Notes under the pieces: generated by a model
Told to the model about the DNA's origin: nothing
What the model saw: only the letters and a program-made list of their open reading frames with translations
Database searches by the model: none
Position numbers and translations under genes: made by a program
Source: a bacterium
Lineage (GTDB): Bacteria; Patescibacteriota; Minisyncoccia; UBA6257; 02-FULL-45-10c
NCBI GenBank assembly: GCA_021786945.1
Contig: JAJYMK010000001.1
Location: 794 to 64,793 of the forward strand
Reading direction: 5' to 3'
DNA length: 64,000 nucleotides
Shown: positions 1 through 64,000 of the stretch, in pieces
How the letters are laid out: each line of letters starts with the position of its first letter
How positions within the stretch are numbered: the first letter of the stretch is position 1

Positions 1-878
1 ACAAAGTAATCATCCATCCATTTCCTATAAGATGCAATAACTGGTTTTCCGCAGGCCATGGCATCTAAGATAGTCATTTGTCCACTACAATCAGAACCGT
101 CAAAATAAAAATCTTCATTTCTAGACGGAACAATTACTAACCTAGCGCCTTGATATAATTTACGAATAGTTAAATAATCCAAATTATAAAAAATCTCTAT
201 ATTTTTAGGCAAGTCAATAATATTGTTTATATTCCTTTTAGAGCAAACAATTTTTACCTTGATATCGCTTCCCTTAAAAGCTTCTATTAATGTTTTGTAA
301 TCTCTTCCGTTATCTCTACCCACGCTTAAAATATAATCACCATTTTCATGTGTTGGATAAAAAAAATTTTTATCCGTTCCAAAACAAACAACCGATAATT
401 TATTTTCTGGTATACCGATAGATATTAAAAATTTTTTTTGCCAAGTAGATAAACAAATAATTTTATAAGAAAACTTATTTAAAATCCAAGAAATAAATTT
501 TTGTTTACCCCTACTAGATCTTTTTAATAAATTTGTTAGATGTATATTAAAAACAATCCATTTATTATTAGGCCGACCAAACAAACCCTTAAAAAACAAA
601 AGGTTGAGAGCAACCGAAGAAAATATGTAATCGTATTTAAAAATTTTAAAAAAATATAATAAAAAAACCTGATTAAATCCAAATAACTTTCTAAATATTT
701 GCTCAAATTTAAAAGAAAAATCATTGCTAATATCAGCCACATCAGCTTTAAAATTATTATTTTTAATATAATTAAATCCAAATAAAGCAGTATCCGGAAC
801 GATACCTCTTAAATATTCTTTAAAATAAGCTATTCTATTAGCGCCGGCATAGATAAAAACAATTTTCTTATTATTCAT
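1..878 (-). CDS. Glycosyltransferase family 1 (GT4), 5'-partial (gene continues beyond the window start). Start codon ATG at 878-876.
   Basis: I translated the minus frame from ATG at 878 by hand. It is open to position 1 and ends with ...SDCSGQMTILDAMACGKPVIASYRKWMDDYFV, the GT4 C-terminal nucleotide-sugar-binding motif (E..DAMA.G.PVIAS). The track ORF 536..781 is in a different, spurious frame. Partial ORFs are not listed by the track. Confidence 0.8.
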   Translation of the reverse strand, partial: MNNKKIVFIYAGANRIAYFKEYLRGIVPDTALFGFNYIKNNNFKADVADISNDFSFKFEQIFRKLFGFNQVFLLYFFKIFKYDYIFSSVALNLLFFKGLFGRPNNKWIVFNIHLTNLLKRSSRGKQKFISWILNKFSYKIICLSTWQKKFLISIGIPENKLSVVCFGTDKNFFYPTHENGDYILSVGRDNGRDYKTLIEAFKGSDIKVKIVCSKRNINNIIDLPKNIEIFYNLDYLTIRKLYQGARLVIVPSRNEDFYFDGSDCSGQMTILDAMACGKPVIASYRKWMDDYF

Positions 879-987
879 AGTTTAATATTTCAAATATTTT
901 TTAAGTTGTTTTTTATTAAAAAAATAACTTAAAAAATAAAGCATTTAGGCTGTGATTTTTTAATAACAAAATCTCTTAATTTATTTT

Positions 988-1626
988 TTAATTCTTACAA
1001 GACAAAACCTTTACATCGATATATTTATCCTTTTTAAAATAAATTATTTGGCAAGAATTAAAAAATTTATCATATAAACTATTCGGCATTGCCTTGGGAA
1101 TATCTATATATAAAACATTACCAACAAAGTTTTTAAAAATCGACTCGTAACTATTTTCAAAGCCCGGAACGGCATAAATCCTTCTTTCATATTTTCCCAA
1201 CTGTCTTATTTCGTTTCCACCATTATCGTTATAAACCATAACTTTTTTAATATCAGGATTGTTTCTTATAAATTCTACGGAATTTCTTATAAGCTCAGAC
1301 GTTGACCCGTTTATCTTTCCAAATAAATATTCTTCAATAAAAACTCCATTATAAAAAATTCCAACAACCAATAAAGAAATCACACAAGATTTAATTAATT
1401 TTTTATTAAACAAAGATAAACCCATAAAAATAAAACTCAATAACCAATTTAAGCTTATAAATAACCAAGACACGTAAAAACCCAACGGCCCAGATCCCCC
1501 AAAAAACGGAAAAAGAAAATTCCACCTCAAACTAAATACCCGCCCCATCCATTCTTCTTTTGGATAAAGCGGGGGAACAAAATGAGGCAAAAATTGAAAC
1601 GCAAAAAATAGCATACTTAAAATCAA
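988..1626 (-). CDS. Membrane-anchored protein with a soluble C-terminal domain. Probably the C-terminal part of the upstream GT-C transferase (split or translationally coupled, ATGA overlap).
   Basis: 212 aa. N-terminal hydrophobic helices, then a hydrophilic domain. 4-nt overlap (ATGA) with 1623..2666 on the same strand. The combined length of about 559 aa matches PMT/ArnT-type GT-C enzymes. Confidence 0.45.
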   Translation of the reverse strand: MILSMLFFAFQFLPHFVPPLYPKEEWMGRVFSLRWNFLFPFFGGSGPLGFYVSWLFISLNWLLSFIFMGLSLFNKKLIKSCVISLLVVGIFYNGVFIEEYLFGKINGSTSELIRNSVEFIRNNPDIKKVMVYNDNGGNEIRQLGKYERRIYAVPGFENSYESIFKNFVGNVLYIDIPKAMPNSLYDKFFNSCQIIYFKKDKYIDVKVLSCKN

Positions 1627-2666
1627 AACAATGAAAACATTTTTTTATTTACCGGCTCTTTATTTTGATAAAAAATATCAGAAATAACCACACCAGAGAT
1701 TATACAAAGCGGCAATATTAAAAATTGAAAATATCTATCCAATGCGCCAGTAGAAAAATCAAATAAAACGAGATAAAATATTAAGCCCCCGACTATAAAC
1801 AACCAAAAAATTCTCAACTTTTCAGCGATTTCTCTACTCATCCAAAATATAGGTAATAAAAGCAACGGCGAAATATAGATTAATGCTTTAAAAAACTGTA
1901 TAAAGATTTGTAAGTAATTTCTATTGGAAAAAACAATAAAATGAATCCAATAAGAGAAAGACTTTGTTAGATTAAAATACGGAAAAATAAATCTAGACCC
2001 AATTAATACTATTACTAGAAAAATCGACAATCCTCCAACTCCAAAAAAAATATATTTAAATAGCCTTCTTCTTTTCTCTATTGATCTGCTTTGTGAATAA
2101 AAAAAATCAAATACTATAGTACCAATCGCTATAATAAAACTCAGCTTTACCAAAAAACCCAAAATAATTGATAATAAAAAAGCCGCAAACCAAAGGATTT
2201 TATATTTAAATAAAACTGATTCACGCCAGTTAATATAAAAGATTACGGACAATAAGAAAAAGAATGGCAAAATTTGACCGTCGGTGTCAACCATTAATGA
2301 AGCGATTACAGAAAATCCGGAAATTGCATATAAAAAAGAACTTATAAGCGCCGATCTGTCATTAAATATTTTTTTTACTAAATAAAATAATAAAAATAAA
2401 TTGAAAATAGAAAATAAAAAAGGGGTGTATCTAAAATTTTCATATCCAAAAATTTTAGCAGTGTGGGAATAAATAAACTCACTAAGTGGCGGATGAGGTA
2501 TGCTTCCCGGCACGGTAAGCTCCGGATTCATTAATATAGGCCACTTATACTCATCTTGATAGTAGGAAATATGCAAACCCGGAATTCTGATGACAATTAA
2601 TAAAATCAGAATTAGGCCAAATAATAAATTTTTATTCTTTAAAATATTATTCATTTTTTTTGGCAA
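1623..2666 (-). CDS. GT-C fold glycosyltransferase (PMT/ArnT-like, polyprenol-phosphate-sugar dependent), membrane domain.
   Basis: 347 aa. About 9-10 predicted TM helices. A DE motif in the first extracytoplasmic loop (SYYQDEYKWP), as in GT39/GT83 enzymes. Adjacent to a DPM1-like GT2. Confidence 0.6.
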   Translation of the reverse strand: MPKKMNNILKNKNLLFGLILILLIVIRIPGLHISYYQDEYKWPILMNPELTVPGSIPHPPLSEFIYSHTAKIFGYENFRYTPFLFSIFNLFLLFYLVKKIFNDRSALISSFLYAISGFSVIASLMVDTDGQILPFFFLLSVIFYINWRESVLFKYKILWFAAFLLSIILGFLVKLSFIIAIGTIVFDFFYSQSRSIEKRRRLFKYIFFGVGGLSIFLVIVLIGSRFIFPYFNLTKSFSYWIHFIVFSNRNYLQIFIQFFKALIYISPLLLLPIFWMSREIAEKLRIFWLFIVGGLIFYLVLFDFSTGALDRYFQFLILPLCIISGVVISDIFYQNKEPVNKKMFSLF

Positions 2667-3288
2667 TTATTAACATTTGTCCGGCAAAAGGCTTAAATGG
2701 CGAACCGATATACATTCTTACCATAAACGGTAAAATGGGCAAAAACGATGGCCTAGAATTCATAGAAAATGGCAAAAATTTTGGCATTTCATGTATTATT
2801 TTAAAATTATAATTTAACAACGTTTCTTTTAAAGATACATCATCAAATATTTTTTTATGAGTATGATCATCAAAATATTTTTTTGCCGAATAGCGATAAT
2901 TTGGCTGTATTAAAATCAAAACACCATCATTCTTTAGAACTCTTCTTATTTCATTTAAAGTCTTTATAATTTCTTGATCAGTAAAATGCTCCAATAAATT
3001 ACTAGCATGAACTACATCAATTGATTCGTTTTTTATTAAACCAAGATTCCACGCTGGAGCATTTATCATTTCAACATCTTTTGCGGCGTACTTTGGTAAT
3101 TCCGGAGAAATATCAACGGCGTATTTTTTACTGGCCTTAAAATTATTTATAAAATTACAATATCCAGCACCCAAATCTACAACGGATGATTTATTCGTAA
3201 TAAACTTATTTAAATAATTGACTATTTCTTTCCATACAATATTTCTGGATGAATCAAAAATATATCTTGATTGATAATATGAATCCAT
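2647..3288 (-). CDS. Class I SAM-dependent methyltransferase
   Basis: SAM-binding motif I VVDLGAGYCNF (cf. VLDLGCGxG) and motif post-I. 213 aa. Confidence 0.7.
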   Translation of the reverse strand: MDSYYQSRYIFDSSRNIVWKEIVNYLNKFITNKSSVVDLGAGYCNFINNFKASKKYAVDISPELPKYAAKDVEMINAPAWNLGLIKNESIDVVHASNLLEHFTDQEIIKTLNEIRRVLKNDGVLILIQPNYRYSAKKYFDDHTHKKIFDDVSLKETLLNYNFKIIHEMPKFLPFSMNSRPSFLPILPFMVRMYIGSPFKPFAGQMLIIAKKNE

Positions 3289-3291
3289 AAA

Positions 3292-4005
3292 TTAAATCTC
3301 AATGAAACGATACTTTATTATTAAAAAAATCATCTTAAATCCCAGTTTAGCAGCCTTAAAAATATTACCAGTATACATCGACTGACCGATGCGAGGTTTA
3401 AATATAATCGGAATTTCAATTGGGTTAAGACCACACCTTATCAACCAAATCATTAATTCTGGTGAAAAAGTTCCACTCCCATTAGACAATTTAAATAATG
3501 GTTTAATTTTTTCTAGGGCCGAATGAGAAACTAATTTATATGTACAACCGACATCCGTAAGACTGGGTCCATTATGTAAAACTTCTAGAAATTTTGCTAC
3601 AGCCCAATTCCCGAACCTTACCGGAAAAGGCATAAAAGCTCCGGACCAAATCGCCGCTCGAGAAGTTCTGGTGCCAAAAACAACTTCAAAGTTATTACTA
3701 TAATCCAAAAATTTAATTAGATCATTAGGATCAAAAGTTCCATCAGCTTCAGCTATAATAATTAGATCTCCAGTAGATTCTTTTAAGCCCCTCATAATAG
3801 AATACCCATAACCTTGGTTCGGCTCTTTAATATGTCTAGCTTTAGTTTTTTCGATTTCTTCAGAAGTTTTACCCAAAGCATTGTTATTAATAGCTAAAAC
3901 CTCATCTACAAATCCAGTATTAAAAAAACCATTTATTATAGTAGCTATACTATTTTCTTCATTATAAGTAGGCAAAACAATGCTTACTTTTTTATTTTGA
4001 TACAT
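3292..4005 (-). CDS. GT2 glycosyltransferase, dolichyl/polyprenyl-phosphate mannose (or glucose) synthase-like (DPM1/GtrB-like).
   Basis: N-terminal VSIVLPTYNEENSI (GT2 signature), DxD-like IIAEADG. 237 aa is the typical size of DPM1-like enzymes. Confidence 0.8.
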   Translation of the reverse strand: MYQNKKVSIVLPTYNEENSIATIINGFFNTGFVDEVLAINNNALGKTSEEIEKTKARHIKEPNQGYGYSIMRGLKESTGDLIIIAEADGTFDPNDLIKFLDYSNNFEVVFGTRTSRAAIWSGAFMPFPVRFGNWAVAKFLEVLHNGPSLTDVGCTYKLVSHSALEKIKPLFKLSNGSGTFSPELMIWLIRCGLNPIEIPIIFKPRIGQSMYTGNIFKAAKLGFKMIFLIIKYRFIEI

Positions 4006-4043
4006 AAATTTATAGATATAATAACACTTCGAAAAAAGAAAAT

Positions 4044-5099
4044 CTATTTGAACAAATTCTTAACTAATTTATTCAAGCTATGCTTATTTATAACAATGTC
4101 TCTAAGCTTCTTATTAGGCACCTCTCTCTCTTTTATATTTAGAGATAATATATTTTTTAATTGAAAAGCTATGTTTTTATCACTTTCTCTTTCCAAAACA
4201 AATTCTTTATCAATTTCATCATTTAGACTTTTATTAGCAACCAAAACCAAAGACTCACAAGCCATGGCTTCAAATATGGTTTTATCCATACTCCCGCTAG
4301 GGGTTAAATTAACATAAAGTTCGTATTTATTATACAAATCAACAGCTTCTTCGTGTTTAACAGAACCAATAAACTCAACTTTATTTTCTAAATTATATTC
4401 TTTAACTTTTAATTTTAGGCCCTCATAATATCCAATATCTTTAGGAAGCGGATCGCCAACAATGAGAGCTTTAAAAGTTATACCATCTTTATCTAATAAA
4501 TTTAAAGCTTTAATAAACAAATCCGGCTTTTTTATCGGAGAAATTCTGCCTAAAAATAAAATAGAATTTGGTGTTTTCTTGATTTCCGGCTTCCTTCTAA
4601 AAAAATCTGTATCTATACCTACTGGCATAATCTCGGTTTTCTTAAATCTTGCCGTATAAGAATATTTTGAAGTGCAAAAAACTCTATCGGAAACCCAAAC
4701 CGCAAAATTAGTCAAAAAAGATCCGTAGGGATGGTTTCTCCATAACATTATTTTTTTACCTAATAATTTCCATAATTTCCAACCCAAAAGCGCATACTCC
4801 TGATTCATATGCACAAAAACGGCATCATAATTTTTCCTTTCCTGCCAAATATATTTATAGAATCTATATACAAATAAAAACTTGCTAAAAATATGCGAAT
4901 AATACGAATGGCTACGAATATATTCTTCTTTACCAAGAGACAAAACCGTAACATTGGATGGCAAACTATATTCCCCCTTTTCTAAGCAAACAACCGTCAC
5001 TTTTTCGCAGTTTTTAGAAAACTCTTCCGTCCACCTATGAAAGAAGCCAAGAATTGGATCGTTTATGTCTATTTTCTGCGTTACTATTAATAATTTCAT
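4044..5099 (-). CDS. GT4 glycosyltransferase
   Basis: C-terminal FEAMACESLVLVANKS motif (E..EAMA....V). 351 aa. Confidence 0.75.
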   Translation of the reverse strand: MKLLIVTQKIDINDPILGFFHRWTEEFSKNCEKVTVVCLEKGEYSLPSNVTVLSLGKEEYIRSHSYYSHIFSKFLFVYRFYKYIWQERKNYDAVFVHMNQEYALLGWKLWKLLGKKIMLWRNHPYGSFLTNFAVWVSDRVFCTSKYSYTARFKKTEIMPVGIDTDFFRRKPEIKKTPNSILFLGRISPIKKPDLFIKALNLLDKDGITFKALIVGDPLPKDIGYYEGLKLKVKEYNLENKVEFIGSVKHEEAVDLYNKYELYVNLTPSGSMDKTIFEAMACESLVLVANKSLNDEIDKEFVLERESDKNIAFQLKNILSLNIKEREVPNKKLRDIVINKHSLNKLVKNLFK

Positions 5100-5147
5100 G
5101 TATATGATACTAATCTACAAATTTTATAAGAGTGCTACGAATAAAAA

Positions 5148-6011
5148 TTATCTTAATTTAATCTTTTTGCCGTAAACACCCATTAATAAATCTAAATCTT
5201 TTTTGGATTTTATCAATAATTCAATATTTTTCCGTTCAATAGCCGAAAGAACCGTAATTCCGGCTTTGTCTTTTTTCATTTCTTTTTTATAAAGCCTGGT
5301 TAAAGCAGCAAAATCTTTTATAAAGCAATGCCCTCCACCCCCGCGGCCATTTTTATGAACCGGATTTACATGCATTGGGCCAATCCATGGATCCACAACT
5401 ATTAAATCGCCTAAAACTTTCCAATCTGCACCTATTTTTTGAGATAAATCATACAAAATATTCATAAAAACAACTTTTGAATAAAAGAAACAATTTCGGG
5501 CATATTTAAAAAGCTCGGCTTCCCTAGCCATGCAAATTTTCTCGGAATTACTCTTTGGTAAAATATCTAAAACCATTTTAGCTTTGGCGCGATAAATAGC
5601 ACTATTAATCGGAATGCCGATTATATTATGATGCGGGGACGCAACATCTTTAGCGGCAGTAGCCTCAGTTAAAAATTCCGGGGAATGCATAACAAAAATA
5701 TCCGGATTTTCTTTTTGTAATTTTTCTGTCGAACCGGGAATTATAGTTGATTTAATAACGGCAATCTTACCACTTCCAACTAATTTAATAACCTTTTTTA
5801 CAATACCCAAATTAAATCCCTTGGAAGTTGTTGGAGTTGGAACGGCAATAAAAACAATATCGCAATTTTTTATTTTTTCTTTGTTTCCAATATATGGCTC
5901 TTCCTGAGAGTAACGGACAACATTAAAACCCCTCCTTTCAAAGTCGTCAGCATAATTTTTGCCAATCCAACCCTGGCCAATAAAACCTATTTTTAAATTA
6001 TTTTTTATCAT
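5148..6011 (-). CDS. UDP-glucose/GDP-mannose dehydrogenase family protein, C-terminally truncated (lacks the UDP-sugar-binding domain).
   Basis: Rossmann GFIGQGWIG. SPEFLTEATAAKD matches NPEFLREGTAIKD of UGDH. Catalytic-Cys motif GGGGHCFIKDFAAL matches GGSCFPKD. The protein ends about 60 aa after the Cys motif (287 aa versus about 390-440 aa for UGDH). Confidence 0.65.
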   Translation of the reverse strand: MIKNNLKIGFIGQGWIGKNYADDFERRGFNVVRYSQEEPYIGNKEKIKNCDIVFIAVPTPTTSKGFNLGIVKKVIKLVGSGKIAVIKSTIIPGSTEKLQKENPDIFVMHSPEFLTEATAAKDVASPHHNIIGIPINSAIYRAKAKMVLDILPKSNSEKICMAREAELFKYARNCFFYSKVVFMNILYDLSQKIGADWKVLGDLIVVDPWIGPMHVNPVHKNGRGGGGHCFIKDFAALTRLYKKEMKKDKAGITVLSAIERKNIELLIKSKKDLDLLMGVYGKKIKLR

Positions 6012-6012
6012 T

Positions 6013-7125
6013 TTAAATAATTTGTTTATATAACTTCAAATACCTTTCCTTGGTCATTAAATTTTCAGATACTTTAATACTATTTTTACTAAAATAGACC
6101 AATTCCTCTGTATTGGACATCAAAAAATCGACCTCCCTGATCATCGCAGATTCATCTCCCACAGGAACAACGATTCCGTTTTCTTTGTTTTTTAAAACCT
6201 CCCCAGCCAAACCAACGTCTGTCGTGACAACCGGCAATCCCGCCGCCATAGCCTCAATGACCGTTCTACCATAGCCCTCATAATTTGAAGTTAATAAAAA
6301 TAAATCAGCTGTTTTGTAATAAGATACCAAATCATCGGACCAGCCCTCAAAAACAACACTATTATTAATTTTTAAGCGTAAAACTAAATATTTAAGTCTA
6401 GCCTCCTCAGAACCAGAACCAACTATTATCAATCCAAGCTTTGGATGCTTCTTAACTAATTCCGACATCGCTTCTATAGCTAAGCCAATATTTTTTTCCT
6501 TTGTAATTCGCGAAGACATTAAAATTATAAAATTGAATTGCGGATACTTCTTATGAAGATCTGTTTTAATTGGGGCTGTTTTAATCACTTCAACATCTAC
6601 AAAAATAGGAAGCACTATAATTCTATTTAAAATTGAAGGTTTAAAATTAGAAATTAATGAGTGCTTGATTCGTTCCGAAACTACCCGAATTTTATCAGCG
6701 CGAGGAATTATAAATTTAGCCAACGAAACCCTAAATTTATTTAAAAAGGACTCTTGCCAAAAATATGGACTCAAAAAATCCGTATGGATCTGAATTTGAA
6801 GCGATAAATTATATATTTTTTTAAGCATCCACCCTGCTAAGCCCGCCTCGAAAGGATCTTGAGAAGAAATAACAATGTCTTTATTTAAAATTATTGATTT
6901 TGAAATTTTATATATACCCCAAAGATAAAATAATTTACAAAAATGATTCGTAGGATATACAAAAATATTTTCCCCTATTTTTGTCTTTTGATTTTTTAAT
7001 TTTTTACCGGAAAAAACTATTACATGGATTTCTTGAAATAATTTTCCATAATCCAAATATCGGTTCCATACGTCGGAACCCTCTTTAAACAAATTTCTAT
7101 CAGAGCCAATAACTAATAATTTCAT
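6013..7125 (-). CDS. GT4 glycosyltransferase
   Basis: EGYGRTVIEAMAAGLPVVTTDVGLAGEV motif. 370 aa. Confidence 0.8.
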   Translation of the reverse strand: MKLLVIGSDRNLFKEGSDVWNRYLDYGKLFQEIHVIVFSGKKLKNQKTKIGENIFVYPTNHFCKLFYLWGIYKISKSIILNKDIVISSQDPFEAGLAGWMLKKIYNLSLQIQIHTDFLSPYFWQESFLNKFRVSLAKFIIPRADKIRVVSERIKHSLISNFKPSILNRIIVLPIFVDVEVIKTAPIKTDLHKKYPQFNFIILMSSRITKEKNIGLAIEAMSELVKKHPKLGLIIVGSGSEEARLKYLVLRLKINNSVVFEGWSDDLVSYYKTADLFLLTSNYEGYGRTVIEAMAAGLPVVTTDVGLAGEVLKNKENGIVVPVGDESAMIREVDFLMSNTEELVYFSKNSIKVSENLMTKERYLKLYKQII

Positions 7126-7131
7126 AAAAAA

Positions 7132-8220
7132 TTATATTGACTTTAACAATTCAGATAGGCGATTCAGCATAGTTTCAAGTGAAAATCTAGCTAATTCTTT
7201 GTGGGAATTTTCTATAAATTTGCTCTGTAGTTGCTCATTTTTAACAACTTTCAAAATAGCGTCTCTCAACTGGTTTTTATTATTATATTCAACCAATAAG
7301 CCATTATAGTCATTTTTAATCAATTCGGGGTTGCCTCCAATATTTGTGGTAACTACAGGCGCGCTATTCTGCATAGATTCTAAAATAATATGAGAAAGTC
7401 CCTCGTACGATGTATTCAATGCAAATACTTTGGCTAAACCAAAATATTTATGCATTTGTTCATGATTTAAACCACCCAACAAAACAACTTTATTATCTAA
7501 TTTAAGGTTTGAAATTAAAGATTTAAGATTATTTTCTTCCGGACCAACCCCGGCAATAAAAAGTTTGAAATCGTCAGGCAATTCCCGCATAACTTCAATC
7601 AATAAATCAAAACCTTTCCAAGGCACCAATCTTCCCGCGGAAAAAATAATATTATCTTTTTTAATATTTGGTTTAGAAATATCACCTTCCAAAGAATTAT
7701 AAATTACCGTGATTTTTTCTTCGGATACACCCCATTTTTTGACAATGCCTTTCAAATACTCACTAGGCACAACAATTTTATCAGCTTTATCCGCAACCCA
7801 TCTTTCAATACATCTCCTTAATTCAGTTATAAATGAATATTCTTGAGACTGAAAAACCTCGAGAGTTACCAATTCAGAACTAAAACTTTTAATCTGTAGT
7901 TGCTCCCAAGCATAATCACCCACAATCTTAAGTAAAAACTTCTTGTTCAAAAATCTAGCAACCAAAGCCGCTGGCAAACCAACGCTTACAGGATCTTGAG
8001 CATAAAGCATATCCACGCCAAAAGATCTTTTTAAAACCTTAAAAAAATAAACAATATGCCTTATTCCTCTAGGCCATCTCCTGACGTCGCCGAAGCTCAA
8101 AACTTCAACTTCAAAGCCACGCTTTGGAAGCTCATCTTTTAATAATTTGCTATATGTAGCTGGACCCCCGATATCCGGAGGATAAATGCCGGTACAAATC
8201 AATATACGAAGAGAAGACAT
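7132..8220 (-). CDS. GT4 glycosyltransferase
   Basis: EGLSHIILESMQNSAPVVTTNIGGNPELI motif. 362 aa. Confidence 0.8.
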   Translation of the reverse strand: MSSLRILICTGIYPPDIGGPATYSKLLKDELPKRGFEVEVLSFGDVRRWPRGIRHIVYFFKVLKRSFGVDMLYAQDPVSVGLPAALVARFLNKKFLLKIVGDYAWEQLQIKSFSSELVTLEVFQSQEYSFITELRRCIERWVADKADKIVVPSEYLKGIVKKWGVSEEKITVIYNSLEGDISKPNIKKDNIIFSAGRLVPWKGFDLLIEVMRELPDDFKLFIAGVGPEENNLKSLISNLKLDNKVVLLGGLNHEQMHKYFGLAKVFALNTSYEGLSHIILESMQNSAPVVTTNIGGNPELIKNDYNGLLVEYNNKNQLRDAILKVVKNEQLQSKFIENSHKELARFSLETMLNRLSELLKSI

Positions 8221-8303
8221 AATTTAAAATTTAATATTTAAGATTTAAGAATGATTTAATGATTTAATGATTTAAGGATTTAATAATTTAATGATTAAAA
8301 GAG

Positions 8304-8684
8304 CTATTTTTTAAAATCAGAATGTCGTAATAAGAATTTTCTAAAGTTAGATAATTTTATAGAGATATTTTCTAAATTATTATATAGCTCATCAAATTGC
8401 TTTTTATCTATATACTTATTATCCAGCAAAATATACAAAATACAACGCACTTCTCCGGCCGAACCCTTTGATATATTAATGAAATTAGCAAATTCTTTAT
8501 TAGAGCTCCTCTCAAAACCCTCGGCTATATTCAGCATTATTGAATAAGCCGATCTTTTTAATTGATCCGTCAGAGAAAAATCCTTTCGCAATTTCGCACT
8601 ACTCTCTATTAATTTATAAATTTTGTTTACTAGCACTCTTGATTCCATCCATATAGGTAAATCTTCAAATTTAGAAATATTCAT
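8304..8684 (-). CDS. Four-helix-bundle protein (23S rRNA intervening-sequence protein family).
   Basis: MLNIAEGFERSSNKEFANFINISKGSAGEV matches the NIAEG..R....F..FL.IA.GS..E signature of the TIGR02436-type four-helix-bundle family. 126 aa. Confidence 0.75.
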   Translation of the reverse strand: MNISKFEDLPIWMESRVLVNKIYKLIESSAKLRKDFSLTDQLKRSAYSIMLNIAEGFERSSNKEFANFINISKGSAGEVRCILYILLDNKYIDKKQFDELYNNLENISIKLSNFRKFLLRHSDFKK

Positions 8685-8729
8685 GAGAAAAATATTTAAT
8701 ATTTAAGATTAAAAAATAAAATTAAGGGT

Positions 8730-9869
8730 TTATAAACTATAAATTCGTTCTGTTTCGGAGACCATTTTTTCTAAGCTGAATTTATCTTTTACAATTTCCT
8801 TAGCTTTTCGGGAAAGCTCTTTGGCTATTTCTTTATTTTCTATTAATCCACCGATAGCTCGTGCTAAAGCTTCAGGATTTTTCTGGGAAACCATAAGTCC
8901 ATTTTCGTGGTTTTTAATCATTTCCGGTATACCCCCGGCTTCAGTTACCACAATAGGAAGCTCTGCGGCCATAGCTTCCAAAAGAATATAAGGAAGACCC
9001 TCCTTAATCGAGGACATAGCAAAAACATCGAAAGCTTTTAGATATTGGGCGTCGTTGCCGCTCGGAGAAATAATAAAGAATCGGTCAGATAATTTAAGCT
9101 TTAAAATTAAAGATTTAAGATTACTTAATTCTAGGCCGTCGCCAATTATAAAAAAGTATGTGTTTTTTACAAATTTTGCCGCCCCTATAAATGTTTCGTA
9201 ATTTTTTTCTTTGACCAATCTGCCTACCGACCCAACCCACTGATATTTCTCTTCTAATTTTGAAACTTGTGGTGAGTTTACCGAACCATCATTAAATATT
9301 TTAATCATTAAATCTTGTCTTGATTCTTTTTTTGATAAAAACTTCATATCCGCATTTATTCCGTTATGTATAGTGGAAAGTTTTTCTTCTGGGCAAATAT
9401 CATATTCAAGCGCTAAGTTGTAGTCGTATTCGGACACGCAAATTATTTTATCCTGAAATTTTGCCGCAAATTTATGCAATAAAACATAAAACTGACGGAC
9501 AAACTTGCTAATTTCGTTTGTCGGATTAAATACCCAACCATGCGCAGTAAATACCACCCTTATTTTTTTATTAAAATTTTTATTGTATATAGCAGCGGCA
9601 AGAGATCCTAAAACTCCGGCCTTAGAACTATTCAAATGTATAATATCCGGATTTTCTTTCTTGAAAACATTTACCAATTCAAATATAGCCATCCAGTCAT
9701 TGAAAAACAAAAACCACGGATAGGTTTTATTTGAAAGCCATCTCACCTCCCTATCTCCATATAAAACTCGGGAATCGAATTTATTTTTATCCAAATTATC
9801 CGCTAAATCTTTAACGTACTTCTGCGCCCCGCCTATGCCTGATTTAGTTAAAATATAAAGAATCTTCAT
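8730..9869 (-). CDS. GT4 glycosyltransferase
   Basis: EGLPYILLEAMAAELPIVVTEAGGIPEMI. 379 aa. Confidence 0.8.
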   Translation of the reverse strand: MKILYILTKSGIGGAQKYVKDLADNLDKNKFDSRVLYGDREVRWLSNKTYPWFLFFNDWMAIFELVNVFKKENPDIIHLNSSKAGVLGSLAAAIYNKNFNKKIRVVFTAHGWVFNPTNEISKFVRQFYVLLHKFAAKFQDKIICVSEYDYNLALEYDICPEEKLSTIHNGINADMKFLSKKESRQDLMIKIFNDGSVNSPQVSKLEEKYQWVGSVGRLVKEKNYETFIGAAKFVKNTYFFIIGDGLELSNLKSLILKLKLSDRFFIISPSGNDAQYLKAFDVFAMSSIKEGLPYILLEAMAAELPIVVTEAGGIPEMIKNHENGLMVSQKNPEALARAIGGLIENKEIAKELSRKAKEIVKDKFSLEKMVSETERIYSL

Positions 9870-9931
9870 AATACAAATAAAATACTAATATTATACGGAT
9901 TTTACGAATAACTACGAATATTAATTAAGAA

Positions 9932-11119
9932 TTATGATTTTAATGAATTAAAAATTCTGTCCATTTTTTGAGCTACAACATCCCAAGAATAATGAGAAAT
10001 TACTAACTCCGCGGCATTTTTGACTACTTTGTCCCTCAAATCTTTATGGCTTAATATGTAGCTAATTTTTTCTGCCAAATCTTCAGGATCTTCAGGGTTC
10101 ATCAATAAACCAGTCTGACAATTAAATAAGAAATCCGTTATTCCTCCAATCGGGGTCCCGATAACTGGAACTTCCGCAGCCATAGCTTCCAGAAAGGAAT
10201 TACCTAGACCCTCCGATCGCGAAGCACGTACAAAAACATCGGAAATCCTGAAATAAATCGGCAAATCTTTTTGCGGAATTTGGCCCAAAAAGATAATTTC
10301 CCTATCCAGTTTTAATTTTTTTATTTTTAATTTTAACTTATTTAATTCCGGCCCATCACCGATAATTAATGCTTTTATATTGGGCTTTATTTCTTTTACT
10401 TTAGCTATAGCCTCAATCAAAATATCTACTCCGTTTTTATAAACTAGGCGAGAAGTGGTTAAAACCACATACTCATCCGTAATTCCAAGATTATCCCTTA
10501 ATAATTTGAGTTCTGATTCTTTGTATTTTGTTTCAAACAAATCTATATCAACTCCATTAGGTACTACTTCAATTGGACATTCGGCGCCTCTTTTTATTGC
10601 AAAGTCGGCCAAATACTTACTGATTGACTGTATAAAATTAGCTTTTTGAATTATTTTTTTTCCAAACCAACCCACTAGCCCAAATTTTCCCAAAATTAAA
10701 TATTTTTCACTGTCACCTTCCTGCAAAGTGAGAAGCAACGGGACTGAAGGATGATTAAGTTTAAACAATAGCGCGGCAATTCCGCCATAGGAAGCCATTA
10801 AAGCCCAAACAGCATCAAACCTTTTATATTTATGAATATTTTCAGCTTCTTGCCAGGCTTTGTATATATATGAAATTTTTCCCCAAATACGGCCATAATA
10901 TTTTTTAGTTCCGGATTTTCCTATTTTAATATCTCTACCAAAACCAACACGAATAATATCAAAGTTTTCACCTCTTTCCAAAGAAAGCCAGTTTCGGTTG
11001 AATTTATAGGTAAAAATATTGAAATTTTTACCTTTTAGGCGACTTACCATCTCTCTGGCGGCTATTTCCGCTCCGCCCTCAAAGGGACTGTAAGCAAGAG
11101 TAAATAAAGCAATATTCAT
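9932..11119 (-). CDS. GT4 glycosyltransferase
   Basis: EGLGNSFLEAMAAEVPVIGTPIGGITDFL. 395 aa. Its upstream 35 nt are nearly identical to those of the preceding GT4 gene. Confidence 0.8.
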   Translation of the reverse strand: MNIALFTLAYSPFEGGAEIAAREMVSRLKGKNFNIFTYKFNRNWLSLERGENFDIIRVGFGRDIKIGKSGTKKYYGRIWGKISYIYKAWQEAENIHKYKRFDAVWALMASYGGIAALLFKLNHPSVPLLLTLQEGDSEKYLILGKFGLVGWFGKKIIQKANFIQSISKYLADFAIKRGAECPIEVVPNGVDIDLFETKYKESELKLLRDNLGITDEYVVLTTSRLVYKNGVDILIEAIAKVKEIKPNIKALIIGDGPELNKLKLKIKKLKLDREIIFLGQIPQKDLPIYFRISDVFVRASRSEGLGNSFLEAMAAEVPVIGTPIGGITDFLFNCQTGLLMNPEDPEDLAEKISYILSHKDLRDKVVKNAAELVISHYSWDVVAQKMDRIFNSLKS

Positions 11120-11304
11120 GGATACAAATAAAATACTAATATTATACGAGTTTTAACGAATGGATACGAATCACTACGATGCGAATTAATATGTAATAGC
11201 TATATTATAACAAAATACTATACAAATAGGTTACGAATTTATGAATACGAATAAGGACAAATGTGAGTTAATAAATAACTAAAAAGATTTAAAGATATAA
11301 AAAC

Positions 11305-11330
11305 AAAAACTCCCCTTTCGGGGAGTTTTT
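11305..11330. terminator. Bidirectional rho-independent terminator (AAAAACTCCCC-TTTC-GGGGAGTTTTT).
   Basis: Perfect 11-bp stem, 4-nt loop, A/T runs on both sides, immediately 3' of the surface-protein gene. Confidence 0.8.
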
Positions 11331-11367
11331 GCAGTCATTCCGAGTTTTAAAGTCGGAGCTCAAGAGA

Positions 11368-14300
11368 CTAAGGAACCAAGGTGATATTGCTCCATGCCGG
11401 CATTGTAGTAATGGCCGGGTTATGAGCGATACCTTTAGACACTCCATCAGACCAGCTGTATTCAGGCATAGAAACGTTGCCACTAATTGTATTAGTGGAT
11501 GTAACTTTCTGAGCTGAAGTAAGCGGAGTCATGTAGAAGGAAATGTTCTTGGAGCTTCCAGCGGTGATCACAGGAACATTGGTCAAAAGATCAATGGCCT
11601 TAGAAACACCAAAGGTAACTGTAGTTGTGCCCAATGTCTTACCGTTATCGTTATCGTAAACGGTTAGAGTCGTTGAGGTCGCTGTTGAGGTAGCGTTGTA
11701 AACATTCAACAAGATAGTTGTTGAAGCAAGAGTCAAATCCTGCAATGCAGAAGGAGAGCTATTGCTAAATACAACTTTACCAATAAGTGTACCGATGCTG
11801 TCAGTTGTACCAACGGTAGTTCCGCTAGTAGCGACGCTCAATACGCCCTTATAGATAGTGAATGTTGCACCACTGTCAACATGCGAAGTCAATGTATTGG
11901 CCGCATTAGAAGCAGCGCCAGAATACATTGCGCTAAGGAATCCTGCATCAACTGTATCTCCAGAAACAGCATTGTTAATTCCGTTAATATCAGCAACCAT
12001 GCTAAGAGTGACATTGCCGTTCTGAGGAACAACTAATGCACCCGAAGGAATGGTGAAGGTTAACGCAGTGCTTGTTCCAGCCAAACCGCTGATAGTAGAA
12101 CCAACTTGAGTGGTTCCATTCATCAACTTAATGTTGGCAAGATCAGCAGCAACCGTGGAAGTAGCGATAACAGATACACTGGTAACACTGAGACCTTCGT
12201 TGTTGTCAGCAGATAACTTGAAGCTGGCAAGCTTGAGACCAGAAAGGCCCATAGCCACCTGTTGTGAAACGGGAGAATCCGGAGACAAAGCAGCAGACAA
12301 AGTACCAGCAGCATTAACAGCTACTGTTTGTCCAGCTGGAGTGCCAGACAAAGTCTTGCTGGAGTTAGATGACATACCGGTTGCAGAAGCTCCTGTTAAG
12401 GAAACAACTGTAGCGGCAGACGAAGTAGCTCCGCTAATGGTATCAGCATAAACATCAACTATAGCGCTACCGCCAGCAGCAATAGCTATCGGGCTGGAAA
12501 CGCTAAAGGTGTAAGGCTGATCATTAGCCAAGGTTGTCTGAGTATAGCCAATCTGAGTGCTACCATTCAAAACTTTCAAGTTTTGGAAGTGGTTAGCAAC
12601 GTTAGAAGCGGCTGTTTTAAGAGTAACGCTAATAACGTTAGCTCCTTCAGCAGCACCGGCAGACAAAGAGAATGATCCGATCTTTACGCTCTGAGCGCCA
12701 GATACTGTGATAATGTTACCAACAGCATTGTTGACGGTCGCAGAGAAAGAGGCGGAGCTAGCGCTCAATGAATTACCAGACTGAGCCGGAACTGTAACGC
12801 TGGCCAAAGAAGTGTAGCCCTGACCGGAGCCAGAAACCAAATCACCTTCAATAGTACCAGTGTAACCAGAGATTACATCAGCTTTGATAGACAAAACTCT
12901 TGTCTGACCAGCAGGAATGATGTAATTCAAATTGGTTAAATCAGTTTGCTTTGCAGCATCGGAAGTAGATCCCGAAGAAGCCAATGTTCCAATTTGAACA
13001 CCCTGATCATCAACTAACTTCAAATTGTTCCAAACTGTATTCTCAGCTTGAGAACTGTAAGAAATCTTGTATGACAAGGCTGTTATGCGGACAGCTTCAC
13101 CAGCAGCGGCGAAGTCGAAGCTAGCCAATGTTTGATTGGTTGAGCCAGGAACAACGTAGTTAGCTGGAGAATTGGCATCCTTGGAAACTGTAAGTGTTCC
13201 CTGAGAAACGGAAACTTGAGATCCGTTAATTGGGAAGGTTCCGGTGGATGAAGCGCCGACATTGTAAGACATATCTGTGCTTACGACATCATAAGAGCGC
13301 TGGATTGTTAAAGTGAAGTTACGATTAACGCCACCAACAACATCAGCATAAACCATCAAATTGACGGTTTGACCGGAAGGAATCTGCAAAGGATTGCTGG
13401 ACAAGTCAAAGACAACTGTACCATCAGCATTCAAAGAAAGAGCGGTGGCGCCAACTTGGACGGAACCGTTCATTAATTTGATGTTAGCCAAATCGGTAGA
13501 AGCATTGATTGTACCAGTTTCGGTAAGCTTGACGGATTTTACGCTTACAGCGCTATTATTAGCCTGCATGGAAAATTCACCAGCCAAGAAATTGGTAGAA
13601 CCAGCATTTACCTGACCGCCAGTAACGATATCGTTAAGAGCGAGTGTAGCTAAAGCCGGATTGGTGACGGAAACAGCAGTCATAACATTGCTGAGCATCG
13701 GGAAGTTGCCCGATACTGTAGCGCTGGCGGTAATATCGGAAGCAGCATTAACATTCCAAGAATATGTATGGGATGTAGTAACACTAGAGAGAACGTCAGC
13801 GGCAACGGTAATAACTTTTGATGTACCAGCTTTTACTGTGAAGATACCAGCTGGAAGAGAGAAGGAAGCCTTACCATTGGCTAAGCCAAGGTTTGTGGCC
13901 AAAACCTTACTTCCATCCATCAAGTATACATTCTGAATGTCGTTATCGCTGGAGAGACCTCCGCGGTAAACATTCATAGCGGTAACTGTAACATCGCTAG
14001 CACCAGCGGACATATTCAAGTTCAAGAAAGGAACTTGGGTAGCGCCAGCTGGAAAATTACCAGAAACAGGATTGGAAGAAGCAACGCTTACAGACAATCC
14101 AGATCCGGACGGGGTTACTACAGTTCCGGTGGAACCAGTGGAAGTACCAGTGGAACCAGTGGAAGCAGAACCCATAGCAGACAATTTGGCTCTTGTTTTA
14201 GCGCCAAAGTATCCAGCGGCCGGGGAAATTCCCTGAGCAGCTTGGAATTTAGCGAGAGCGGCCTTAGTAGCGTTACCAAAATAAGTGGTCTCGTTACCGG

Positions 14301-14631
14301 CGGAACCAGCTCCGCTAGTGGCTACAGCATAACCGGAAGCATTCAAGAATTTCTGCAAATCCATAACTGCAGCTCCTTTACTACCAACGGTGAGGTCGCT
14401 GGAAGACAAAAGGGAAGCTGGAACAGCGCTAGAAGAAGCAGAAGATCCAGAAGTGCTCAATTGGCTTTGCATAGCCGTAATTTGTGCCATCAAAGCAGCA
14501 ATCTGAGCCTGCAACTCTTCAACGGTAGCACCGTGAACAGAAGACGGGATCAAAGAAGCAGCTCCTGAGAGCGACAAAACTGTAGCTATTGAAACTACAG
14601 AAATTGAAACTTTTGTAATTAATTTACTCAT
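11368..14631 (-). CDS. Large secreted Ser/Thr/Ala/Gly-rich surface protein with N-terminal signal peptide, coiled-coil segment, peptidoglycan-binding (PG_binding_1-like) module and long internally repetitive beta-rich region. S-layer/fibril-like candidate.
   Basis: 1087 aa. Signal peptide MSKLITKVSISVVSIATVLSLSGAASLIPSSVHGA. PG-binding-like DLQKFLNASGYAVA...YFGNATKAALAKFQAAQGI. Repeated module ...ANIKLMNG(S/T)(V/T)QVG(A/S)T... occurs at least twice. GC visibly higher than in neighbouring genes, consistent with the Ala/Gly/Ser/Thr bias. Confidence 0.8.
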   Translation of the reverse strand: MSKLITKVSISVVSIATVLSLSGAASLIPSSVHGATVEELQAQIAALMAQITAMQSQLSTSGSSASSSAVPASLLSSSDLTVGSKGAAVMDLQKFLNASGYAVATSGAGSAGNETTYFGNATKAALAKFQAAQGISPAAGYFGAKTRAKLSAMGSASTGSTGTSTGSTGTVVTPSGSGLSVSVASSNPVSGNFPAGATQVPFLNLNMSAGASDVTVTAMNVYRGGLSSDNDIQNVYLMDGSKVLATNLGLANGKASFSLPAGIFTVKAGTSKVITVAADVLSSVTTSHTYSWNVNAASDITASATVSGNFPMLSNVMTAVSVTNPALATLALNDIVTGGQVNAGSTNFLAGEFSMQANNSAVSVKSVKLTETGTINASTDLANIKLMNGSVQVGATALSLNADGTVVFDLSSNPLQIPSGQTVNLMVYADVVGGVNRNFTLTIQRSYDVVSTDMSYNVGASSTGTFPINGSQVSVSQGTLTVSKDANSPANYVVPGSTNQTLASFDFAAAGEAVRITALSYKISYSSQAENTVWNNLKLVDDQGVQIGTLASSGSTSDAAKQTDLTNLNYIIPAGQTRVLSIKADVISGYTGTIEGDLVSGSGQGYTSLASVTVPAQSGNSLSASSASFSATVNNAVGNIITVSGAQSVKIGSFSLSAGAAEGANVISVTLKTAASNVANHFQNLKVLNGSTQIGYTQTTLANDQPYTFSVSSPIAIAAGGSAIVDVYADTISGATSSAATVVSLTGASATGMSSNSSKTLSGTPAGQTVAVNAAGTLSAALSPDSPVSQQVAMGLSGLKLASFKLSADNNEGLSVTSVSVIATSTVAADLANIKLMNGTTQVGSTISGLAGTSTALTFTIPSGALVVPQNGNVTLSMVADINGINNAVSGDTVDAGFLSAMYSGAASNAANTLTSHVDSGATFTIYKGVLSVATSGTTVGTTDSIGTLIGKVVFSNSSPSALQDLTLASTTILLNVYNATSTATSTTLTVYDNDNGKTLGTTTVTFGVSKAIDLLTNVPVITAGSSKNISFYMTPLTSAQKVTSTNTISGNVSMPEYSWSDGVSKGIAHNPAITTMPAWSNITLVP

Positions 14632-14966
14632 GTTTATTTTTAATTTGATCTTTTCTTAAACGAATTTCAGTCGACGAAATTTTTTGTGTTTAAGAAAAAA
14701 TTATCTTTCTAATTTTCTTTTCTTTCTAAAAAAATTATTTTTACGCTACTCTCTTCATACCCGTAGGCACAAGAGATCGACCTTGCGTAGTTTCGAAATA
14801 ACTTTCTCGGTATCTTTACCCGTACGTTTATAAAAAACGCATGTGGGTTTGCACCAACATCCAAGATGGATATTTGACACCCCCACACCGATTGCAACAA
14901 TTCATGAAATACTGTGAGGATATTTCATTACAGCAATAGGTGTGGGGGAAAAAATTTATTAACCTA

Positions 14967-14999
14967 TAAAAGAAAAGTCTCGCTGTTTAGAGCGAGACT
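14967..14999 (-). terminator. Rho-independent terminator for the upstream minus-strand gene (AGTCTCGCT-CTAAAC-AGCGAGACT + U-run on minus).
   Basis: 9-bp perfect stem. The run AAAAGAAAA on plus is a U-run on the minus strand. It sits about 270 nt downstream of the 15274..16113 gene stop. Confidence 0.65.
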
Positions 15000-15273
15000 G
15001 AATACACCAAATATGAAAACCTAAAGCTGCTTTGCTTTAAGTTTTAATTTGGAAGATTCAGCCTCACACTAAATCTTCTGGTTTATATAATAATTATATA
15101 TTTATTTTTTCAAATTCGCAAAACTTTGAAATTGTGAATAATTTATACAACTTTAAAGCCTTACAAAACTTATTAAATATAACGAACTTCGACCTAATTT
15201 ATTACACTTGATTTACGAATAATATGGTACCAATCTGCGAATGTATGCGAATGATCTAAACCAAGAAAAAGAG

Positions 15274-16113
15274 CTAATTCTTTTTGGGTATATAACTGGT
15301 ACCCGGACCGCTGTTACCCACCCTTTCTATCACCCCCTGATCACACAACTTTTGGAGATCATATCTTAAAGTTCTTTCACTTACTCCCGGAAACTGACTA
15401 ACCATATCTTTTACCGACACTCTTCCAACTTGCCTAACCCTGTCTGCGATTAAATTTTGCCGAATTGCTGAATTGCCGCCGCCGCTAACTGCCCCATTTT
15501 CCGAAATTATCTTTTTTATAACCGGCTTACTAATAAATGATTCTTGTTCTGATTTTTTTATGGATTCTTCACCGTCGGAATAAGCTTTTGCAACAATTTC
15601 TTTTTCTTTATCTATTGTAGCTATTTGGGTTGAAATTGCAGAGGTCGCTTCTTTTGCCGAATTAATTTCTTTTAGAGAATCTTTAATTGCCGAATTACTC
15701 TGACTGCTGCCCTGTTCTATTACTGCAGGCGGCATTGAAAAAATAGATTCAAGATTTAAATGCTCTATTGCAAAAGGATTTGCAATTGCCGAATTGCCGA
15801 ATTCTTTAATTGCCGAATTAAAAACATCTAATTCCTTCAATAATATATTTGCGTTTACGGTTTCAATTTCATACAAAGTATGACCAATCCTAACCAACAC
15901 ATCTAAAGCAGAAATACTTTTAAAGGTCCTGATAAGAGAAACTTTGTCGGCAGCGTCTTCGGTAGCAACGGCCACATTTTCCAAAAACTCGAAACTTAAC
16001 CTCTCTATTCTATTTCTAAGCTCCTCCCTTTTTATATAAAAAGACACCCTATTGAGGGCGTATGAAATTTCACGAGCTTTTTTCTTTAAAAACTCAGGAG
16101 TTATGGAAGACAT
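15274..16113 (-). CDS. Hypothetical protein with C-terminal DeoR-type winged-HTH DNA-binding domain (putative transcriptional regulator).
   Basis: C-terminus RQNLIADRVRQVGRVSVKDMVSQFPGVSERTLRYDLQKLCDQGVIERVGNSGPG resembles the DeoR N-terminal HTH (..V.V.EL...F.VSE.TIRRDL..L...G.L.R.HGGA). N-terminal 200 aa helical, no recognisable family. Confidence 0.5.
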   Translation of the reverse strand: MSSITPEFLKKKAREISYALNRVSFYIKREELRNRIERLSFEFLENVAVATEDAADKVSLIRTFKSISALDVLVRIGHTLYEIETVNANILLKELDVFNSAIKEFGNSAIANPFAIEHLNLESIFSMPPAVIEQGSSQSNSAIKDSLKEINSAKEATSAISTQIATIDKEKEIVAKAYSDGEESIKKSEQESFISKPVIKKIISENGAVSGGGNSAIRQNLIADRVRQVGRVSVKDMVSQFPGVSERTLRYDLQKLCDQGVIERVGNSGPGTSYIPKKN

Positions 16114-16358
16114 TTTAAATACGAATATTTAGACAAATAATTACGAATGAATACGAATTTCAGAATTAAGAGGTTTACGGAGACTGTCGGATTGGGCGGA
16201 TCTACAAACAACAGAGATAATAATACTCGAAATCCGGCAAAAAATCAAGTGGCGAATACTAAATATTAAACCAACATTAACGAATGTATACGAATTAATA
16301 TATACAAATTAATAAAAGATAAAAAACAAATAAAAGATACAATTTGAACTCGTAAATA

Positions 16359-16742
16359 TTATTTATCTATTCTTATAACCCTAATAGGTTTCAAATATTT
16401 ACTTCTAAAATTAACTAGGATTCCCAATTTTAAAAAAGCTTGTTGAAGATAATTTTGTATTTGCCTAAAATTATCGCTAGTTATAAACCGCTTGGATTTT
16501 AATTCTAAAACTATTTTTTCATCCACTATAAAATCCAAAATATTTCCAGAGTCGCCAATAGCCACCTCTCTTTTATAGGGTAATTTTATTTCTTTAAATT
16601 TTTTCTCAATCAGATCCCCATATTGTTTTTCTCTGGAATAAGATCCTAACTCATTGTGTACAGCAAAAAGAATTCCGGTAATCGTATAAGAAAGTTCTGG
16701 ATAAATAATTTTATCGCTCAATATTTTTTTATTCGTAGTCAT
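16359..16742 (-). CDS. GxxExxY-family protein (PD-(D/E)xK nuclease-like fold).
   Basis: LSYTITGILFAVHNELGSYSREKQYGDLIEKKF...ILDFIVDEKIVLELKSKRFITSDNFRQIQNYLQQAFLKLGILVNF parallels the GxxExxY family pattern (..VH.ELGPG..E.VYE.AL..EL...G......DF.V...I.VELKA.....H..Q...YL...GL..GLLINF). 127 aa. Confidence 0.7.
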   Translation of the reverse strand: MTTNKKILSDKIIYPELSYTITGILFAVHNELGSYSREKQYGDLIEKKFKEIKLPYKREVAIGDSGNILDFIVDEKIVLELKSKRFITSDNFRQIQNYLQQAFLKLGILVNFRSKYLKPIRVIRIDK

Positions 16743-16775
16743 TCGTAATAAGTATACAAAATTTAATTCGTATAC

Positions 16776-17519
16776 CTATATCTTCCACTTAGTAAAAAAG
16801 AAAATGACGAAAAACGATAAAACCAAAACAATTAAATTTTTTATTATTAATTTTTTGGTTACCAAACCTCTAAAATGATTTACCAGAAAATCCATACCAA
16901 GATAAAAAATTACCATTGCCAAGGTTGCCGAATTTATAAAACCAAACGGCAACAAAGAAATGACCCAAACAATTTGCAACATAACAAATGCGAAAATTAA
17001 TGCGGCGAGATTATAACGCTTTGGAAAAGTTGCATAAAGCCAAAAGAGCCACTCGCGGACCAACAAAAACAAAACTAAAAAAATCGACAGAAATTTTACC
17101 GGAAAAAGAAAATATTTATCGGCTAGAAAATAAGACAAAAAAACCGAATAAACCAAAAAAAGATTTTTTATGTAATTCCATTCAAAACGATGGGTAAAAG
17201 CAAATTCCTTTATACCCAAAGAAATATAGAATAAAAACGAAAAGAAAATTACCGATAACAGTAAAAATTCGGGGTGGCTAAGCTGACTGATCCCATAAAG
17301 AGAAGAAGCCAAAAGAATTAGAAATGAAGAAAAGTTTTCTAGATTGTTTTGGGTATGATTGCGGAAATATAAAATAAAACAGGCTAAAAGAAAAACAAAA
17401 ATAGGCAGAGTCATGAAATCCGACGTCCTTACCCACAATAAAAGCCCGGCAAATATAAAACTCTTAAGAATTAATCGCAATTGAACGGTTTTCAAAACCG
17501 ATTTTAATTTTTGCACCAT
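16776..17519 (-). CDS. Polytopic membrane protein, hypothetical (real start probably the internal Met MTLPIF at 17417, which removes the overlap with clpB).
   Basis: About 7 hydrophobic helices. The annotated start overlaps the clpB 3' end by 56 nt. Starting at the internal Met avoids this. Confidence 0.45.
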
Positions 17520-20148
17520 TTTTTAATTCTCCTTTAATCATTTTATCGGCCAATTTATCAACTATGGTCTTTTGGATGAGCCTCTTTAAATGTCTGGCTC
17601 CATATTCAGGATTGAAACCATTTTCAACCAAATATTCCAAGGCATCTTTGTCTATATTTATTTTAAAGCCCTTATTTTCCATTTTTTTCTTAATAATATC
17701 TACCTGCAACTCTACAATTTTTCTGATATCTTCCTTTTTAAGAGGATTAAATACCACAATTTCGTCTATTCTATTCAAAAACTCCGGTTTAAATCTCTCC
17801 CTAAGAGCTTCCTGAATCTTATCTTTGAACTCCCCTTCCTTGGCTTCAGCTTCGGAATCAGCGGCAAAGCCAAGCGTAGAAAGCTGCCTCATATATGGAG
17901 CGCCTACGTTGGAAGTCATAATAATAATAGTATTTTTGAAGTTAACTACTCTGCCCTTACTGTCGGTTAAACGGCCGTTATCCAAAACCTGAAGCAGAAT
18001 ATTGAATACTTCGGGGTGAGCTTTCTCGATTTCATCGAAAAGAATAAGGCTATATGGCTTATGCCTGATAATTTCGGTTAATTGTCCACCTTCATCATAA
18101 CCAACATAGCCCGGAGGCGAACCAATGAGTTTGGAGGTAGAATGCTTTTCCATATATTCAGACATATCCACCCTGATTAAAGCCTTTTCGTCGTTGAACA
18201 TGAATTCCGCCAAAGCTTTTGCAAGCTCGGTTTTACCGACACCAGTGGGACCAAGGAACATAAATGAGCCAAGCGGCCTATTTTCATCGGAAAGTCCGGC
18301 TCTGGCACGCCTTAAAGCGCTGGCCACTGCTACAATTCCTTCATTTTGGCCGACCACCCTGCTTTCTAAAGCCTCTTCAATTTTTACCAACTTGGTACTT
18401 TCGGATTCCAACATTTTGGTAACCGGAATACCCGTCCACCTAGCCACAACACTGGCTACATCTTCTTCGTCCACCATTTCTTTTATGAATCTATCGGCGG
18501 TTTTCTTTATTTTGGACTTTCCGGACTTAGAGCTTTCCGTATCTTTCAATAAGTATTTCTTTTCGAAGGCCTTGTATTCTTTTTCTGCCTGAGGGAGCTC
18601 GCCGTAAATAATCTTGGCCACTCTTTCCAAATTAGCGTCACGCTCGGCCATTTCGGCTTCACGTTTCAAATCGTCTATTCTTTTTCTAAGCTTGTTATGA
18701 TCCTCAAAAAGCATTTTTTCCGCACGCCATTTTCCAGAAAGGGCCTCATTTTCTTCTTTGAATTTGGCGATTTCTTTATTAATGGCTTTCATTCTGGCTT
18801 TACTTGCAGCCGAACCCTCTTTCTGCAAAGCGGACTTTTCTATTTCTAATTGAGTAATTTTTCTCCTGACGTGATCTATTTCCTGAGGCAAACTTTCACT
18901 TTCCAATCTTCTGGCGGCGGCAGCCTCATCTATAAGATCCACGGCTTTATCCGGCAAAAATCTGTCGGAAATATATCTAGCAGACAAATTTACCGCGGCA
19001 ATAATAGCCTCGTCACTGATTCTCAAGCCATGATGGAGTTCGTATTTTTCTTTAAGACCACGCAAAATAGTAATGCTATCTTCAATAGTTGGCTCTTCAA
19101 CCAAAATAGGCTGGAAACGTCTTTCCAGAGCCGGATCTTTTTCAATATGCTTCTGAAATTCTTTTAAAGTTGTGGCGCCTATAGCATGCAGCTCGCCCCT
19201 GGCCAAAGCCGGCTTCAATAAATTTGAAGCATCCATAGCACCTTCGGCCGAACCCGCACCAACTATCGTATGAATTTCATCTATAAACAAAATCAATCTG
19301 CCGCTGGCATTTTGAATTTCCTTTATAAAAGCCTTCAATCTGTCTTCAAATTCACCACGGAACTTTGTACCCGCAATCAACGAACCAATATCTAATGCAA
19401 TGATTTCTTTGTCTTTAAGCGGTTCAGGCACATCTCCCGAAACTATTCTTTGGGCCAAACCTTCTACAACAGCGGTTTTACCAACACCCGGCTCACCTAT
19501 CAAAATAGGATTATTTTTTGTACGTCTGGAAAGAACCTGGATAATTCTTCTAAGCTCCTCTTCCCTGCCAATAACCGGATCAAGCTTACCCTGCTTAGCT
19601 TTGTCGGTAAGGTTTACCGCATATTTTTCCAAGACTTGAAATTTACTTTCCGGAGTTTCATCAACTATTCTGGTTGATCCCCTGAGCTGGGCAAGAACCT
19701 TAATTGCGCCTTCATAATTTACTCCGGCTTTCTGCAAAACCGTCTGGGCTTCGGACGGAGTCCATAAAATACCAACTAAAAGATGCTCGCAAGAAACAAA
19801 TTCATCTTTTTGGGCCAATGCAAATTTAGCGGCTTTTTCCAAAATCTGAATAAGCTCCTGAGAAAGATAAATCTGACTGATACTGGCTGCAGCCGGCGCA
19901 GAAGAAAGCATTTTGGGAAGTTTATTTAATTCACCCTCGATACTTTTATCCAAAAGATTAAGATTTACTCCGTTTTTGGTTAAAATGGGCTGGACCAAAG
20001 AACTGCTATCCGAAATTAAAGCAGACAACAAATGAAGCGCCTTGAATTCGCTGTGATTTCTAGAAGCGGCCAATTCCTGGCCATTTTGCAAAGCTTCTTG
20101 AGCTTTTATGGTAAAACGATTGTTGAAACCGTTGTTATTGTTTTTCAT
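17464..20148 (-). CDS. clpB: ATP-dependent chaperone ClpB (class 1 AAA+ disaggregase).
   Basis: 894 aa. Two Walker A motifs ([16 protein letters not shown]). Clp-N domain. Long middle coiled-coil between NBD1 and NBD2, which is ClpB-specific. No ClpP-binding IGF loop seen. Confidence 0.95.
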
Positions 20149-20258
20149 GGATTTTATACAAATTTACAAATAATAAAGGGTTACGAATGAATACGAATAT
20201 AAATACAGTGATTTAAAATACTAAAACCCTCTTTTATTATTTTATCATAATAAAAAAA

Positions 20259-20285
20259 TTAGCACTCTGTCAATTAGAGTGCTAA
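20259..20285. promoter_or_regulatory. CIRCE operator (HrcA binding site) TTAGCACTC-N9-GAGTGCTAA, perfect match, about 110 nt upstream of clpB.
   Basis: Sequence read directly: ttagcactc tgtcaatta gagtgctaa. An extra right half-site with identical spacer flank (tcaattagagtgctaat) lies at 20367-20383. A 10-bp inverted repeat cgacaagctc/gagcttgtcg (20291-20300 / 20352-20361) sits between them. Confidence 0.85.
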
Positions 20286-20407
20286 TAGTTCGACAAGCTC
20301 ACTATAAAATACAGGGCTAAAAATTTATATAAAAATAGCTATTCTCGTCCCGAGCTTGTCGAGGGATCAATTAGAGTGCTAATTTAATATTTTTGCCTAA
20401 AACAATT

Positions 20408-20653
20408 TTACAATTTATTGATATCGGTATTAAGGCTGTTCATTTCGGTATTTAAATCACCCAAATTCATGGAATCTAAACCCTGCTGAACATCGGCGGA
20501 AATATTTTCCGTAGCAGCTCCCCCACTAACACCTTCGGTGCCCATAGGAGCCTTAGAGCCCATACTCATATAAATTGCAATAGCAACAACAACTAGAACT
20601 ACAGCCAATACAATTAACCAAACCATCTTCTTAGAATTTTTTTGTGGTTCCAT
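20408..20653 (-). CDS. Small single-pass membrane protein, hypothetical.
   Basis: 81 aa. TM helix WLIVLAVVLVVVAIAIYM. Gly/Ala-rich exposed tail. Confidence 0.4.
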   Translation of the reverse strand: MEPQKNSKKMVWLIVLAVVLVVVAIAIYMSMGSKAPMGTEGVSGGAATENISADVQQGLDSMNLGDLNTEMNSLNTDINKL

Positions 20654-20665
20654 AATTTATTGTAA

Positions 20666-21565
20666 TTATTTAATTTTATTGTACTCAATCAAAGCCTTGG
20701 TAACTGCGGAATGAGCAACCTGAATTAAATCTTTAACAGAACTCAAGTCTTTATTAAGAGCTGTTCTTGTGGCCGAAACATCGGCTTTAAGATTGGCTTC
20801 GGTGGTAACAGTTATTGTGTATGTTTTCTGAGCCTGAGTTTCAATAGCTGATTTTGCGGCCGAAATCGCATTGTTAGCATCGCTGATGGCGCTATTTACG
20901 GCGCTCAAATCTTTTCCGGTAGAAGAAGCTGCAACAGCACTAACACCGGAAACTATTTTTGCCAAAAAAGAATCCAATTGCGAGGTGGCATTGGTCCATC
21001 TGTCAATAAAACCACTGTTAATTTTGGCTATATTCTGATCTACATTTTCTACAGCGGCTACTTTTGTTTGATTTTTTATAGCCTGAAGTTTTGTCTGCAA
21101 TTCCTGTCTGGCTTGAGCCTCTTTTGTCTGAGCTTCAGCCCGTAAAGAATCTACATTTGACCTAAAAGCATCTCTTTCTTCCTGCATCTTCTGAACAAGC
21201 GATTTTACGGCCTGCGAAGAAGAGGCTGTACCGGAAGCAACCATAGTTCTGATTTCATTTCTAATTTCTTCTCTTGATTGCATTAATTTTTCCTGCTCAA
21301 CCTTAATTTGATTTTTAAGTTCAGTCTGAACTCCTTGGTTGGCTGTTTTAACATCCTCCCTTAATTGAGTTCTTACGGGCTGAGAAGAGGTGGCTCCCAA
21401 AAGACCAGTGCCGGGCTCATGAATTTGAGCTTGGGTCTGCACTCTTTCCATTTCTCCGTTTTGTGCCGGAGCGGCGCCAGATGCTCCATTGCCCATCATT
21501 TGGGCGTTTGCAACCAAACCCAATGACATAGTAAGGGCGGTTAAACCAACAATAATTTTTTTCAT
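20666..21565 (-). CDS. Secreted coiled-coil protein, hypothetical (signal peptide; Gln/Ala/Glu-rich heptad regions).
   Basis: 299 aa. Signal peptide MKKIIVGLTALTMSLGLVANA. Long helical low-complexity segments. Confidence 0.5.
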   Translation of the reverse strand: MKKIIVGLTALTMSLGLVANAQMMGNGASGAAPAQNGEMERVQTQAQIHEPGTGLLGATSSQPVRTQLREDVKTANQGVQTELKNQIKVEQEKLMQSREEIRNEIRTMVASGTASSSQAVKSLVQKMQEERDAFRSNVDSLRAEAQTKEAQARQELQTKLQAIKNQTKVAAVENVDQNIAKINSGFIDRWTNATSQLDSFLAKIVSGVSAVAASSTGKDLSAVNSAISDANNAISAAKSAIETQAQKTYTITVTTEANLKADVSATRTALNKDLSSVKDLIQVAHSAVTKALIEYNKIK

Positions 21566-21643
21566 TTTTATTTATGTTTTAATTTTATTTATAATAAACC
21601 TGCTTACATCGCCTTAAACAGGCATAAATTTATTATACATCTT

Positions 21644-22894
21644 TTAAATATTTCTTTCCTCCAGGGTAACATCCAATTTTATTTCCTTTCCATTTCTTAA
21701 AACGGTTAAAGAAATTTTATCCCCTACCTGATATTTCTGAATCAAGGAGGATAAGGAATTATTTTCATCTATTTTTACCCCATCAACCTCGGTAATGATA
21801 TCTTCGGCTTGCAGTCCTGATTTTTCCGCAGGAGAATTCTTTACGACAGCGGGACCATCCTGATTTCCGCGGACTAAAGCTCCTCGCTTTACCGATAATT
21901 TTTCTTTTTCGGACAATTGATCGTCTAGCGCCAAATATCTAACACCCAAATAAGGAGTCAAAATCTTGCCACTCTTTTTTACCGATTCAATATCATTTTT
22001 TGCTTTATTTATAGGAATCGCAAAACCAACACTCTGAGCCCCAGAAACAATAGCGGTATTCATACCTATTACTTCGCCCTTCAGATTCAAAAGCGGGCCG
22101 CCGGAATTTCCCGGATTGATAGCGGCATCAGTCTGAATCAAACCATCAAGATTTTCCGCGCTCCCCAACCCATCAGAAGCCGTAATTTTTCTGTATAAGC
22201 CCGAAATAACTCCGGTAGAAACCGTATTCCTAAATTCACCCAAAGCGTTGCCTATAGCTATAGCCGTCTGACCAAGTTTCAAAGAATCGGAATCGCCCAA
22301 TTTTAACGGCTTCAAACCATTAACAGAAATTTTCAATACGGCGAGATCCTGAACGCTGTCTCTGGCTAAAACCTCTGCATCGTATTTTTTACCATCATTA
22401 GTCAAAACCGTATATTCAGCTTTTTCATCCGAAACAACATGTTTGTTGGTAAGGATAAGCCCGTCTTCCGAAATGACAAATCCACTACCACCGCCAACCT
22501 CCTGTTTCTTTGTTCCTTTTTGGCAGGGCTGAGTAAAATTTAATCCTCCGCCGAAAAATTGCTGAAATTCTTCCGGTAAATTTTCATAAGGGTTATAAGG
22601 GCACTGCTCAATAACCGGCAAATCTTTGGAAACAATAATAGAAACCACCGACGGAGAAGCTTCTTCGACTGCTTTTATGACCGCCTGCTCATGAGCATCT
22701 TCGGAATCATACATAACGACAGCTTTCGGAGCTTCTATTTTTGTCTCAACCGAAGATTTATTCAAAAACGGCAAATATTTTTGAAGATAATCGGTAAAGC
22801 CCGCCTGAACCACCGACAGATTAGATAAATAAGCTAAGCTAACCAAAACTAAGGCGACCATTAATAAAGAAAAAAACTCTTTCTTATTATTCAT
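21644..22894 (-). CDS. htrA: HtrA/DegP-family periplasmic serine endoprotease with C-terminal PDZ domain.
   Basis: Catalytic Ser in GNSGGPLLNLKGEVIGMNTA, His in LTNKHVV, Asp in DLAVLKI. PDZ at the C-terminus. N-terminal membrane anchor. Confidence 0.9.
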   Translation of the reverse strand: MNNKKEFFSLLMVALVLVSLAYLSNLSVVQAGFTDYLQKYLPFLNKSSVETKIEAPKAVVMYDSEDAHEQAVIKAVEEASPSVVSIIVSKDLPVIEQCPYNPYENLPEEFQQFFGGGLNFTQPCQKGTKKQEVGGGSGFVISEDGLILTNKHVVSDEKAEYTVLTNDGKKYDAEVLARDSVQDLAVLKISVNGLKPLKLGDSDSLKLGQTAIAIGNALGEFRNTVSTGVISGLYRKITASDGLGSAENLDGLIQTDAAINPGNSGGPLLNLKGEVIGMNTAIVSGAQSVGFAIPINKAKNDIESVKKSGKILTPYLGVRYLALDDQLSEKEKLSVKRGALVRGNQDGPAVVKNSPAEKSGLQAEDIITEVDGVKIDENNSLSSLIQKYQVGDKISLTVLRNGKEIKLDVTLEERNI

Positions 22895-23025
22895 AGTAGA
22901 AATTAATTATAAAAATTTAATTTTTAATAATGTAAAATCGACTTTATTTAATTATTTTAACCTATTTTATATATACGAACTGAATATACAAATTGTTGCA
23001 TACTCAAAAACATAAAAAGGCCAAA

Positions 23026-24219
23026 CTATAATATATTTTTTATAACCGAAAAAAGTTTGTCAATACTTTCTTTGTCGGTCTGCCTGCCAAAAGAAATTCT
23101 AAGACTCTCACTCGCCTTTTCATCGGAAAAACCCATTGATTTCAATACATGCGAAGGCTTGGCCATACGCGCAGAACAGGCCGAACCGGCCGAAACAGAA
23201 AAACCCGCCATATCAAGTTTGAAAATAAGATCTTTTTTTCCGGAAAAATAAATATTTATATTGTTTGGCAATCTTTTTTCTCCGATTTTTGGACCATTCA
23301 AAACAAAATTAAAATTTTTTAATTTACCCAAAAAATATTGCTGCAATTTAAACAGTCTTTGCGATTCTTTCTTCCTTAAATCAAAGGAAATTTTAACAGC
23401 ATCGGAAAAACCAATAATGCCCGGAACATTTTCTGTACCCGACCTGAGCCCTTCTTCCTGACCACCGCCAAAAATAACAGGAGAAATAAATTTTTCCCCA
23501 AAAAAACTTCCAAAATTTTTGATATACAATAAACCCACACCCTTCGGACCATAGATTTTCTGGGAAGACAAAGTCATCATATCGATTCCAAGACTTTTAA
23601 CATCACAATCCACATAATTGAAAGCTTGGGCGGCATCGGTATGAAACAAAGGGAAGAACGTTTCGCTATTTTTTAATTTTGAATGTTTAATTTTGAATTC
23701 TTTAATAATTTCTGAAATTTCCTTGATTGGCTGAATAGAACCCACTTCGTTGTTTGCATACATTATAGAAACCAAAACCGTTCTCTCATTTAAAAACGAT
23801 TTAAGTTTTTTCAAATCTATAATTCCGTCTTTTGAAACCGGCAGATAAACAACTTCGGCTAAATTTTCTTTTTCTAAATCTTTGCAGGTTTCCAAAACAG
23901 ACTCGTGCTCAATTTGAGAAGTAATAATTCTAGGTTTTACTTTATTTTTTGAAATAAAATTTTTAACAACGCCAATAATAGCCAAATTATTTGCTTCCGT
24001 AGCCGAACCCGTAAAAATAATTTCCCGGTAATCGCAATTAATAAACTTAGAAATAGCATTCCTGGCCTTAAATACAGCCGCCGAAGCTTCCTGTCCGAAT
24101 TTGTGAATTGAACCTGGATTTCCAAAAATTCTAGAATAATAAGGCTGCATAGCTCTAACTACCCCAGGATCGACTGGGGTTGTAGCCGCATAATCGAAAT
24201 AAAATCTTTTATTCTTCAT
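23026..24219 (-). CDS. iscS: Cysteine desulfurase, IscS/NifS group (PLP-dependent class V aminotransferase).
   Basis: PLP-Lys motif SSQKIYGPKGVGLLY. Catalytic Cys loop SAGSACSA. 397 aa. Confidence 0.9.
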   Translation of the reverse strand: MKNKRFYFDYAATTPVDPGVVRAMQPYYSRIFGNPGSIHKFGQEASAAVFKARNAISKFINCDYREIIFTGSATEANNLAIIGVVKNFISKNKVKPRIITSQIEHESVLETCKDLEKENLAEVVYLPVSKDGIIDLKKLKSFLNERTVLVSIMYANNEVGSIQPIKEISEIIKEFKIKHSKLKNSETFFPLFHTDAAQAFNYVDCDVKSLGIDMMTLSSQKIYGPKGVGLLYIKNFGSFFGEKFISPVIFGGGQEEGLRSGTENVPGIIGFSDAVKISFDLRKKESQRLFKLQQYFLGKLKNFNFVLNGPKIGEKRLPNNINIYFSGKKDLIFKLDMAGFSVSAGSACSARMAKPSHVLKSMGFSDEKASESLRISFGRQTDKESIDKLFSVIKNIL

Positions 24220-24475
24220 ATGTTTAAATTAGCAATTTTTCTCTATAATAATAGGCGCAACTCCTTGATCTTTGGCGTATAGATAACCCAAACCAAAAGA
24301 CAACGAAGTAATAACAAAAAATATCCCGAATAGAATGACTTCTCTCTTTTTCAAAAATTCCGATATTTTAACCGCCAATTCCTTTAATTTATTTGACATA
24401 ACCGCGTTTATTCTACTATAATATACAAATAATTAAAACAGAATGATGGGCTAGGAGCCTAAGTTTTAAATAAAT

Positions 24476-24754
24476 ATGGCACATACTAAATCCCTCGGAA
24501 CCAGTAAAAACTTAAGGGAATCCGAGGCTAAAAGATTAGGAGTTAAAAAACAAAATAATGAAGCCGTTAATGCCGGCCAAATTATTATCCGACAAAGAGG
24601 AACCAGATATATTCCGGGAAAAAATGTCAGAAGAGGAGCTGATGACACCCTCTATGCCGCAACTAACGGAAAAGTAAAATTCCGCTCTTCCAAGAAAACT
24701 AAATTTGATGGAAACAAAAGGTATATCAAAGTAGTGGAAGTTGTAACCGCTTAA
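24476..24754 (+). CDS. rpmA: 50S ribosomal protein L27
   Basis: [25 protein letters not shown]...[34 protein letters not shown] is co-linear with bacterial L27. Confidence 0.95.
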
Positions 24755-24777
24755 TCAGACAAACTCAGGACAAAATC

Positions 24778-24806
24778 AAAATCTCCGCTTTTTGCGGAGA
24801 TTTTTT
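24778..24806. terminator. Bidirectional rho-independent terminator between rpmA (+) and ctpA (-): ATCTCCGC-TTTTT-GCGGAGAT + T-run.
   Basis: 8-bp perfect stem followed by TTTTTT. Confidence 0.75.
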
Positions 24807-24808
24807 AT

Positions 24809-26083
24809 TTAAAACATCTTCTTAACTTCTTCCAAGGCCCTTTCTAATTGCGTATCTTTTCCGGCTTTTACATCGTCGTCGGAAATTTTTACTTCAATAT
24901 CGGGAGTGAGACCAGTCTGATCTATAGTGCCGCCATTTGGCATAATCCATTTGGCAATAGTCATTTTAATCTGTGAACCATCTTTAAGAGATTCCATTTG
25001 CTGGACAGTACCCTTTCCGAAAGTCTTTTCACCTATTAATTTCACTTTTCTGTTGTCACGCAAAGCGCCGGCCAAAATTTCAGAAGCAGAAGCCGAGCCC
25101 TTGTTCACCAAAACAACTATAGGCATGTCTTTAAAAGCTCCAGTTCCATTTGCAAAAAATTTAGTATCCGCACCGTCTCTGGGTCTTTCGCTAACCACCA
25201 AAGTGTTTTTATCAAAAACCCAGCCGGCCAAATTTACGGCAACTTCCAAATAGCCACCCGGATCATTTCTTAAATCCAAAACCATTCCCTTTATATTGCT
25301 ATCTAATAAAATACTCATCGCAGCTTTATAAAAAAGAAATGGGGCTTTTTCATTAAAACTGAATAATTGAACATAAGCGACATTTCCATCTTTTACCTCC
25401 CATTTAAGCGTGGGTACGGAAATGGTTTCCCTGGTCAAAGTAACATCGTGGGGCTTGCTGTCGCCATTACTTAAAAGACTTAGGGTAACTTTTGTACCAA
25501 CCTCTCCCCTTATCTTTTTCACAGCCTCGTTAACATCGGCTGTCAAAACAGGCTTGCCGTCAATTCCTAAAATTTTATCTCCAGCTTTAACGCCGGCGCG
25601 TGAAGCGGGCGTATCTTCAAGCGGAGCAACAACAACAACAAAATCATCCTTTACACTTAATTCGGCACCAATACCACCAAATTCACCCTGTATATCTTCC
25701 TCGAATTTCTTGGAATCATCGGGAGACATAAAAACTGTATGCGGATCTTTTGTGGCACCCACCAATCCGCTAATAGCTCCGTACATAAGATCTTTATCGT
25801 TAAGATTGGCGCCGTCTATATATGTAGACTTCAACAAATTCCAAGCCTGCCAAAAAACACCAAAGTCTACACTAGAGGCTTCGTTTGAATCTATATTGGC
25901 CGCTCCCCTTATGACTATATTTTTAGGGTTTTCACTGCTATAGGTATAGCCAGAATAAAAACCGGCCCCAATCAAAACTAAGGAAGCCAAAATAATTCCC
26001 GAAACAACCAAAAACTTATTAAAAAAATTCCTGACGCCATCCCAATTTATTTTAAACTTAACTTTTTCTATTATTTTTTTCAT
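24809..26083 (-). CDS. ctpA: Carboxyl-terminal processing protease (S41 family, Ser/Lys dyad) with PDZ domain.
   Basis: GMVLDLRNDPGG and VVLVNKGSASASEILAGA...TFGKGTVQ motifs. The track start at 26095 is a GTG read as Met (MRGYMKK). The ATG at 26083-26081 (MKKIIEK) is preferred. Confidence 0.9.
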   Translation of the reverse strand: MKKIIEKVKFKINWDGVRNFFNKFLVVSGIILASLVLIGAGFYSGYTYSSENPKNIVIRGAANIDSNEASSVDFGVFWQAWNLLKSTYIDGANLNDKDLMYGAISGLVGATKDPHTVFMSPDDSKKFEEDIQGEFGGIGAELSVKDDFVVVVAPLEDTPASRAGVKAGDKILGIDGKPVLTADVNEAVKKIRGEVGTKVTLSLLSNGDSKPHDVTLTRETISVPTLKWEVKDGNVAYVQLFSFNEKAPFLFYKAAMSILLDSNIKGMVLDLRNDPGGYLEVAVNLAGWVFDKNTLVVSERPRDGADTKFFANGTGAFKDMPIVVLVNKGSASASEILAGALRDNRKVKLIGEKTFGKGTVQQMESLKDGSQIKMTIAKWIMPNGGTIDQTGLTPDIEVKISDDDVKAGKDTQLERALEEVKKMF

Positions 26084-26086
26084 ATA

Positions 26087-26101
26087 CCCCCGCACCTAAT
26101 T
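26087..26101. repeat. Left terminal inverted repeat CCCCCGCACCTAATT of a GIY-YIG mini-cassette.
   Basis: Reverse complement of the right copy at 26369-26383 (AATTAGGTGAGGGGG), 14/15 match. Overlaps the GIY-YIG stop and the ctpA start region. Confidence 0.6.
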
Positions 26102-26356
26102 AATTTCTATACTCTTTTTAATACGACGTTTTAATTGACTAAATGCATTTCTCCTCAATTTCAAATTAACTTCACGCCCCCTTGCATCATCGCCTGATTT
26201 ATAAGCTTCATAATAAACAATTTCAAATGGTCTGCGATTTTTTGTTGACGGCACCAATCCTTTATTATGCTTTGTAAGTCTTTCTCTAAGATTATTAGTT
26301 GAACCAATATATAAATTATTATCTTTTTTACTTTTTATAATGTAAGTATAAAACAT
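26096..26356 (-). CDS. GIY-YIG nuclease-domain protein (UPF0213-like, 86 aa).
   Basis: FYTYIIKSKKDNNLYIGSTNNLRERLTKHNKG...YYEAY..DDARGREVNLK matches the GIY-YIG catalytic core (Y-x10-Y, R, E, N). Confidence 0.85.
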   Translation of the reverse strand: MFYTYIIKSKKDNNLYIGSTNNLRERLTKHNKGLVPSTKNRRPFEIVYYEAYKSGDDARGREVNLKLRRNAFSQLKRRIKKSIEIN

Positions 26357-26368
26357 AATAAAAAAAAT

Positions 26369-26383
26369 AATTAGGTGAGGGGG
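26369..26383. repeat. Right terminal inverted repeat AATTAGGTGAGGGGG of the GIY-YIG mini-cassette.
   Basis: See the left copy. GC-rich 15-mer in an AT-rich intergenic spacer. Confidence 0.6.
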
Positions 26384-26414
26384 TGAATCTTTATTAATTA
26401 TACCACTATATAAA

Positions 26415-27041
26415 TTAATTTCCGCCGAAATCTATATGTTGCAAAAGCTCATACCTCGCTCCATTTTTAGACAAATGGGATTCCATTAGATCTATACCTC
26501 CAGCCATAAAAAACCAATCCAGGTTTTTGAATTCCCTTCCGATTTCCGGCAATTCTTTTTTTGGTATTTCGGTAAACCCACTCACCTGATTTTCAGGTGC
26601 GGGGGTAAATCTTGCCAAAGTGATATGGGAATTGAATTCCCTGTTCTCCAATTTGAACCTTACTTTATTTTTTATAAGTTCATCTTCCAGGGCTATTTTT
26701 AACGAACCTAAACTTTTGGAGGTTTCGGAGGCTCCATTTAGCCAGATCATGCGCGGAGTACCTTTGGGCGGAGCATAAGAAATATCTTCCAAAGTTATTT
26801 CGGGAGAATCAAAACTATCAGCCACGTCTTCCATTGATTTTATAATCGGTAAAATAGCCTCATCTTCCTGATATCCCAAAAATACAAGAGTAAGATGCCA
26901 GTTTTCATCGGGTGTGATGTGAGTTCCGCCAGAAGACACAAAACTTGCCCCTGGAATCAGAGACTCCAAGGCTTCTTTCTTTTTTGAAATTTTTTTTCTT
27001 ATATCTTCAGGAATGTTTATAGCTATAAATAAGCGTCTCAT
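26415..27041 (-). CDS. thpR: RNA 2',3'-cyclic phosphodiesterase (2H family, LigT/ThpR).
   Basis: Two H-x-T/S-x motifs: WHLTLVFLG and SHITLARF. 208 aa. Confidence 0.85.
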   Translation of the reverse strand: MRRLFIAINIPEDIRKKISKKKEALESLIPGASFVSSGGTHITPDENWHLTLVFLGYQEDEAILPIIKSMEDVADSFDSPEITLEDISYAPPKGTPRMIWLNGASETSKSLGSLKIALEDELIKNKVRFKLENREFNSHITLARFTPAPENQVSGFTEIPKKELPEIGREFKNLDWFFMAGGIDLMESHLSKNGARYELLQHIDFGGN

Positions 27042-27090
27042 ATAAGAATTACTGTTAAATGAATTATCGTATTATAATTTTATCATAGAT

Positions 27091-27426
27091 ATGGAAGGAC
27101 TAAACAACATCAAAAAACAATATATTCAGACCCTGATAAAAAGGACAAAAGAAACTAAGATCTATAAACCATTTCAATCAACCGGGCTTGCTTTGGCTCA
27201 AATTCTAAGAGACTACGAACATAAGGCTATTTACATAAGACTGGCCAAAATATATGATAACGAAGAATTAATCAGAAAAGCCAAGGACGTTGCCGAAAGA
27301 AAAAGCATCGACAATAAGGGAGCGTATTTTATGAAGATTTTAAAAGACATCAAGAAACTGGAGAGACCGAAACTTACCTATAAAAAAAAGATTAAAAAAC
27401 CAATTAAATTAAAACTTGGGATATGA
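27091..27426 (+). CDS. Small basic hypothetical protein.
   Basis: 111 aa, Lys-rich. No recognisable motif. 4-nt overlap with def suggests co-translation. Confidence 0.35.
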   Translation: MEGLNNIKKQYIQTLIKRTKETKIYKPFQSTGLALAQILRDYEHKAIYIRLAKIYDNEELIRKAKDVAERKSIDNKGAYFMKILKDIKKLERPKLTYKKKIKKPIKLKLGI

Positions 27427-27914
27427 TTTGGACAATAAATGACAAAGAGCAGGAAAAATTTCTCAGGCGAAAAGCCTCCGAATTTGATTTTTCTAAACAC
27501 GGCAAAAAAGAAATTCGGGAAATAATTAAAACTATGCGCGTAGAAATGACCAAGGCTATTGGCCTGGGGCTAAGCGCTAACCAGCTTGGTCTGGATATGC
27601 GTCTTTTTGTGGCTAAAGTGGAAGGAAAACAATATGCGATATTCAATCCGGAAATAACCAAACTCTCCAAAGAAAGAGTTCTTATGGAAGAGGGCTGTCT
27701 GAGTGTGCCGGAATTATACGGAGTTGTGGAAAGACCAGAAAAAATAACAATTGAGGGGTTTGACGCCAACGCCAAAAAAATAAAAATCAAAGCCTGGGGA
27801 ATTTTGGCCAGAGTTTTCCAGCACGAGACAGACCATCTGAACGGAATTTTATTCATAGATAAAGCCAAAAGCCTTCATAAATACGAATTGCATAGCCAGG
27901 ATCAAAAAATTTAA
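27423..27914 (+). CDS. def: Peptide deformylase
   Basis: Motifs GLSANQLG, EGCLSVPE, HETDHLNG (HExxH). Confidence 0.95.
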   Translation: MIWTINDKEQEKFLRRKASEFDFSKHGKKEIREIIKTMRVEMTKAIGLGLSANQLGLDMRLFVAKVEGKQYAIFNPEITKLSKERVLMEEGCLSVPELYGVVERPEKITIEGFDANAKKIKIKAWGILARVFQHETDHLNGILFIDKAKSLHKYELHSQDQKI

Positions 27915-27919
27915 AACCA

Positions 27920-28873
27920 ATGAAATATGTATTTTTCGGCACGCCAAAATTTGCCGCTATTGTTCTAGAAAAACTTATCGCAGCTGGCCTTGTACCGGTA
28001 GCCTTAGTCTGTAACCCTGATGAACCAACAGGCAGAAAAAAAATACTCACCCCTCCGGAAACCAAACAATTGATTTTGAATAAAAACATAAATATTCCGA
28101 TTTTCCAGCCCAAAAAACTTTCTGAAATAAAAACAGAATTGGAAAATATCGGCGCAGACGCATTTATAGTGGCTGCTTACAACAAAATAATTTCCGAGAA
28201 AATAATAAATATACCGAAATTCAAAACAATCGGAGTACATCCGTCTTTACTCCCCGCTTACCGAGGGCCATCACCCATACAAACGGCCATTATTAACGGC
28301 GATAAAAAAACCGGCGTAGATTTATTTCTTATCGACAAAGAAATTGATCACGGAGCGGTCTTGGCTAGCACTGAATGTGAAATATCGGAAAAAGATAACT
28401 CGGAAAGCTTAACCGAAAAACTCGCTATCCTCGGAGCCGAACTGATAATCAAGGAATTGCCTGAATATTTAGCAGGAAAAACAAAACCAATCGAACAAAA
28501 CCACGAAAAAGCTACATTTACCAGAAAATTCGAAACAAACGACGGAAAAATTGATTTGCCCCCCCACCTATTTCTTGCTGACCAATTAGAACCAAAAAAC
28601 AAATTTAATATTTTTAGAATATTTTCAAATATAAAAAATAAGATATTTGGGTGCGGGGGCGAAGAAAAAGACTCTCCTGAATCAATTTTTAATAAAATCA
28701 GAGGGCTTAACCCCGATCCTGGAGTTTTTACTTTAATAAAAACAAAAAACGGAGAAAAAAGAATTAAATTACTTGAAGCAAAATTAACGGAAGGAAAACT
28801 AGAAATCCTAAAAGTTCAGCCCGAGGGCAAAAAACCGATGTCTTTTAAAGATTTTCAAAACGGAAATCTTTAA
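27920..28873 (+). CDS. fmt: Methionyl-tRNA formyltransferase
   Basis: N-terminal FFGTPKFA, HPSLLPAYRGPSPIQTAIINGDKKTGV (formyl-transferase core), C-terminal Fmt domain. def-fmt gene order. Confidence 0.9.
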   Translation: MKYVFFGTPKFAAIVLEKLIAAGLVPVALVCNPDEPTGRKKILTPPETKQLILNKNINIPIFQPKKLSEIKTELENIGADAFIVAAYNKIISEKIINIPKFKTIGVHPSLLPAYRGPSPIQTAIINGDKKTGVDLFLIDKEIDHGAVLASTECEISEKDNSESLTEKLAILGAELIIKELPEYLAGKTKPIEQNHEKATFTRKFETNDGKIDLPPHLFLADQLEPKNKFNIFRIFSNIKNKIFGCGGEEKDSPESIFNKIRGLNPDPGVFTLIKTKNGEKRIKLLEAKLTEGKLEILKVQPEGKKPMSFKDFQNGNL

Positions 28874-28875
28874 TT

Positions 28876-30390
28876 TTATTTTAAGTTGTTTGTATAACGC
28901 CCTTTTGGCGTAACCCAAAAACCAAGCTTAAACCTTCCTCCCAAAGCCAGACGTGTTTGAGCTTCCAATCCCGGAATAGCGCCGAAAATAATGAGAGTAA
29001 AAGGCATTAAAACCCACTGCAAAAGATAAAGCGCATAATGCCAAATTTTAAAATCTTTCGGTTTTGGCGGCAAAAGAATTACGCTCAAAATAGCCGAGCT
29101 TGCCACGCCGACCATAGACAATGTGAGGATCCACCTGGTAATTTGCGGGAGATTATAAGCCAACACGGTTTTATCGAAAGCAATTCCCCCAATCAATACT
29201 GGCAACCAACCCAAAGCAAAAATAATAATAGCGTTGGTAGCCCAAGAATGAAATCCCTCCAGAATATTGAAAGCCCAATAAAATTTAGTTTTGAAAGAAA
29301 TATTTTTATTTTTCCTGAATCCATCCAAAAGATAGGGAACGTTTTCTACTCCATAACCCCAGCGTCTCTGTTGTTTATAAATATTTATCATTGTTTTCCA
29401 AAATGTCGGCGCAACATTAGCGTCCATGGAAACCGGATAAAACATAGGTTCTACGCGCCAATCTCCGTCATAGTGTAAAAACAACTGCCAAAATATCCTG
29501 GAATCTTCGGAAACTACATCTTTGTGCCAATAACCTATTTCCGCCAAAGCCTTGAATGGCATTGAATGTGAAGAAAAAGTGGTAAGCCTCTCCGGTCTAG
29601 CCTGTTGCATCATATGCCAAAAAGTAGCGGAAAAGGACACAACCCGAGCCAAGGCCGGTGCCTCAAAAATATTGTTTGTAAAAAGAGGGATGGGCTGAAA
29701 ACTTGTTCTCTGCGGCTTATCACAGGTCAAAAATTTATAAGTCAAAAGACTAAAATACTCACCTCCAATTTGCGTATCTACATCAAAAACAGAAACTAGG
29801 ATATTTTCATAATTTAACTTCAGAGGGTCAATAATAATTTTTCGCACCTGCTCAGCGGAATAACTTTCATTGGAACCCTTTCCGGGAATTTCATCCGGCA
29901 AATCTTTTGGGTGAGTGGTAACCAAAAATTTAAAAAATTTATTCCCAAATTCGGCTTCAATTTTTTTTGCTATTTCCACCGAACTCTCCCCTGCACGCTC
30001 CTCGGTAGCCAAAACCACAATCATTTTTTCTTTCGGATAATTTATTTTGATTAAGCTTTCAAAAGATTCTTTCACAACCTCATACGGCTCATTGTACATC
30101 GGTAAAATAACTAAATGATATATTTCTTTCCAATCTATAAAAGAATTATTCAATAAACTCAATTCCTGAAGCCAATTCTTTTTTTCATTTGCCCTCATTT
30201 GTCCAAAAGCAAATCTAAGGTGCAGGGATAAATATAAAGTTTTTAAAAGCCAATAGGTATCAAATAAAATAATAAAAATGGCCGCCCAAAAAGCAGCTTT
30301 CCACGAAACCAAAAACATAAGCAAAAGCGTGAGCCAAGACAGGGTCGCCGGCAAAATTTCGAAAAATCTGATCATAAATATCCAATACAT
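28876..30390 (-). CDS. Processive family-2 beta-glycosyltransferase (cellulose/chitin/hyaluronan-synthase-like) with flanking TM helices.
   Basis: VILPMYNEPYEV (GT2 N-terminal motif), FDVDT (DxD), and the diagnostic QQRRW motif (KQQRRWGYG). Multiple TM helices N- and C-terminal. 504 aa. Confidence 0.75.
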   Translation of the reverse strand: MYWIFMIRFFEILPATLSWLTLLLMFLVSWKAAFWAAIFIILFDTYWLLKTLYLSLHLRFAFGQMRANEKKNWLQELSLLNNSFIDWKEIYHLVILPMYNEPYEVVKESFESLIKINYPKEKMIVVLATEERAGESSVEIAKKIEAEFGNKFFKFLVTTHPKDLPDEIPGKGSNESYSAEQVRKIIIDPLKLNYENILVSVFDVDTQIGGEYFSLLTYKFLTCDKPQRTSFQPIPLFTNNIFEAPALARVVSFSATFWHMMQQARPERLTTFSSHSMPFKALAEIGYWHKDVVSEDSRIFWQLFLHYDGDWRVEPMFYPVSMDANVAPTFWKTMINIYKQQRRWGYGVENVPYLLDGFRKNKNISFKTKFYWAFNILEGFHSWATNAIIIFALGWLPVLIGGIAFDKTVLAYNLPQITRWILTLSMVGVASSAILSVILLPPKPKDFKIWHYALYLLQWVLMPFTLIIFGAIPGLEAQTRLALGGRFKLGFWVTPKGRYTNNLK

Positions 30391-30450
30391 TATACCCCAG
30401 ACTCTGGATTTTTTTAAATAAAAATGCTTAAATAACTAAGCAATAGCCAT

Positions 30451-30525
30451 GGTCCTATCGTCTAATGGCTAGGACATGTCCCTTTCACGGACAAAATACG
30501 GGTTCGATTCCCGTTGGGACTACCA
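30451..30525 (+). tRNA. tRNA-Glu (anticodon UUC), CCA encoded.
   Basis: Hand-folded cloverleaf: acceptor GGTCCTA/TGGGACT, D-arm GTCT-AATGGCTA-GGAC, anticodon stem TGTCC/GGACA with loop CTTTCAC, T-arm ACGGG-TTCGATT-CCCGT, then A-CCA. Confidence 0.85.
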
Positions 30526-30639
30526 AGAATTATTTCCATTAAAAGCGTTCAGGCGTTGATTTTTTATTCACGTGATATTAGGCTTCAGAAAGGACTTTAA
30601 TAAAAAAATAATTAGCAGAATGGGTTCTAAGGAGGAATA

Positions 30640-31146
30640 ATGCTCAAAACATCAATTAGCAATGCTTTATGGGGACTTATAACCATTGTATTCGGGTTAC
30701 TAATAGCAATTTTAGCCATCTCGGTAAAAAGCGCGGCCATTATGCTTCTTGCCGCATTTTTTGCCGGCACTAGCTTGCTACTCTTTGCTTTGTCCGTAAT
30801 CGAACTGGCAAATCATGAAAAAATTGTAGGTAAATATTTCCTTAAAAAATATTCAAGGGAAAGGAGGTTGGCAACTATCTCCAAAGCTGTTTGGCTTTGC
30901 AGAATAGACGACTACCCTGAATGGTGGAAGTCTCAAAAAGACCAAAATCTCGAAAGCGACCATGTAAGTTTTGGTGTTCTTGTCGCTATTCTCGGAGGAG
31001 TCATTGAGAAAGATGATGTGATTAAATATGGCAATCATCTGGAAAGCTGCCAAATATGCCAACATTATTATAAATCATGGATTCCGCTTATTTCCCGCAA
31101 AATAAAAAAACGGGAAAAGACAATAAAACAAAGCGGCCCTTTTTAA
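30640..31146 (+). CDS. Membrane protein with C-terminal Cys/His cluster, hypothetical. Canonical SD (AAGGAGG) 6 nt upstream.
   Basis: 168 aa. Two TM helices. C-terminal HLESCQICQHYY. Followed by a strong terminator. Confidence 0.45.
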   Translation: MLKTSISNALWGLITIVFGLLIAILAISVKSAAIMLLAAFFAGTSLLLFALSVIELANHEKIVGKYFLKKYSRERRLATISKAVWLCRIDDYPEWWKSQKDQNLESDHVSFGVLVAILGGVIEKDDVIKYGNHLESCQICQHYYKSWIPLISRKIKKREKTIKQSGPF

Positions 31147-31162
31147 GGGCCGCTTTTTTATT
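31131..31162 (+). terminator. Rho-independent terminator AAGCGGCCC-TTTTTA-AGGGCCGCTT + TTTTTTATTT.
   Basis: Perfect GC-rich stem then T-run. Confidence 0.8.
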
Positions 31163-31197
31163 TGGCTAATTTTATTTTAATTTATTAAAATAAATAT

Positions 31198-33573
31198 ATG
31201 ACTATACAAATTATTTCCGGTCTAACTTCGGCCGAGGCAGAAAACAGAATAAAAAAATACGGACTAAATGACGTCGAAGAAAAAAGAACCGGGGTAGTAA
31301 AAAAATTTTTAGCCCCGCTCTACTCCCCTATATCTCTAATGTTGCTTGGAGCAGCGCTGCTTTCACGTCTAAGTAACAGAATTTTTGATGCATATTTTAT
31401 TTTAGCTTTATACTTTGTAAATTATTCGGTTCAAAGATGGCAAGAATTTAAGGCCGATAAAGCATTGGAACAAATAAGACAAAAATTGTCTTTTGATGTT
31501 TCGACTTTCCGTGATAATAAATGGTCACCGATAAACGCTAAATATCTGGTTCCCGGAGACAGAATAAGGCTTGGTTTGGGAAGCATAATTCCAGCCGATG
31601 CTACCGTGACTGCATCAAAAAACCTTTCAACAAACGAAGCGGTTCTTACGGGAGAATCATTGCCTAAAGAAAAAAAGATTGGGGATAAAATTTTTTCCGG
31701 ATCTTTTATAGCAACCGGCAATTTGGAAGCTGAGGTGGTGGCCACCGGAAAAAATACTTTTTTCGGTAAAACGATTTTTTCAATTGAAGCTCCAAAACAA
31801 AAAAGCATACTCGAAAAAGACATTCTTACAATAACCAGATTTCTTACTCTTATAAGTTTAGGCGCAGTTGCTATTCTCACGTTTGCCTTACTGATTAAAG
31901 GTTTTGGGATAAAAGACCTTCTCACTCTCGATTTAAGCCTTATAATAGCCGGAATTCCGATAGCATTGCCGGCGGTTATGGCAATTATTCTGAGTATCGG
32001 AGCCGCAGGACTAGCAAAAAAATTAGTGGTTGTAAGAAGACTCTCAGCGCTTCAAGATCTTGCCAATGTAAATATGCTTCTAACCGATAAAACCGGCACA
32101 CTTACTAAGAACAAAATAAGTATTGAGAACATAATTTCATATCAAAACGAATTATCTACTGAAAATATTGTAGAGCTGGCCCGTCTTGCAACGCTCGATG
32201 AAACTCCGGACGCAATAGATTTAGCTATAATTAAAAAATTTGAAGAGATAAAAGGCTCTACCGAAAATGCGGAAATATTAAATTTTATACCCTATGATTC
32301 GGAAAGAAAAAGATCGACGGTTCTTATTCAAAAAGGACAAGAAAAAATTCTAATAAGCATGGGTGCGCCGCAAATCATTCAGGCATTTGATGAATTTCCT
32401 TCCCCGGAATTAAAACAAAAATTTGAAAACGACATAAATGATGCGGCGGCAAAAGGTTTTAGGGTTCTGGCGGTGGCCATAAATAAAAAAAATGCTGAGG
32501 AAAAAAATATGACTATGGCCGGAATTTTATTTTTGGCTGATCCGCTGGATGAAGACTCTAAAGAAGTTATAAAGTTTTTGAAAGAAAACGGAATCGGAGT
32601 CAAAATGCTTACCGGAGACAACGAAATAATTACAAAAAGGATTTCAACAGAACTCGATCTTCCGGGAAAAATACTATCAGTAAAAGAAACGAGGGATTCA
32701 TACAATAAACCCGAAAGTGCCTTAGAGGAAATGAAGGACGCCGCGGCTTTTGCCGAAATTTTACCGAAAGATAAATATGAAATTGTTAAAATTTTTAAAT
32801 CAAAATATATAGTCGCTGCAACCGGTGATGGTATAAATGATCTACCGGCATTAAAAATTGCGAATGTCGGCATAGCTGTTTCGGGTGCTGTTACTGCCCT
32901 GAAAAGTTTAGCCGATATAGTATTACTCGGCCAAGGCCTTTCTGTAATTAAAGACGCCATTATTGAATCAAGAAAAATATTCGTGCGTCTCTATAATTAT
33001 TCAATCTATAGAATATCCGAAAGTTTCAGATTAATAATAACTATCTTGGTGCTGGGAATTATGTATGGATCTTATCCTCTCCAGCCACTGCAATTGATTT
33101 TATTGGCATTTTTAAACGATGTTCCAATTATCTCACTTGCATTTGATAGGGTTAAAATTTCTTCGGAACCGGCCAGAATAAAGACAAGAGAAAGATTTTC
33201 ATTGAGTCTTTTATTCGGATTTGTCGGCATATTGAACAGCATCTGCTTATTTGTTCTGACACTAAACATTCTTCATTTTCCGATTGAAATAATCCAAACT
33301 ATGTTTTTCTTGAAACTAACCATTTCCGGACACGCACTTATTTTTGTGGCCCATACCAAAGAAAGATGGTACAAATTCTTGCCCAGTAAGGAAGTTATTA
33401 TGGCTACTATCGGCACGCAAATAATAGCTACCGGGCTAGCCGTATCCGGCTATTTAATGCCAAGTAAAATATCATGGCCAATGGCTCTCTTTGTGTGGGT
33501 TTGGGCCTTGATATGGATGCAAATAACCGAACTAACAAAAGATCTTCAGGAAAAATTTGTAAAAAAAGATTAA
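31198..33573 (+). CDS. P-type cation-transporting ATPase (P2/P3-type: 10-TM plan with PMA/MgtA/Ca-ATPase-like N-terminus).
   Basis: Canonical DKTGTLT (LLTDKTGTLTKNK), TGDN (MLTGDNEIIT), GDGxND (ATGDGINDLPALKIANVGIAV). N-terminal EAENRIKKYGLND resembles the N-terminus of P-type ATPases of the H+/Mg2+/Ca2+ groups. Confidence 0.9.
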   Translation: MTIQIISGLTSAEAENRIKKYGLNDVEEKRTGVVKKFLAPLYSPISLMLLGAALLSRLSNRIFDAYFILALYFVNYSVQRWQEFKADKALEQIRQKLSFDVSTFRDNKWSPINAKYLVPGDRIRLGLGSIIPADATVTASKNLSTNEAVLTGESLPKEKKIGDKIFSGSFIATGNLEAEVVATGKNTFFGKTIFSIEAPKQKSILEKDILTITRFLTLISLGAVAILTFALLIKGFGIKDLLTLDLSLIIAGIPIALPAVMAIILSIGAAGLAKKLVVVRRLSALQDLANVNMLLTDKTGTLTKNKISIENIISYQNELSTENIVELARLATLDETPDAIDLAIIKKFEEIKGSTENAEILNFIPYDSERKRSTVLIQKGQEKILISMGAPQIIQAFDEFPSPELKQKFENDINDAAAKGFRVLAVAINKKNAEEKNMTMAGILFLADPLDEDSKEVIKFLKENGIGVKMLTGDNEIITKRISTELDLPGKILSVKETRDSYNKPESALEEMKDAAAFAEILPKDKYEIVKIFKSKYIVAATGDGINDLPALKIANVGIAVSGAVTALKSLADIVLLGQGLSVIKDAIIESRKIFVRLYNYSIYRISESFRLIITILVLGIMYGSYPLQPLQLILLAFLNDVPIISLAFDRVKISSEPARIKTRERFSLSLLFGFVGILNSICLFVLTLNILHFPIEIIQTMFFLKLTISGHALIFVAHTKERWYKFLPSKEVIMATIGTQIIATGLAVSGYLMPSKISWPMALFVWVWALIWMQITELTKDLQEKFVKKD

Positions 33574-33639
33574 TTTTTTAAAAAAACCGGTTTGCATAAC
33601 CGGTTTTAAATTGATAGAATTATTTAAAATAAATAAAAA

Positions 33640-33860
33640 GGCGTCGACGCTGCCAACACAGCTGAGCCGGGAGAAGAAAAGTCTGCCGTCGTTAAAACTT
33701 TGGCAAGACACAGTAAACCTCCCCGGGTTTGCCCGTTATAGCTTAATGAGGTTTAGCTAAAAACTAAACAAAGTAAGGTGGCACCGCATTAAATATAAAT
33801 TGAATGCCCTTACAAAGTTATCAAACAGTCGTTGATAATTTTGTAGGGGCATTTTTATTC
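33640..33860 (+). promoter_or_regulatory. T-box riboswitch leader (candidate Asp specifier GAC) controlling aspS by transcription attenuation.
   Basis: T-box sequence AAGTAAGGTGGCACCGCATT (33766-33785) matches the consensus AAnnnGGGTGGnACCGCG. The bulge UGGC is complementary to the GCCA 3' end expected of tRNA-Asp (G73). GACA (Asp codon plus purine) at 33708-33711 lies in the putative Stem I return strand. An intrinsic terminator ATGCCCTTACAAA...TTTGTAGGGGCAT + TTTTTATT lies at 33803-33858, immediately before aspS. Confidence 0.65.
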
Positions 33861-33861
33861 C

Positions 33862-33887
33862 CACACTTAATTAATTAAGTGTGGGAC
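33862..33887. repeat. Perfect 26-bp palindrome CCCACACTTAATT|AATTAAGTGTGGG between the T-box terminator and the aspS start.
   Basis: Read directly. Each arm is 13 nt with no spacer. It sits in the 24 nt preceding the aspS ATG region. Confidence 0.7.
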
Positions 33888-33911
33888 AAATAAAAAAATA
33901 AAAATAAAAAA

Positions 33912-35318
33912 ATGCAAAGAACATATATAAAAGAATTAAAAAATAAAGTTGGGGAAGAAGTCAGTATTTCCTGCTGGGTGGATATAAGACGCGATCACGG
34001 AAAATTAATATTCGTGGATTTGCGCGATATGTCCGGCAAAGTCCAAGCCGTAGCGCTTCCCAACCACAAAGAAGCTGTGGCTGTAGCAAGCACCATAAGA
34101 CCAGAGTGGGTTGTAGAAGTAACCGGCAAAGTGAATCCTCGTCCAGAAAAACTCGTTAATAAAAATGAAGAAAATGGCGCAATTGAATTGGAAATAATTT
34201 CCATAAACGTACTGAATGAAGCGCTTACACCACCTCTTGACCCTCGTGGAGACGGCCGGGAAATAGATGAAGAAGTCAGACTAAAATACCGCTACTTAGA
34301 CTTGCGCAGGCCAAGAATGCAAAAAAATATAAGAAATAGACACAAAGTTTTGAAATTCGTAAGAGACTTCCTTGATAAAGAAGGATTTATTGAAATAGAA
34401 ACACCAAACCTTACCAAATCAACTCCGGAAGGATCTAGGGATTACATTGTCCCCTCCAGACTTGAACAGGGAAAATTCTACGCTCTTCCGCAATCTCCTC
34501 AGCAATACAAACAACTTCTGATGGCCGCCGGAATGGAAAAATATTTCCAGGTAGCCAGGTGTTTCAGAGATGAGGATACCCGCGGAGACAGACAGCCGGA
34601 ATTTACCCAACTTGATATGGAAATGAGTTTCCCAACACAAGAGGAAATAATTCAGCTCAATGAAAAAATGATGATTGAGCTGGTTAAAACCATTTATCCG
34701 GAAAAAGAAATCCAGCAAATTCCATTTCCACGCCTTACCTATAAAGAAGCGATGGAAAAATATAATTCCGATAAACCGGATTTACGAAAAGACAAAAACA
34801 ATCCGAATCTCTTAGCTTTTTGCTGGGTAGTTGATTTTCCGATGTTTGAAAAAACCGATGACGGAAAATGGACATTCACCCACAACCCATTCTCGGCAGC
34901 GCAGCCACAGCACATAGAAGATCTGATGGAAAAGAAAAATATAGAAAACATTCTGGCTGCCCAATACGATATCGCTCTTAACGGCTGCGAAATTGGCGGC
35001 GGCAGCATCCGAAATCACAAACCTGAAGCTCTCAAAAAAGTATTCCAGATTATGGGCTATGAAGACGAAAGAATTGAAAATAATTTCGGCCATATGTTGA
35101 AAGCTTTTGAAATGGGCACACCCCCTCATGGCGGAATTGCCTGGGGTATAGACCGTCTTATTATGTTTTTGGAAAATGAGCCAAATATCCGCGAAGTAAT
35201 TGCTTTTGCCAAAACCGGTGAAGGAAAAGACTTAATGATGGATTCGCCGTCGGAAGTTTCCACCGAACAGCTCAAAGAGCTCGGCATTAAAATAGATAAG
35301 CCAGAAAAAAAGAAATAA
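33912..35318 (+). CDS. aspS: Aspartate--tRNA ligase, short form lacking the bacterial GAD insertion domain.
   Basis: N-terminal OB anticodon-binding domain. Class II motif 2 FRDEDTRGDRQPEFTQLDMEMSF. Motif 3 GGIAWGIDRLIMF. 468 aa versus about 590 aa for the bacterial type. Confidence 0.9.
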   Translation: MQRTYIKELKNKVGEEVSISCWVDIRRDHGKLIFVDLRDMSGKVQAVALPNHKEAVAVASTIRPEWVVEVTGKVNPRPEKLVNKNEENGAIELEIISINVLNEALTPPLDPRGDGREIDEEVRLKYRYLDLRRPRMQKNIRNRHKVLKFVRDFLDKEGFIEIETPNLTKSTPEGSRDYIVPSRLEQGKFYALPQSPQQYKQLLMAAGMEKYFQVARCFRDEDTRGDRQPEFTQLDMEMSFPTQEEIIQLNEKMMIELVKTIYPEKEIQQIPFPRLTYKEAMEKYNSDKPDLRKDKNNPNLLAFCWVVDFPMFEKTDDGKWTFTHNPFSAAQPQHIEDLMEKKNIENILAAQYDIALNGCEIGGGSIRNHKPEALKKVFQIMGYEDERIENNFGHMLKAFEMGTPPHGGIAWGIDRLIMFLENEPNIREVIAFAKTGEGKDLMMDSPSEVSTEQLKELGIKIDKPEKKK

Positions 35319-35319
35319 A

Positions 35320-36360
35320 ATGCCGGATAAAAAAACCAAAATAATTTTATCTATAGAAACCAGCTGTGACGAAACCGCCATCGCTGTATTGAAATGCTCC
35401 GGAAACATAAAAAAACCGATTTTTAAAATTATCGCCAATGAAGTTTCTTCACAAATAAAAATACATAGGCCTTTCGGCGGAGTTGTTCCCAACCTGGCAA
35501 AACGCGAACACATAAAAAATCTTCCGAAGATTTACCAAAAAATAAAAAAAGAAGTTGTTGGGCTAGAAAGGAAAATTGATCTGGTAAGTGTAACAGTAGG
35601 GCCGGGATTGGAACCGGCGCTTTGGACAGGAATCACTTTTGCCCAAGATTTGGCGCAAAAAATAAAAAAGCCATTAATAGGAGCCAATCATATGGAAGGG
35701 CACCTCTTCGGTTTTTTACTTTCGGAGCAGGAAAATAAATTAGATTTTCCGGCTATCGGACTGGTGGTGAGCGGCGGACACACCGTTCTTCTGAAAATGA
35801 CCAGTCTGACCAAATGGGAAAAACTAGGAGAAACAGTCGACGATGCCGTCGGCGAAGCTTTTGATAAAGTCGCCAGAATTCTGGATCTTCCCTACCCCGG
35901 CGGACCGGAAATTGAGAGACTCGCCCTGAGCCTGCCGAAGGGAGAAAAACCATCTATAAACTTTCCCAGACCAATGCTGAATCAACACAACTACGACTTC
36001 AGTTTTTCCGGATTAAAAACTTCGGTGCTTTATTATTTGCGAGACAACCCCAAAACCAATAAAGCCAATATTGCCGCTTCTTTTCAGCAAGCCGCAATAG
36101 ACGTATTAACTAAAAAAGCCATGAAAGCCGCTGAAGAATTTTCCGCCAAATCAATAATTCTCTGTGGGGGTGTAGCCTGCAATAAAACACTGCGTGAAAC
36201 AATCAGAAAAGAATCCGAAAAAAGAGGTTTAAGTTTTTTTGCCCCGGAAATGAAATTTAATACCGATAATGCCGCTATGATAGGCGCAGCTACATATATT
36301 CATATCCTGGCCAAGAAAAAATCACTTAAAATTGAAGCTGATTCAACTTTGAATCTATAA
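35320..36360 (+). CDS. tsaD: tRNA N6-adenosine threonylcarbamoyltransferase TsaD (Kae1/OSGEP family).
   Basis: LSIETSCDETAIAV (metal-binding). GVACNKTLR. ASKHA fold length 346 aa. Confidence 0.9.
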   Translation: MPDKKTKIILSIETSCDETAIAVLKCSGNIKKPIFKIIANEVSSQIKIHRPFGGVVPNLAKREHIKNLPKIYQKIKKEVVGLERKIDLVSVTVGPGLEPALWTGITFAQDLAQKIKKPLIGANHMEGHLFGFLLSEQENKLDFPAIGLVVSGGHTVLLKMTSLTKWEKLGETVDDAVGEAFDKVARILDLPYPGGPEIERLALSLPKGEKPSINFPRPMLNQHNYDFSFSGLKTSVLYYLRDNPKTNKANIAASFQQAAIDVLTKKAMKAAEEFSAKSIILCGGVACNKTLRETIRKESEKRGLSFFAPEMKFNTDNAAMIGAATYIHILAKKKSLKIEADSTLNL

Positions 36361-36438
36361 AAAACAATAATAAAAAATAAAAAGGGCCCAGATCGGGCTC
36401 CTTTTATTTTTTATCAAAAAGTCTCTATAATATAAATC

Positions 36439-38664
36439 ATGAATAAAGAACTTTCTCCGCAATACGACTCCAAACAAATCGAGGACAATATCTATAAAAT
36501 ATGGGAAGAATCGGGATATTTTAATCCGGATAATCTGCCTACAACCCACAAAAAACCGTTTACCATAATAATGCCGCCGCCGAATGCCAATGGCTCTCTT
36601 CATATCGGCCACGCGTTGTTCGTAACACTCCAGGATATAATGATCCGCTATCAAAGAATGAGGGGCCGAAAAACACTCTGGCTTCCGGGTGCAGACCATG
36701 CCGGCTTCGAAACCCAGGTTGTTTATAATAAAAAATTGGAAAAAGAAGGAAGATCTTTCTGGGAAATTCCCCGGGAACAGCTTTATAACGAAATAAAGGA
36801 TTTCACTTTGGCCAATAAAAAATACATGGAAGGCCAGCTCAAAAAGCTCGGCGCCAGCTGTGATTGGTCCAGGGAAAAATTTACATTAGACGAAGATGTC
36901 AAAAAAGTTGTCTGTGAAACATTCGAAAAACTTTACAATGATGGCTTGGTTTACCGCGCCGAAAAGCCGGTAAACTGGTGCACCAAACACCAAACCACCC
37001 TTTCCGATCTCGAAATAAAATATGAAGAAAAACAAGACAAGCTTTACTATATAAAATACAAAGTTTCTCCTTCGGCAAGCTCGGGACAAGTTGATGAATA
37101 TATCGAAGTGGCCACCACCCGTCCGGAAACAATTCCGGCAGATATCGCCGTAGCCGTACATCCCAAATCTAAATGGGCCAAGTTTATCGGCAAAAAAGTT
37201 ATCAATCCCCTGACCAAAAAAGAAATTCCGGTTTTATCCGACATGGTAGTAGATCTTACTTTTGGAACCGGAGCTTTAAAAATTACTCCATTCCACGATC
37301 CCGTAGACTTTATGGTCTGGCAAAATCACAAAAATGAAATAACCATTCAGCCGTTTTCGGTAATAAACCAGTACGGAAAAATGACCGCGGAAGCCGGGAC
37401 GGATTTGGCCGGATTAAAAGTCAAAGAGGCCAGGGAAAAATCCATTGAGCTTTTGCGCCCAGTCCTAGTTAAAGAACCGGAAGACTATAAACACCAAGTT
37501 TCTGTCTGCTACAAATGCGGCACAACAATCGAGCCCAGAATAATGATGCAGTGGTTCGTTAAAATGACGGAAAAACCGGCGGGTAATCCTTCGGCAAAGC
37601 TCAGGACAAGAAAATCTTTGCGCGATCTCGCTGTAGACGCGGTAAAATCAAAAAAAATAAAATTTATTCCTGCCAGATTTGAAAAAATATTCATGCACTG
37701 GATGAAAAACCTGCATGACTGGAATATTTCCAGGCAAATTGTCTGGGGTATACAGATACCTGTTTGGTACTGTCAGGATAAAACTAACGAAATCTGCAAA
37801 AAAAATGATGGAGTGATAGTTAGTTCTAAAAATCCGGAAAAATGCCCACACTGTGGATCCAATAATTTAAAACAAGAAACCGACGTATTTGATACCTGGT
37901 TCTCTTCGGGACAATGGCCATATGCCACATTAATGACCACAAAAGAATGCGATTTTAAAAAATATTATCCGACCGACGTCATGGAAACCGGCTGGGATAT
38001 TTTGTTCTTCTGGGTAACCAGAATGATAATGTTCGGGCTTTATCGTACCGGTAAAATTCCTTTTAAAGACGTCTATCTTCACGGATTAGTACGTGATAAG
38101 GACAGGCAAAAAATGTCCAAATCCAAAGGCAATGTAATTAATCCCTTGGAAGTCGCGGAAATCTACGGCACCGACGCTGTTCGAATGGCGCTTATTGTCG
38201 GTACCACGGCCGGAAACGATCCGATAATTTCCGAGGACAAAATCCGTGGTTACAGAAATTTCGCCACAAAAATATGGAATGCTTCCCGTTTCGTCCTGAT
38301 GAATTACAAAAAAATTGATGTTAAACCAAAACTTACATCAGCCGACAAAAAAAATCTTAAAGATCTTGAAAGTGCCAAGAAAAAAATAACCAAATATTTG
38401 GATAAATACGACTTTAACCATGCCGCCGAAACCGCCTATCATTATTTCTGGCACACCTTGGCCGACAAAGTGATAGAACAAAGCAAACCAAGAATAAAAT
38501 CGGAAAATCTAGCCGACGCTGCAGCCGCTCAAGAAACTTTGATAAAAATTTTGGGAGAATCCATGAAGCTCCTGCATCCATTCATGCCGTTTATTACGGA
38601 ACAGATATATCAAATACTTCCTACTACTAAAGAAAAGTCTCTTTTGATGATAGAAAAGTGGTAA
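36439..38664 (+). CDS. valS: Valine--tRNA ligase (short form without C-terminal coiled-coil).
   Basis: HIGH motif PPPNANGSLHIGHA. KMSKS motif KMSKSKGN. ValRS-type TLQDIMIRYQRMRGRKTLWLPGADHAGFETQ. 741 aa. Confidence 0.9.
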   Translation: MNKELSPQYDSKQIEDNIYKIWEESGYFNPDNLPTTHKKPFTIIMPPPNANGSLHIGHALFVTLQDIMIRYQRMRGRKTLWLPGADHAGFETQVVYNKKLEKEGRSFWEIPREQLYNEIKDFTLANKKYMEGQLKKLGASCDWSREKFTLDEDVKKVVCETFEKLYNDGLVYRAEKPVNWCTKHQTTLSDLEIKYEEKQDKLYYIKYKVSPSASSGQVDEYIEVATTRPETIPADIAVAVHPKSKWAKFIGKKVINPLTKKEIPVLSDMVVDLTFGTGALKITPFHDPVDFMVWQNHKNEITIQPFSVINQYGKMTAEAGTDLAGLKVKEAREKSIELLRPVLVKEPEDYKHQVSVCYKCGTTIEPRIMMQWFVKMTEKPAGNPSAKLRTRKSLRDLAVDAVKSKKIKFIPARFEKIFMHWMKNLHDWNISRQIVWGIQIPVWYCQDKTNEICKKNDGVIVSSKNPEKCPHCGSNNLKQETDVFDTWFSSGQWPYATLMTTKECDFKKYYPTDVMETGWDILFFWVTRMIMFGLYRTGKIPFKDVYLHGLVRDKDRQKMSKSKGNVINPLEVAEIYGTDAVRMALIVGTTAGNDPIISEDKIRGYRNFATKIWNASRFVLMNYKKIDVKPKLTSADKKNLKDLESAKKKITKYLDKYDFNHAAETAYHYFWHTLADKVIEQSKPRIKSENLADAAAAQETLIKILGESMKLLHPFMPFITEQIYQILPTTKEKSLLMIEKW

Positions 38665-38673
38665 AATTATAGT

Positions 38674-39321
38674 ATGGAATTTTGGCCGCTTATATTAGGA
38701 CTACTACCCTCTATCGCTTGGCTGATTTTTTATTTAAGTGAAGATAAGAATCCCGAACCAAAAAAAACGCTCTTTTTAGCCTTTCTAGCCGGAAGCATTA
38801 CAACATTTGTTGTCTTGACTGTCCAAATATTCGCCAATAAATTTGCCATAAATATAGGCATTCAAGAACATAGCCCTGTATCATTTTTTATTTTAGGTGG
38901 CCTGGAAGAACTGTTTAAATTTGGCGCTGTTTATTGGGTTATAAGCAAAAGACCGGAATTTGATGAACCAATAGATGCGATGATATATATGATTACCGCA
39001 GCACTTGGCTTTGCCGCCGTTGAAAATATTTCTGCCGCCTACAGCGCCTCACTTCCTACAGCTCTAGAAACAACGACTTTAAGATTTTTTGGCGCCACCC
39101 TTCTCCACACGCTTTGTTCGGGATTAGTGGGTTATTACTGGGCCAAATCCATATTGAACAATAAAAAAAATATACTTATATTTGGGCTTACTTTAGCAGC
39201 TTTATTGCATGCAATATTCAACTACCTTATAATTAAATATGAACCAGTAATAGTTCCAACAATTTTCTTAATTGTATTTGCACTTTTCATACTTCACGAT
39301 TTTGAAAAGCTCAAAAAATAA
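38674..39321 (+). CDS. PrsW-family intramembrane metalloprotease-like protein.
   Basis: Polytopic membrane protein with EExxK (GLEELFKF), FxxxEN (GFAAVEN) and a conserved His in LLHTLCSGLVGY, the PrsW/CPBP signature. Confidence 0.6.
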   Translation: MEFWPLILGLLPSIAWLIFYLSEDKNPEPKKTLFLAFLAGSITTFVVLTVQIFANKFAINIGIQEHSPVSFFILGGLEELFKFGAVYWVISKRPEFDEPIDAMIYMITAALGFAAVENISAAYSASLPTALETTTLRFFGATLLHTLCSGLVGYYWAKSILNNKKNILIFGLTLAALLHAIFNYLIIKYEPVIVPTIFLIVFALFILHDFEKLKK

Positions 39322-39344
39322 ATCAATTTAAAAAAATAAAAAAT

Positions 39345-39878
39345 ATGGATCAAGATTCCAAAAAATTTTTCGAAGAATTGGCCGGGGCAAACTCCGAAGA
39401 ACCAAAGACTTTAAAAATAACCGATGAGGAAGAATTTGACGAAGAAGAAGATAAGATAGATAAAAAAAATAAAGAAAAAAAGATTAAGAGTATTGCCGCT
39501 GAAAATACAGAAGAAAAAGATGCAAGCAATGAAATTTTTGAAGAAGGAGAGGGTCAACTAACTATTGATGTTTATCAAAATCCAGACGAAATAATAGTTG
39601 AATCAACAATTGCCGGAGTAAAACCAGAAGATTTAGATATCGCCATCACCAACGAAGCCGTGACAATCCGCGGTAAACGAGAAAAACAAGAAACTATTAA
39701 AGATGAGGACTATTTCTATCAGGAGTGTTACTGGGGTAAATTTTCCAGGTCTATTATATTGCCTCAAGAAATAGATTCTGAAAAAGCTACAGCCTCACTT
39801 AAAAATGGAATTCTGACAATAAAACTCCCAAAGCTTAATAGGCAAAAAACCAAAAAACTTAAAGTAAAATTCGATTAA
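39345..39878 (+). CDS. Hsp20/alpha-crystallin family small heat-shock protein with an acidic N-terminal extension.
   Basis: ACD core. C-terminal ASLKNGILTIKLPK (cf. A.Y.NGVL.I.LPK). 177 aa. Confidence 0.85.
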   Translation: MDQDSKKFFEELAGANSEEPKTLKITDEEEFDEEEDKIDKKNKEKKIKSIAAENTEEKDASNEIFEEGEGQLTIDVYQNPDEIIVESTIAGVKPEDLDIAITNEAVTIRGKREKQETIKDEDYFYQECYWGKFSRSIILPQEIDSEKATASLKNGILTIKLPKLNRQKTKKLKVKFD

Positions 39879-39890
39879 ATCCAACCAAAC

Positions 39891-39922
39891 AACCCCCTCT
39901 TTAAAGAGGGGGTTGTTTTTTA
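39891..39922 (+). terminator. Rho-independent terminator AACCCCCTCTTT-AAA-GAGGGGGTT + GTTTTTTAATTTT.
   Basis: Perfect 9-bp G/C stem then T-run. Confidence 0.8.
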
Positions 39923-40008
39923 ATTTTGCATGTACTAGGTTAAAAGTATATAAGTACTTTAAATTTTAAATAAGTAAGTCTGCTGGGACAAATTCTATAG
40001 GAGGGGTT

Positions 40009-40983
40009 ATGAATCTCGGAAAAATCGGGATCATCTTCAATGGCGGTGGTTTTGCCGGTGCCTTCAGCGTGGGATACATAAAAGCGCTGTGGGAATGCGG
40101 CGTAAGGCCTTCGCATGTCCAGGGAATTTCCGTAGGCGCCTTAAACGCCGCGAAAATCCTGGAATATGAAAACGCCAAAGAACTGGAAAAGATTTGGCTT
40201 GAAATAGAAAAGGCCAAAGCTTCAACGGTTTTTAACTGGAAAGATATACCTCAGAATCTTTGGAAAAAAGCGCCTGCGCTTTTTTCAAACAAGGGCCTCT
40301 GGGATATTATCCAGAAATTAGACATGGAGAAGATAGTAAATTCTCCCATGGAGCTGCAAATAGTGACCTACAACGAGAGCAAGGGTGAAAAAGAAGTTTT
40401 TTCAACAAAAAACCAGAGATTTATAAAAAATCCCGGACTGTTCAAGCAAATCATCTTGGCCTCGGCTTCTATTCCAGGGGTTCTGCCCAGAGTAAAAATC
40501 GGCGATGATTTTCACTCTGACGGAATTTATTTTTCTCTGGAACCGATGATTGAAACCGGATGCGATACAATCTTTTTATTCCTTAACGATCAGTATATGG
40601 AACAAAGCCAGCGCTGGGATGAAAGATTGTTCAACATGAAAAACTCCCTTTATGAAGAAGTTGTTTCTTTCAGAATAAAGGAAGTTCTCAAAGAGCATCC
40701 GGACTTCACCTTGATAAATGAGGCCCTCGATGAAGAAACTGCATCTCTGCCACCCATACTAAAAAGGATAAAAAGCATACGCCAGCAGATAAGAAGCATG
40801 GCTGCATCAGTAGTGAACGGCGATGATATAAACTTCGTACAACACCGTATAATCATCCTGAACACGCGAACGCCCATCTCCACGCTTCATGCAACCGCAT
40901 TTGAAGTTGGAGATATCAAAGCCGCAATCGAACAGGGCTACGACCAAGCTTCGGTTTTACTAAAAAAACTTGGTATGTGCTAA
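40009..40983 (+). CDS. Patatin-like phospholipase
   Basis: Oxyanion GGGFAG, nucleophile GISVG (GxSxG), catalytic Asp in SDGIY. 324 aa. Confidence 0.85.
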   Translation: MNLGKIGIIFNGGGFAGAFSVGYIKALWECGVRPSHVQGISVGALNAAKILEYENAKELEKIWLEIEKAKASTVFNWKDIPQNLWKKAPALFSNKGLWDIIQKLDMEKIVNSPMELQIVTYNESKGEKEVFSTKNQRFIKNPGLFKQIILASASIPGVLPRVKIGDDFHSDGIYFSLEPMIETGCDTIFLFLNDQYMEQSQRWDERLFNMKNSLYEEVVSFRIKEVLKEHPDFTLINEALDEETASLPPILKRIKSIRQQIRSMAASVVNGDDINFVQHRIIILNTRTPISTLHATAFEVGDIKAAIEQGYDQASVLLKKLGMC

Positions 40984-40991
40984 AAAAATAA

Positions 40992-41026
40992 TCCCCTCAC
41001 TCGTGAGAGTGGGGGGATTTTATTTT
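40992..41026 (+). terminator. Rho-independent terminator ATCCCCTCACTC-GTG-AGAGTGGGGGAT + TTTATTTTG.
   Basis: Stem of about 12 bp then T-run, directly after the patatin gene and before tRNA-Leu on the opposite strand. Confidence 0.75.
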
Positions 41027-41027
41027 G

Positions 41028-41111
41028 TGCTCGGGGCCGGAATCGAACCGGCACGCCTTTGAGGGCGGCAGATCTTAAGTCTGCTGCGTCTGCCAGTTTC
41101 GCCACCCGAGC
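41028..41111 (-). tRNA. tRNA-Leu (anticodon UAA), class II with long variable arm. CCA not encoded.
   Basis: Reverse complement folds: acceptor GCTCGGG/CCCGAGC, D-arm GCG-AAACTGGCAGA-CGC, anticodon stem GCAGA/TCTGC with loop CTTAAGA, variable arm CGCCCTCAAAGGCGTG, T-arm GCCGG-TTCGATT-CCGGC, discriminator A. Confidence 0.85.
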
Positions 41112-41167
41112 ATTATCCTAACGGACAGATATAAAACATTATAAACAAACTTCTGTATTTTTCAATT

Positions 41168-41240
41168 GAGGCGCGGGTGGGAATCGAACCCACGTATAGT
41201 TGTTTTGCAGACAACTGCCTTACCACTTGGCTACCGCGCC
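41168..41240 (-). tRNA. tRNA-Cys (anticodon GCA), discriminator U73. CCA not encoded.
   Basis: Reverse complement: acceptor GGCGCGG/CCGCGCC, anticodon stem GTTGT/ACAAC with loop CTGCAAA, T-arm GTGGG-TTCGATT-CCCAC. Confidence 0.85.
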
Positions 41241-41264
41241 GGAAAAACTATTTAAAATAATAGG

Positions 41265-41600
41265 TTATTTTTCACTATCAAGCAAAGCTTTTTCGACCGA
41301 TGCCGCATTTTTAAGACCGAAATCAACCCTAAAAGTTATTTCAGGCATAGGCCTTAAATTTAACTTACGATTTAATTTAAACTGGAGATCTTTTTTATGA
41401 TTATTTAAAATTTCCAAAACTTCTTCTGATTTTTCCGAAGGCAATACACTAAAATTTACAATTGCATGTTCCAAATCCTCGTTTACCTCAACCTCAGTAA
41501 TTGTCATCAAAGCTCCCGGAAATTCCAATTCACGCATAATTATCTTGCTCAGCTCTTCCCTTATTAAACTATTCATTCTTTGTGGCCTAAAAAATCGCAT
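41265..41600 (-). CDS. rbfA: Ribosome-binding factor A
   Basis: 111 aa. KH-like ...ITEVEVNEDLEHAIVNFSVL...LNRKLNLRPMPEITFRVD pattern. Located directly downstream of infB, the conserved operon order. Confidence 0.85.
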   Translation of the reverse strand: MRFFRPQRMNSLIREELSKIIMRELEFPGALMTITEVEVNEDLEHAIVNFSVLPSEKSEEVLEILNNHKKDLQFKLNRKLNLRPMPEITFRVDFGLKNAASVEKALLDSEK

Positions 41601-41611
41601 ATCAGAAAATT

Positions 41612-43066
41612 TTAACGCATTATCAAATGATATTCCGGTTTTATATCTAACTCCGAATCAACCAGTAATCCACATTCCTTTCCGGCAGGCACACTGACAG
41701 CGTCCAATTTATTCTCCTGCAAATTTACAACCTTACACGTACCAATTGTTTCTCCCCTGACTTGAATTTCCAACGAAGAATTATTTTTTATTTCTCCGCT
41801 AACTACCCTACCGCCAACTATTTGTTTACCCGATTTCTTTCCAAATACAGCCAAAATTTCCAAATCTCCCGCAATATCACCGGAACCCAAACAAGTAAAA
41901 TAACTTTCGATTGCCTCAATTAATTCATAAATAATTTCTGATGTTATTATTCTGATCTTATTATCCTTAGCCATATTTTCTGCCGCTTTATTAGTCCTTA
42001 CATTAAAACCAAGAACTATAGCCCCTGTGGCAACAGCATTTTTAATATCACCATCGCTTATTTCGCCCACGCCTTCACTAATTATTTCCAGCTGATATTT
42101 ATCTTTCTTGGGAATCTTGTGGACCAATTCCGACAAAGCTTCTAAAGAACCAGAAACGTCCGCCTTTAAGAGCAATTTAATAGTACATCCTCCATCCAAT
42201 TTACAAAATCGTTTCCTTGCTTCCGGACAAGTATTTTTTGCGGTTATTTTTGCGACTTCTTCATCAGACAAATCACCGGCAATAAATTCCTCCCCGACTT
42301 TCGGTAAACTCTCAAAACCTATTATCACGGCCGGACTAGACGGAACCAATGATTCAACTTTATCTTCCAGAAAATTTTCCAAAATTTTAATTTTACCCTT
42401 GGCAGTTGCAGTAGCGATCATATCACCAGTTTTTAAAACGCCATCTTTCAAAATAACACTTACGGTTAATCCCCTTTTTTTATCTTTTTTCGATTCCAAT
42501 ACAACTCCGGCGGCTTTTAATTTTGAATTATAAGTAAGCCCCTCCATTTCAGCGGTAAGTAAGATAAGCTCCAATAACTCACCAATTCCCTCTCCGGTTT
42601 TACTGGAAACACCCTGGAAACTCACATTTCCTCCATATCCCTCAAGCAAAACATCGTTAGCGGCCAAGTCGCTTTTCACCCTTTCAATATCGGCGCTTGG
42701 TTTATCAATTTTTGTAATTGCAACAACGAAAGGAGTCTTTGATTCGTGTAAAACTTTTATAGCTTCTTTCGTCTGAGGCTTCACACCCTCTTCGGCAGCA
42801 ACAACCAAAACAGCAATATCGGCAATAGCCGCTCCACGAACTCTCATTTTGGAAAAAGCCTCATGTCCCGGAGTATCAATAAAAGTAATTTTATTATTGT
42901 TATAAACAGTTTCATATGCCCCAACAGATTGAGTAATACCACCTGCTTCTTTAGCGGCAACGGTAGTATTTCTTATATAATCCAAGAGCGATGTTTTGCC
43001 GTGGTCAACGTGGCCAACAACAACTACAATTGGAGGACGTTTTGAATTATTCTGTGTTTCGGTCAT
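41612..43066 (-). CDS. infB: Translation initiation factor IF-2, short form (G-domain through C2, no long N-terminal region).
   Basis: G1 VVVVGHVDHGKTSLLD. G3 DTPGHEAF. G4 TKID. Beta-barrel domains. 484 aa. Confidence 0.9.
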   Translation of the reverse strand: MTETQNNSKRPPIVVVVGHVDHGKTSLLDYIRNTTVAAKEAGGITQSVGAYETVYNNNKITFIDTPGHEAFSKMRVRGAAIADIAVLVVAAEEGVKPQTKEAIKVLHESKTPFVVAITKIDKPSADIERVKSDLAANDVLLEGYGGNVSFQGVSSKTGEGIGELLELILLTAEMEGLTYNSKLKAAGVVLESKKDKKRGLTVSVILKDGVLKTGDMIATATAKGKIKILENFLEDKVESLVPSSPAVIIGFESLPKVGEEFIAGDLSDEEVAKITAKNTCPEARKRFCKLDGGCTIKLLLKADVSGSLEALSELVHKIPKKDKYQLEIISEGVGEISDGDIKNAVATGAIVLGFNVRTNKAAENMAKDNKIRIITSEIIYELIEAIESYFTCLGSGDIAGDLEILAVFGKKSGKQIVGGRVVSGEIKNNSSLEIQVRGETIGTCKVVNLQENKLDAVSVPAGKECGLLVDSELDIKPEYHLIMR

Positions 43067-43073
43067 TATTTAT

Positions 43074-43136
43074 CCCCTCACCTATTTTTTATATTTACCA
43101 CCTAATTTTTTTGCTTTAAATAATTAGGTGCGGGGA
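43074..43136. repeat. Solo inverted-repeat pair (CCCCTCACCTATTT ... AATTAGGTGCGGGGA) in the infB 5' leader. Same IR family as the GIY-YIG cassette ends, enclosing only about 35 nt.
   Basis: 43074-43088 cccctcacctatttt and 43122-43136 aattaggtgcgggga. An internal 9-bp hairpin cacctaatt/aattaggtg sits at 43099-43130. Confidence 0.55.
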
Positions 43137-43220
43137 TGTACTAAAAATAGCCTTAAAACAGACAAAAGTAAACCCTTAATCTTGAATATGGAACAAAACT
43201 GGTTTAAAATCATTGAATAC

Positions 43221-43310
43221 GGAGGCGTGGCTGAGCGGTCGAAAGCAGCACACTGCTAATGTGTTGAGGGGGAAACCCCTCCGAAGGTTCGAATCCTTCC
43301 GCCTCCGCCA
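43221..43310 (+). tRNA. tRNA-Ser (anticodon GCU), class II, CCA encoded. Integration site of the downstream element.
   Basis: Acceptor GGAGGCG/CGCCTCC, D-arm GCT-GAGCGGTCGAA-AGC, anticodon stem GCACA/TGTGT with loop CTGCTAA, variable stem GAGGGG-GAAA-CCCCTC, T-arm GAAGG-TTCGAAT-CCTTC, then G-CCA. Confidence 0.9.
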
Positions 43311-44830
43311 GATTTCCAACTTTGAACCGTAGAAACTGCAAGGGTTTTCGAGCCCTTTGATGGTTTCGGTGGTTCGAGTTTGGAGACTTGCAAATCCATA
43401 AGAACATCAAAGACTGGCGTCCATATCGGCGTCAGTTTTTGATTACTGACAGTGAACCCCTCAAAACAAAGCTTCATCAATGTGCGTTTTTGATGCATTG
43501 AGCTGGTATTGAACACCTTGTCGGCATGATCCGTGAAGTCCAGTAATTCATTAAATTTCTGCACGAATTTGTCAGACTTGCCCTCAAGCACCCCTAAGCG
43601 GTCCTGATACATTTCCTTCTCCTTTAAAAGCTCGTCCTGAATCTTTATAAAGACATCGGCGTCAATAATACGCTGGGAACGATCCACAACGATATTGCGA
43701 ATTTGTTGCTGAACTCTTATAAGCTCACGCTTGAGACTCTTGCGTTCTTTGTCCTCCTGCTCAAGCCTTTCTTTGGCAAAATATTGAAAGTAAGAATCAA
43801 GCACCTTCTTAAACTTATCAGGTAGATGAACCCGTGATAAATGGTTTGCGACCTGTTCCTCAACGACCTCCCATCTCATGTATTTGCGTTCAGTGCAGTT
43901 TTTGTCCTGCCAGTGAGTGCATGAATAGTAAAGATGACCTTTCTGCATCTGTCCGCAGAGTGTAGACCCACACACTGCACATCTCATAAACCCTGCCATA
44001 GGATACGAATGCTTGCGAGTACGATCGGCGTAATGATTGTGCTGTTGGACTACTTCCTGAACATCATCAAAAAGCTTCTTTGAGATCAAAGGCGGAAAAT
44101 TTGCCTGACAAGTGGCTGATCGAGTTTTTATAAGACCGTAGTAAATTGGATTGCAAAGAAAATGCTCAATTGATTTGCGATTAACATGTTTGCCGGATTT
44201 GCTTTTGAGACCTCGCTTATTAAGTTCGGCCGACAGAGAGTCGTATGAATACTTGCCGGTGGCGTAGAGTTCAAAAGCCAGTTTTATATATGGGGCCCGA
44301 ATGTTATCGATAATAAGAGATTTAGTCTTTTTATCGTTTGTGTACCCAATTGGTGCGTATCCAGGGAATCTGCCACGCTCTACGGCCTCTTTAAGACCTT
44401 TCCTGACCTCCCAGCTGATGTTTTGAGATGTCCACTGGGCAATGGAAGCCATGATGTTCTCAACCAGCTCTCCAGAAAAAGACTCATCGAACTGCTCGAC
44501 TACTGAGACAAGTTTGGCATCATGCTTTTTAAGCATCATCTTAATGGCGGCGTAGTCGGCCACATTACGGCACATACGATCAAGCTTGTGGACTAAGATG
44601 ACATCAACCTTACTATCAGTTTTTGCTCGATGAAGCATTTTCTGAAGCTGTGGACGATCAGTCGTTCTAGCTGATTCGCCCTTTTCCTCATAGATACCAT
44701 CTGGGAGTAAATTCCAGTGATGATCCATTCCGTATTTTTGGCACGCTTTGACTTGTGCCGGAATACTCAATTCTCGTTCGGCCTGACGAGAGGTGGAAAC
44801 ACGGCCGTAGATTAAATAATTTGTACTCAT
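43256..44830 (-). CDS. Large serine recombinase (integrase). The C-terminal about 18 codons are encoded by the complement of the tRNA-Ser 3' half.
   Basis: N-terminal resolvase catalytic domain with YGRVSTSRQ (Ser nucleophile). Recombinase domain. Zinc ribbon CAVCGSTLCG...CTHWQDKNC. Coiled-coil. 524 aa. Confidence 0.85.
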   Translation of the reverse strand: MSTNYLIYGRVSTSRQAERELSIPAQVKACQKYGMDHHWNLLPDGIYEEKGESARTTDRPQLQKMLHRAKTDSKVDVILVHKLDRMCRNVADYAAIKMMLKKHDAKLVSVVEQFDESFSGELVENIMASIAQWTSQNISWEVRKGLKEAVERGRFPGYAPIGYTNDKKTKSLIIDNIRAPYIKLAFELYATGKYSYDSLSAELNKRGLKSKSGKHVNRKSIEHFLCNPIYYGLIKTRSATCQANFPPLISKKLFDDVQEVVQQHNHYADRTRKHSYPMAGFMRCAVCGSTLCGQMQKGHLYYSCTHWQDKNCTERKYMRWEVVEEQVANHLSRVHLPDKFKKVLDSYFQYFAKERLEQEDKERKSLKRELIRVQQQIRNIVVDRSQRIIDADVFIKIQDELLKEKEMYQDRLGVLEGKSDKFVQKFNELLDFTDHADKVFNTSSMHQKRTLMKLCFEGFTVSNQKLTPIWTPVFDVLMDLQVSKLEPPKPSKGSKTLAVSTVQSWKSGGGGRIRTFGGVSPSTH

Positions 44831-44876
44831 ACTTTTTGTTATAAAAAAACAGCAGGGCTCTTGGCGAGCCCTGTGG

Positions 44877-45599
44877 TTAGTATTTTTTTATGTGATAAAT
44901 TAACCGACCTATCGGCTTGACCTCTTCAATAGGGTAGGTCTTCTTAATGCCTGGCTGACTCGTTGTGATCTCTAAAGAGTTACCACGCTTTTTATAATAA
45001 GTCATGATCATTCCGTCTGGCGTATTCAATGCCACGATGTCTCCATCATTAATCTCAATATCCGCATCAAGCATAATCAGGTCGCCGGTGATTATACCTG
45101 CCTCCGGAAATGGAGTGACAGAAACTCTGATACCGAATATACGGTGATCACGCACGATCCCGTTTTTTGGAATAAAAATAAATTCCTCCGCATGTTTGAG
45201 GTGCAGATCAAGATCGTCCACCGGAATCGTGTTGAACAGTGGCATCTTGTAATGAGCAACCTCGTCGGCTGTAATTGTCTTTTTCAATTCCTCCAAACCA
45301 GCCTCCAATTTGTGAGTCATCTCTTCGACACGCTTCTCGCCAGCCTCTTTGATATTAAATTTGTAATCAGAGGAAAGACTAACCTTGTGGATCTTCGCTT
45401 CGGTCCACTGTTTTTTTATTTCATCCTCCGAAGTCTCGTAAGCATTCGCTAAAAGACTCAACTGCTTCTGCGAAGGGAGTCGAGTGTCGTTTTCCAGCTG
45501 GCTGACATAACTGGCAGAAAAGCCAAGGCGATCTGCAATATCCTTGGCTGTCCACTGATTGGTTTCTCTTTGTTTTTTTAGATATGAGCCAAATGACAT
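44877..45599 (-). CDS. CI/LexA-like repressor: N-terminal XRE-family HTH and C-terminal S24 peptidase domain.
   Basis: HTH TAKDIADRLGFSASYVSQLEN. C-terminal S24-like VTPFPEAGIITGDLIMLDADIEINDGDIVAL. Divergent from a Cro-like gene. Confidence 0.8.
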   Translation of the reverse strand: MSFGSYLKKQRETNQWTAKDIADRLGFSASYVSQLENDTRLPSQKQLSLLANAYETSEDEIKKQWTEAKIHKVSLSSDYKFNIKEAGEKRVEEMTHKLEAGLEELKKTITADEVAHYKMPLFNTIPVDDLDLHLKHAEEFIFIPKNGIVRDHRIFGIRVSVTPFPEAGIITGDLIMLDADIEINDGDIVALNTPDGMIMTYYKKRGNSLEITTSQPGIKKTYPIEEVKPIGRLIYHIKKY

Positions 45600-45755
45600 A
45601 TTTTTGTTATTTGCTTAATTAATAATCCTAATTACATCTTAGTATAATATAGCAAATATGTAAAGATTAAGCAAATATGCTTATCCACAAGGACAGTAAT
45701 TGACGAATTAAGCAAAATTGCTTAATATGACTATAGAGGTCTAATTTATCAAACT
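45600..45755. promoter_or_regulatory. Phage immunity region with three operator-like palindromes built from TTAAGCAA/TTGCTTAA half-sites, plus divergent promoters.
   Basis: O3 perfect palindrome TTAAGCAAAATTGCTTAA (45708-45725). O2 TTAAGCAAATATGCTTAT (45669-45686). O1 half-site TTGCTTAATTAA (45611-45622). Confidence 0.7.
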
Positions 45756-45962
45756 ATGAAAAAAACACCAACCAACATTCGACTGAGGGATATTAGAATC
45801 GAGAAAGGGCTAACGCAATACAAACTAGCCCGTATTCTCGGCTTTAAACATAACACAGCGATCAGCCGATATGAGACCGGAAGAAAACGGCCGAATTTGG
45901 AAACCGCCCAGAGAATTGCCCTAGCGTTGGGGGTAAAAGTAGAGGATATTTTTTTGCCTTAG
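45756..45962 (+). CDS. Cro-like XRE-family HTH protein (68 aa).
   Basis: LTQYKLARILGFKHNTAISRYETG, the classic XRE helix-turn-helix. Confidence 0.8.
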   Translation: MKKTPTNIRLRDIRIEKGLTQYKLARILGFKHNTAISRYETGRKRPNLETAQRIALALGVKVEDIFLP

Positions 45963-46041
45963 AAGTTAAGCAAAAACGCTTAATGGAAAAGGTGTGTGAG
46001 GGTCAATAAAAGTGTGAGGTCACTCTTATGAACCAAACCAC

Positions 46042-46320
46042 ATGTCCAAACCAACAAAGGATGAGGAAGCTCTCGTTGAGCTTACCAAAAACGCCTTATC
46101 CGAGGTGCTCGGCCGAGAACCGAGTAAGCAAGAAGTTTGGCGTGTCCATGCTGGCTTTAAACGCATGGCATTCATGCTGTTAGAGCATTTAGATCACATC
46201 AAAAAGTATGACAACGAGAATTCTAATCAAAAGAATAATTCAGAGGATCTGGAAACGGATGACTCGCAAGCCATTAACCCGGAGAGAGCTTTTGGCGAGA
46301 AGGGAGAGCTTGCTGAGTAA
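46042..46320 (+). CDS. Phage hypothetical protein (acidic C-terminus).
   Basis: 92-aa ORF after cro. An alternative overlapping frame, 46208..46420, encodes an Arg-rich 70-aa peptide. Which one is real is unresolved. Confidence 0.35.
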   Translation: MSKPTKDEEALVELTKNALSEVLGREPSKQEVWRVHAGFKRMAFMLLEHLDHIKKYDNENSNQKNNSEDLETDDSQAINPERAFGEKGELAE

Positions 46321-46511
46321 TTTCACAATCCGAGAATTAGAAAACCCGAATATTCGGCGTGGCTTTTGCAGAGCAATGGACAACATCGACCGAGCTCTCC
46401 CGAAATCCAGTGAATGGTAGATAGCACCTTACTCTCCCCTCAATGACGCCAGGCGTGAAGGGAGGAATAAGGCGCGATCTGTGGGTCGGTCACGCCTTTT
46501 TATTCACGGCC

Positions 46512-47078
46512 ATGTCGGACGATAAAATAAAAGTAAGAGATTTAAGAAATGGCGATTGGTTCTGGATTAGCAAAGTACTTCTCGATGAGTATGGAAGCAA
46601 AATTAAACCAATCGGCATCGCTATTTATAATTGCCTGGCTGAACACGCTAATCAGGAGGGTTTTTGTTTTCCATCCCATAAGCTTATCGCTGACAGAATT
46701 GGCTCGAGCGTTTCTAGTGTGCAAAGAGGTATCCGACAACTCATCAAGCTTGGACTAATAAACAAGAAACGCCGAAAATTTTCTAATGTGTATTACCTGT
46801 TGAAAGTAGATAGGTCAGATAGACCGAACTTAAAACAGATCGGTCAGCCTGACCGGCAGTTCGGTCATACAGACCGGTGGGATCGGTCCAATGGACTTAC
46901 TAACAAGAATAAAGAAAAAGATTTAAATAAAAAGAATTACGAGCAAATTAAAAATTTCAAAGAATTAAGGTCGATGTTAGCCGAGAAAATGTCCATTGGA
47001 GGGGTAAAGATAAAAATTATAGACGGTAAGAAGCACATGTGGACGGGACAGAAATGGGTAGCAGTCGAGGATACTTAG
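46512..47078 (+). CDS. Winged-helix DNA-binding protein, phage replication-initiator/DnaD-like N-terminal domain (putative).
   Basis: WFWISKVLLDEYGSKIKPIGIAIYNCLAEHANQEGFCFPSHKLIADRIGSSVSSVQRGIRQLIKLGLINKKRR is a typical wHTH of phage replication proteins. The track start at 46443 lies inside a terminator-like hairpin (GGCGTGA...TCACGCC + TTTTTATT, 46454-46503), so the ATG at 46512 is preferred. Confidence 0.5.
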   Translation: MSDDKIKVRDLRNGDWFWISKVLLDEYGSKIKPIGIAIYNCLAEHANQEGFCFPSHKLIADRIGSSVSSVQRGIRQLIKLGLINKKRRKFSNVYYLLKVDRSDRPNLKQIGQPDRQFGHTDRWDRSNGLTNKNKEKDLNKKNYEQIKNFKELRSMLAEKMSIGGVKIKIIDGKKHMWTGQKWVAVEDT

Positions 47079-47182
47079 ATTGCTTTTAACGGTTCGGGGA
47101 GGAGGTCGAACCCGAGCTTTTAATTGGTCGTTTATTAATCATTTATGATCAGGGCTCAAAAAACCCACAAATAAAAAACAGT

Positions 47183-47503
47183 ATGGATAAATTTGAATCA
47201 AATATTGGTAATTGTCCTCACTGCACAAAAGTCATCTTTAAGAATGGGGCTTTTACTTCTAATGCTTCATTCACGATGCGTTGCCCAAGCTGTCAAAAAC
47301 TTTTAGAAATAGAAGTAAGAACAAAAATTGAGATTACAATTAGGCCTTCTGAAAGATATCTATTGGACAAAAAAATAAAATTAGGAAAATTATCCGTTAT
47401 TTTTGGTTTTACAATGCAACCGCTTAGTGCTCACTGCATGGTCTGTATAATATGCATCGCAGAAACCTGTGGTTGCATATGTTGCCAACCATTTTTTATT
47501 TAA
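47183..47503 (+). CDS. Cys-rich zinc-ribbon protein, hypothetical.
   Basis: CPHC...CPSC ribbon at the N-terminus. C-terminal CMVCIICIAETCGCICC. Confidence 0.4.
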   Translation: MDKFESNIGNCPHCTKVIFKNGAFTSNASFTMRCPSCQKLLEIEVRTKIEITIRPSERYLLDKKIKLGKLSVIFGFTMQPLSAHCMVCIICIAETCGCICCQPFFI

Positions 47504-47597
47504 GCCTTTAATTAAAACAAAAGGAGCTCTTTTGAGCCCCTTTTTTGCCGTTTGTTTGCCCCTTGGGCGAGTTTTCTACACATTTATTAATGGATGA

Positions 47598-49526
47598 TTA
47601 AGTTCTAAATTTATATAATTGTAGACCATTCAAAACAACAATTAGAGTAACGCCAACATCGGCAAAAATAGCCAAAGATAGATTACTTAAACCGAATACA
47701 GCCAAAATTAAGAATATAAACTTAGCGCCTAGCGCAAAATAAGTATTAAATTTTATCTTAGATACGGTCTTTCGACTCAATTCAATCAAATAAGGTATAA
47801 GTTTAAGATCGTCATTCATTAGAGCTATATCTGCACTTTCAATAGCGACATCGGAGCCAAGCGACCCCATAGCTATGCCTACACTGGCTCCCGCCAAGGA
47901 CGGTGCATCATTAACGCCGTCGCCAACCATTGCCACTTTAATATTTTGTTTGGATTTGTCGGTTATGATGTTAACTTTATCTTCGGGCATTTTTTCTGAA
48001 TATATTTCAGATATGCCCAACGCTTGGGAAACATATTTAGCCGATCCGTCATTGTCGCCAGTCACCATGTAACATTTTATCCTCAATTTTTTTAGTTTAT
48101 CAATCGTTGGTCTTGAGTCATTTCTTATTTCATCAGATAAGGCAATTATTCCTTTTACTGTTTTTTCTCCGCCCAAGAATATAACCGTCTTACCTTCTTC
48201 TTCCAGTCTAATTTTTTCGCCCTCCATCTGTTTACTGATTTCAGTATTGTTAAATTGACTTTCAACCAATCCAATTTTTCCCAGGCAGTGTCTGGTATCA
48301 GTGCAGACTGTACAATCTCCTAAAACACCTTCTCCTTGCATTGATTTAAAATTATTAAATTGATGAATCTCTACCTCTTGCGAAACCGCTTTTTCAACTA
48401 CACCTTGTGATAATGGGTGTTCGGAAAATTTACCAAGACCAGCAGAACAGCTTAATACTTCTTCTTTAGTAAAACCATTAAAAGGTATGATATCGGTCAC
48501 TTCGGGTTTCCCCACAGTTAATGTCTTTGTTTTATCAAAACCAATTTCTGTTATTTGAGATAAGTCCTCAATAATCTTACCACCTTTGATCAAAGCTCCT
48601 TTTTGACTGGCGTTACCGAGCGCTGAAAATACTGAGATTGGTGTTGATATCACTAAGGCGCATGGGCAGGCAATAAGCAGAATTGTCAGTGATTGCACCA
48701 GCCAAAATTGCATTGAGCCATTAAGAACAAAGACAGGAACGATAAATAATGCAATAGCAAAAATAGTTACGGCCGGCGTATAATAGCGTGCAAATTTTTC
48801 AATAAATTTTTGTGACTCTGCTTTTTTCTTTACTGCTTCGCCGGTCATGTGAACAATTTTATTCAGGGTTGAGTCTTTTGCCTCTTTTTCGATTTTAATT
48901 TCTAAATAACCGCCATTATTTACTGATCCGGCATATACCTTGTCGCCAATCATTTTACTTTTTGGCAGTGGTTCACCTGTGATTGTCGATTCATCAACCA
49001 GGCTGTCACCAAAAACAATCTCTCCATCAAGACCAATTTTGTCTCCGGGTTTGATTATAATAATTTCTCCAATCCCGACCTCTTCGATTCTTACACTCTT
49101 GCCGGATTTAAGTTCGGCCGTTTTCGGAGAGCTGTTTATTAATTTTTCTAAAGCTAAACGACTTCGCTGAATGCCGTATTCCTCTAAGGCTTCACCCAGA
49201 CCAAACAAAACTACAATGATTGAGGCTTCTTCAAATTTCTGAAGGAATATTGCCCCGATAATTGCAATAGCCATCAAGAGATTGATATCCGAGAAATTAA
49301 ATTTGAATAAATTTTTGAATCCGCTGAGAAATATTTTTCTGCCAAAAATTAAAATCACGGCAATAAAAAACGGAAATCGAATCCACGGACTAAGATCAAT
49401 CGAGAGAAACGAGAGCACTTCCAGCGGAATAATAAAGAATAGTGCACCTACTAACCACCTGATTTTGCTATGTGATGGTTTTATTTTATTTTTTTGTTCT
49501 TTAGAACAATTTTCGCAATCATCCAT
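47598..49526 (-). CDS. P1B-type heavy-metal-translocating ATPase (element cargo) with a non-canonical phosphorylation motif DKTKT.
   Basis: CPC motif LIACPCALVISTP. GDGVNDAPSLA. TGDN-like MVTGDNDGS. DKTKTLT instead of DKTGTLT (I checked the DNA: gat aaa aca aag aca tta). The track start at 49604 overlaps the next gene. The internal Met (MDDCENC, 49526) is preferred. Confidence 0.8.
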   Translation of the reverse strand: MDDCENCSKEQKNKIKPSHSKIRWLVGALFFIIPLEVLSFLSIDLSPWIRFPFFIAVILIFGRKIFLSGFKNLFKFNFSDINLLMAIAIIGAIFLQKFEEASIIVVLFGLGEALEEYGIQRSRLALEKLINSSPKTAELKSGKSVRIEEVGIGEIIIIKPGDKIGLDGEIVFGDSLVDESTITGEPLPKSKMIGDKVYAGSVNNGGYLEIKIEKEAKDSTLNKIVHMTGEAVKKKAESQKFIEKFARYYTPAVTIFAIALFIVPVFVLNGSMQFWLVQSLTILLIACPCALVISTPISVFSALGNASQKGALIKGGKIIEDLSQITEIGFDKTKTLTVGKPEVTDIIPFNGFTKEEVLSCSAGLGKFSEHPLSQGVVEKAVSQEVEIHQFNNFKSMQGEGVLGDCTVCTDTRHCLGKIGLVESQFNNTEISKQMEGEKIRLEEEGKTVIFLGGEKTVKGIIALSDEIRNDSRPTIDKLKKLRIKCYMVTGDNDGSAKYVSQALGISEIYSEKMPEDKVNIITDKSKQNIKVAMVGDGVNDAPSLAGASVGIAMGSLGSDVAIESADIALMNDDLKLIPYLIELSRKTVSKIKFNTYFALGAKFIFLILAVFGLSNLSLAIFADVGVTLIVVLNGLQLYKFRT

Positions 49527-49530
49527 AAAT

Positions 49531-50463
49531 TTAAAATATAATGAATTTATTGAGCACACTTTTGTATACTCTGTAAGGCTTCGGTCCGACAAATGCCTTA
49601 CCATTAATAAATACGGTGGGTGTTCCGTATAGATGTGTTTTTCTTAATTGATTGACCTGATTAGTCACAGCTTCTTTTGTTGCGGAGTCGTTAACACAAT
49701 CATTTATTTTACTGATATCAAAATCAAAATTTTTCAATATCGTATTGATGTATTCGGACTGATAGATTTCCACCTTATCAACAGTAAATAGGTAGTCATT
49801 AAAAGACCAAAATCTATCTCCATATTCCTTATAAACGCAATAACCGACTTCAGATAGAAAATTGGTATTTTCTTTGGCTGGGTAATGAGCGAAAATATAA
49901 TTGGTCTTTTTTTCTCGTACTAACTTTTGAATATCCGGATAAGCCTTTCTTGTGTAGTCGCATTCATAACAGCCGATCAAAACTATCGTATCTTTAGCGC
50001 CGACTTGCTTAGTCGGAAAGGACGATAAGTCAACGCCGTCCAATGATACATTTTTTTCTGATTTTTCTTCAATTCCGCAAGAAGCATTTATTTCAGTCAC
50101 TTTGTTGTTCTCTCCCTTTGGATCAAAAGCACAAAATCCGCTTTGATTTAATCCATTGCAACTACCGTAAAGATAATAGTTATAACCTCCCTTAACGACA
50201 TAGAATGTGCTGGCAATCATAAGAATAAAAAATATCCAGGCAAACACTTCGTAATAACGATTAAAAGCACGAGCCAAAAAGGTTGACCGATTAAGTAGTT
50301 TGGCAACCATGTGGCTCTTAATTTTTTCTTTGAAGCCAGTATTGCACGGACGCAAGGTCACTCTCCTAAACACGCAATCCAGGGCCTCCTTGGCCATTTG
50401 CCTGTGGGTGGCACTGAAAATGCCAAGTATGGAAAATATTATTAAAGCTACAATACAAATCAT
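49531..50463 (-). CDS. Membrane-anchored DsbA-like thiol:disulfide oxidoreductase (CxxC = CYEC) with an N-terminal 2-TM domain bearing two extra Cys pairs.
   Basis: Thioredoxin-fold motifs IGCYECDYT and YGTPTVFINGK (cf. DsbA GVPTFFING). N-terminal TM helices with C..C loops. Confidence 0.6.
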   Translation of the reverse strand: MICIVALIIFSILGIFSATHRQMAKEALDCVFRRVTLRPCNTGFKEKIKSHMVAKLLNRSTFLARAFNRYYEVFAWIFFILMIASTFYVVKGGYNYYLYGSCNGLNQSGFCAFDPKGENNKVTEINASCGIEEKSEKNVSLDGVDLSSFPTKQVGAKDTIVLIGCYECDYTRKAYPDIQKLVREKKTNYIFAHYPAKENTNFLSEVGYCVYKEYGDRFWSFNDYLFTVDKVEIYQSEYINTILKNFDFDISKINDCVNDSATKEAVTNQVNQLRKTHLYGTPTVFINGKAFVGPKPYRVYKSVLNKFIIF

Positions 50464-50473
50464 AATTTTGTTT

Positions 50474-51187
50474 TTAGAAATTTCTAATTTTATTTACTTT
50501 CCAATTCATCAGATGTCTGGTCAGATTTTGATAAATGAACTTTTTTATTAAATTCAGCTTCTGTCTGTGAGCAGGAAAGAAAGAATCTGGATCATCAAAG
50601 ACTCCAAAGTCTTTTTTTACGGCCTCTTTTTGGATATAGGTGTCATTTTCATTCCAATAAATATCTGGGTTTTTGAATTTTTTTGTACCAACACCAAAGC
50701 CACAAAAAGCACCGTCACAATTCTTGAATTTTATTTGTAATTTCTTGATATATTCTAAATCTAAAATAAAACCCTCTATGTTTAACCATTTACCTTTGTA
50801 ATACACTTCCACCCAGCTATGAATAATTTCTTCCGGAGCCAGCTTATACCATATCCCAGTTATAATACCTTTTTGCAATTCTTTATGGATTGTAAATCCA
50901 TGAATCCTGCAAGGAATTCCGATTGCCCGGAGTAATGCCATAAATAAAATCCCTTTTGTATTGCAATGACCATAACCCTCACTTAAAATTTCCGAGGCAG
51001 GAAGGGCATCATCTGCATTATACCCAAACCTAATCTCATCGCGAATAAAATTATAGACTGTATATATTTTTTCTTTGTCGGGGAGGGCTTCCCATTTGTG
51101 GATACTGATTAACTCCTGAATATTCTTGCTGTGAAAATTTAACAAAAGGGTTTCTTCCAAATATTTGTTCATGCTATTATTTGTCAT
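50474..51187 (-). CDS. Transglutaminase-like cysteine protease superfamily protein.
   Basis: Cys in EGYGHCNTKGILFMALLRAIGIPCR. His in HSWVEVY. Downstream Asp. Confidence 0.65.
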   Translation of the reverse strand: MTNNSMNKYLEETLLLNFHSKNIQELISIHKWEALPDKEKIYTVYNFIRDEIRFGYNADDALPASEILSEGYGHCNTKGILFMALLRAIGIPCRIHGFTIHKELQKGIITGIWYKLAPEEIIHSWVEVYYKGKWLNIEGFILDLEYIKKLQIKFKNCDGAFCGFGVGTKKFKNPDIYWNENDTYIQKEAVKKDFGVFDDPDSFFPAHRQKLNLIKKFIYQNLTRHLMNWKVNKIRNF

Positions 51188-52461
51188 ATTATCTTCATAA
51201 TTTTATCCAAACTGTTGATAAAGACGCTCGCTTCTTCCAGGCTGTTGTAGAAATAAAGTGATACTCTGGCGGAATTATAAATTTTCTTATCATTAAACCA
51301 AGAATGAACACAGTGTTGCCCCGATCGAATCATAATATTAGACATCTCATCAAGCATTAAGGCAAATTGGTGCATGTCCACACCATCAATATAAAAAGAA
51401 ATTATACCTGATCTTAAGGCCGGATCACCGGGGCCGATGATCTTTATTTTTGGCCACCTACTGAGCTCATCCGTTATATATTTATTAAGTTCATATTCCT
51501 GCTTTTTTATACTGTCAAATCCCACAGCTTCGAGATATTTAACTGCTTCGCCGAGTCCGATAATTCCGGCGTAATCCTGCAGGCCAGCCTCAAACTTTTC
51601 TGGAGCTTTTAACATTTCATGTTTAGTGTAAGTGGAATACTCAACCGTATCTCCGCCGACCATGAATGGCTCTAATTTTTCCAATAAACTGTATTTGGCA
51701 TAAAAGACTCCAGTTCCGGTCGGTCCTAACATTTTGTGACCAGAAAAAGCGAGAAAATCTACATCTAAATCTTTAGCATCTATTTTTTTATGGGGAGCAC
51801 TTTGGGCGGCATCCAAAAAAACAAGTGCGCCGTTTTCGTGGGCGATTTTTATAATTTCTTTAGCCGGGATAGTCGTGCCATCCAGATTAGAAGTATAAAC
51901 CATTGATATCAATCTCGCTTCTTTTGCCAGCTCTTTATATTTTTCAAGATCAAATGTCCCGTCGTCTTTTGATTTAACAACTCTATGCCTGATCCCTTTG
52001 TTTTTTACCAACATCTGCCACGGAATCAAATTGGAATTATGCTCCTTGTCGGTTGTAAGCACTAAATCACCTTTTACCCATGGGAATGTATGTGCCAGTA
52101 AATTAATGGCTTCTGTGGTATTTCGTGTAAAAACAATTTCTTGTTCGCCAGCATTAATAAACTTGGCAATAATTTGCCTTGCTTCTCTTACTTTTTTTGT
52201 TACTATTTCCCCTAATTTATGAGAACTTCTGCCGGAACAGGCTGGGAATTCAAAATAATATTCATTCATGGCGTCAATGACCTGTCGGGGTTTCAAGCTC
52301 ATACAAGCATTGTCAAAATAGACAATGGGTTTGCCTTTTATTTGCTTACTTACCAGTAGGAAGTCTTTTTTTATTTTTTCGTAATCTAACATGTTTAGAT
52401 ATGTTACTGATCGGGGGCATTTTTTATTGATGCCCCCGATCAATTTTATAATTAGTGACAA
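51184..52461 (-). CDS. sufS: Cysteine desulfurase, SufS/CsdA group (class V aminotransferase).
   Basis: PLP-Lys FSGHKMLGPTGTGVFY. Catalytic Cys in RSGQHCV (cf. RAGHHCA). 425 aa. Confidence 0.8.
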   Translation of the reverse strand: MSLIIKLIGGINKKCPRSVTYLNMLDYEKIKKDFLLVSKQIKGKPIVYFDNACMSLKPRQVIDAMNEYYFEFPACSGRSSHKLGEIVTKKVREARQIIAKFINAGEQEIVFTRNTTEAINLLAHTFPWVKGDLVLTTDKEHNSNLIPWQMLVKNKGIRHRVVKSKDDGTFDLEKYKELAKEARLISMVYTSNLDGTTIPAKEIIKIAHENGALVFLDAAQSAPHKKIDAKDLDVDFLAFSGHKMLGPTGTGVFYAKYSLLEKLEPFMVGGDTVEYSTYTKHEMLKAPEKFEAGLQDYAGIIGLGEAVKYLEAVGFDSIKKQEYELNKYITDELSRWPKIKIIGPGDPALRSGIISFYIDGVDMHQFALMLDEMSNIMIRSGQHCVHSWFNDKKIYNSARVSLYFYNSLEEASVFINSLDKIMKII

Positions 52462-53471
52462 CCTCCATTGCCAGAGCTTCCTGAAGGTGCGACGCCTCCA
52501 CCAAAGCCTGGGGCTGGTGTTTCGCTCGATAATTCAGTAGAACATTCTTTGGGAGGATTATTGAAAGCAGAACAGATAGACTTTAATAAACTTTTACTAT
52601 CCCTTCCGCTTTGGCTTTGAGTGCCATTGATAACCAGTGTTGGCGATCCTTGCACGCCATATTTATTATTGTCGCTTTTAAATATTTCAAATCCCGGGTA
52701 GCTTCCCTTAAACCCAACTTTGTTGTTGAAATTTTCCAACACCTTGTATTCTTTATCGGTTTTAGCAACACAGCTACTGAGTTTAGTTTTATCTACTCCA
52801 GACTGGATAAGACAATTTTCGGCTCCACCGTCACCATCCTTCAAGAAACATTCCAAATAAGTCAAATATTTTGCTGTCTGTTCTTTTTGAATACAGTACT
52901 GATTTAACTGTTCCTTTAATTCTTTCTCACCATGCATGGCATAGTCTGTGAATTTTATCTTAAAGTCAATTTTATCACCCAAGACTTTGGCTACTGGCAA
53001 AATTCCCTTTTCAATCTGAGTCCCGTAAGGGCAGTGACTCATCACAAACAGTTCCACCGCAGGTTTGTCAGATTTCTGTTCGACGGTGGATACAACAGGA
53101 TCAGAGTCTTCTTTTGTGTTTTCTTTACTGCCGGCCACACTATTTTTAATCATCTCAAGAGATTGTGGAAAAAACCTTTTACCATCTTTAGTCACAAAAG
53201 ATTCAATCTTCTGCTCATTGTAGGTCACCTCCAATTTATATAAGTTACCTTCCTTACCTAGCACTTTAACCGTTGCTGACCCTTTGCCCTGTAAAAGTTC
53301 TGAATTCACAAATTCAGTTGATTTAGCCTCAATATCCTTAACTGAAAGCCAAGATGAGGAAGCGAAAGCGTAATACGCAAATCCAGCCAGCCCTGCCAAG
53401 ATAATCCCTGCCGTAATCCCAATTAATAATTGTTTATTCAATATTTTATTTAGTGTCATAATTTTATTCAT
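52452..53471 (-). CDS. Membrane-anchored thioredoxin-fold (DsbA-like) protein with degenerate active site CPYG and a Gly-rich C-terminal tail ending in Cys-His.
   Basis: VMSHCPYGTQ. GSPTLVINGTQ (cis-Pro loop region). N-terminal TM. 339 aa. Confidence 0.5.
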   Translation of the reverse strand: MNKIMTLNKILNKQLLIGITAGIILAGLAGFAYYAFASSSWLSVKDIEAKSTEFVNSELLQGKGSATVKVLGKEGNLYKLEVTYNEQKIESFVTKDGKRFFPQSLEMIKNSVAGSKENTKEDSDPVVSTVEQKSDKPAVELFVMSHCPYGTQIEKGILPVAKVLGDKIDFKIKFTDYAMHGEKELKEQLNQYCIQKEQTAKYLTYLECFLKDGDGGAENCLIQSGVDKTKLSSCVAKTDKEYKVLENFNNKVGFKGSYPGFEIFKSDNNKYGVQGSPTLVINGTQSQSGRDSKSLLKSICSAFNNPPKECSTELSSETPAPGFGGGVAPSGSSGNGGCH

Positions 53472-53529
53472 TAATGTTTAGGTAATAAAAGACTACCCAG
53501 CACAAAACAAAGGTAGTCAACCACAAACA

Positions 53530-53970
53530 TTAATAAATTTTTGGGTTCAAAATCCCAGCCGAGAAAAGAATTACTAGGAGGCTAAGGGGGCCGGGTGATG
53601 GATTAATTTGAAATTTTTGATTACATGAATCACGATCAGAAAAGTTTGTTTTGTTTTTGAAATATCCAAACAGAATAAGCGAAAAGAGTAAGACAAGTAT
53701 TAAAGAAGTCATTCCGTCTGTTTTGATAGTCGCATTAAGAAATTGGGATCTTTCTTGTATGTGCTGGTCGAATGTTTCGCTTACGCAACTATTATCACTG
53801 CAAACTGGTGCACTAAAAGAACAGCCATCTGGTAAGCATATATTCCAAGAAAAAGACAACAGCACCACAAAAGATGTCAAGATAAGAAAAGTGGTAATTA
53901 TGTTGTTTTTTAAGAATCTATGCATATGAATAATTATTCGGGAATATATTCCTGATGACCACAATGACAA
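53530..53970 (-). CDS. Cys-rich membrane protein, hypothetical.
   Basis: 146 aa. Two TM segments. CLPDGCSFSAPVCSDNSC. Confidence 0.35.
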   Translation of the reverse strand: MSLWSSGIYSRIIIHMHRFLKNNIITTFLILTSFVVLLSFSWNICLPDGCSFSAPVCSDNSCVSETFDQHIQERSQFLNATIKTDGMTSLILVLLFSLILFGYFKNKTNFSDRDSCNQKFQINPSPGPLSLLVILFSAGILNPKIY

Positions 53971-54449
53971 GCTGTGCCATCGTTTGTGGACATACTAAAA
54001 TACGACCGCTTAGCGACAATAATTAAATCCGCAAAATTAGGATGGAACGACAAAACTTGCGAATCGGCTTGTAGTGATCGTATGAGCTTTCGGTCCGCTT
54101 CATCCGGTGTTGGGTCAATAGAGCCCGGATGGTTCAATAGAATAATAAACTTCTTGGCCAAAAATAGAGAGAAGTAATGCCACAGCATTTGAGTATCAAA
54201 ATTCTTGGGAGATGATCCGAGGAAAACTTGATGACCGAGGAATAGATTTTTGTCATCAAGATAAATTCCAATAATCTTGGAAACATTCTCGTTTTCCAAG
54301 TCCTTAAGAAATTTATATAAGTCCTCTGGATCACGAACTTGACCCTGAATAGGTAGTTCAACATCAGTCTCAACGATTTCAAATTTCTTCAAATATCGTT
54401 TACCTTCCTGATGTATATTTTCCTCTTTTTTATCTTCTTGTTTTTTCAT
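53934..54449 (-). CDS. RadC-like JAB/MPN domain protein.
   Basis: LLNHPGSIDPTPDEADRKLIRSL matches the RadC JAMM motif H.HPSG.P.PS..D. 171 aa. Confidence 0.65.
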   Translation of the reverse strand: MKKQEDKKEENIHQEGKRYLKKFEIVETDVELPIQGQVRDPEDLYKFLKDLENENVSKIIGIYLDDKNLFLGHQVFLGSSPKNFDTQMLWHYFSLFLAKKFIILLNHPGSIDPTPDEADRKLIRSLQADSQVLSFHPNFADLIIVAKRSYFSMSTNDGTACHCGHQEYIPE

Positions 54450-54468
54450 AGCGATTTCTTATTAAAAT

Positions 54469-55539
54469 TTATATTTTTACATATCTCGTACCACGGCCAC
54501 GCCCGACACGCTTGACCTTACCGAGTTCAACCAGACGATCCAATGCTTGGCGAACCGTACCGAGGGCAATGTCTGTTGCCTTGACGATTTCGCCGGGAGC
54601 CGCCTCGCCGACACTTGAGATATGCTTCCATACCTCAAATTGTTTTGGTGAGAGAGTGTCTTCCACCCTTTCCTCTTCGAGATATGATAATGCTTTTGTT
54701 GCTTGTTCTCTGACAGCTGAAAGAAAAAAATTCAACCAAGGAGAGATTGTGTCGTGATCAGTCTTGAAAGTTTCTTGTGATTTTCGTAGAGCGATATAGT
54801 ATTCATCTTTTCTGCGTTCAACTATTTGCTCGTGAGAAACATACTGAATGAATTGATATCCCGACTGTAAAAGCAATAGATTTGTAAGGACACGAGAAAG
54901 ACGACCATTACCATCTTCGAATGGGTGGATTTTCAAAAACTCAACGATAAAGTTTGCGATGATTAGGAGGTTATGAAAACGATTCTTCTCAAAAGCATCA
55001 TTTGTCCAATCAACAAGCTCATTCATTTCTTTGCCGGTAAGATAAGCTGGTGTGGTTTCAAACATTATTTGAGCAATGTTTCCGTCCAGTCCAAGAACAC
55101 CGACAGTATTCTCTTTCTTTTTATAACCACCACGATGAGCATCGTCTTTGTGTGAATACTTAAGAAGTTGATTGTGAAGTGAAGTGATCAAACTTTCTCT
55201 CAATGGTAAATTCTGATAACTATCAAAAACATTCTGAAGCGTTTCTAAATATCCCTGAACCTCTTGAGAATCACGATCGGCAAATTTTGAGACAGTAAGA
55301 CCTCTCATAACTTTCTCAACCTCTTCATCGGTCAATCTCGCACCCTCAATACGAGTGGAAGCACCGGCTGAAGTGATCAGTGTAGATTTTTTTAGATTGG
55401 TAATGGCTTGCGGAGTCATTCGTAGCCCAGATTTAAATTCACCACGAATTCCGTCAATCTCAGCCAAAAGAGCCACGATCTGTGGATCGGGATTTTTTAT
55501 TCGATGGTCAAATTTGTTGAAAATGTCGTCCATATTCAT
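54469..55539 (-). CDS. Fic/DOC family protein (AMPylator-type) with C-terminal winged HTH.
   Basis: Fic motif HPFEDGNGRLSRVL (HPFx[DE]GNGR). 356 aa. Confidence 0.9.
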   Translation of the reverse strand: MNMDDIFNKFDHRIKNPDPQIVALLAEIDGIRGEFKSGLRMTPQAITNLKKSTLITSAGASTRIEGARLTDEEVEKVMRGLTVSKFADRDSQEVQGYLETLQNVFDSYQNLPLRESLITSLHNQLLKYSHKDDAHRGGYKKKENTVGVLGLDGNIAQIMFETTPAYLTGKEMNELVDWTNDAFEKNRFHNLLIIANFIVEFLKIHPFEDGNGRLSRVLTNLLLLQSGYQFIQYVSHEQIVERRKDEYYIALRKSQETFKTDHDTISPWLNFFLSAVREQATKALSYLEEERVEDTLSPKQFEVWKHISSVGEAAPGEIVKATDIALGTVRQALDRLVELGKVKRVGRGRGTRYVKI

Positions 55540-55860
55540 AGTTTTGGTTGATAATTTAACGCTATAAGTTATATAGTGGATTATAATGGATTACAGCCGT
55601 AAATGCAAGTCAAAGACCTATAAATATCGAAAAGTCCCGAATATGGAGGTTTTATTGGAATATTAGGCTTAAAATTGGGGTTCAAGTACTGGTATTTCCA
55701 ATGTGAATGAAATTATGTTATAATTTAGTCAACTGGTAATGCTTTGCGTTAGTAGCCGTGAAATATGACAGCTTGCTGCTTTTTTTCAATATACAGGTAT
55801 AATAGCGTTAGCTTAGGTAACAGCAAGCTTCATAAAAAACATCCTTTAAATTTATATCTT

Positions 55861-56826
55861 ATGAACAAACAAATTAGTAAAAAATATAAGTCGCTCGACT
55901 TGTTTGCCGGAGTCGGTGGAATAAGGATGGGTTTTGAAAAAGCTGGGTTTGAGACTGTCTTTGGAAATGATTTTGATGCATATTGCAAAATTACCTATGA
56001 TTTAAATTTCAAGGATGTCCCATTAACGGTTGCTGATATTTCAAAAGTTAAAAGCTCCGATCTGCCAAATTTTGATATTCTCCTTGGAGGATTTCCGTGC
56101 CAGCCTTTTTCAATCGCAGGATATCGTAGGGGGTTTCTTGATACAGGACGGGGTGATTTATTTTTTGAAATTGTAAGAATTTTGCGTGACAAAAAACCAC
56201 GAGCAGTTTTTCTTGAAAATGTAAAAAATTTAAAATCACATGATGGTGGAAAAACTTTTAAGATTATCTCTGATGCCCTTGAGGATCTTGGCTATCATGT
56301 AAAGGTAAAAATACTTAATAGCGTAGAATACGGAAATGTGCCTCAGAACAGAGAAAGAGTTTATATTGTTGGTTTCAAATCAAAAAAACAATATGATGCC
56401 TTTGAATTTCCCGAGCCCGTAAAACTAAGCAAAACTATCGCCGATATTCTTGAAAAGAATGTAGACGAAAAATATTATTATACAAATTCACCACTTTATC
56501 CGGAACTCAATAAAACAATCAAAAAAAATAATGTTGTATACCAGTGGCGTCGCATTTATGTTCGGGAAAATAAGAGTGGAGTTTGTCCAACCCTAACTGC
56601 GAATATGGGCATGGGCGGTCACAATGTTCCCCTGATCAGAGATCATAAGGGAATCCGCAAATTAACCCCACGGGAATGTGCAAGGTTCCAAGGATTTCCT
56701 GACAGTTATAAACTTCCAAAAGATTTTCCTGATACGAAGCTTTATAAACAATTTGGTAATTCAGTTACCACAACCGTGATCGAAAGAGTTGCTAAAAAAA
56801 TAAGCAAGGCTTTAGATGTAAAATAG
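55861..56826 (+). CDS. DNA (cytosine-5)-methyltransferase.
   Basis: Motif I LDLFAGVGGIRMGF. Motif IV GGFPCQPFSIAG. Motif VI FLENVKNL. The track start 55765 is probably too early. I prefer the Met (MNKQISKK) at 55861. Confidence 0.9.
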   Translation: MNKQISKKYKSLDLFAGVGGIRMGFEKAGFETVFGNDFDAYCKITYDLNFKDVPLTVADISKVKSSDLPNFDILLGGFPCQPFSIAGYRRGFLDTGRGDLFFEIVRILRDKKPRAVFLENVKNLKSHDGGKTFKIISDALEDLGYHVKVKILNSVEYGNVPQNRERVYIVGFKSKKQYDAFEFPEPVKLSKTIADILEKNVDEKYYYTNSPLYPELNKTIKKNNVVYQWRRIYVRENKSGVCPTLTANMGMGGHNVPLIRDHKGIRKLTPRECARFQGFPDSYKLPKDFPDTKLYKQFGNSVTTTVIERVAKKISKALDVK

Positions 56827-56827
56827 C

Positions 56828-58009
56828 ATGTTTTTAGAAAGACAATCACAAAGTCAGGTTGGTTATTACGAACGGCTCCTAAAGGCCGTTGGTTCGTTGT
56901 CGAATCTTTTCTCAGAATCTCCGGAACCATATCTTGCATCACGAGCTACGGAAAATTTATTTTGTAAAGCTTTTGAAGCTCAGAATCTTTCTCGTTCAGA
57001 CGCTTCAGCTGATGCGTCTAAGGGAAAAATTGGATTTGGTATAAAAACATTTCTTGAGGGAAATGGTAGAACAATGCAAAAGGTTGCGGAATTTAATAGT
57101 GACCATTTGATGTTTGGCACTCTTCCGCCCGAGGAAAAAGTAAGAAAAATCGCTGAACTTAGAAATGAGCGTATTTTAACCACGAAGCGTATTTTTGGTC
57201 TGGATGATCTTATTTATCATTGTATAACTCGTAAGGTGGGGAAAATTATTGTATACGAAACTCCCGCCCCACTTATAGATATAAACAGCATAAGAGATGT
57301 TAAGGTCACCGCAAGAGGTGCTACGATACAGTTTTCTGATTCTAACGCTGAATATTCATTTAATAATTCAAAAAGCACTCTTTATAAAAGATTTATAACT
57401 CCCGATCGAGTACTTCTTGATGTGCCTGTAAGGATTTTAACAGACCCATTTTCTGCTGTAGAAAAATTAATATCAGAAGCTGGTCTTATCTTTGCTCCAG
57501 TCAAAGTTTTACCGCATGTATTCTTACCACTATACTCTATGAGGGGTGGTGTTAAGCGCGTACCAGAGAAAAGCGGATTGAACCAATGGAATGCAGCCGG
57601 TCGGCCACGCGATCCAAATGAAATATATATTCCAATTCCTGTGTGGATTCACCGTAAATTTGACGGTTTTTTTCCTCCTCGGGATGGAGCATTCGAACTT
57701 ACGCTCCCAGACGGAACCACTATGAGTGCCAAAGTGTGCCAAGATAATTCCAAGGCATTAATGAGTAATCCTAATTCAGCATTGGGTAAATGGTTATTAA
57801 GAGATGTCTTAAATTTGAAAGAAAAAGAGCTTTTGTCATATGATAAACTTCAAACCATTGGCCTTGATACGGTTGTAATTTACAAGGTCGATAATGAACA
57901 TTTTGATATTGATTTTACTCGTGTGGGTTCTTATGAGAAATTTGAAATTGAAAATGGTGAAAATAACGAATCAGAAACCGACACAACCCAAGATCAAGAC
58001 GATGAATAA
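56828..58009 (+). CDS. Putative Type II restriction endonuclease cognate to the C5-MTase (assigned by context).
   Basis: 393-aa ORF, stop-start overlap with the MTase (TAGCATG). No recognisable family motif by eye. The call rests on genomic context. Confidence 0.4.
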   Translation: MFLERQSQSQVGYYERLLKAVGSLSNLFSESPEPYLASRATENLFCKAFEAQNLSRSDASADASKGKIGFGIKTFLEGNGRTMQKVAEFNSDHLMFGTLPPEEKVRKIAELRNERILTTKRIFGLDDLIYHCITRKVGKIIVYETPAPLIDINSIRDVKVTARGATIQFSDSNAEYSFNNSKSTLYKRFITPDRVLLDVPVRILTDPFSAVEKLISEAGLIFAPVKVLPHVFLPLYSMRGGVKRVPEKSGLNQWNAAGRPRDPNEIYIPIPVWIHRKFDGFFPPRDGAFELTLPDGTTMSAKVCQDNSKALMSNPNSALGKWLLRDVLNLKEKELLSYDKLQTIGLDTVVIYKVDNEHFDIDFTRVGSYEKFEIENGENNESETDTTQDQDDE

Positions 58010-58304
58010 ATTATGCACAGAAAAAACTATTGTGCTGTTTTTTGAAAAGTAGTATAATGCAATTAACAATCAAATAGAGTTATGCCTCACGAGGCATCCT
58101 GAAAGGAATTCCAAGTTTAAGAGCTTGCGATTAATTATCACTTTTTGTGGTAATCAATCGCAAGCTCTTTTTTGTTTGATTGTTGCCAGCTCTCTGCCAC
58201 GCCCAATAACGGTCGACATCCAATCTTGTTAATCGACCTCACACTGCCCGAGCTCAAGGGTTCGGGTAATAAAAATATACAAGGGATGTGGGCGTGCCAG
58301 AGAT

Positions 58305-59342
58305 TTGAGAATTAAAAAAAATATGTTTAGTAAATTTCAAGCATTGCCGAGTTACTTCGGCGGAAAAAGAAAACTGGTCAAGCACATTTTTAAGCCGATC
58401 AAAAAGACCGAGGGAATTTTTATTGATGCATTCTTGGGAGGCGGATCAGTGAGTCTCTACGCCAAAGCAAAAGGATACAAAGTTATAAGCAACGACATCG
58501 CCTTCCGGTCAGTGATCATCGGTCGAGCGATTATCGCAAACAATTCCGTCAAACTTGAATCCGAGGATTTAGCGAGATTATTTTTTGAAACAAAACACGA
58601 CAGCTTTATAAAAAAGAATTATTGTCCAAAAGTATTCACCACCAAGATTGCCGAATTTTTAGATAACGCTTTCGCTTCTGCCAACAAAGTGGAAAACGAA
58701 ACAAAACGCTACCTTTTATTGCATTTATTGATTAAGTTTATTCTTTCTTGTCGACAGTTTGGAAAGTTTACACACACCCGGGACACGCTGGATTTGGAAG
58801 CTCGAAAATGGGAGTGGCCACTCCGGTCCAAGTCTCACGCCCCAAAGAATTTGCGGATGATACAGAATCCAATGATGACTTTGGAAAAATTAAAAGACGA
58901 AATTAATCATGGTATTTTTGATAACCATCAAGACAATGAAATACACCAACAGGATGTGTTTGATTTTCTCAAACAAGTTAAAGGTAATGTTGTTTATTTT
59001 GATCCTCCTTATCCTGGCTCTTCTGCCTACGAAGTTGAGTATGGGATTTTAGATAACATTCTCGCCAACAAAAAGCTGGATAATAAACCGAGTGGTTTCT
59101 CCAACAACGATGCTGATGAATTTTTAGAAAAAATGCTTGAGTCGGCAAAACATATTCCACAGTGGATCATCTCGCTCGGACAAAACAAAGAGGATGTCGG
59201 AATGAAGCCAGAAAAACTTTTGGCGATGGTGCAGAAACATCGCAAAGCCGAAGTGCAGATGATGGAACACAAATGGAGTGTGGCCAACGCCGGAGGTCGA
59301 AACCAAAGTAATAACATCGAATACATGATCGTAACTTTATGA
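58305..59342 (+). CDS. DNA N6-adenine methyltransferase, Dam/D12 class (orphan, phage-type).
   Basis: Motif I-like LPSYFGGKRKL and FLGGGSV. Catalytic DPPY (YFDPPYPGSSAY). Confidence 0.85.
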   Translation: MRIKKNMFSKFQALPSYFGGKRKLVKHIFKPIKKTEGIFIDAFLGGGSVSLYAKAKGYKVISNDIAFRSVIIGRAIIANNSVKLESEDLARLFFETKHDSFIKKNYCPKVFTTKIAEFLDNAFASANKVENETKRYLLLHLLIKFILSCRQFGKFTHTRDTLDLEARKWEWPLRSKSHAPKNLRMIQNPMMTLEKLKDEINHGIFDNHQDNEIHQQDVFDFLKQVKGNVVYFDPPYPGSSAYEVEYGILDNILANKKLDNKPSGFSNNDADEFLEKMLESAKHIPQWIISLGQNKEDVGMKPEKLLAMVQKHRKAEVQMMEHKWSVANAGGRNQSNNIEYMIVTL

Positions 59343-60148
59343 AAAAAGAAAAAACCGAAATCAAAATAGTGAAAATAAAAGAGTGCGTTCCGAACTGGTG
59401 GAATCCGAACGAAATGAACGCTCGCCAATTTTCATCACTTAAAAAAGCTTTGACTAAATACGGACAAACCAAACCAATACAAGTGGGAGTCTGGCCGAAC
59501 ATGAAAGTCAAAGACGGCTATGTGATCGTGGGCGGATATCACACTTGGAAAGTGCTTGGCGAACTTGGCGAAGCCGAGATTGAAGCCAATATCCACAATT
59601 TCAAAAATGAGGACGAAGCCAAACTTTATGGGTTAACCGATAACATTCACGGTTCAAACCAACAAATAAAACTCGGCAAGCTCGCCTACGAGTTAACCCA
59701 AAACGGATATTCAATCAAAGACATTGCTCAGAATCTTGGCGAGGAAGATATCAATGTCAAAGATGCCCTCGACTTAGTGAAAGATGAAATAGAAAAGAAA
59801 ATGATTGAGCTTAAAAAAGCCGAGCGAGAAAATACTGTCGTTTTGAATTTCATCGTAGACAAAGACCCAGAAGCATCAGCCGATGAATTTATAAAAGCCG
59901 TAACTGCATTTGCGAAAGCAAAAGGCATAAAGGTCGAGAAAGCAGTCAAAGATATAAATAAGCAAAGAGAAACTATCGCTCTAATGAGTTTCAATGTGAC
60001 CAATCCGCAAAAAGGCGTGATAGATGAAGCGTTAAATACCCTGACAAAAGAAACCAAAATGACCGAGAGTGAGGCGATCGCAGAGGTGTGTAGCCGATTT
60101 ATAAATACACAAAACGGCAACATTCAGCAACAAACCGCAACAAAATGA
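59339..60148 (+). CDS. ParB-like nuclease (ParB/Srx N-terminal) domain protein.
   Basis: KIKECVPNWWNPN...KPIQVGVWPN..DGYVIVGGYHTWKVLGELG parallels ParB-N (I.PNP.QPR... PI.V..... Y.LI.GERR.RAA..LG). 4-nt overlap with the Dam gene. Confidence 0.6.
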   Translation: MKKEKTEIKIVKIKECVPNWWNPNEMNARQFSSLKKALTKYGQTKPIQVGVWPNMKVKDGYVIVGGYHTWKVLGELGEAEIEANIHNFKNEDEAKLYGLTDNIHGSNQQIKLGKLAYELTQNGYSIKDIAQNLGEEDINVKDALDLVKDEIEKKMIELKKAERENTVVLNFIVDKDPEASADEFIKAVTAFAKAKGIKVEKAVKDINKQRETIALMSFNVTNPQKGVIDEALNTLTKETKMTESEAIAEVCSRFINTQNGNIQQQTATK

Positions 60149-60567
60149 ACAAAAAAGTTGATATCAAATGCACCAAGTACCAAGAAGCGATTCGCCTTAA
60201 GTATAACGGCGAGTCTTATCCTGTTATTGCCCGAAAGCTTAAAACTCCGGTATCAACAGTTGAGAAATGGTTTGCTTTTGGCGGTTTGCTTAAGGAGGAA
60301 TACGAAACTTATAGAGATGGACAGAACGAAATCAGAAAAAGCCAAGCCGAGTGGATACTGCACAAAAGCGTTGAGACTGCCTCATCGATGCTCGTTGCCC
60401 TTATGGGGAGTCCCGATGACGGCGTAAAATTTCGTGCGTGCAAAGAGATACTCGACCGTGAACTCGGAAGCCCCAAAGAAACCATCGAACATAAAGGATT
60501 ATATGGAACAGGCCTAAGCTATGAACAAATACTCAGAAAAGCCAGAGAGAGACCACCCGACGGTTAA
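60145..60567 (+). CDS. Putative terminase small subunit (HTH protein preceding TerL).
   Basis: 140 aa. HTH-like YPVIARKLKTPVSTVEKW. Position immediately upstream of, and overlapping, the large terminase gene. Confidence 0.45.
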   Translation: MNKKVDIKCTKYQEAIRLKYNGESYPVIARKLKTPVSTVEKWFAFGGLLKEEYETYRDGQNEIRKSQAEWILHKSVETASSMLVALMGSPDDGVKFRACKEILDRELGSPKETIEHKGLYGTGLSYEQILRKARERPPDG

Positions 60568-62167
60568 AACGCTGGTGGATTTCGTGAATTTTTTCGATGC
60601 TGATCCGAGAGAATTCATCGAGGAATGCCTGTTCATAAAGACGAAAGACCAGCAAACTGTTCCTTTAAAGTTTAATACCGCTCAGTACCTGATTTATAAG
60701 AGAATCAAAGAACTGAAAGCCCAAAACAAACCGATCAGAATGATTATTCTTAAAGCCAGACAAGAGGGCGTGTCCACACTTTGCGAGGGTTTGATATTCG
60801 AACGAACCGCAAGGTTTGAAAACAGCAATTCACTGATTGTCGCTCACGAACCTGAATCGACCGATGCGATATTCTCAATGAGTAAACTGTTCTACGACCT
60901 CCTGCCGTTTGATGTTAAGCCAATGCGACGGTACGACAACAAAAAGCAGATGGTCTTTGAGAATCCGGACGAGAAAGGCCGAACCAATAATCCCGGACTG
61001 CGAAGCCGAATGGTTATATCAACCGCCGACAAGACAAAAATCGGTAGAGGTTTGACCATCCATAACTTCCACGGTTCAGAGGTAGCCTTTTGGAAAAATG
61101 CCAAAGCTTTGATGCTCTCAGTACTGCAATCAATTCCGAGCTTACCGAACACTGCCGTCTTTCTCGAATCAACTGCCAACGGTTTCGGTGGTGACGGCGA
61201 ATACTTCTACCAAATGGTACAAGATGCTCTGGCTGGCAAAAACGAATTCGAGCTTATATTCCTACCATGGCACTTGATGCCCGAATATAGCCAACCATTC
61301 GCAAGCGATGCCGACAAAAAGAAGTTTGCCGAAACATTGGACGAATATGAGAAAGAATTGAGAGCAAAAGAAAACCTGACCTATGAGCAATTGAAATGGC
61401 GTAGATGGGCAATCCAAAACCTCTGCGGTGGCGACACGGATAAATTCAAACAAGAATATCCTGCCACTATCGAGGAATCATTCGTTGCCTCAAGTAAAGC
61501 TGTAATTCCGAAGCAGTACATCGAAGCTCAAAGTAAATTCGTCAGACAACCGATAAGAAAACTGGACGACATCCTGATATACGAGGAACCCAACCTGAGA
61601 CATTTCTACAGTCTGGGTGCTGATCCAGCCGAGGGTATCGGACAAGACGATTCGGCGATCACGATCATAGACAAGATGACCGGACGAGAAGTCGGAAGTT
61701 ACATCGGGCAAATCCAACCGGACTTATTTGCCAAGAAAATCAGACAATCAGCCGAACTGTTCAACGATGCTCTGGCAGTAATCGAAATAAACAATCACGG
61801 ACTGGCGGTAATCAACGCTCTCAAGACTGAATACTCAAACATTTACCAACGAACAGTCTTTGACAAAGTCACCAACACCAAGAGAAAAGAGCTTGGCTGG
61901 AAAACCAGCCAAACAACCAAACCTCTGATGGTCGATGACTTCATAGCCGGATTGCGTGACGATGACATCGGTTTGTCGAGTCAATCAACCGTAAGCCAAA
62001 TGATGACATTCGTTCACACCAGTGAAAGCAGTAAGTACGGTATGGGAGCGGAAACTGGACAGAAAGATGATGCATTAATTTCGGCAATGCTCGCATGGCA
62101 AGGATTAAAAGAATTACCAAGCGAGATGCCAATGACACGCAAAGGTCGAACAATAAAACTTTATTAA
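60521..62167 (+). CDS. Terminase large subunit (ATPase + RNase-H-like nuclease).
   Basis: Deviant Walker A KARQEGVST. Walker B/coupling region TIHNFHGSEVAFW. Motif III FLESTANG. Nuclease Asp cluster LGADPAEGIGQDDSAITII. Confidence 0.75.
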   Translation: MNKYSEKPERDHPTVKTLVDFVNFFDADPREFIEECLFIKTKDQQTVPLKFNTAQYLIYKRIKELKAQNKPIRMIILKARQEGVSTLCEGLIFERTARFENSNSLIVAHEPESTDAIFSMSKLFYDLLPFDVKPMRRYDNKKQMVFENPDEKGRTNNPGLRSRMVISTADKTKIGRGLTIHNFHGSEVAFWKNAKALMLSVLQSIPSLPNTAVFLESTANGFGGDGEYFYQMVQDALAGKNEFELIFLPWHLMPEYSQPFASDADKKKFAETLDEYEKELRAKENLTYEQLKWRRWAIQNLCGGDTDKFKQEYPATIEESFVASSKAVIPKQYIEAQSKFVRQPIRKLDDILIYEEPNLRHFYSLGADPAEGIGQDDSAITIIDKMTGREVGSYIGQIQPDLFAKKIRQSAELFNDALAVIEINNHGLAVINALKTEYSNIYQRTVFDKVTNTKRKELGWKTSQTTKPLMVDDFIAGLRDDDIGLSSQSTVSQMMTFVHTSESSKYGMGAETGQKDDALISAMLAWQGLKELPSEMPMTRKGRTIKLY

Positions 62168-62169
62168 AT

Positions 62170-64000
62170 ATGGCAAATACAAAAGAACTACAAAAATTCA
62201 ATAGTGAGTACGATGAAGCCAAGAAAAACTTCTTGTACTACTACAAGCCCGAATTTGATCGGGGTTATAAACTGTTTTCCTCTTACAACGGTGATCGTGC
62301 CGAGCAATTGGAAAAAACAATTGACGGCGAGATCTGGCAGTCAAATGTTTTTATTCCTCAAGTATTTTCATACATCAAAACCTTTTTACAAAAGACAGTC
62401 GGCATAACACCTGACTTCAAGCTCGAGGGTAAAAACAATGAAGCCTTGAAAGACCTTGTGCTGTGGCTTTGGGAGATTGGCATGAGTGACGACTTAGTCG
62501 ACTTCTTCCTGCAAGTATTTATCTGCGGAACTACAATCGGAAAAGACTTCCTCAGAAAAGAAACCAAGAAAAAGAGACAAAAAGAAATCGGTATCATCGA
62601 CAAGATCAAGAAGCTGGTATTCAAGACTGCAACATCCAAGATCGTCTTCCGACCAGACTTTGACCCTGTGGATATTTATAACTTCTATCCACATCCGAGA
62701 ATGAAAAAGATTGCCGATCCATTCCCAGTATTCCATCGCTATGTGCTGACACTGGATGAAATGAAAGCTCAATATCCGGATGTGAACGAAAGTGTGTGGA
62801 AACAATTCCTAAACACTGACGGCGAAGTGGCAAAGTCCGGTGGCGATATCACAGACTATGCTTATGTGCGAAAAGAAGTCTTGATACAACTTAGAAAGAG
62901 TTTGAGAGAAACAACTAAGGCGACAAGTCCGATTGAGGGTAACCCAAACAATCCGGTCCAAATGCCAACGACCAGTGAGAAGTTATTTGAAGTCGTTGAA
63001 AGATGGATTGATGACAGGTTTACTGTATTCCTGCCGATGGACGGCACACCAATAGAAATAAAAGACGGTGACAATCCGTACGACCACGAACAGAAACCTT
63101 ATTCCAGAACTGGATTCTTCCCAAGACCGTTCTCGTTTTACTGGCTCGGTATTCCAAAACTTGTTGACCATTTGCAAGAACTTCTCAACTCCGTAACCAA
63201 CCAAAGAGTCGATGCGGTGACAATGAAAATTCACAGCATGATTGCGGCCGCACCGGTGGCTCTACCCGGATACAAGCAATCAACCATAACAGTCAAACCA
63301 CTCGGAATCTTATGGACTAATGATCCAAACTCAGTCAAAGAACTTAAATTCGGCGATGTTAACTCTTCGGCTTTCGTAGAGCCTGACCACATCAAAGAAG
63401 CTATGAGAATTGCTGTGGGAATAGACGAATTCACCACTACGGCCGGTGTGGACAGAAAAGAAACTGCGACCGTTGCCTCGTTTATGCGAGAAGCAACACT
63501 TGAGGGTGTGAAGTTATTCCTGATCATGCTTCGCAATTCTTACATCATGCACTTTGACCACTGGATCAGCATGATAAAGCAATTCTGGACAAAGAAGTCT
63601 GTAATGCCCGATAAGGCCGTAGCAATTCTGACCAGACACGGACTTATAACCGAAGCAGACGAAAGCGTAAATGGATTGTTTGACGATGAGTACGAGATGT
63701 CCCTCGAATCAACATCATCACTGGCCACATCTTCCGAGCTTAAGAAAGCAAAAGATTTGGAATTATGGGGATTGATTAAAGATGTGAACGAATTAACTGA
63801 TGCCGAAACTGGAACGGTGTATTCAATCAAGAAATTTAAAATATTAATGAAGCTTTTTGAGGATTACGGCTGGGAGCCGACAAACTACATCACCGAACAG
63901 AAACAACCTCCGATCGTACCGACAGATCAAGGTTCAGAAATACCAGCCGGTGAAGCACCTGCCGTTGACCCAAACGAACCCCCAGCACCAGCACTTCCCG
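62170..64000 (+). CDS. Portal-like phage structural protein, 3'-partial (continues beyond the window).
   Basis: Open frame from ATG 62170 to the window end (spot-translated at 63001 and 63961 without stops). The first gene after TerL and longer than 610 aa. The call is mainly by position. Confidence 0.4.
   Translation, partial: MANTKELQKFNSEYDEAKKNFLYYYKPEFDRGYKLFSSYNGDRAEQLEKTIDGEIWQSNVFIPQVFSYIKTFLQKTVGITPDFKLEGKNNEALKDLVLWLWEIGMSDDLVDFFLQVFICGTTIGKDFLRKETKKKRQKEIGIIDKIKKLVFKTATSKIVFRPDFDPVDIYNFYPHPRMKKIADPFPVFHRYVLTLDEMKAQYPDVNESVWKQFLNTDGEVAKSGGDITDYAYVRKEVLIQLRKSLRETTKATSPIEGNPNNPVQMPTTSEKLFEVVERWIDDRFTVFLPMDGTPIEIKDGDNPYDHEQKPYSRTGFFPRPFSFYWLGIPKLVDHLQELLNSVTNQRVDAVTMKIHSMIAAAPVALPGYKQSTITVKPLGILWTNDPNSVKELKFGDVNSSAFVEPDHIKEAMRIAVGIDEFTTTAGVDRKETATVASFMREATLEGVKLFLIMLRNSYIMHFDHWISMIKQFWTKKSVMPDKAVAILTRHGLITEADESVNGLFDDEYEMSLESTSSLATSSELKKAKDLELWGLIKDVNELTDAETGTVYSIKKFKILMKLFEDYGWEPTNYITEQKQPPIVPTDQGSEIPAGEAPAVDPNEPPAPALP

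Follow-up and report, generated by a model that had tools for sequence, protein, structure and literature searches.

Genes for O-oligosaccharyltransferases (O-OTases) can lie directly downstream of the acceptor gene, as PilO/TfpO after pilA in Pseudomonas and PglS after comP in Acinetobacter. The Pfam family Wzy_C also takes in O-antigen ligases and some polymerases, and repeat-unit polymerases normally accompany a glycan cluster of their own. As for surface-layer (S-layer) proteins, those of the Geobacillus SbsB type place about six Ig-like domains behind a wall anchor at the N-terminus; Ig-like arrays are the commonest S-layer fold, and the swapping of anchor domains has been described for S-layer proteins. 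In the slg loci of Geobacillus and Paenibacillus, S-layer genes such as sgsE and sgtA are monocistronic and located near an slg cluster of low GC content with a strain-specific centre; WsaB and WsfB, like PglL and PilO, carry Wzy_C, accompanied in WsfB and PglL by C-terminal TPRs, and WsfH together with WsfD adds a branching glucose via a separate lipid carrier (PMC2943079).

The locus under study lies in a window of 64,000 nt (contig JAJYMK010000001.1 of GCA_021786945.1, positions 794-64,793, forward strand), and every gene named in an earlier, sequence-only reading was located on the minus strand at the coordinates given there. Pfam and NCBIfam recovered the set which that reading had listed, namely six GT4 glycosyltransferases, one DPM1-like GT2 and a methyltransferase near a Ser/Thr-rich peptidoglycan (PG)-binding protein of 1087 aa (hereafter the giant), as well as a GT-C and a sugar dehydrogenase, which proved to be truncated. 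The features are the following.

3-878, minus: GT4 glycosyltransferase, 5' part of a 352-aa gene overrunning the window start (ATG at 878-876)
988-1626, minus: GT-C C-terminal fragment, 212 aa (homologs of ~555 aa span both window ORFs)
1623-2666, minus: GT-C N-terminal fragment, 347 aa, with loop-1 DE motif D38-E39 (Pfam PMT_2, 39.6 bits)
1640-1646, minus: poly-A tract, A7, which splits the GT-C gene (A8 in sister strains, gene intact)
2647-3288, minus: SAM-dependent methyltransferase (Pfam Methyltransf_23/11/25)
3292-4005, minus: GT2, polyprenyl-phosphate-sugar synthase-like, DPM1/AglJ type (Pfam Glycos_transf_2)
4044-5099, minus: GT4 glycosyltransferase (Pfam Glycos_transf_1; 42%-identical ortholog downstream of the L078 giant)
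5148-6011, minus: NDP-sugar dehydrogenase-like protein, 287 aa (Pfam UDPG_MGDP_dh_N and central domains only)
6013-7125, minus: GT4 glycosyltransferase in the strain-variable segment (Pfam Glycos_transf_1, 144 bits; replaced in L087)
7132-8220, minus: GT4 glycosyltransferase in the strain-variable segment (Pfam Glycos_transf_1, 142 bits; partial L087 match, 93.5% identity)
8304-8684, minus: 23S_rRNA_IVP four-helix-bundle protein (PF05635, 119 bits), at the edge of the variable segment, inside the cluster
8730-9869, minus: GT4 glycosyltransferase (Pfam; 49-52%-identical orthologs right after the giant in L046 and L078)
9932-11119, minus: GT4 glycosyltransferase (Pfam; 46-52%-identical orthologs in L046 and L078)
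11303-11332, minus: intrinsic terminator of the giant gene (13-bp stem with 6 GC pairs, then a T run)
11368-14631, minus: the giant, a 1087-aa secreted PG-anchored surface protein (Pfam, composition, AF2, HHalign)
14632-15273, minus: leader/promoter region of the giant, 642 bp, with a long hairpin at 14945-14878 (no family matched in an Rfam search)
15274-16113, minus: winged-helix (HTH_DeoR) protein, the giant's conserved upstream neighbour (Pfam)
16776-17519, minus: multi-pass membrane protein of the conserved ClpB-membrane-wHTH-giant block (no Pfam match)
17464-20148, minus: ClpB, conserved synteny anchor given for context (60-70% identity across loci)

The cluster adjoins the giant as had been claimed, but a strong terminator, 36 nt from the giant's stop codon, parts the two, and the cluster extends ~9 kb past the window start. 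In the window's genome the giant is followed by the GT island, which terminates with Wzx and also encodes an AsnB-like amidotransferase, and then by a 731-aa Wzy_C+TPR protein, outside the window. The sixth GT4 is complete (352 aa, with Glycos_transf_1 and Glyco_trans_1_4) in the 100%-identical contig L083. The GC content of the island is 27-34%, against ~37-41% in most flanking genes, and its central 3.9 kb is exchanged between strains, with flanks 99.2-99.6% identical; in L087 a GIY-YIG gene occupies the segment corresponding to the IVP site. Within this variable segment falls the proposed sugar dehydrogenase, whose N-terminal and central domains are present but which lacks the C-terminal UDP-binding domain, the NCBIfam NDP-sugDHase match ending at position 281 of 413. 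Neither island nor window showed an initiating phosphoglycosyl transferase, no rml sugar-nucleotide genes are present, and a GtrA-like flippase is absent from the island; at locus L078, GtrA is fused to a GT4.

The giant had been described as secreted and Ser/Thr-rich, in agreement with a signal peptide-like N-terminus (residues ~1-34) and a Ser+Thr content of 26.9%, compared with 11.1% in other long ORFs. A coiled-coil helix (37-61) and a Ser-rich linker precede PG_binding_1 at 72-154 (Pfam 86-150), which a Ser/Thr/Gly linker (155-172) separates from six homologous Ig-like beta-sandwich modules of ~150 aa (177-1087). The AF2 model (pLDDT 87.5) bears out the Ig-like repeats for which structure prediction had been proposed: HHalign detects homology among all six modules (probability 95-99%), although no internal repeat is found by BLAST, and the Foldseek matches are Ig-like arrays, from Gram-positive adhesins and from integrin legs. 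The composition, with no Cys and few charged residues, resembles that of surface-layer proteins, and family-wide the linkers are poly-Thr, TP or GT-rich. G-ending codons are strongly avoided (4%, versus 15% in ClpB), and this recurs in homologs; the ribosomal proteins of one relative display no comparable avoidance, so that the codon bias does not count as a calibrated indicator of strong expression.

A first search yielded 649 homologs of the giant, and a profile search (E<=1e-30) yielded ~4,500 50%-identity cluster representatives of conserved length, which places the family across the Paceibacteria; some members carry a swapped anchor domain. The giant may thus be a major, and perhaps abundant, wall-anchored surface protein throughout the Paceibacteria, either S-layer-like or fibrillar. 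The PGBD protein compared here from Kuroda et al., who describe high expression, has 692 aa and so may fall outside this family. The gene order ClpB-membrane protein-wHTH-giant is conserved: of 82 loci, 53 have ClpB upstream of the giant and 52 have the wHTH gene immediately upstream, while the membrane protein has positional equivalents in three loci (L001, L046, L078) and tblastn matches in seven.

Downstream, the content differs from locus to locus, and the dominant neighbour is a Wzy_C+TPR membrane protein, which among the 63 loci with enough flank is the next gene in 36 (start <=1.5 kb past the giant's stop) and is found on either side of the giant in 42; about a third have no adjacent Wzy_C. 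Nearly all Wzy_C matches in the surveyed flanks adjoin the giant. These proteins score above the Pfam gathering threshold for Wzy_C, have C-terminal TPRs and, by a crude count, 12 or 13 TM helices, which fits TPRs on either side of the membrane, and no PglL_A domain was detected in them with Pfam. In ~23 of 80 related loci, drawn from many lineages, the 10 kb downstream of the giant contain genes for GT4, GT2 or Wzx, without exception on its Wzy_C side; L046 and L078 share GT4s orthologous to those of the window, and the closest relative of the giant (53% identity) is followed by thioredoxin and sugar-metabolism genes, with GTs absent. At many loci (L025 and L037 among them) the giant-Wzy_C pair stands without nearby glycan genes. 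An O-OTase or ligase coupled to its acceptor should give this pattern, a repeat-unit polymerase should not. By analogy with the acceptor-linked enzymes, the Wzy_C+TPR protein is predicted to act as an O-OTase with the giant as its partner.

A distinct picture resulted for the GT2/GT-C pair. Loss of 1 nt from the poly-A run splits the GT-C gene into ORFs of 347 and 212 aa. The run is A7 in the window, L083 and L084 and A8 in the sister strains L087 and L088, where the 555-aa allele (P0242) is intact; this is the sole difference over 1.7 kb. The loop-1 DE motif noted earlier is nevertheless real, D38-E39 being invariant in 51 homologs. The protein matches Pfam PMT_2 only (a few homologs also match PF02366), has no MIR domains, no sequence relative among solved structures and no sequence-level membership in GT83. 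The closest solved fold to the AF2 model of homolog P0122 (pLDDT 92) is ArnT (5EZM, TM 0.57 over the full length), with PMT structures matching more weakly and in part. For the GT2, NCBIfam ranks AglJ, dolichyl-P-hexose transferase and ArnC highest, each scoring under the curated cut-off. The two genes are adjacent in every case seen, including the unrelated genomes L085 and L086, where a ~240-aa GT2 adjoins the GT-C, and elsewhere their homologs belong to polysaccharide clusters that also encode ABC transporters, Bac_transf and another Wzy_C+TPR protein, but no giant.

We tentatively favour, by analogy, an slg-like locus in which the surface protein is O-glycosylated en bloc and GT2/GT-C add a variable side branch. 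The giant would leave the cell through Sec, and its N-terminal coiled coil and PG_binding_1 would fix it to peptidoglycan, with the six Ig-like modules projecting outward. The GT4s and methyltransferases of the island, the presumed supplier of the giant's glycan, would assemble a lipid-linked glycan at the cytoplasmic side of the membrane, Wzx would flip it to the other side, and the Wzy_C+TPR enzyme would move it en bloc to Ser/Thr of the giant, the likeliest acceptor sites being the low-complexity linkers on either side of the PG-binding domain. As a separate module, the GT2 would make a polyprenyl-P-sugar from which the ArnT-like GT-C would place a side-branch sugar on the glycan outside the membrane, a branch predicted to be off in the window's strain through the A7 frameshift. 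If true, this would mean a sugar-coated surface protein, made by a route other than the O-mannosylation suggested earlier, in uncultured ultra-small bacteria.

A serious rival, which we regard as possible, is that the island serves to produce a polysaccharide of the cell wall or capsule, Wzx/Wzy-dependent and unattached to the giant, with the Wzy_C+TPR protein as polymerase or ligase (functions both represented within the family) and GT2/GT-C decorating the polymer; the giant would be wall-bound and unglycosylated, and would share an envelope locus with these genes, perhaps owing to an interaction with the polymer. The standard make-up of the cluster, with Wzx and the AsnB-like amidotransferase, fits this reading, as do the strong terminator, the lack of GT genes at most giant loci and the occurrence of GT2/GT-C homologs in polysaccharide clusters without a giant. 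However, a polymerase would not be expected to follow the giant so often where no glycan genes are near, the anchor is a PG-binding domain and not a polymer-binding SLH or CWB2, and disordered linkers rich in Thr/Ser are the usual kind of target for O-glycosylation. The same pairing with Wzy_C is left unexplained by incidental adjacency, in which a recombination hot spot downstream of the giant receives horizontally acquired low-GC islands with no functional link to the giant or to Wzy_C. Although low GC, cassettes swapped between strains, small mobile-type genes (IVP, GIY-YIG) at the junction and the variable downstream content point that way, we consider it unlikely, given that glycan genes keep to the Wzy_C side in many lineages and that L046 and L078 hold orthologous GT4s.

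The sequence-only reading had proposed actinobacterial-style O-mannosylation, in which the GT2 makes polyprenyl-P-mannose and a PMT-like GT-C glycosylates the giant directly during export. The adjacency of the two genes, the DE motif, the PMT_2 and occasional PF02366 matches and the Ser/Thr-rich giant speak for it, yet we judge it very improbable. This GT-C and GT2 occur at none of 82 giant loci in relatives, which together with the ArnT-like fold goes most of the way to what that reading had said would refute it; they sit elsewhere within polysaccharide clusters, and the giant of the frameshifted strain is intact and 100% identical to that of a strain whose GT-C is unbroken. What survives is the product: a PG-anchored Ig-like array with a Wzy_C+TPR neighbour makes it plausible that the giant is a cell-surface layer or fibril protein, possibly glycosylated by neighbouring genes, though not by mannosylation as proposed.

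Returning to the slg-like reading, the GT2/GT-C pair, a short polyprenyl-P-sugar synthase-like GT2 adjoining an ArnT-like GT-C within glycan clusters, is comparable to three-component systems that decorate glycans outside the cytoplasm, such as ArnC/ArnT, CsbB/YfhO and GacI/GacL; these combine a GtrB-type GT2, a flippase and a GT-C, whereas the present island has no GtrA-like flippase and its GT-C falls outside GT83 at sequence level. With the dedicated pilin enzymes PilO/TfpO and PglS the giant loci of many relatives share a Wzy_C membrane protein directly downstream of a putative acceptor; these enzymes and PglL, the general O-OTase of Neisseria, move a lipid-linked glycan as one block onto Ser/Thr of flexible stretches. 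The acceptor predicted here is a 1,100-aa Ig-like array and not a pilin, and PglL_A was not detected. In model and sequence, the giant differs from SbsB in anchor type, and SbsB is outside its top 50 Foldseek matches, but both have a signal peptide, an N-terminal wall-binding module, six beta-sandwich domains, few charged residues and no Cys. The nearest parallel is with the slg loci of Geobacillus stearothermophilus NRS 2004/3a (sgsE and wsa) and Paenibacillus alvei (spaA and wsf). In contrast to these, the host is a patescibacterium, the anchor is PG_binding_1 plus a coiled coil instead of SLH, Wzx replaces the Wzm/Wzt ABC transporter, and neither a WbaP-like initiating enzyme nor rml genes were found. 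The likeness is one of genes, the lattice and the glycosylation being predicted, and it comprises a monocistronic surface-protein gene near a glycan cluster that is low in GC and strain-specific at its centre, a Wzy_C protein (an O-OTase there, with TPR in WsfB), one or more methyltransferases and, as for WsfH/WsfD of P. alvei, a GT2 and membrane transferase pair, which in that organism adds the branching sugar.

Pfam and NCBIfam scans bear out the gene inventory drawn up in the sequence-only reading, and add a 23S_rRNA_IVP gene that was absent from it. The minus strand carries all genes from position 1 to ~20 kb of the window, and those running up to and including the gene for the secreted, Ser/Thr-rich, peptidoglycan (PG)-binding surface protein (here called the giant) are the following:

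3-878, minus strand, GT4, running off the window start; the full product (352 aa, Glycos_transf_1) is found in the 100%-identical contig L083
988-1626, minus strand, C-terminal fragment of the GT-C, 212 aa
1623-2666, minus strand, N-terminal fragment of the GT-C, Pfam PMT_2
2647-3288, minus strand, SAM methyltransferase
3292-4005, minus strand, GT2, 237 aa; top NCBIfam matches AglJ, dolichyl-P-hexose transferase and ArnC, each under cut-off
4044-5099, minus strand, GT4
5148-6011, minus strand, NDP-sugar dehydrogenase-like protein, 287 aa, without the C-terminal domain
6013-7125, minus strand, GT4
7132-8220, minus strand, GT4
8304-8684, minus strand, 23S_rRNA_IVP protein
8730-9869, minus strand, GT4
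9932-11119, minus strand, GT4
11368-14631, minus strand, giant, 1087 aa

The glycosyltransferase genes have a GC content of 26–35%, against ~37–41% in most flanking genes, and form part of a low-GC cluster downstream of the giant (the island) that runs past the window start; the giant gene itself reaches 45.5% GC because of its Ala, Gly, Ser and Thr content. The UDP-glucose dehydrogenase-like protein at 5148-6011 consists of the N-terminal and central domains only, and its gene sits in a segment that varies between strains. Further along, at 43221-62167, the 3' end of a serine recombinase gene overlaps a tRNA and is followed by HTH regulators, RadC, Fic, C5 and N6 DNA methylases, an NgoFVII-like restriction enzyme and a 548-aa protein of unknown function, with GC rising up to ~45%; this region is probably an integrated mobile element or a restriction-modification island.

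The giant has a distinctive composition, Ser and Thr making up 26.9% of its residues compared with 11.1% for the remaining long ORFs, with no Cys and with Lys and Arg together accounting for just 3.7%. AlphaFold2, run on 88 homologs, gives a confident model (mean pLDDT 87.5) with the following architecture:

residues 1-35, disordered, signal-peptide-like N-terminus, as judged by reading the sequence
residues 37-61, single long helix with a conserved, heptad-like LQAQIAAL sequence
between this helix and PG_binding_1, Ser-rich linker
residues 72-154, PG_binding_1
residues 155-172, Ser/Thr/Gly linker
from there to the C-terminus, body of six ~150-aa β-sandwich domains

Self-BLAST finds no internal repeats in the giant, and it took a profile-profile comparison to demonstrate the homology of the domains: using the family alignment, HHalign relates all six to one another at 95–99% probability (E 5e-8 to 8e-20). 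A Pfam scan found no family for the ~150-aa module, and its Foldseek hits in the PDB are generic arrays of tandem Ig-like domains, namely PrgB, the C-domains of antigen I/II, integrin alpha legs and the MG domains of alpha-2-macroglobulin. The six Ig-like modules, together with the signal-like N-terminus and PG_binding_1, give the combination of secretion, wall anchor and Ig-like array body looked for in an S-layer protein. Among other assignments considered, a lipoprotein is excluded by the lack of Cys, a sortase substrate is unlikely as there is neither a C-terminal LPXTG motif nor a transmembrane (TM) helix, and a PG hydrolase is unlikely as no catalytic domain was found.

The giant gene looks monocistronic, because a strong terminator with a 13-bp stem (11332-11303) follows its stop codon and a 642-bp non-coding region precedes its start. 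A long GC-rich hairpin, CCCCCACACC...GGTGTGGGGG, lies within the latter region (14878-14945, minus strand), and an Rfam search matched no family in this leader. The codon usage of the giant is strongly biased, G-ending fourfold codons amounting to 4% against 15% in ClpB, with GCT at 73% and GTT at 69%. This bias recurs in homologs of the giant and is lacking in the ribosomal proteins of one relative, for which reason we have set it aside as evidence on expression. A secreted 299-aa helical-repeat protein (20666-21565, minus strand; weak Apolipoprotein-like match) likewise avoids G-ending codons and may be another abundant envelope protein.

Proteins of this kind are widespread in Patescibacteria. 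A first homolog search with the giant returned 649 proteins, nearly all of 1,070–1,300 aa, of which those that are named all belong to Patescibacteria/Parcubacteria and carry no annotation beyond "peptidoglycan-binding protein"; when 1.84 billion cluster representatives (50%-identity clusters) were searched with a profile, 4,500 family members came up at E≤1e-30, the best of them matching end-to-end. Ser and Thr amount to 22–30% throughout the family, and the two linkers bordering the PG-binding domain are variable and of low complexity, with poly-Thr, Thr-Pro or Gly-Thr runs. In some members (the set of P0026, P0390 and P0490) a ~220-aa N-terminal domain with no Pfam match replaces the coiled coil and the PG-binding domain, and one member has a Big_5 domain instead, so that anchor domains are swapped within the family. 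A recent preprint names Ig-like arrays as the most frequent fold of S-layer proteins and such swapping of anchors as one of their typical traits, and another preprint reports predicted S-layer proteins in Patescibacteria. In three Paceibacteria, Kuroda et al. (PMC10936435, 2024) found PG-binding-domain proteins in the top five most expressed secreted proteins; the one such gene that we checked encodes only 692 aa, so it may not belong to the giant family.

We have analyzed the surroundings of the giant in 80 loci fetched from one-per-species genomes, covering among other lineages Lipton-, Wolfe-, Colwell-, Azam-, Jorgensen- and Harrisonbacteria and Minisyncoccia, and in two further loci, 82 in total. 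Upstream, a conserved block comprises ClpB (53 of 82) and a winged-helix protein (52 of 82), often with a small membrane protein between them. As called, the membrane-protein ORF of the window (16776-17519) shares 56 nt with the 3' end of clpB (17464-17519), and its true start probably lies further downstream. The giants closest to that of the window (46–53% identity; loci L001/L003, L004 and L010) come with the least similar ClpB (60–64%), whereas at most loci ClpB is 65–70% identical and the giant only 32–39%; this inverse relation hints at lateral exchange or at old allelic lineages of the surface protein.

Downstream of the giant the commonest gene encodes a 650–790-aa Wzy_C protein, mostly with C-terminal TPR repeats, seven of these proteins scoring 52–77 bits against a gathering score of 31.7. 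At 36 of the 63 loci whose flank reaches 3 kb or more, its gene starts within 1.5 kb of the giant stop codon, usually at 100–400 bp, and a Wzy_C gene is found on either side of the giant at 42 of the 63, several loci having two copies, one on each side. GT4 genes lie downstream of the giant at 12 of the 63 loci, and a GT4, GT2 or Wzx gene lies within 10 kb, nearly always on the downstream side, at 23 of 80, a count that used more queries and a looser threshold than the former. At many loci the giant–Wzy_C pair stands alone, with an ECF sigma module or gyrB after it; at L072 the genes that come next are Wzx and a methyltransferase-GT4 fusion. Two loci (L046 and L078) carry, directly after giants just 33–36% identical to that of the window, orthologs of four window GT4s at 42–52% identity. 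In several relatives (L025, L014, L040 and L047, ~16.3–18.3 kb) a conserved trio on the reverse strand comes after the pair; it encodes a ~250-aa protein, a ~160-aa protein and an ECF-type sigma factor, and may be an envelope-stress regulator tied to the locus.

Hydropathy analysis of the giant-adjacent Wzy_C proteins gives 12 or 13 TM helices and an 80–90-aa loop after approximately TM9, which is the arrangement of Wzy_C-type O-oligosaccharyltransferases (O-OTases): a Wzy_C domain, ~12 TM helices and a large loop after TM9. A count of 12 or 13 helices is compatible with the TPR domain lying on either side of the membrane. Encoding next to the acceptor protein, also a mark of such enzymes, has its counterpart in the relatives, where the Wzy_C gene is the next gene after the giant, the putative acceptor, in the 36 of 63, and in the window genome the island lies in between. 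A literature search yielded no publication describing a Wzy_C+TPR partner for a patescibacterial protein of this type. We have also compared giants with and without an adjacent Wzy_C protein: overall Ser+Thr content and run length are alike and the peak 20-aa window is marginally higher in those without (p=0.03), so that linker composition is uninformative on this question.

The part of the island beyond window position 1 was read from contigs with the same, or nearly the same, sequence as the window. It comprises, in order, the rest of the GT4, two methyltransferases, a GT4, a methyltransferase, an AsnB-like amidotransferase and a methyltransferase, and ends with a Wzx flippase on the opposite strand followed by a 731-aa Wzy_C+TPR protein (Wzy_C by precomputed Pfam), whose N-terminal 137 aa are 30–45% identical to the giant-adjacent Wzy_C proteins of most loci. 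Given this gene order, the island lies between the giant and its usual Wzy_C neighbour in this genome. No Bac_transf or WecA-type gene for an initiating phosphoglycosyl transferase was found in the recovered island or in the scanned ORFs of the window, and such an enzyme may be encoded elsewhere in the genome.

Comparison with a sister strain (L087) evidences exchange inside the island. The giant is 100% identical in the two strains and the flanks are 99.2–99.6% identical, and within them window 4832-8747 is swapped for L087 4940-7823: where the window has the IVP gene, two GT4s, the dehydrogenase-like gene and the beginning of the following GT4, L087 has two other GT4s and a GIY-YIG gene. In both strains the segment is marked by a small mobile-type gene (23S_rRNA_IVP in the window, GIY-YIG in L087). 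Over 1.7 kb, one base is all that distinguishes the alleles of the GT-C gene, in a poly-A tract (window 1640-1646, minus strand) that is A7 in the window, ERZ27237183 and SRR13178629, where the gene is split, and A8 in the sister-strain assemblies SRR22746137 and SRR22746138, where it encodes an intact protein of 555 aa. From these sequences, the A7/A8 difference could reflect either slippage-driven phase variation or a polymorphism fixed between strains.

Homologs of the GT-C elsewhere are all ~555 aa long and span both window ORFs, the family counting 508 matches from Yanofsky-, Zambryski- and Buchananbacteria and Paceibacterota. The sequence-only reading had called this protein a protein O-mannosyltransferase (PMT)/ArnT-like enzyme and had likened its pairing with the DPM1-like GT2, next to the giant, to actinobacterial and archaeal protein O-mannosylation and S-layer glycosylation. 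The loop-1 DE motif (D38-E39) is indeed invariant in 51 homologs, but it does not discriminate for PMT because other GT-C families share it. In Pfam the GT-C matches PMT_2 (PF13231) only, at 39.6 bits, with no match to the PMT family PF02366 and no MIR domains, and the family profile finds no solved structure among PDB sequences at E≤1. The AlphaFold2 model of the homolog P0122 has a GT-C fold (pLDDT 92, pTM 0.92), for which Foldseek ranks ArnT first (E 7e-8, TM 0.57, full length, 12% identity), followed by oligosaccharyltransferases, ALG9/12 and EmbB; Pmt1/2 and Pmt4 align only partially (E ~4e-4). Membership in the ArnT family (GT83) has no sequence-level match in NCBIfam or in the PDB-sequence profile search and, to our knowledge, a lipid A pathway is not to be expected in Patescibacteria.

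Neither half of the GT-C nor the methyltransferase was found at any of the 82 giant loci (0/82), and the GT2 has one weak match among them. In two unrelated genomes (L085 and L086) the GT-C adjoins a ~240-aa GT2 in polysaccharide clusters, one with GT4s and a Wzm/Wzt-like ABC transporter and the other with Wzx, Bac_transf and Wzy_C+TPR, and the giant is absent from both. A GT2 beside a GT-C inside a glycan cluster, as expected of a three-component GT2/flippase/GT-C decoration system, is seen in the window, the sister strains, L085 and L086. A GT39 PMT identity for the GT-C is not supported, as sequence family, structure and association with the proposed acceptor all failed to point to it. PMT-type O-mannosylation of the giant is hard to maintain with a fold closer to ArnT, a partial PMT alignment, no MIR domains, no GT-C at any giant locus and a frameshifted gene here; the reading had itself made its mechanism depend on the family of the GT-C and on synteny with the giant, and most of that evidence has gone against it.

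What stands of the proposed surface glycosylation does so through the Wzy_C+TPR neighbour and not through the GT2 and GT-C enzymes that had been put forward. We favour en-bloc O-glycosylation of the giant by a putative Wzy_C+TPR O-OTase, because the locus matches, point by point, the S-layer glycosylation (slg) loci described in a review (PMC2943079) and because dedicated pilin O-OTases sit right after the acceptor gene. The island would supply the glycan, the Wzy_C+TPR protein would transfer it en bloc to the giant, and the GT2/GT-C pair would attach a strain-dependent side branch. In the chief alternative, the island and the Wzy_C protein produce a wall polysaccharide that is unconnected with the giant. 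Against this, a Wzy_C gene comes after the giant also at loci without glycan genes nearby, which is expected of a ligase or an O-OTase and normally not of a repeat-unit polymerase.

Paceibacteria (Parcubacteria) rank with the most abundant of uncultured bacteria, and next to nothing is known of the molecules that make up their surface. The family of 1,100-aa PG-anchored proteins with Ig-like arrays, ~4,500 clusters at 50% identity, is a candidate for the main surface protein, the conserved Wzy_C+TPR partner for a protein O-oligosaccharyltransferase, and the strain-variable island with its frameshift-switched side-branch transferase for a source of surface diversity. Joined into one, these would make the giant and its partner a class-wide, dedicated surface-glycoprotein system of Paceibacteria, the giant being the long-sought envelope-layer protein and the partner its O-OTase, with a coat diversified by cassette exchange in the island and switched by slippage in the GT-C poly-A tract; in this full form we consider the proposal rather unlikely, and if true it would imply antigenic or phase variation bearing on host attachment or phage escape. 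Confirmation of en-bloc O-glycosylation would extend S-layer-type protein O-glycosylation, known from Firmicutes, to Patescibacteria, and would offer targets for antibodies, lectins and glycoproteomics as handles on host attachment and phage interactions.

Dedicated pilin O-OTases (TfpO/PilO and PglS) are encoded immediately after the gene of their acceptor, and the Wzy_C gene has the same place relative to the giant gene in most relatives. GtrB-type three-component systems share with the island the GT2 and the GT-C but differ in their flippase, as no GtrA-like protein (GtrA_DPMS_TM) is found among the island genes, a fusion occurring in L078 only. Pending experiment, the locus appears best filed as a patescibacterial variant of the Gram-positive S-layer-type protein O-glycosylation loci. 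According to the review of S-layer glycosylation (PMC2943079), slg clusters are lower in GC than their genome and have a strain-specific centre, and the S-layer genes sgsE and sgtA lie near the cluster and are transcribed alone; the window is alike in its low-GC cluster, strain-specific centre and nearby giant gene that looks monocistronic, and differs in that a WsaP/WbaP-like initiating enzyme was not found in the recovered island. In P. alvei, WsfH puts glucose on a separate lipid carrier and WsfD moves it to the glycan as a branch (PMC2943079). The O-oligosaccharyltransferases WsaB and WsfB are, in the same review, Wzy_C proteins, as are PilO and PglL, and WsfB and PglL carry C-terminal TPR; the giant-adjacent proteins resemble these last two in that most of them combine Wzy_C with C-terminal TPR repeats.

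Follow-up and report, generated by a model that had tools for sequence, protein, structure and literature searches.

Directional arrays of the heptamer ATTCGTA lie upstream of varied genes in uncultured Paceibacteria

CtsR, the class III heat-shock repressor of the Firmicutes, recognizes the consensus A/GGTCAAA-NAN-A/GGTCAAA. The boxes of the OmpR/PhoB family of regulators (the pho box and those of CpxR, CiaR, and WalR) consist of direct repeats, spaced by roughly one turn of the helix, which take the place of the -35 element or overlap it, at a fixed distance upstream of the -10 element; these regulators often target htrA and envelope genes. Correia elements (from Neisseria) and REP/BIME sequences are short intergenic modules with inverted repeats, which occur in either orientation, can form long hairpins, and possibly carry outward-facing promoters. 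BldC (from Streptomyces) and Xis are small winged-helix proteins that bind cooperatively, with about 9 bp per protomer and 18 bp per dimer. BldC binds head-to-tail to variable numbers of direct repeats, with one protomer per 9-bp site (AATTxxxxC) and BldC-DNA stoichiometries of 2:1 and 4:1; its optimised site is AATTCGGAC-AATTCGGAC, its sites are on promoters, and its binding is directional (PMC5859096).

We describe structured, directional repeats that are found in many uncultured Paceibacteria (CPR bacteria), upstream of varied genes. Our starting point was a stretch of 64,000 nucleotides (the window) from a genome of the Patescibacteria (Paceibacterota). An initial annotation of this sequence had proposed that the heptamer TACGAAT (ATTCGTA on the coding strand) is repeated in its promoter regions, and the counts bear this out. 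The window contains 25 exact copies of TACGAAT, versus 9.36 ± 3.07 expected from dinucleotide-preserving shuffles, and none of 100 shuffles reached 25 copies. Pairs of the form TACGAAT-N3-TACGAAT, with up to two mismatches, occur 13 times (0.68 ± 0.76 expected). Ten of the 13 pairs are in non-coding DNA, which accounts for just 11.6% of the window (binomial p = 8.9e-8), so the pairs are enriched both between genes and relative to a shuffled background. The variant ATTTGTA alone also occurs 25 times, which is not over-representation (our own estimate from base composition is about 23 copies).

Arrays in the window cluster between 4.9 and 23 kb, before GT4 genes, clpB, htrA, and an HTH gene. The genes in the window for Hsp20, IF-2, and aminoacyl-tRNA synthetases have no array. 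All but one of the arrays below are on the minus strand.

Three of the GT4 genes have arrays just upstream. Before gene 4044-5099 (ATG at 5099), the array at 5108..5142 has ATTCGTA (5136), ATTTGTA (5116, 20 bp further on), g, and ATTAGTA (5108) followed by T; this terminal unit, which we call type A, is 8 nt before the ATG. Another array (4869..4919) lies within this ORF, at codons 61-66: ATTCGTA (4913-4919), gcc, ATTCGTA (4903-4909), tt, and ATTCGCA (4894-4900), with ATTTGTA at 4869-4875. Its perfect pair and third copy (4894-4919) were outside the range of the initial annotation and were missed. Strain L087 has TTAAAT repeats at this place, and a breakpoint in the similarity between strains falls there. 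The 62-nt gap upstream of gene 8730-9869 is filled by the array at 9872..9919, with ATTCGTA (9913), ATTCGTA (9903), ATCCGTA (~9894), ATTAGTA (9883), and ATTTGTA (9872), then tt and the ATG. Upstream of gene 9932-11119, there are two arrays. The nearer one (11123..11186) has ATTCGCA (11180), CATCGTA, ATTCGTA (11165), ATTCGTT (11155), ACTCGTA (11145), ATTAGTA (11134), and ATTTGTA (11123), then tcc and the ATG, and an extended -10 box (TGtTATAAT) lies upstream of it, near 11200. The second array (11221..11252) has ATTCGTA (11246), ATTCGTA (11232), and ATTTGTA (11221), with distances of 14 and 11 bp. It is just upstream of the TGtTATAAT box and about 50 nt (51 by coordinates) past a terminator hairpin at 11303-11332.

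The HTH gene (15274..16113, minus strand) encodes a DeoR-like protein of 279 amino acids: its N-terminal domain is helical, and residues 218-265, at the C-terminal end, form an HTH_DeoR domain. In its leader, the array at 16120..16158 has ATTCGTA (16152), ATTCGTA (16142), ATTTGTC (16132), and ATTCGTA (16120), then tttaaa and the ATG (16113); a conserved promoter (16248..16220) lies about 55-95 nt upstream of this array. The array at 16279..16309 precedes the -35 hexamer in the gene's promoter; it has ATTTGTA (16303), ATTCGTA (16289), and ATTCGTT (16279). Directly 3' of the gene, the array at 15214..15252 has ATTCGCA (15246), tac, ATTCGCA (15236), g, ATTGGTA (15228), and, 14 bp on, ATTCGTA (15214); the last two copies had also been missed. 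A promoter-like sequence (TTGCGA-17-TATAAT, 15121..15093) is about 95 nt downstream of that array. The one array on the plus strand (16731..16772) is between the gene for a 247-amino-acid membrane protein and the GxxExxY ORF, in reverse orientation, with ATTCGTA (16731), gtc, ATTCGTA (16741), and ATTCGTA (16766). The GxxExxY gene is thus flanked by inverted arrays (16279-16309 and 16731-16772), and it is missing at the corresponding place in four relatives (L081, L083, L001, and L002).

The clpB array (20157..20198) has ATTCGTA (20192), ttc, ATTCGTA (20182), ATTTGTA (20165, 17 bp on), a, and ATTTGTA (20157), then taaaatcc and the ATG (20148). Outside this array, the promoter element at 20244..20285 (minus strand) includes a perfect CIRCE (20259-20285), which overlaps the region's strongest sigma70-like promoter (TTGACA-18-TATGAT), the promoter that clpB had ancestrally. 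Counted from this promoter, the array spans roughly +39 to +80. Upstream of htrA (22974..22993), there are only degenerate copies, ATTTGTA (22987) and GTTCGTA (22974), with TAAAAT 17 nt after the TTTGTA.

Most of the copies that had been reported are where the initial annotation placed them (5136; 9903/9913; 15236/15246, a TGCGAAT pair; 16120/16142/16152; 16731/16741/16766; 20182/20192; and the degenerate copy at 22974). In two other reported pairs, one member is exact (11165 and 16289) and the other has a mismatch (AACGAAT at 11155, rather than 11156, and the copy at 16279). The copies at 11232/11246 exist but are 14 bp apart, not 10. At the GxxExxY gene, the orientation is opposite to what had been described (ATTCGTA is on the plus strand), and the gene's start codon is inside the pair. 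More broadly, strict 10-bp phasing holds for the first two copies of an array but not for the rest: the distances in the window's arrays include 10, 17, 8 (clpB); 10, 8, 14; 20, 8; 10, 9; and 10, 20, 11. Also, the conserved ATACAAAT box near the start codon is not a separate element. On the coding strand it reads ATTTGTA, one base away from the heptamer, and it closes the array as its final copy.

The same grammar is found in over 120 metagenome contigs that are assigned to Paceibacterota/Parcubacteria. These contigs contain 139 arrays in 678 kb, including 58 arrays that were not used to select the contigs. Among these non-seed arrays, 28 have an ORF of at least 60 amino acids that starts within 60 nt downstream, versus 8 in an opposite-direction control. 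In 80 other species of Paceibacterota (1.38 Mb examined), there is no perfect pair, and there are just 0.5 arrays per 100 kb. This distribution supports one option that had been raised early on, a lineage-specific element associated with promoters.

The consensus of the heptamer is ATTNGYA, and ATTCGTA is its most common form; any base may occur at position 4. An array has 3-6 copies, or sometimes up to 10, that run in the same direction as the gene. The last copy stops 4-17 nt short of the start codon, with 5-17 nt in type A arrays and 4-9 nt in type B arrays. At the end of the array, the consensus sequence is ATTCGTA(t/g)ATTnGTAT(c/g)tt. Adjacent copies are 7-11 bp apart, but the distance from each copy to the next but one falls within 17-19 bp in 96 of 101 instances. 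If gaps were independent, about 55% would be expected (our calculation from the gap counts). A pair of copies takes up about 18 bp, so successive gaps alternate (10/8, 9/9, or 10/7). About half of the arrays are back-to-back inverted modules; 39 modules are inverted in this way, with mirror symmetry. The word and the grammar are the same in contigs with 30-56% GC, which points to selection on the heptamers. This grammar, orientation, and position recur across unrelated genes and genomes.

Conservation at orthologous promoters is partial. In the sister species L081, the clpB orthologue has an array (ATTCGCAgttATTCGTT...ATTTGTAtatATG), as does one GT4 gene, but the DeoR-like gene and htrA do not: the htrA copies are not kept in L081, and no heptamers precede the DeoR-like orthologues of L081 (75% identity) and L083. 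Relatives at a greater distance lack the arrays altogether.

The explanation that we favor, tentatively and at not quite an even chance, is that the array is embedded in the promoter as DNA and is bound cooperatively, head-to-tail, by a predicted factor that would behave like BldC or Xis. A sequence-specific protein would bind with one protomer per copy (about 9 bp) and 18 bp per dimer. The array would cover the -35, spacer, and -10 positions, so its occupancy would set initiation there. The 8-bp junction GTA-n-ATT yields a -10-like TAnATT, with TTCGTA 17 nt upstream. In the window, arrays were added onto existing transcription units (clpB with its CIRCE promoter, the DeoR-like gene with its conserved promoter, and the GT4 cluster), and so would provide these units with a further level of control or an additional promoter. 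From the sequence patterns, we infer the action on DNA, the protein filament, and the sign of regulation.

Several observations are indications of action on DNA. Three arrays in the window (16279-16309, 11221-11252, and 15214-15252) are upstream of canonical promoters, and so would not be transcribed from those promoters. In contig L183, a module directly follows a GC hairpin and T6 terminator, so its left half cannot be in an mRNA; the array at 11221-11252 also follows a terminator. In L119, an array precedes a 23S rRNA exon, without an ORF. The regions upstream of arrays show no enrichment of canonical promoters (10/128, versus 6.3% in control windows). The mirror symmetry of the 39 modules points the same way, as do promoter-like combinations in the window: TTCGTA-N17/18-TATAAT at 9872-9919 (where TATAAT is 17 nt past the TTCGTA of the first copy) and at 11123-11171, and TTCGTA-N16-TATTAT at clpB. 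Against cooperative binding to DNA, adjacent copies with gaps of 7 and 8 bp do not face the same side of the helix, and type B arrays are too close to the start codon for the standard distance from the -10 box to the start site, unless the mRNAs are nearly leaderless. Our search for the binder yielded none: the only BldC/Xis-like family that we met on an array contig was a 62-amino-acid HTH_17 protein, and its contigs lack arrays.

The position in leaders, the intercistronic arrays, the array-free stable RNAs, and the depletion of Shine-Dalgarno sequences fit a role in the mRNA equally well. As an RNA element of the 5' untranslated region, AUUCGUA repeats in leader or intercistronic RNA would be the target of an RNA-binding protein or of the ribosome, and would serve to initiate or regulate translation of mRNAs with no Shine-Dalgarno sequence. 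This strikes us as unlikely overall. The arrays of clpB, the DeoR-like gene, and GT4 gene 9932-11119 are downstream of good canonical promoters, between the promoter and the ATG and within the predicted 5' leaders. In contig L155, the type B array of gene 9377-9880 starts straight after a promoter (TTGACC-17-TATATT), and arrays lie in two gaps (S13|S11 and S4|RpoA) of the ribosomal-protein operon S13-S11-S4-RpoA; the ends of arrays are close to the ATG. Just 1 of 44 array genes has an SD-like sequence, versus 42 of 260 other genes. rRNA and tRNA genes on array contigs have canonical promoters (TTGACT-N17-TATAAT) without arrays: both of the rRNA promoters that we examined are array-free, as are 16 of 17 tRNA genes (12/13 on array contigs and 4/4 in the window). 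The flexible spacing of adjacent copies would suit RNA, and one sub-lineage has a hairpin that shows compensatory changes and presents two heptamers in its loop. On the other hand, besides the arrays upstream of promoters, the module after the terminator, and the array before an rRNA exon, some arrays run in reverse beside the stop codons of co-directional genes, and most arrays have no canonical promoter upstream. The array and the ATG are 20-66 nt apart in some genes, some of which carry an SD themselves (L120). The free position 4 of the heptamer argues against base-pairing with rRNA.

Less probable still is that the array is itself a core promoter for RNA polymerase with a variant or alternative sigma factor. 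TTCGTA would be the -35 element, and the GTA-n-ATT junction, or GTAT with the next bases, would be the -10 element; overlapping promoters, staggered by about 10 bp, would make near-leaderless mRNAs, with no separate regulator. Indeed, the 17-19 bp between alternate copies gives spacers of 15-17 nt, and the hexamer combinations in the window, the terminal consensus, the nearby ATG, the scarcity of SD motifs, and the different, canonical class of promoters for stable RNAs all fit. But a single heptamer would have to satisfy the readers of the -35 element, the spacer, and the -10 element; type B junctions give TAATTC, without the T at -7; and mirror-image partner arrays beside co-directional genes have no gene to drive. 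Since canonical TTGACx-N17-TATAAT promoters work in genomes with arrays, the primary sigma factor is ordinary.

We consider it quite improbable that the inverted arrays make up a small mobile element with a palindromic structure (MITE-, REP-, or Correia-like) that spreads through intergenic DNA, and even rRNA genes, with incidental effects on genes. The inverted modules would be expected, and where genes were called on both sides, 23 of 30 modules are between co-directional genes. There are also arrays within insertions in 23S rRNA genes (L119 and L188), the array in the GT4 ORF is at a strain-specific recombination breakpoint, and inverted arrays flank the inserted GxxExxY gene. Yet copies within one genome share only the heptamers (in L155 these are invariant), while spacers, copy number, and flanks differ. 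We saw neither target-site duplications nor terminal repeats beyond the heptamers, the word and grammar are constant across 30-56% GC, and the orientation and distance to the start codon are not random.

The model of the initial annotation, a local stress or envelope operator (CtsR-like or an OmpR/PhoB-type box) bound by an autoregulating DeoR-like protein, fits the clustering in the window and the densest arrays flanking the HTH gene but is very improbable: the orthologues in L081 and L083 are heptamer-free upstream, clpB and the gene for this protein are syntenic at 45 of 80 array-free loci, which leaves the protein unsupported as the binder, no response-regulator domain was found among the 40 window proteins scanned, and a heat-shock or envelope regulon is not supported, since arrays elsewhere precede ribosomal-protein genes, rpoA, serS, pnp, dnaK, topA, parB, and others, and the window's Hsp20, IF-2, and aminoacyl-tRNA synthetase genes are array-free.

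How do the arrays compare to the known systems? The resemblance to CtsR operators is formal: there too, heptad + 3 + heptad precedes clp genes, as in ATTCGTA-ttc-ATTCGTA at clpB. This likeness is limited to the first two copies and does not indicate kinship. The two are unrelated in sequence, and our arrays contain more copies, whose gaps alternate. Most of the target genes are outside the heat-shock class, clpB retains a promoter of the CIRCE/HrcA type, and we saw no ctsR gene in the window. As in OmpR/PhoB boxes, a pair lies 7-8 nt upstream of TATAAT at 9872-9919 and 11123-11171, but those boxes contain two or occasionally four copies with a strict spacing of 10-11 bp, while the arrays have 3-10 copies at 7-11 bp, with a double period of 18 bp, before housekeeping genes in many genomes. 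Correia and REP/BIME elements also form inverted modules between genes. In our arrays, in contrast, only the heptamers are conserved, the word is kept at 30-56% GC, and the placement relative to downstream start codons is strict. The sites of BldC and Xis have repeats that start with AT-rich AATT or ATT, followed by C/G, which is similar to ATT-CG, and our arrays have 2-10 directional copies, with two per 17-19 bp. Unlike BldC sites, the heptamer is conserved far more strictly; BldC's regulon is developmental, while the arrays serve ribosomal and other housekeeping genes; and the HTH_17 family (best PDB hits 4J2N and 6AMA) is encoded on array-free contigs that are rich in mobile elements.

The heptamer TACGAAT occurs 25 times in the window, versus 9.4 ± 3.1 copies expected from dinucleotide-preserving shuffles. 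Pairs of the form TACGAAT-N3-TACGAAT, with up to two mismatches, occur 13 times (0.68 expected), and 10 of the 13 pairs are in non-coding sequence, which makes up 11.6% of the window (P = 8.9 · 10−8). The over-representation of this word, which the initial annotation had reported, is real and significant. For genes that point leftward, the coding strand carries the word as ATTCGTA. When copies with one mismatch are counted as well, each site becomes an array of 3-6 co-oriented copies that ends 2-17 nt from the ATG. For example, the array at 9872-9919 reads ATTCGTA, ATTCGTA, ATCCGTA, ATTAGTA, and ATTTGTA, at offsets of 0, 10, 19, 30, and 41; the ATG is at offset 50. ATTTGTA is a one-base variant of the heptamer, so the "ATACAAAT box" that had been described as a separate element next to the start codon is the final copy of the same array. 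Other arrays have gaps of 20 and 8 (5108-5142), of 10, 8, and 14 (15214-15252), or of 10, 17, and 8 (upstream of clpB), and one array, with a perfect pair and a third copy, lies within a glycosyltransferase (GT4) ORF at 4044-5099. Most of the coordinates that were originally reported are correct; among the corrections, the array at 16731-16772 runs in the opposite orientation to the other arrays in the window.

The arrays in the window are restricted to 4.9-23 kb, and the genes for aminoacyl-tRNA synthetase, IF-2, RbfA, Hsp20, def, and fmt (24-43 kb) lack them. Further along, in 43221-64000, an integrated element starts at a tRNA-Ser (43221-43310). It includes a large serine recombinase (43256-44830), XRE-type repressors (44877-45599 and 45756-45962), an HTH_36 protein, and a 548-amino-acid protein (60521-62167) that has no match in Pfam. 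This last protein is shared with a related strain (L088), which has SU10-type capsid and tail genes beyond it.

We scanned metagenome contigs from JGI for ATTCGTA-N3-ATTCGTA-N8-32-ATTYGTA, and at least 120 contigs matched. Their proteins cluster with Candidatus Paceibacterota, Parcubacteria CG1_02_44_31, and Brennerbacteria, and the same word is found on contigs of 30-56% GC. The initial proposal of a lineage-specific promoter element or the site of a global regulator was right in kind. We did not find a description of the array, or of a matching promoter motif from CPR or Parcubacteria, in the searchable literature. The genes directly 3' of arrays encode ribosomal proteins (S7, S11, S21, L11, L20, L22, L24, L31, and L36), RpoA, SerRS, PNPase, DnaK, topoisomerase I, and ParB, as well as a PilB-like ATPase, PBP2, RsmH, Fpg, TpiA, and Ndk. 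These targets, most of them housekeeping genes, rule out a dedicated stress regulon. GT4 genes are preceded by arrays as well. As an aside, RpoA on one array-rich contig (L155, 1886-2698) has 271 amino acids and no match to the α-CTD in Pfam. In Rfam, the window matched tRNAs alone, and 20 of the array contigs matched rRNA, tRNA, and a group I intron but no other family.

To describe the grammar of the arrays, we used 139 arrays, 58 of which were not used to select contigs. Each array has 3-10 co-oriented copies and spans 30-60 nt. Adjacent copies are 7 (27 cases), 8 (55), 9 (26), 10 (39), or 11 bp (12) apart, and for 96 of the 101 pairs of alternate copies, the spacing is 17-19 bp, or about 9 bp per copy on average. 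If the gaps were independent, we calculate that about 55% of alternate copies would have this spacing. There are three recurrent layouts. Type A has gaps of 10, 8/9, 9/10, and 8, and its 3' end, ATTCGTA(t/g)ATT(A/G)GTAT(c/g)tttat, is 5-17 nt from the ATG. Type B has gaps of 8, 10, and 7, and ends with ATTCGTAATTCGTAg(g/t)g at 4-9 nt from the ATG. In type C (gaps of 10, 20, and 8), one arm of a GC hairpin takes the place of the third copy and the other arm follows the last copy; these arms come in three compensatory variants. The arrays in the window obey the same spacing rules. Heptamers do not vary within a genome, in contrast to the spacer bases, which suggests that selection acts on the heptamers. 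The arrays are oriented with respect to the gene 3' of them (28 arrays, versus 8 in the opposite-direction control). Around half of them form back-to-back modules with mirror symmetry, and where genes were called on both sides, 23 of 30 such modules lie between co-directional genes.

Some arrays are in insertions within 23S rRNA genes. In L119, a GC hairpin and a type A array (2619-2665) lie immediately 5' of the next exon, and in L188, inverted arrays are at the start of a 394-nt insertion (7528-7921) at around model position 2620.

We also asked how the arrays fare in relatives. The best matches to ClpB are from metagenome-assembled genomes at 86% and 85% identity, followed by Harrisonbacteria-like genomes at 74%, and these relatives place the window in the Patescibacteria/Paceibacterota. 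The gene order iscS, htrA, a 299-amino-acid protein, clpB, a 247-amino-acid membrane protein, the HTH protein that had been described as DeoR-like, and a PG_binding surface protein is common to many of these genomes. In a sister genome (L081), which has this order and an HTH protein that is 75% identical, the clpB leader has an array at the same place as in the window (ATTCGCAgttATTCGTT...ATTTGTAtatATG), and there is a perfect pair before one GT4 gene. Conservation at orthologous promoters, the check that the initial annotation had set, is therefore only partial: it holds for these two genes and fails for the sister's HTH gene and htrA, which have no heptamers, and for L083, L001, and L002, which have no arrays. 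In those three, the clpB leader contains a long hairpin and the HTH leader has TTTAAAT-type repeats. More broadly, the pair ATTCGTA-N3-ATTCGTA is absent from 80 clpB loci of species-representative Paceibacterota from GTDB (1.38 Mb), and arrays of at least three copies occur there at 0.5 per 100 kb, versus 3.1 in the window. This excludes deep conservation of the array at clpB; it is kept only in the sister genome. Two related strains (L086 and L087) have the window's arrays except for the one within the ORF. Its place (4894-4919) is taken by TTAAAT repeats in L087, and it is also where the sequence similarity of the strains shifts.

We also noted several other features. TTAAAT(C)n is a second family of short upstream repeats, with 7-8 bp spacing, that lies directly 5' of start codons (window 8221-8303 and 8685-8729; also in L081, L083, and L087). 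In relatives and in L087, these repeats are at the positions of the window's ATTCGTA arrays. The glycosyltransferase island varies between strains (window 4044-8700 versus L087 5657-8149), with another set of GT4 genes and a GIY-YIG gene in place of the 23S_rRNA_IVP-family and UDP-glucose dehydrogenase genes. A GxxExxY gene (TIGR04256; 16359-16742) is inserted between the genes for the 247-amino-acid membrane protein and the HTH protein; it is missing at this place in L081, L083, L001, and L002, and inverted heptamer arrays (16279-16309 and 16731-16772) flank it. Finally, ATTTGTAtATTATAGTAGAAT (24424-24445, minus strand), between rpmA and a small ORF before iscS, is kept in the window, L081, L083, and L002. 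The L002 version has the form of a type A junction (ATTCGTAnATTnGTA, 2615-2629).

Upstream of clpB, there is a perfect CIRCE element (TTAGCACTC-N9-GAGTGCTAA, within 20244-20285 on the minus strand), and the -35 hexamer of the region's best σ70-like promoter (TTGACA-18-TATGAT, which is near consensus) is in its loop. This layout is conserved in L001-L005, L081, and L083, so in this clade, clpB rather than groEL or dnaK looks to be controlled by HrcA. The heptamers are 3' of this promoter, in the final 50 nt before the ATG. We view clpB as under classical CIRCE control, with the heptamers as a separate layer that the gene has in common with the glycosyltransferase island, and not as a heat-shock operator.

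Do the arrays act as DNA, at or on the promoter, or as RNA, within the 5' UTR? For the RNA reading, the clpB array, the array at 16120-16158, and a third array in the window, as well as one array in L155, are 3' of good promoters. (The array at 16120-16158 follows TTGATT-17-TATTAT at 16248..16220, which is conserved in L081 and L083.) There are also arrays in the intercistronic gaps of a ribosomal-protein operon, and Shine-Dalgarno-like motifs are depleted at genes with arrays (1 of 44, versus 42 of 260). Two rRNA promoters are canonical and array-free, as are 16 of the 17 tRNA genes that we examined (12 of 13 on array contigs). However, other arrays are 5' of canonical promoters (16279-16309, 11221-11252, and 15214-15252), and many have mirror-image partners. 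We rate the DNA reading higher because it alone accounts for both of these features. Also, one module adjoins a terminator (in L183, the one strict case of an intrinsic terminator directly 5' of an array), another array begins about 50 nt after a terminator in the window (11303-11332), and an array in a 23S rRNA insertion precedes an exon and no ORF. Canonical promoters were not enriched 5' of arrays, in a test with low power. We also count the 8-bp junction between copies for the DNA reading, as it forms TAnATT with TTCGTA 17 nt upstream; in the window, TTCGTA-N17/18-TATAAT is found two times and TTCGTA-N16-TATTAT once, at clpB. A σ70-type core promoter has -35 and -10 hexamers that are separated by 16-18 nt, and initiates 6-8 nt 3' of the -10. 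In a test for σ70-type hexamers, the junctions were TAnATT in type A arrays and TAATTC in type B. A promoter scan made no σ70-like call at these combinations (TTCGTA-N16-18-TATAAT/TATTAT) in the three arrays from the window.

Other explanations fit less well. A Shine-Dalgarno site occurs once per gene, at 5-10 nt from the start codon, and is complementary to the 3' end of the 16S rRNA. The arrays do not fit a site of this type: they have multiple copies, their last copy is anywhere from -1 to 66 nt from the ATG among the arrays measured, and position 4 of the heptamer is free. We also set aside pairing with an altered anti-Shine-Dalgarno sequence, as the spacing from the ATG is unsuitable and GGAGG is used at some genes in the window. 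None of the 16S rRNA 3' ends among the loci examined came from a genome with arrays; one of them (L079, 1-60) reads GGATCAATTAAAC and lacks the CCTCC core of the anti-Shine-Dalgarno. MITE or REP-like mobile repeats are near-identical copies of a whole element, with terminal inverted repeats and target-site duplications; in L155, L164, and the window, copies have nothing but the heptamers in common, with different spacers and flanks, and by eye we saw no target-site duplications at arrays.

The initial annotation had proposed that the DeoR-like protein (15274-16113, minus strand) binds the heptamers and regulates itself. This is not supported, given the lack of heptamers upstream of its orthologs in L081 and L083, and its synteny with clpB in 45 of the 80 Paceibacterota loci, all of them array-free. 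It is also not a canonical DeoR regulator, which would have an N-terminal HTH_DeoR domain and a C-terminal DeoRC domain that senses sugar phosphates. Instead, its helical N-terminal domain is joined by a low-complexity linker to a C-terminal winged helix of the DeoR type (HTH_DeoR, residues 218-265, the only Pfam match above the curated cutoff). An overlapping match to HTH_12 (residues 244-269) scores 19.9 bits, under the 21.4-bit cutoff. We found no DeoRC domain, no NCBIfam score near its cutoff, no relative in PDB by sequence, and no similarity by BLASTP between its N-terminal domain and the window's 23S_rRNA_IVP protein. It might regulate the clpB neighborhood in a clade-specific way.

The HTH gene is separated from the surface-protein gene by 642 nt, in which a promoter-like sequence (TTGCGA-17-TATAAT, 15121..15093, minus strand) precedes a terminator-like hairpin (14999..14976). 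The region at 14966-15121 (minus strand) may encode a small RNA of roughly 110 nt, which has no match in Rfam at the gathering threshold. Also, the long leader of the PG_binding surface-protein gene includes a stretch of about 75 nt (gggtaaagatacc...ggtcgatctcttgtgcctacggg...gaagagagtag) that the window (around 14700-14790, minus strand) and L081 (upstream of 11522) have both conserved, and that may be a structured leader RNA.

What could the arrays mean? One possibility, which we offer tentatively and consider rather unlikely, is that in a large branch of the Paceibacteria (CPR), a second, non-canonical class of promoter drives most protein-coding genes: the phased ATTNGYA arrays, which would be read by a dedicated, filament-forming DNA-binding protein or a specialized RNA polymerase holoenzyme, while rRNA and tRNA genes keep TTGACA/TATAAT. 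If so, the signals for transcribing stable RNAs and mRNAs would be split across the genome, and the mRNAs would be nearly leaderless and lack Shine-Dalgarno sites. To our knowledge, such a split has not been described for bacteria. CPR bacteria have few recognizable regulators and make little use of Shine-Dalgarno sequences, and as far as we know, almost nothing is known about how they initiate and control transcription and translation. We know of no start-site maps for Paceibacteria. Our literature search did find a set of start sites for another member of the CPR, Nanosynbacter (PMC12641261). Because the array has a clear grammar, is kept across 30-56% GC, and precedes ribosomal, replication, chaperone, and cell-envelope genes, it offers a tangible way into the study of how this group expresses its genes. 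The arrays predict where transcription units begin in these genomes, they could serve as bait for the factor that reads them, and they provide candidate promoter parts as genetic methods for CPR bacteria emerge.

We class the arrays among the direct-repeat cis-regulatory arrays. Boxes of the OmpR/PhoB type have two to four direct repeats with a fixed period of 10-11 bp and overlap the -35 element. In contrast, the arrays have gaps of 7-11 bp, a double period of 17-19 bp, and up to 10 copies. The operator of CtsR is a tandem heptad (A/GGTCAAA-NAN-A/GGTCAAA) at clp and other class III heat-shock genes. The analogy with CtsR that had been drawn extends only to the 7+3+7 layout of the first two copies: the heptad differs (ATTCGTA, or ATTNGYA for the family) and the targets are not limited to clp or heat-shock genes. 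Among the 40 window proteins that we scanned, none matched CtsR, Response_reg, or Trans_reg_C.

The arrays are more similar to the sites of the BldC/Xis family, which are small winged-helix proteins that bind head to tail on variable numbers of direct repeats at promoters (PMC5859096). BldC places one protomer on each 9-bp site, which starts with AATT and then C/G, with stoichiometries of 2:1 and 4:1 (PMC5859096). The arrays are also head-to-tail direct repeats, in variable number, with about 9 bp per copy. One BldC/Xis-like protein on CPR contigs is a 62-amino-acid HTH_17 protein (L158, 2579-2767; its PDB neighbors are 4J2N and 6AMA), which is 71-98% identical, and mostly at least 80%, among 120 of 273 protein clusters. 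We reject it as the binder: it is usually found in mobile-element contexts, five contigs that carry its gene (L210-L214, near position 10001; 93 kb) have no array, and jackhmmer found no homolog in the window or in the other loci examined. Its gene also has its own upstream motif, TGACA-N5-TGACA, within a conserved region (TGACAAAATATGACA, then TATAAT). Still, several features of the arrays fit the BldC/Xis mode of binding, in which protomers of a small protein would line up head to tail along the heptamers: two copies in every 18 bp, a copy number that varies, a strict direction, and a start of ATT-CG. This behavior is the closest known parallel, and we favor it as a statement about the array's mode of action rather than about the family to which a putative binder belongs.

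Follow-up and report, generated by a model that had tools for sequence, protein, structure and literature searches.

A probable HrcA-type operator in the clpB promoter of a Patescibacteria bacterium, with an upstream half-site likely left by an insertion

At the dnaK and groESL promoters of Bacillus subtilis, heat-shock control depends on the CIRCE element, of consensus TTAGCACTC-N9-GAGTGCTAA, which in that species lies downstream of the promoter. The identical consensus, likewise at the promoter of a chaperone gene, was found in the locus described here, but the target gene is clpB, the host belongs to the Patescibacteria, the -35 hexamer lies inside the 9-nt spacer of the palindrome, and no repressor gene turned up in the ~80 kb of this genome that were covered. 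In Mollicutes, clpB, lon and dnaK are under CIRCE, including double and decaying copies of the element; for example, the clpB and dnaK promoters of Spiroplasma melliferum each carry two CIRCE copies, some of which have decayed (PMC5138195). The present locus shares with these the control of clpB by CIRCE in a reduced genome, yet the organism is unrelated, and the extra copies in Mollicutes are full or decaying palindromes, whereas here an exact half operator with its spacer is found beyond a putatively inserted hairpin element. Tandem CIRCE pairs located at groES in high-GC, actinobacteria-like metagenome contigs also feature more than one CIRCE-derived element (46–48 nt apart); however, both members of those pairs are complete inverted repeats, one downstream of the other, with no foreign DNA between them, unlike the arrangement at this clpB.

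The window (that is, the whole 64-kb stretch of DNA that was analysed) harbours clpB on its minus strand (17464..20148; 894 aa), as annotated by Pfam and NCBIfam. The product carries the Clp_N domain, two AAA modules, AAA_lid_9 and ClpB_D2-small, and its match to TIGR03346 spans positions 1–851 of 853 with 1222 bits, 10 under the cut-off of 1232. The neighbours of clpB are all on the minus strand, with an 81-aa membrane protein (20408..20653, co-directional with clpB), a 299-aa protein and HtrA encoded upstream. ClpB-based retrieval with one genome per species returned Patescibacteria metagenome-assembled genomes (MAGs) only, which are labelled as Harrisonbacteria, Paceibacterota, Minisyncoccia or 'Saccharibacteria' and of which the best two share 85–86% ClpB identity with the window; moreover, the window reads cleanly in genetic code 11. 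Both observations point to a reduced, Paceibacteria-like genome of the candidate phyla radiation (CPR) and not to a mollicute. An initial annotation of this DNA had called CIRCE control of clpB typical of Mollicutes-like reduced genomes; the reduced genome stands, although the host is not a mollicute. An identical 600 nt was recovered in two assemblies made independently from different samples (L001 from ENA and L002 from Logan), thus the structure with the duplicated half-site described below is not an assembly artefact.

Several features around clpB were observed in passing. A 279-aa protein encoded downstream of clpB combines a C-terminal DeoR-type winged helix with NSAI(K/R) repeats, and homologues are found downstream of clpB in 48 of the 80 ClpB-selected Patescibacteria loci, in the same orientation among the matches listed. 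Among the same 80 loci, HtrA is encoded upstream of clpB in 49 and a 247-aa membrane protein is found at clpB in 36; this synteny is independent of CIRCE. The side loci of the clpB stress cluster lie at 15274–16113, 16776–17519 and 21644–22894, all on the minus strand. The 279-aa protein, for which no relative was found in the PDB, is a candidate lineage-specific regulator of this cluster; its interpretation as a disguised HrcA was rejected, as the recognition helix alone aligns (E=0.77). Elsewhere in the window, a large serine recombinase gene (43256–44830) abuts a tRNA gene (43221–43307), and a prophage-like region that extends from ~53900 to 64000 and beyond (L176) encodes RadC, Fic, DNA methylases, a restriction enzyme and ParB, together with SU10-type capsid and adaptor genes.

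A CIRCE without mismatch, TTAGCACTCTGTCAATTAGAGTGCTAA, is located at 20259..20285 (no strand), 111–137 nt upstream of the clpB ATG. Even at a tolerance of three mismatches the window has no other match, and the pattern had matches in none of 100 dinucleotide shuffles. Including the flanking bases (20258–20286) the stem reaches 11 bp. A promoter scan placed the -35 hexamer TTGACA of clpB at 20268..20273 (minus strand), within the CIRCE spacer, and the -10 hexamer TATGAT at 20244..20249 (minus strand), 18 nt past the -35; this TTGACA-18-TATGAT promoter agrees with the consensus at 11 of 12 positions. Thus, the palindrome lies at a chaperone gene and overlaps its -35, and the promoter-proximal CIRCE arm constitutes the first 9 nt of the 18-nt spacer before TATGAT. 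From the position of the promoter and the sequence, a clpB leader with a small hairpin is predicted on the minus strand (20149..20243), with ~89 nt between the ATG and the inferred transcription start. Given its perfect match and its retention in relatives, the palindrome is presumed to be an HrcA operator. With TTGACA forming the centre of the CIRCE spacer in what would be a sigma-70 promoter, a repressor dimer on the palindrome would mask the -35 and shut out RNA polymerase; its dissociation during protein-folding stress, as extrapolated from what is known of HrcA and CIRCE, would then switch clpB on.

Conservation of this arrangement was gauged in six sequences (the window plus L003–L007) that were picked by ClpB similarity alone and share 73–86% ClpB identity. 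Mean column identity is 0.98 over the 27-nt CIRCE versus 0.48 over the 60 nt upstream. The TTGACA -35 is invariant in all of 21 Patescibacteria clpB promoters (15 of them retrieved through the CIRCE pattern), and the 18-nt spacing with a TATNNT box occurs in the six sequences selected by ClpB and in most of the 21. As L083–L175 were ascertained with the CIRCE pattern itself, conservation of CIRCE is measurable in L003–L082 only. Under a relaxed pattern, 18 of 80 related species have a CIRCE-like site upstream of clpB; away from these sites, the relaxed pattern matched only four times in 1.45 Mb of the loci, and those matches that were listed are not real CIRCE. That the arrangement is kept in relatives while the flanking DNA has diverged shows it to be under selection and argues for a real operator-promoter. 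Furthermore, the pattern TTRGCACTC-NN-ATTGACA-GAGTGCTAA matched 93 metagenome stretches, where it is located upstream of groES, hsp20, an rpoH-like sigma factor gene and clpB of several other lineages; a -35 inside CIRCE is therefore not a design special to CPR. Judged by its sequence, the site in the window is an ordinary CIRCE operator-promoter, newly placed at a Patescibacteria clpB.

A second element derived from CIRCE lies further upstream. The 17-mer TCAATTAGAGTGCTAAT occurs exactly twice, once as part of the intact CIRCE (20270..20286) and once as an orphan half operator (20367..20383), the start-to-start distance being 97 nt. The orphan copy comprises one CIRCE arm plus 8 nt of the spacer and ends in TTGA; in the sense of clpB (minus strand), it is the arm farther from the promoter that was duplicated, together with 8 nt of spacer (ATTAGCACTCTAATTGA), and the orphan lies that same 97 nt further upstream than the intact CIRCE. 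Read in this direction, the stop codon of the 81-aa gene is followed by 25 nt, the orphan, an 80-nt segment, the intact CIRCE (ATTAGCACTCT-AATTGAC-AGAGTGCTAAT), TTTTTTTAT, TATGAT, the leader and the ATG. Between the 17-nt copies is a perfect inverted repeat of 11 bp (arms TCGACAAGCTC at 20290–20300 and GAGCTTGTCGA at 20352–20362) with 51 nt between the arms. The initial annotation had described a perfect CIRCE upstream of clpB, a half-site duplicated together with its spacer flank and a 10-bp inverted repeat between the copies: the first two are confirmed by the present results, and the inverted repeat is present but 1 bp longer than had been described.

The nearest relatives present this locus in what appears to be its empty state. 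In the ClpB tree the window is sister to L093 (ClpB 91% identical), whose only CIRCE occupies the position of the window's orphan and which lacks both the 80 nt and the duplicate. L003, L004, L118, L147 and L175 likewise feature a single CIRCE and neither insert nor duplicate, and in all six of these lineages CIRCE is located 18–30 nt past the 81-aa stop codon. The orphan of the window thus stands where the relatives have their single CIRCE.

Extra half-sites were found in two further lineages. L126 carries three left halves that are 99 and 97 nt apart; in the ClpB tree it falls among L004, L118, L147 and L175 (92–95% identical), all of which are without a duplicate. L171, from the other clade, has one orphan copy 147 nt upstream and a 129-nt insert with a long hairpin. 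Its orphan flank and the sequence flanking the intact L005 CIRCE are homologous, so that the orphan marks the ancestral position of CIRCE. In the window, L126 and L171 alike, the boundary falls each time right after ATTGA(C), a hairpin-forming insert follows it, and each insert begins with CCC. Among ~150 full CIRCE sites scanned, isolated exact extra half-sites were found at these three clpB promoters only. The placement of the window and of L126 in the ClpB tree indicates that their half-site events were independent, and the comparison points to at least three independent and young half-site events (in the window, L126 and L171).

Such recurrence might instead reflect selection in favour of an upstream half-site, and the initial annotation had indeed suggested an extended or cooperative HrcA site. 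According to this reading, the orphan would bind an HrcA subunit and cooperate with the main CIRCE, for example by looping, leading to tighter repression. The copy is exact over all 17 nt, and upstream half-sites have arisen in three lineages, in the same orientation and always upstream. However, HrcA binds the full inverted repeat as a dimer and the orphan is without a partner arm; the nearest relatives lack the half-site, the three spacings (97, 99 and 147 nt) share no helical phase, and the copies are attached to hairpin inserts that are unrelated or variable. A role of the orphan as an auxiliary operator is therefore improbable, and the suggestion of an extended site is not supported, given the empty sites (L093, L003, L004, L118, L147 and L175), the independent origin of the comparable copies in L126 and L171, and the footprint-like shape of the duplication. 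Most likely, the second half-site represents an insertion scar and not an extended or a second functional operator.

The reading that we favour, and hold to be likely as a whole, is that of an HrcA-type operator in the sigma-70 promoter of clpB, with the half-site as the footprint of an insertion. An 80-nt palindromic element would have landed in the CIRCE spacer right after ATTGA, and a duplication of 17 nt would have regenerated the operator on the promoter side, leaving the original distal arm stranded 97 nt upstream as the orphan. The duplication may have arisen as one long target-site duplication; alternatively, a short duplication of TTGAC may have come first, with the palindrome then restored by snap-back copying from the arm that survived.

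The presumed element (20287..20366) consists of terminal inverted repeats with an AT-rich centre, and is absent in L093, L003 and L004. It folds, as DNA, more stably than shuffled sequences (z=-3.9) and has no open reading frame or coding capacity. Significantly similar sequences were found in the 78 nt immediately upstream of CIRCE in L006 (z=7.1), in the second insert of L126 (L126b; z=5.8) and in L160 (z=4.7). As L006, L126 and L160 share only 74–87% ClpB identity while the sister of the window lacks the segment, a mobile or repeatedly acquired element fits better than vertical inheritance. Moreover, the arms of the insert recur in L010 and L040 within a short hairpin of 36 nt that has a direct repeat on either side (TTGACAC and ATTGAC), the downstream repeat in both loci being the -35 of a TTGACA-N17-TATAAT or TATAGT promoter. 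The 80-nt insert thus appears to be a member of a palindromic repeat family of other Patescibacteria. It is the combination of terminal inverted repeats, empty sites and TTGAC-flanked short copies that leads us to read the 17-nt repeat as an insertion footprint at the TTGAC of the spacer.

The insert is similar to MITE- or REP-like elements in that it is non-coding, has 11-bp terminal inverted repeats, lies between direct repeats, is missing from the corresponding site in relatives and has related copies in other genomes. It differs from them in that the direct repeat is 17–20 nt at CIRCE versus 6–8 nt elsewhere (6–7 nt for the short copies of the same hairpin family), that no second copy was found in the same genome and that no transposase is known. 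Searches of the window, its extensions and the other loci by blastn-short and nhmmer found no dispersed copies, and the element occurs only once in the ~80 kb covered of this genome; the only arm-like motifs found elsewhere in the window are at 35928, 37071 and 37591. A partial match at 37072 was rejected as a copy of the element because it falls in frame within a valS-like gene for a class-I aminoacyl-tRNA synthetase. An enrichment of the 12-mer arm was also set aside, being confounded by a conserved coding motif of clpB. A scan for hairpins enclosed by direct repeats gave too much noise for statistics but did reveal flanking repeats of 6–8 nt in other palindrome families.

Other repeats were noted in these genomes. 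The motif CCTTCGGCAAGCTC(A/G)GGACAAG, of the same family as the insert arms, occurs at 37066–37094, 37585–37610 and 35928; copies inside the valS-like reading frame (36439–38664) encode SPSASSGQV and NPSAKLRTR, and no mention of such peptide signatures of the repeat family was found in the papers searched. Further small palindromic families, such as CCCGTTAGA...TCTAACGGG (flanked by 6–8-nt direct repeats) and GTCATTGCGAG...CTCGCAATGAC, are common in the intergenic DNA of Patescibacteria, with examples at L074:7554, L171:4674 and L008:70 and in the leaders of L143, L147 and L008. In L005 (3750–3925), L101 and L163, which are clade-B relatives, structured inserts of a different sequence, consisting of long imperfect inverted repeats (arms of ~20–30 bp enclosing 90–130 nt), are positioned between the upstream terminator and CIRCE. 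Hairpins rich in ATTCG/CGAAT were seen in the clpB leaders of the window (20175–20200), L022 (3870–3980, with nine ATTCG/CGAAT copies), L074, L118, L120 and L099; across the 80 unbiased loci, clpB leaders showed no enrichment of this motif (0.58 versus 0.47 expected).

A local rearrangement that involved no mobile element was also considered. Palindromes are hot spots for template switching, and slippage or template switching at CIRCE might have duplicated local DNA, which would agree with the lack of another 80-nt copy in the ~80 kb of this genome. Nevertheless, the relatives with an empty site contain nothing from which the 80 nt could derive, and the segment resembles both CIRCE-adjacent segments in distant lineages and a hairpin family at other promoters; a tandem duplication, furthermore, would give two copies of the 80 nt, whereas one is present. 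Such an origin thus carries little probability.

A bolder extension of the insertion reading concerns the recurrence at the same boundary. Hairpins of Patescibacteria might insert preferentially at the TTGAC of -35 boxes, with CIRCE being rebuilt each time by a duplication of 17–20 nt, perhaps through snap-back, and with orphan halves left upstream; the clpB CIRCE would then be a recurrent, self-repairing hot spot (in the window, L126 and L171), and the orphans might titrate or recruit HrcA. This is offered as a tentative proposal that is rather doubtful at present.

The palindrome may have a further role at the end of the upstream transcription unit. Directly after the CIRCE hairpin is a T-run, TTTTTTTAT (20250..20258, minus strand), and together they form a terminator-like site (20286..20258) with 11 pairs, four of them GC, a 7-nt loop and a TTTTTTTATTA tail. 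In the clade of the window (L003, L004, L093, L118, L126, L143, L147 and L175), CIRCE is followed by TTTTTTT and lies 18–30 nt past the upstream stop codon, and no further hairpin is present there. Members of clade B (L005, L007, L099, L151, L159 and L160) have their own GC hairpin and T-run before CIRCE, and no T7 after it. Thus, in the clade of the window the CIRCE palindrome with T7 probably doubles as terminator of the htrA/299-aa/81-aa unit. A search of Rfam matched the CIRCE hairpin (20255–20305, minus strand) to the Staphylococcus sRNA sau-6072 at 25.8 bits and E=0.009, which is below the gathering threshold of 50; the sau-6072 family probably contains a CIRCE-like hairpin.

The terminator-like structure raises the question of an RNA-level role for the duplication, in which the orphan would pair with the proximal arm in read-through transcripts from the 81-aa gene and would have been selected as part of a longer terminator or insulator. 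The minus-strand RNA fold of 20245–20410 shows just this pairing, nested around an inner stem of 11–12 bp (-40.1 kcal mol−1; z=-3.8), and is followed by the T7 run. Yet the simple CIRCE hairpin with T7 already serves relatives that are without the insert, the pairing is automatic once one arm of a palindrome has been duplicated, and the inserts of L126 and L171 differ in structure. Selection at the RNA level is accordingly improbable.

The presumed repressor was sought around clpB and in relatives. With B. subtilis HrcA as tblastn probe, hrcA (cognate family PF01628) was not found in the window, as the initial annotation had reported, nor in any of the Patescibacteria DNA fetched (all 80 genome loci plus the metagenome loci). 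It is also absent from the ~16 kb of additional flanking DNA obtained by extending the window by 10 kb in both directions, which brings the coverage of this genome to ~80 kb and encodes only glycosyltransferases on one side and a prophage on the other. The probe is 99% identical to the real B. subtilis HrcA, and it detects hrcA next to hsp20 in other phyla. A search of a protein collection with HrcA, which was not directed at CPR, returned Bacillaceae matches only. Likewise, no groEL, dnaK or grpE was found in the window or in the fetched Patescibacteria loci. In one contig, L165, groES is preceded by a CIRCE that matches the one in L005, a MAG with the label Candidatus Harrisonbacteria, base for base; L165 was not counted as CPR given its HisA-like reading frame, as judged from the N-terminal sequence. 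A literature search found nothing relevant on HrcA in Patescibacteria, CPR or Saccharibacteria. As no hrcA, groESL or dnaK of this lineage was found in the DNA covered, an HrcA repressor is assumed here; the main argument for a cognate HrcA, an indirect one, is that the exact consensus is kept beyond the needs of a hairpin. That HrcA has been lost and the palindrome persists merely as terminator of the upstream gene and carrier of the -35 would agree with hrcA being seen in no fetched Patescibacteria locus and with the terminator-like hairpin and T-run, but is very improbable, as a terminator needs the stem only whereas both 9-nt arms match the consensus across 73–91% ClpB identity, including clade-B relatives with a separate upstream terminator.

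To our knowledge, almost nothing has been written on transcriptional control in CPR. The locus reported here would extend the classical HrcA/CIRCE heat-shock circuit to clpB in this radiation, by a compact design in which one palindrome would serve as operator, as carrier of the -35 and probably as terminator. It also calls for caution in motif-based prediction of regulons, since exact partial copies of an operator can be insertion scars. The only unusual aspect of the locus is the recurrence of boundary-precise insertions at the palindrome; if the hot-spot proposal is true, clpB promoters of Patescibacteria would provide a natural example of mobile hairpins that target -35 boxes and of repair guided by a palindrome.
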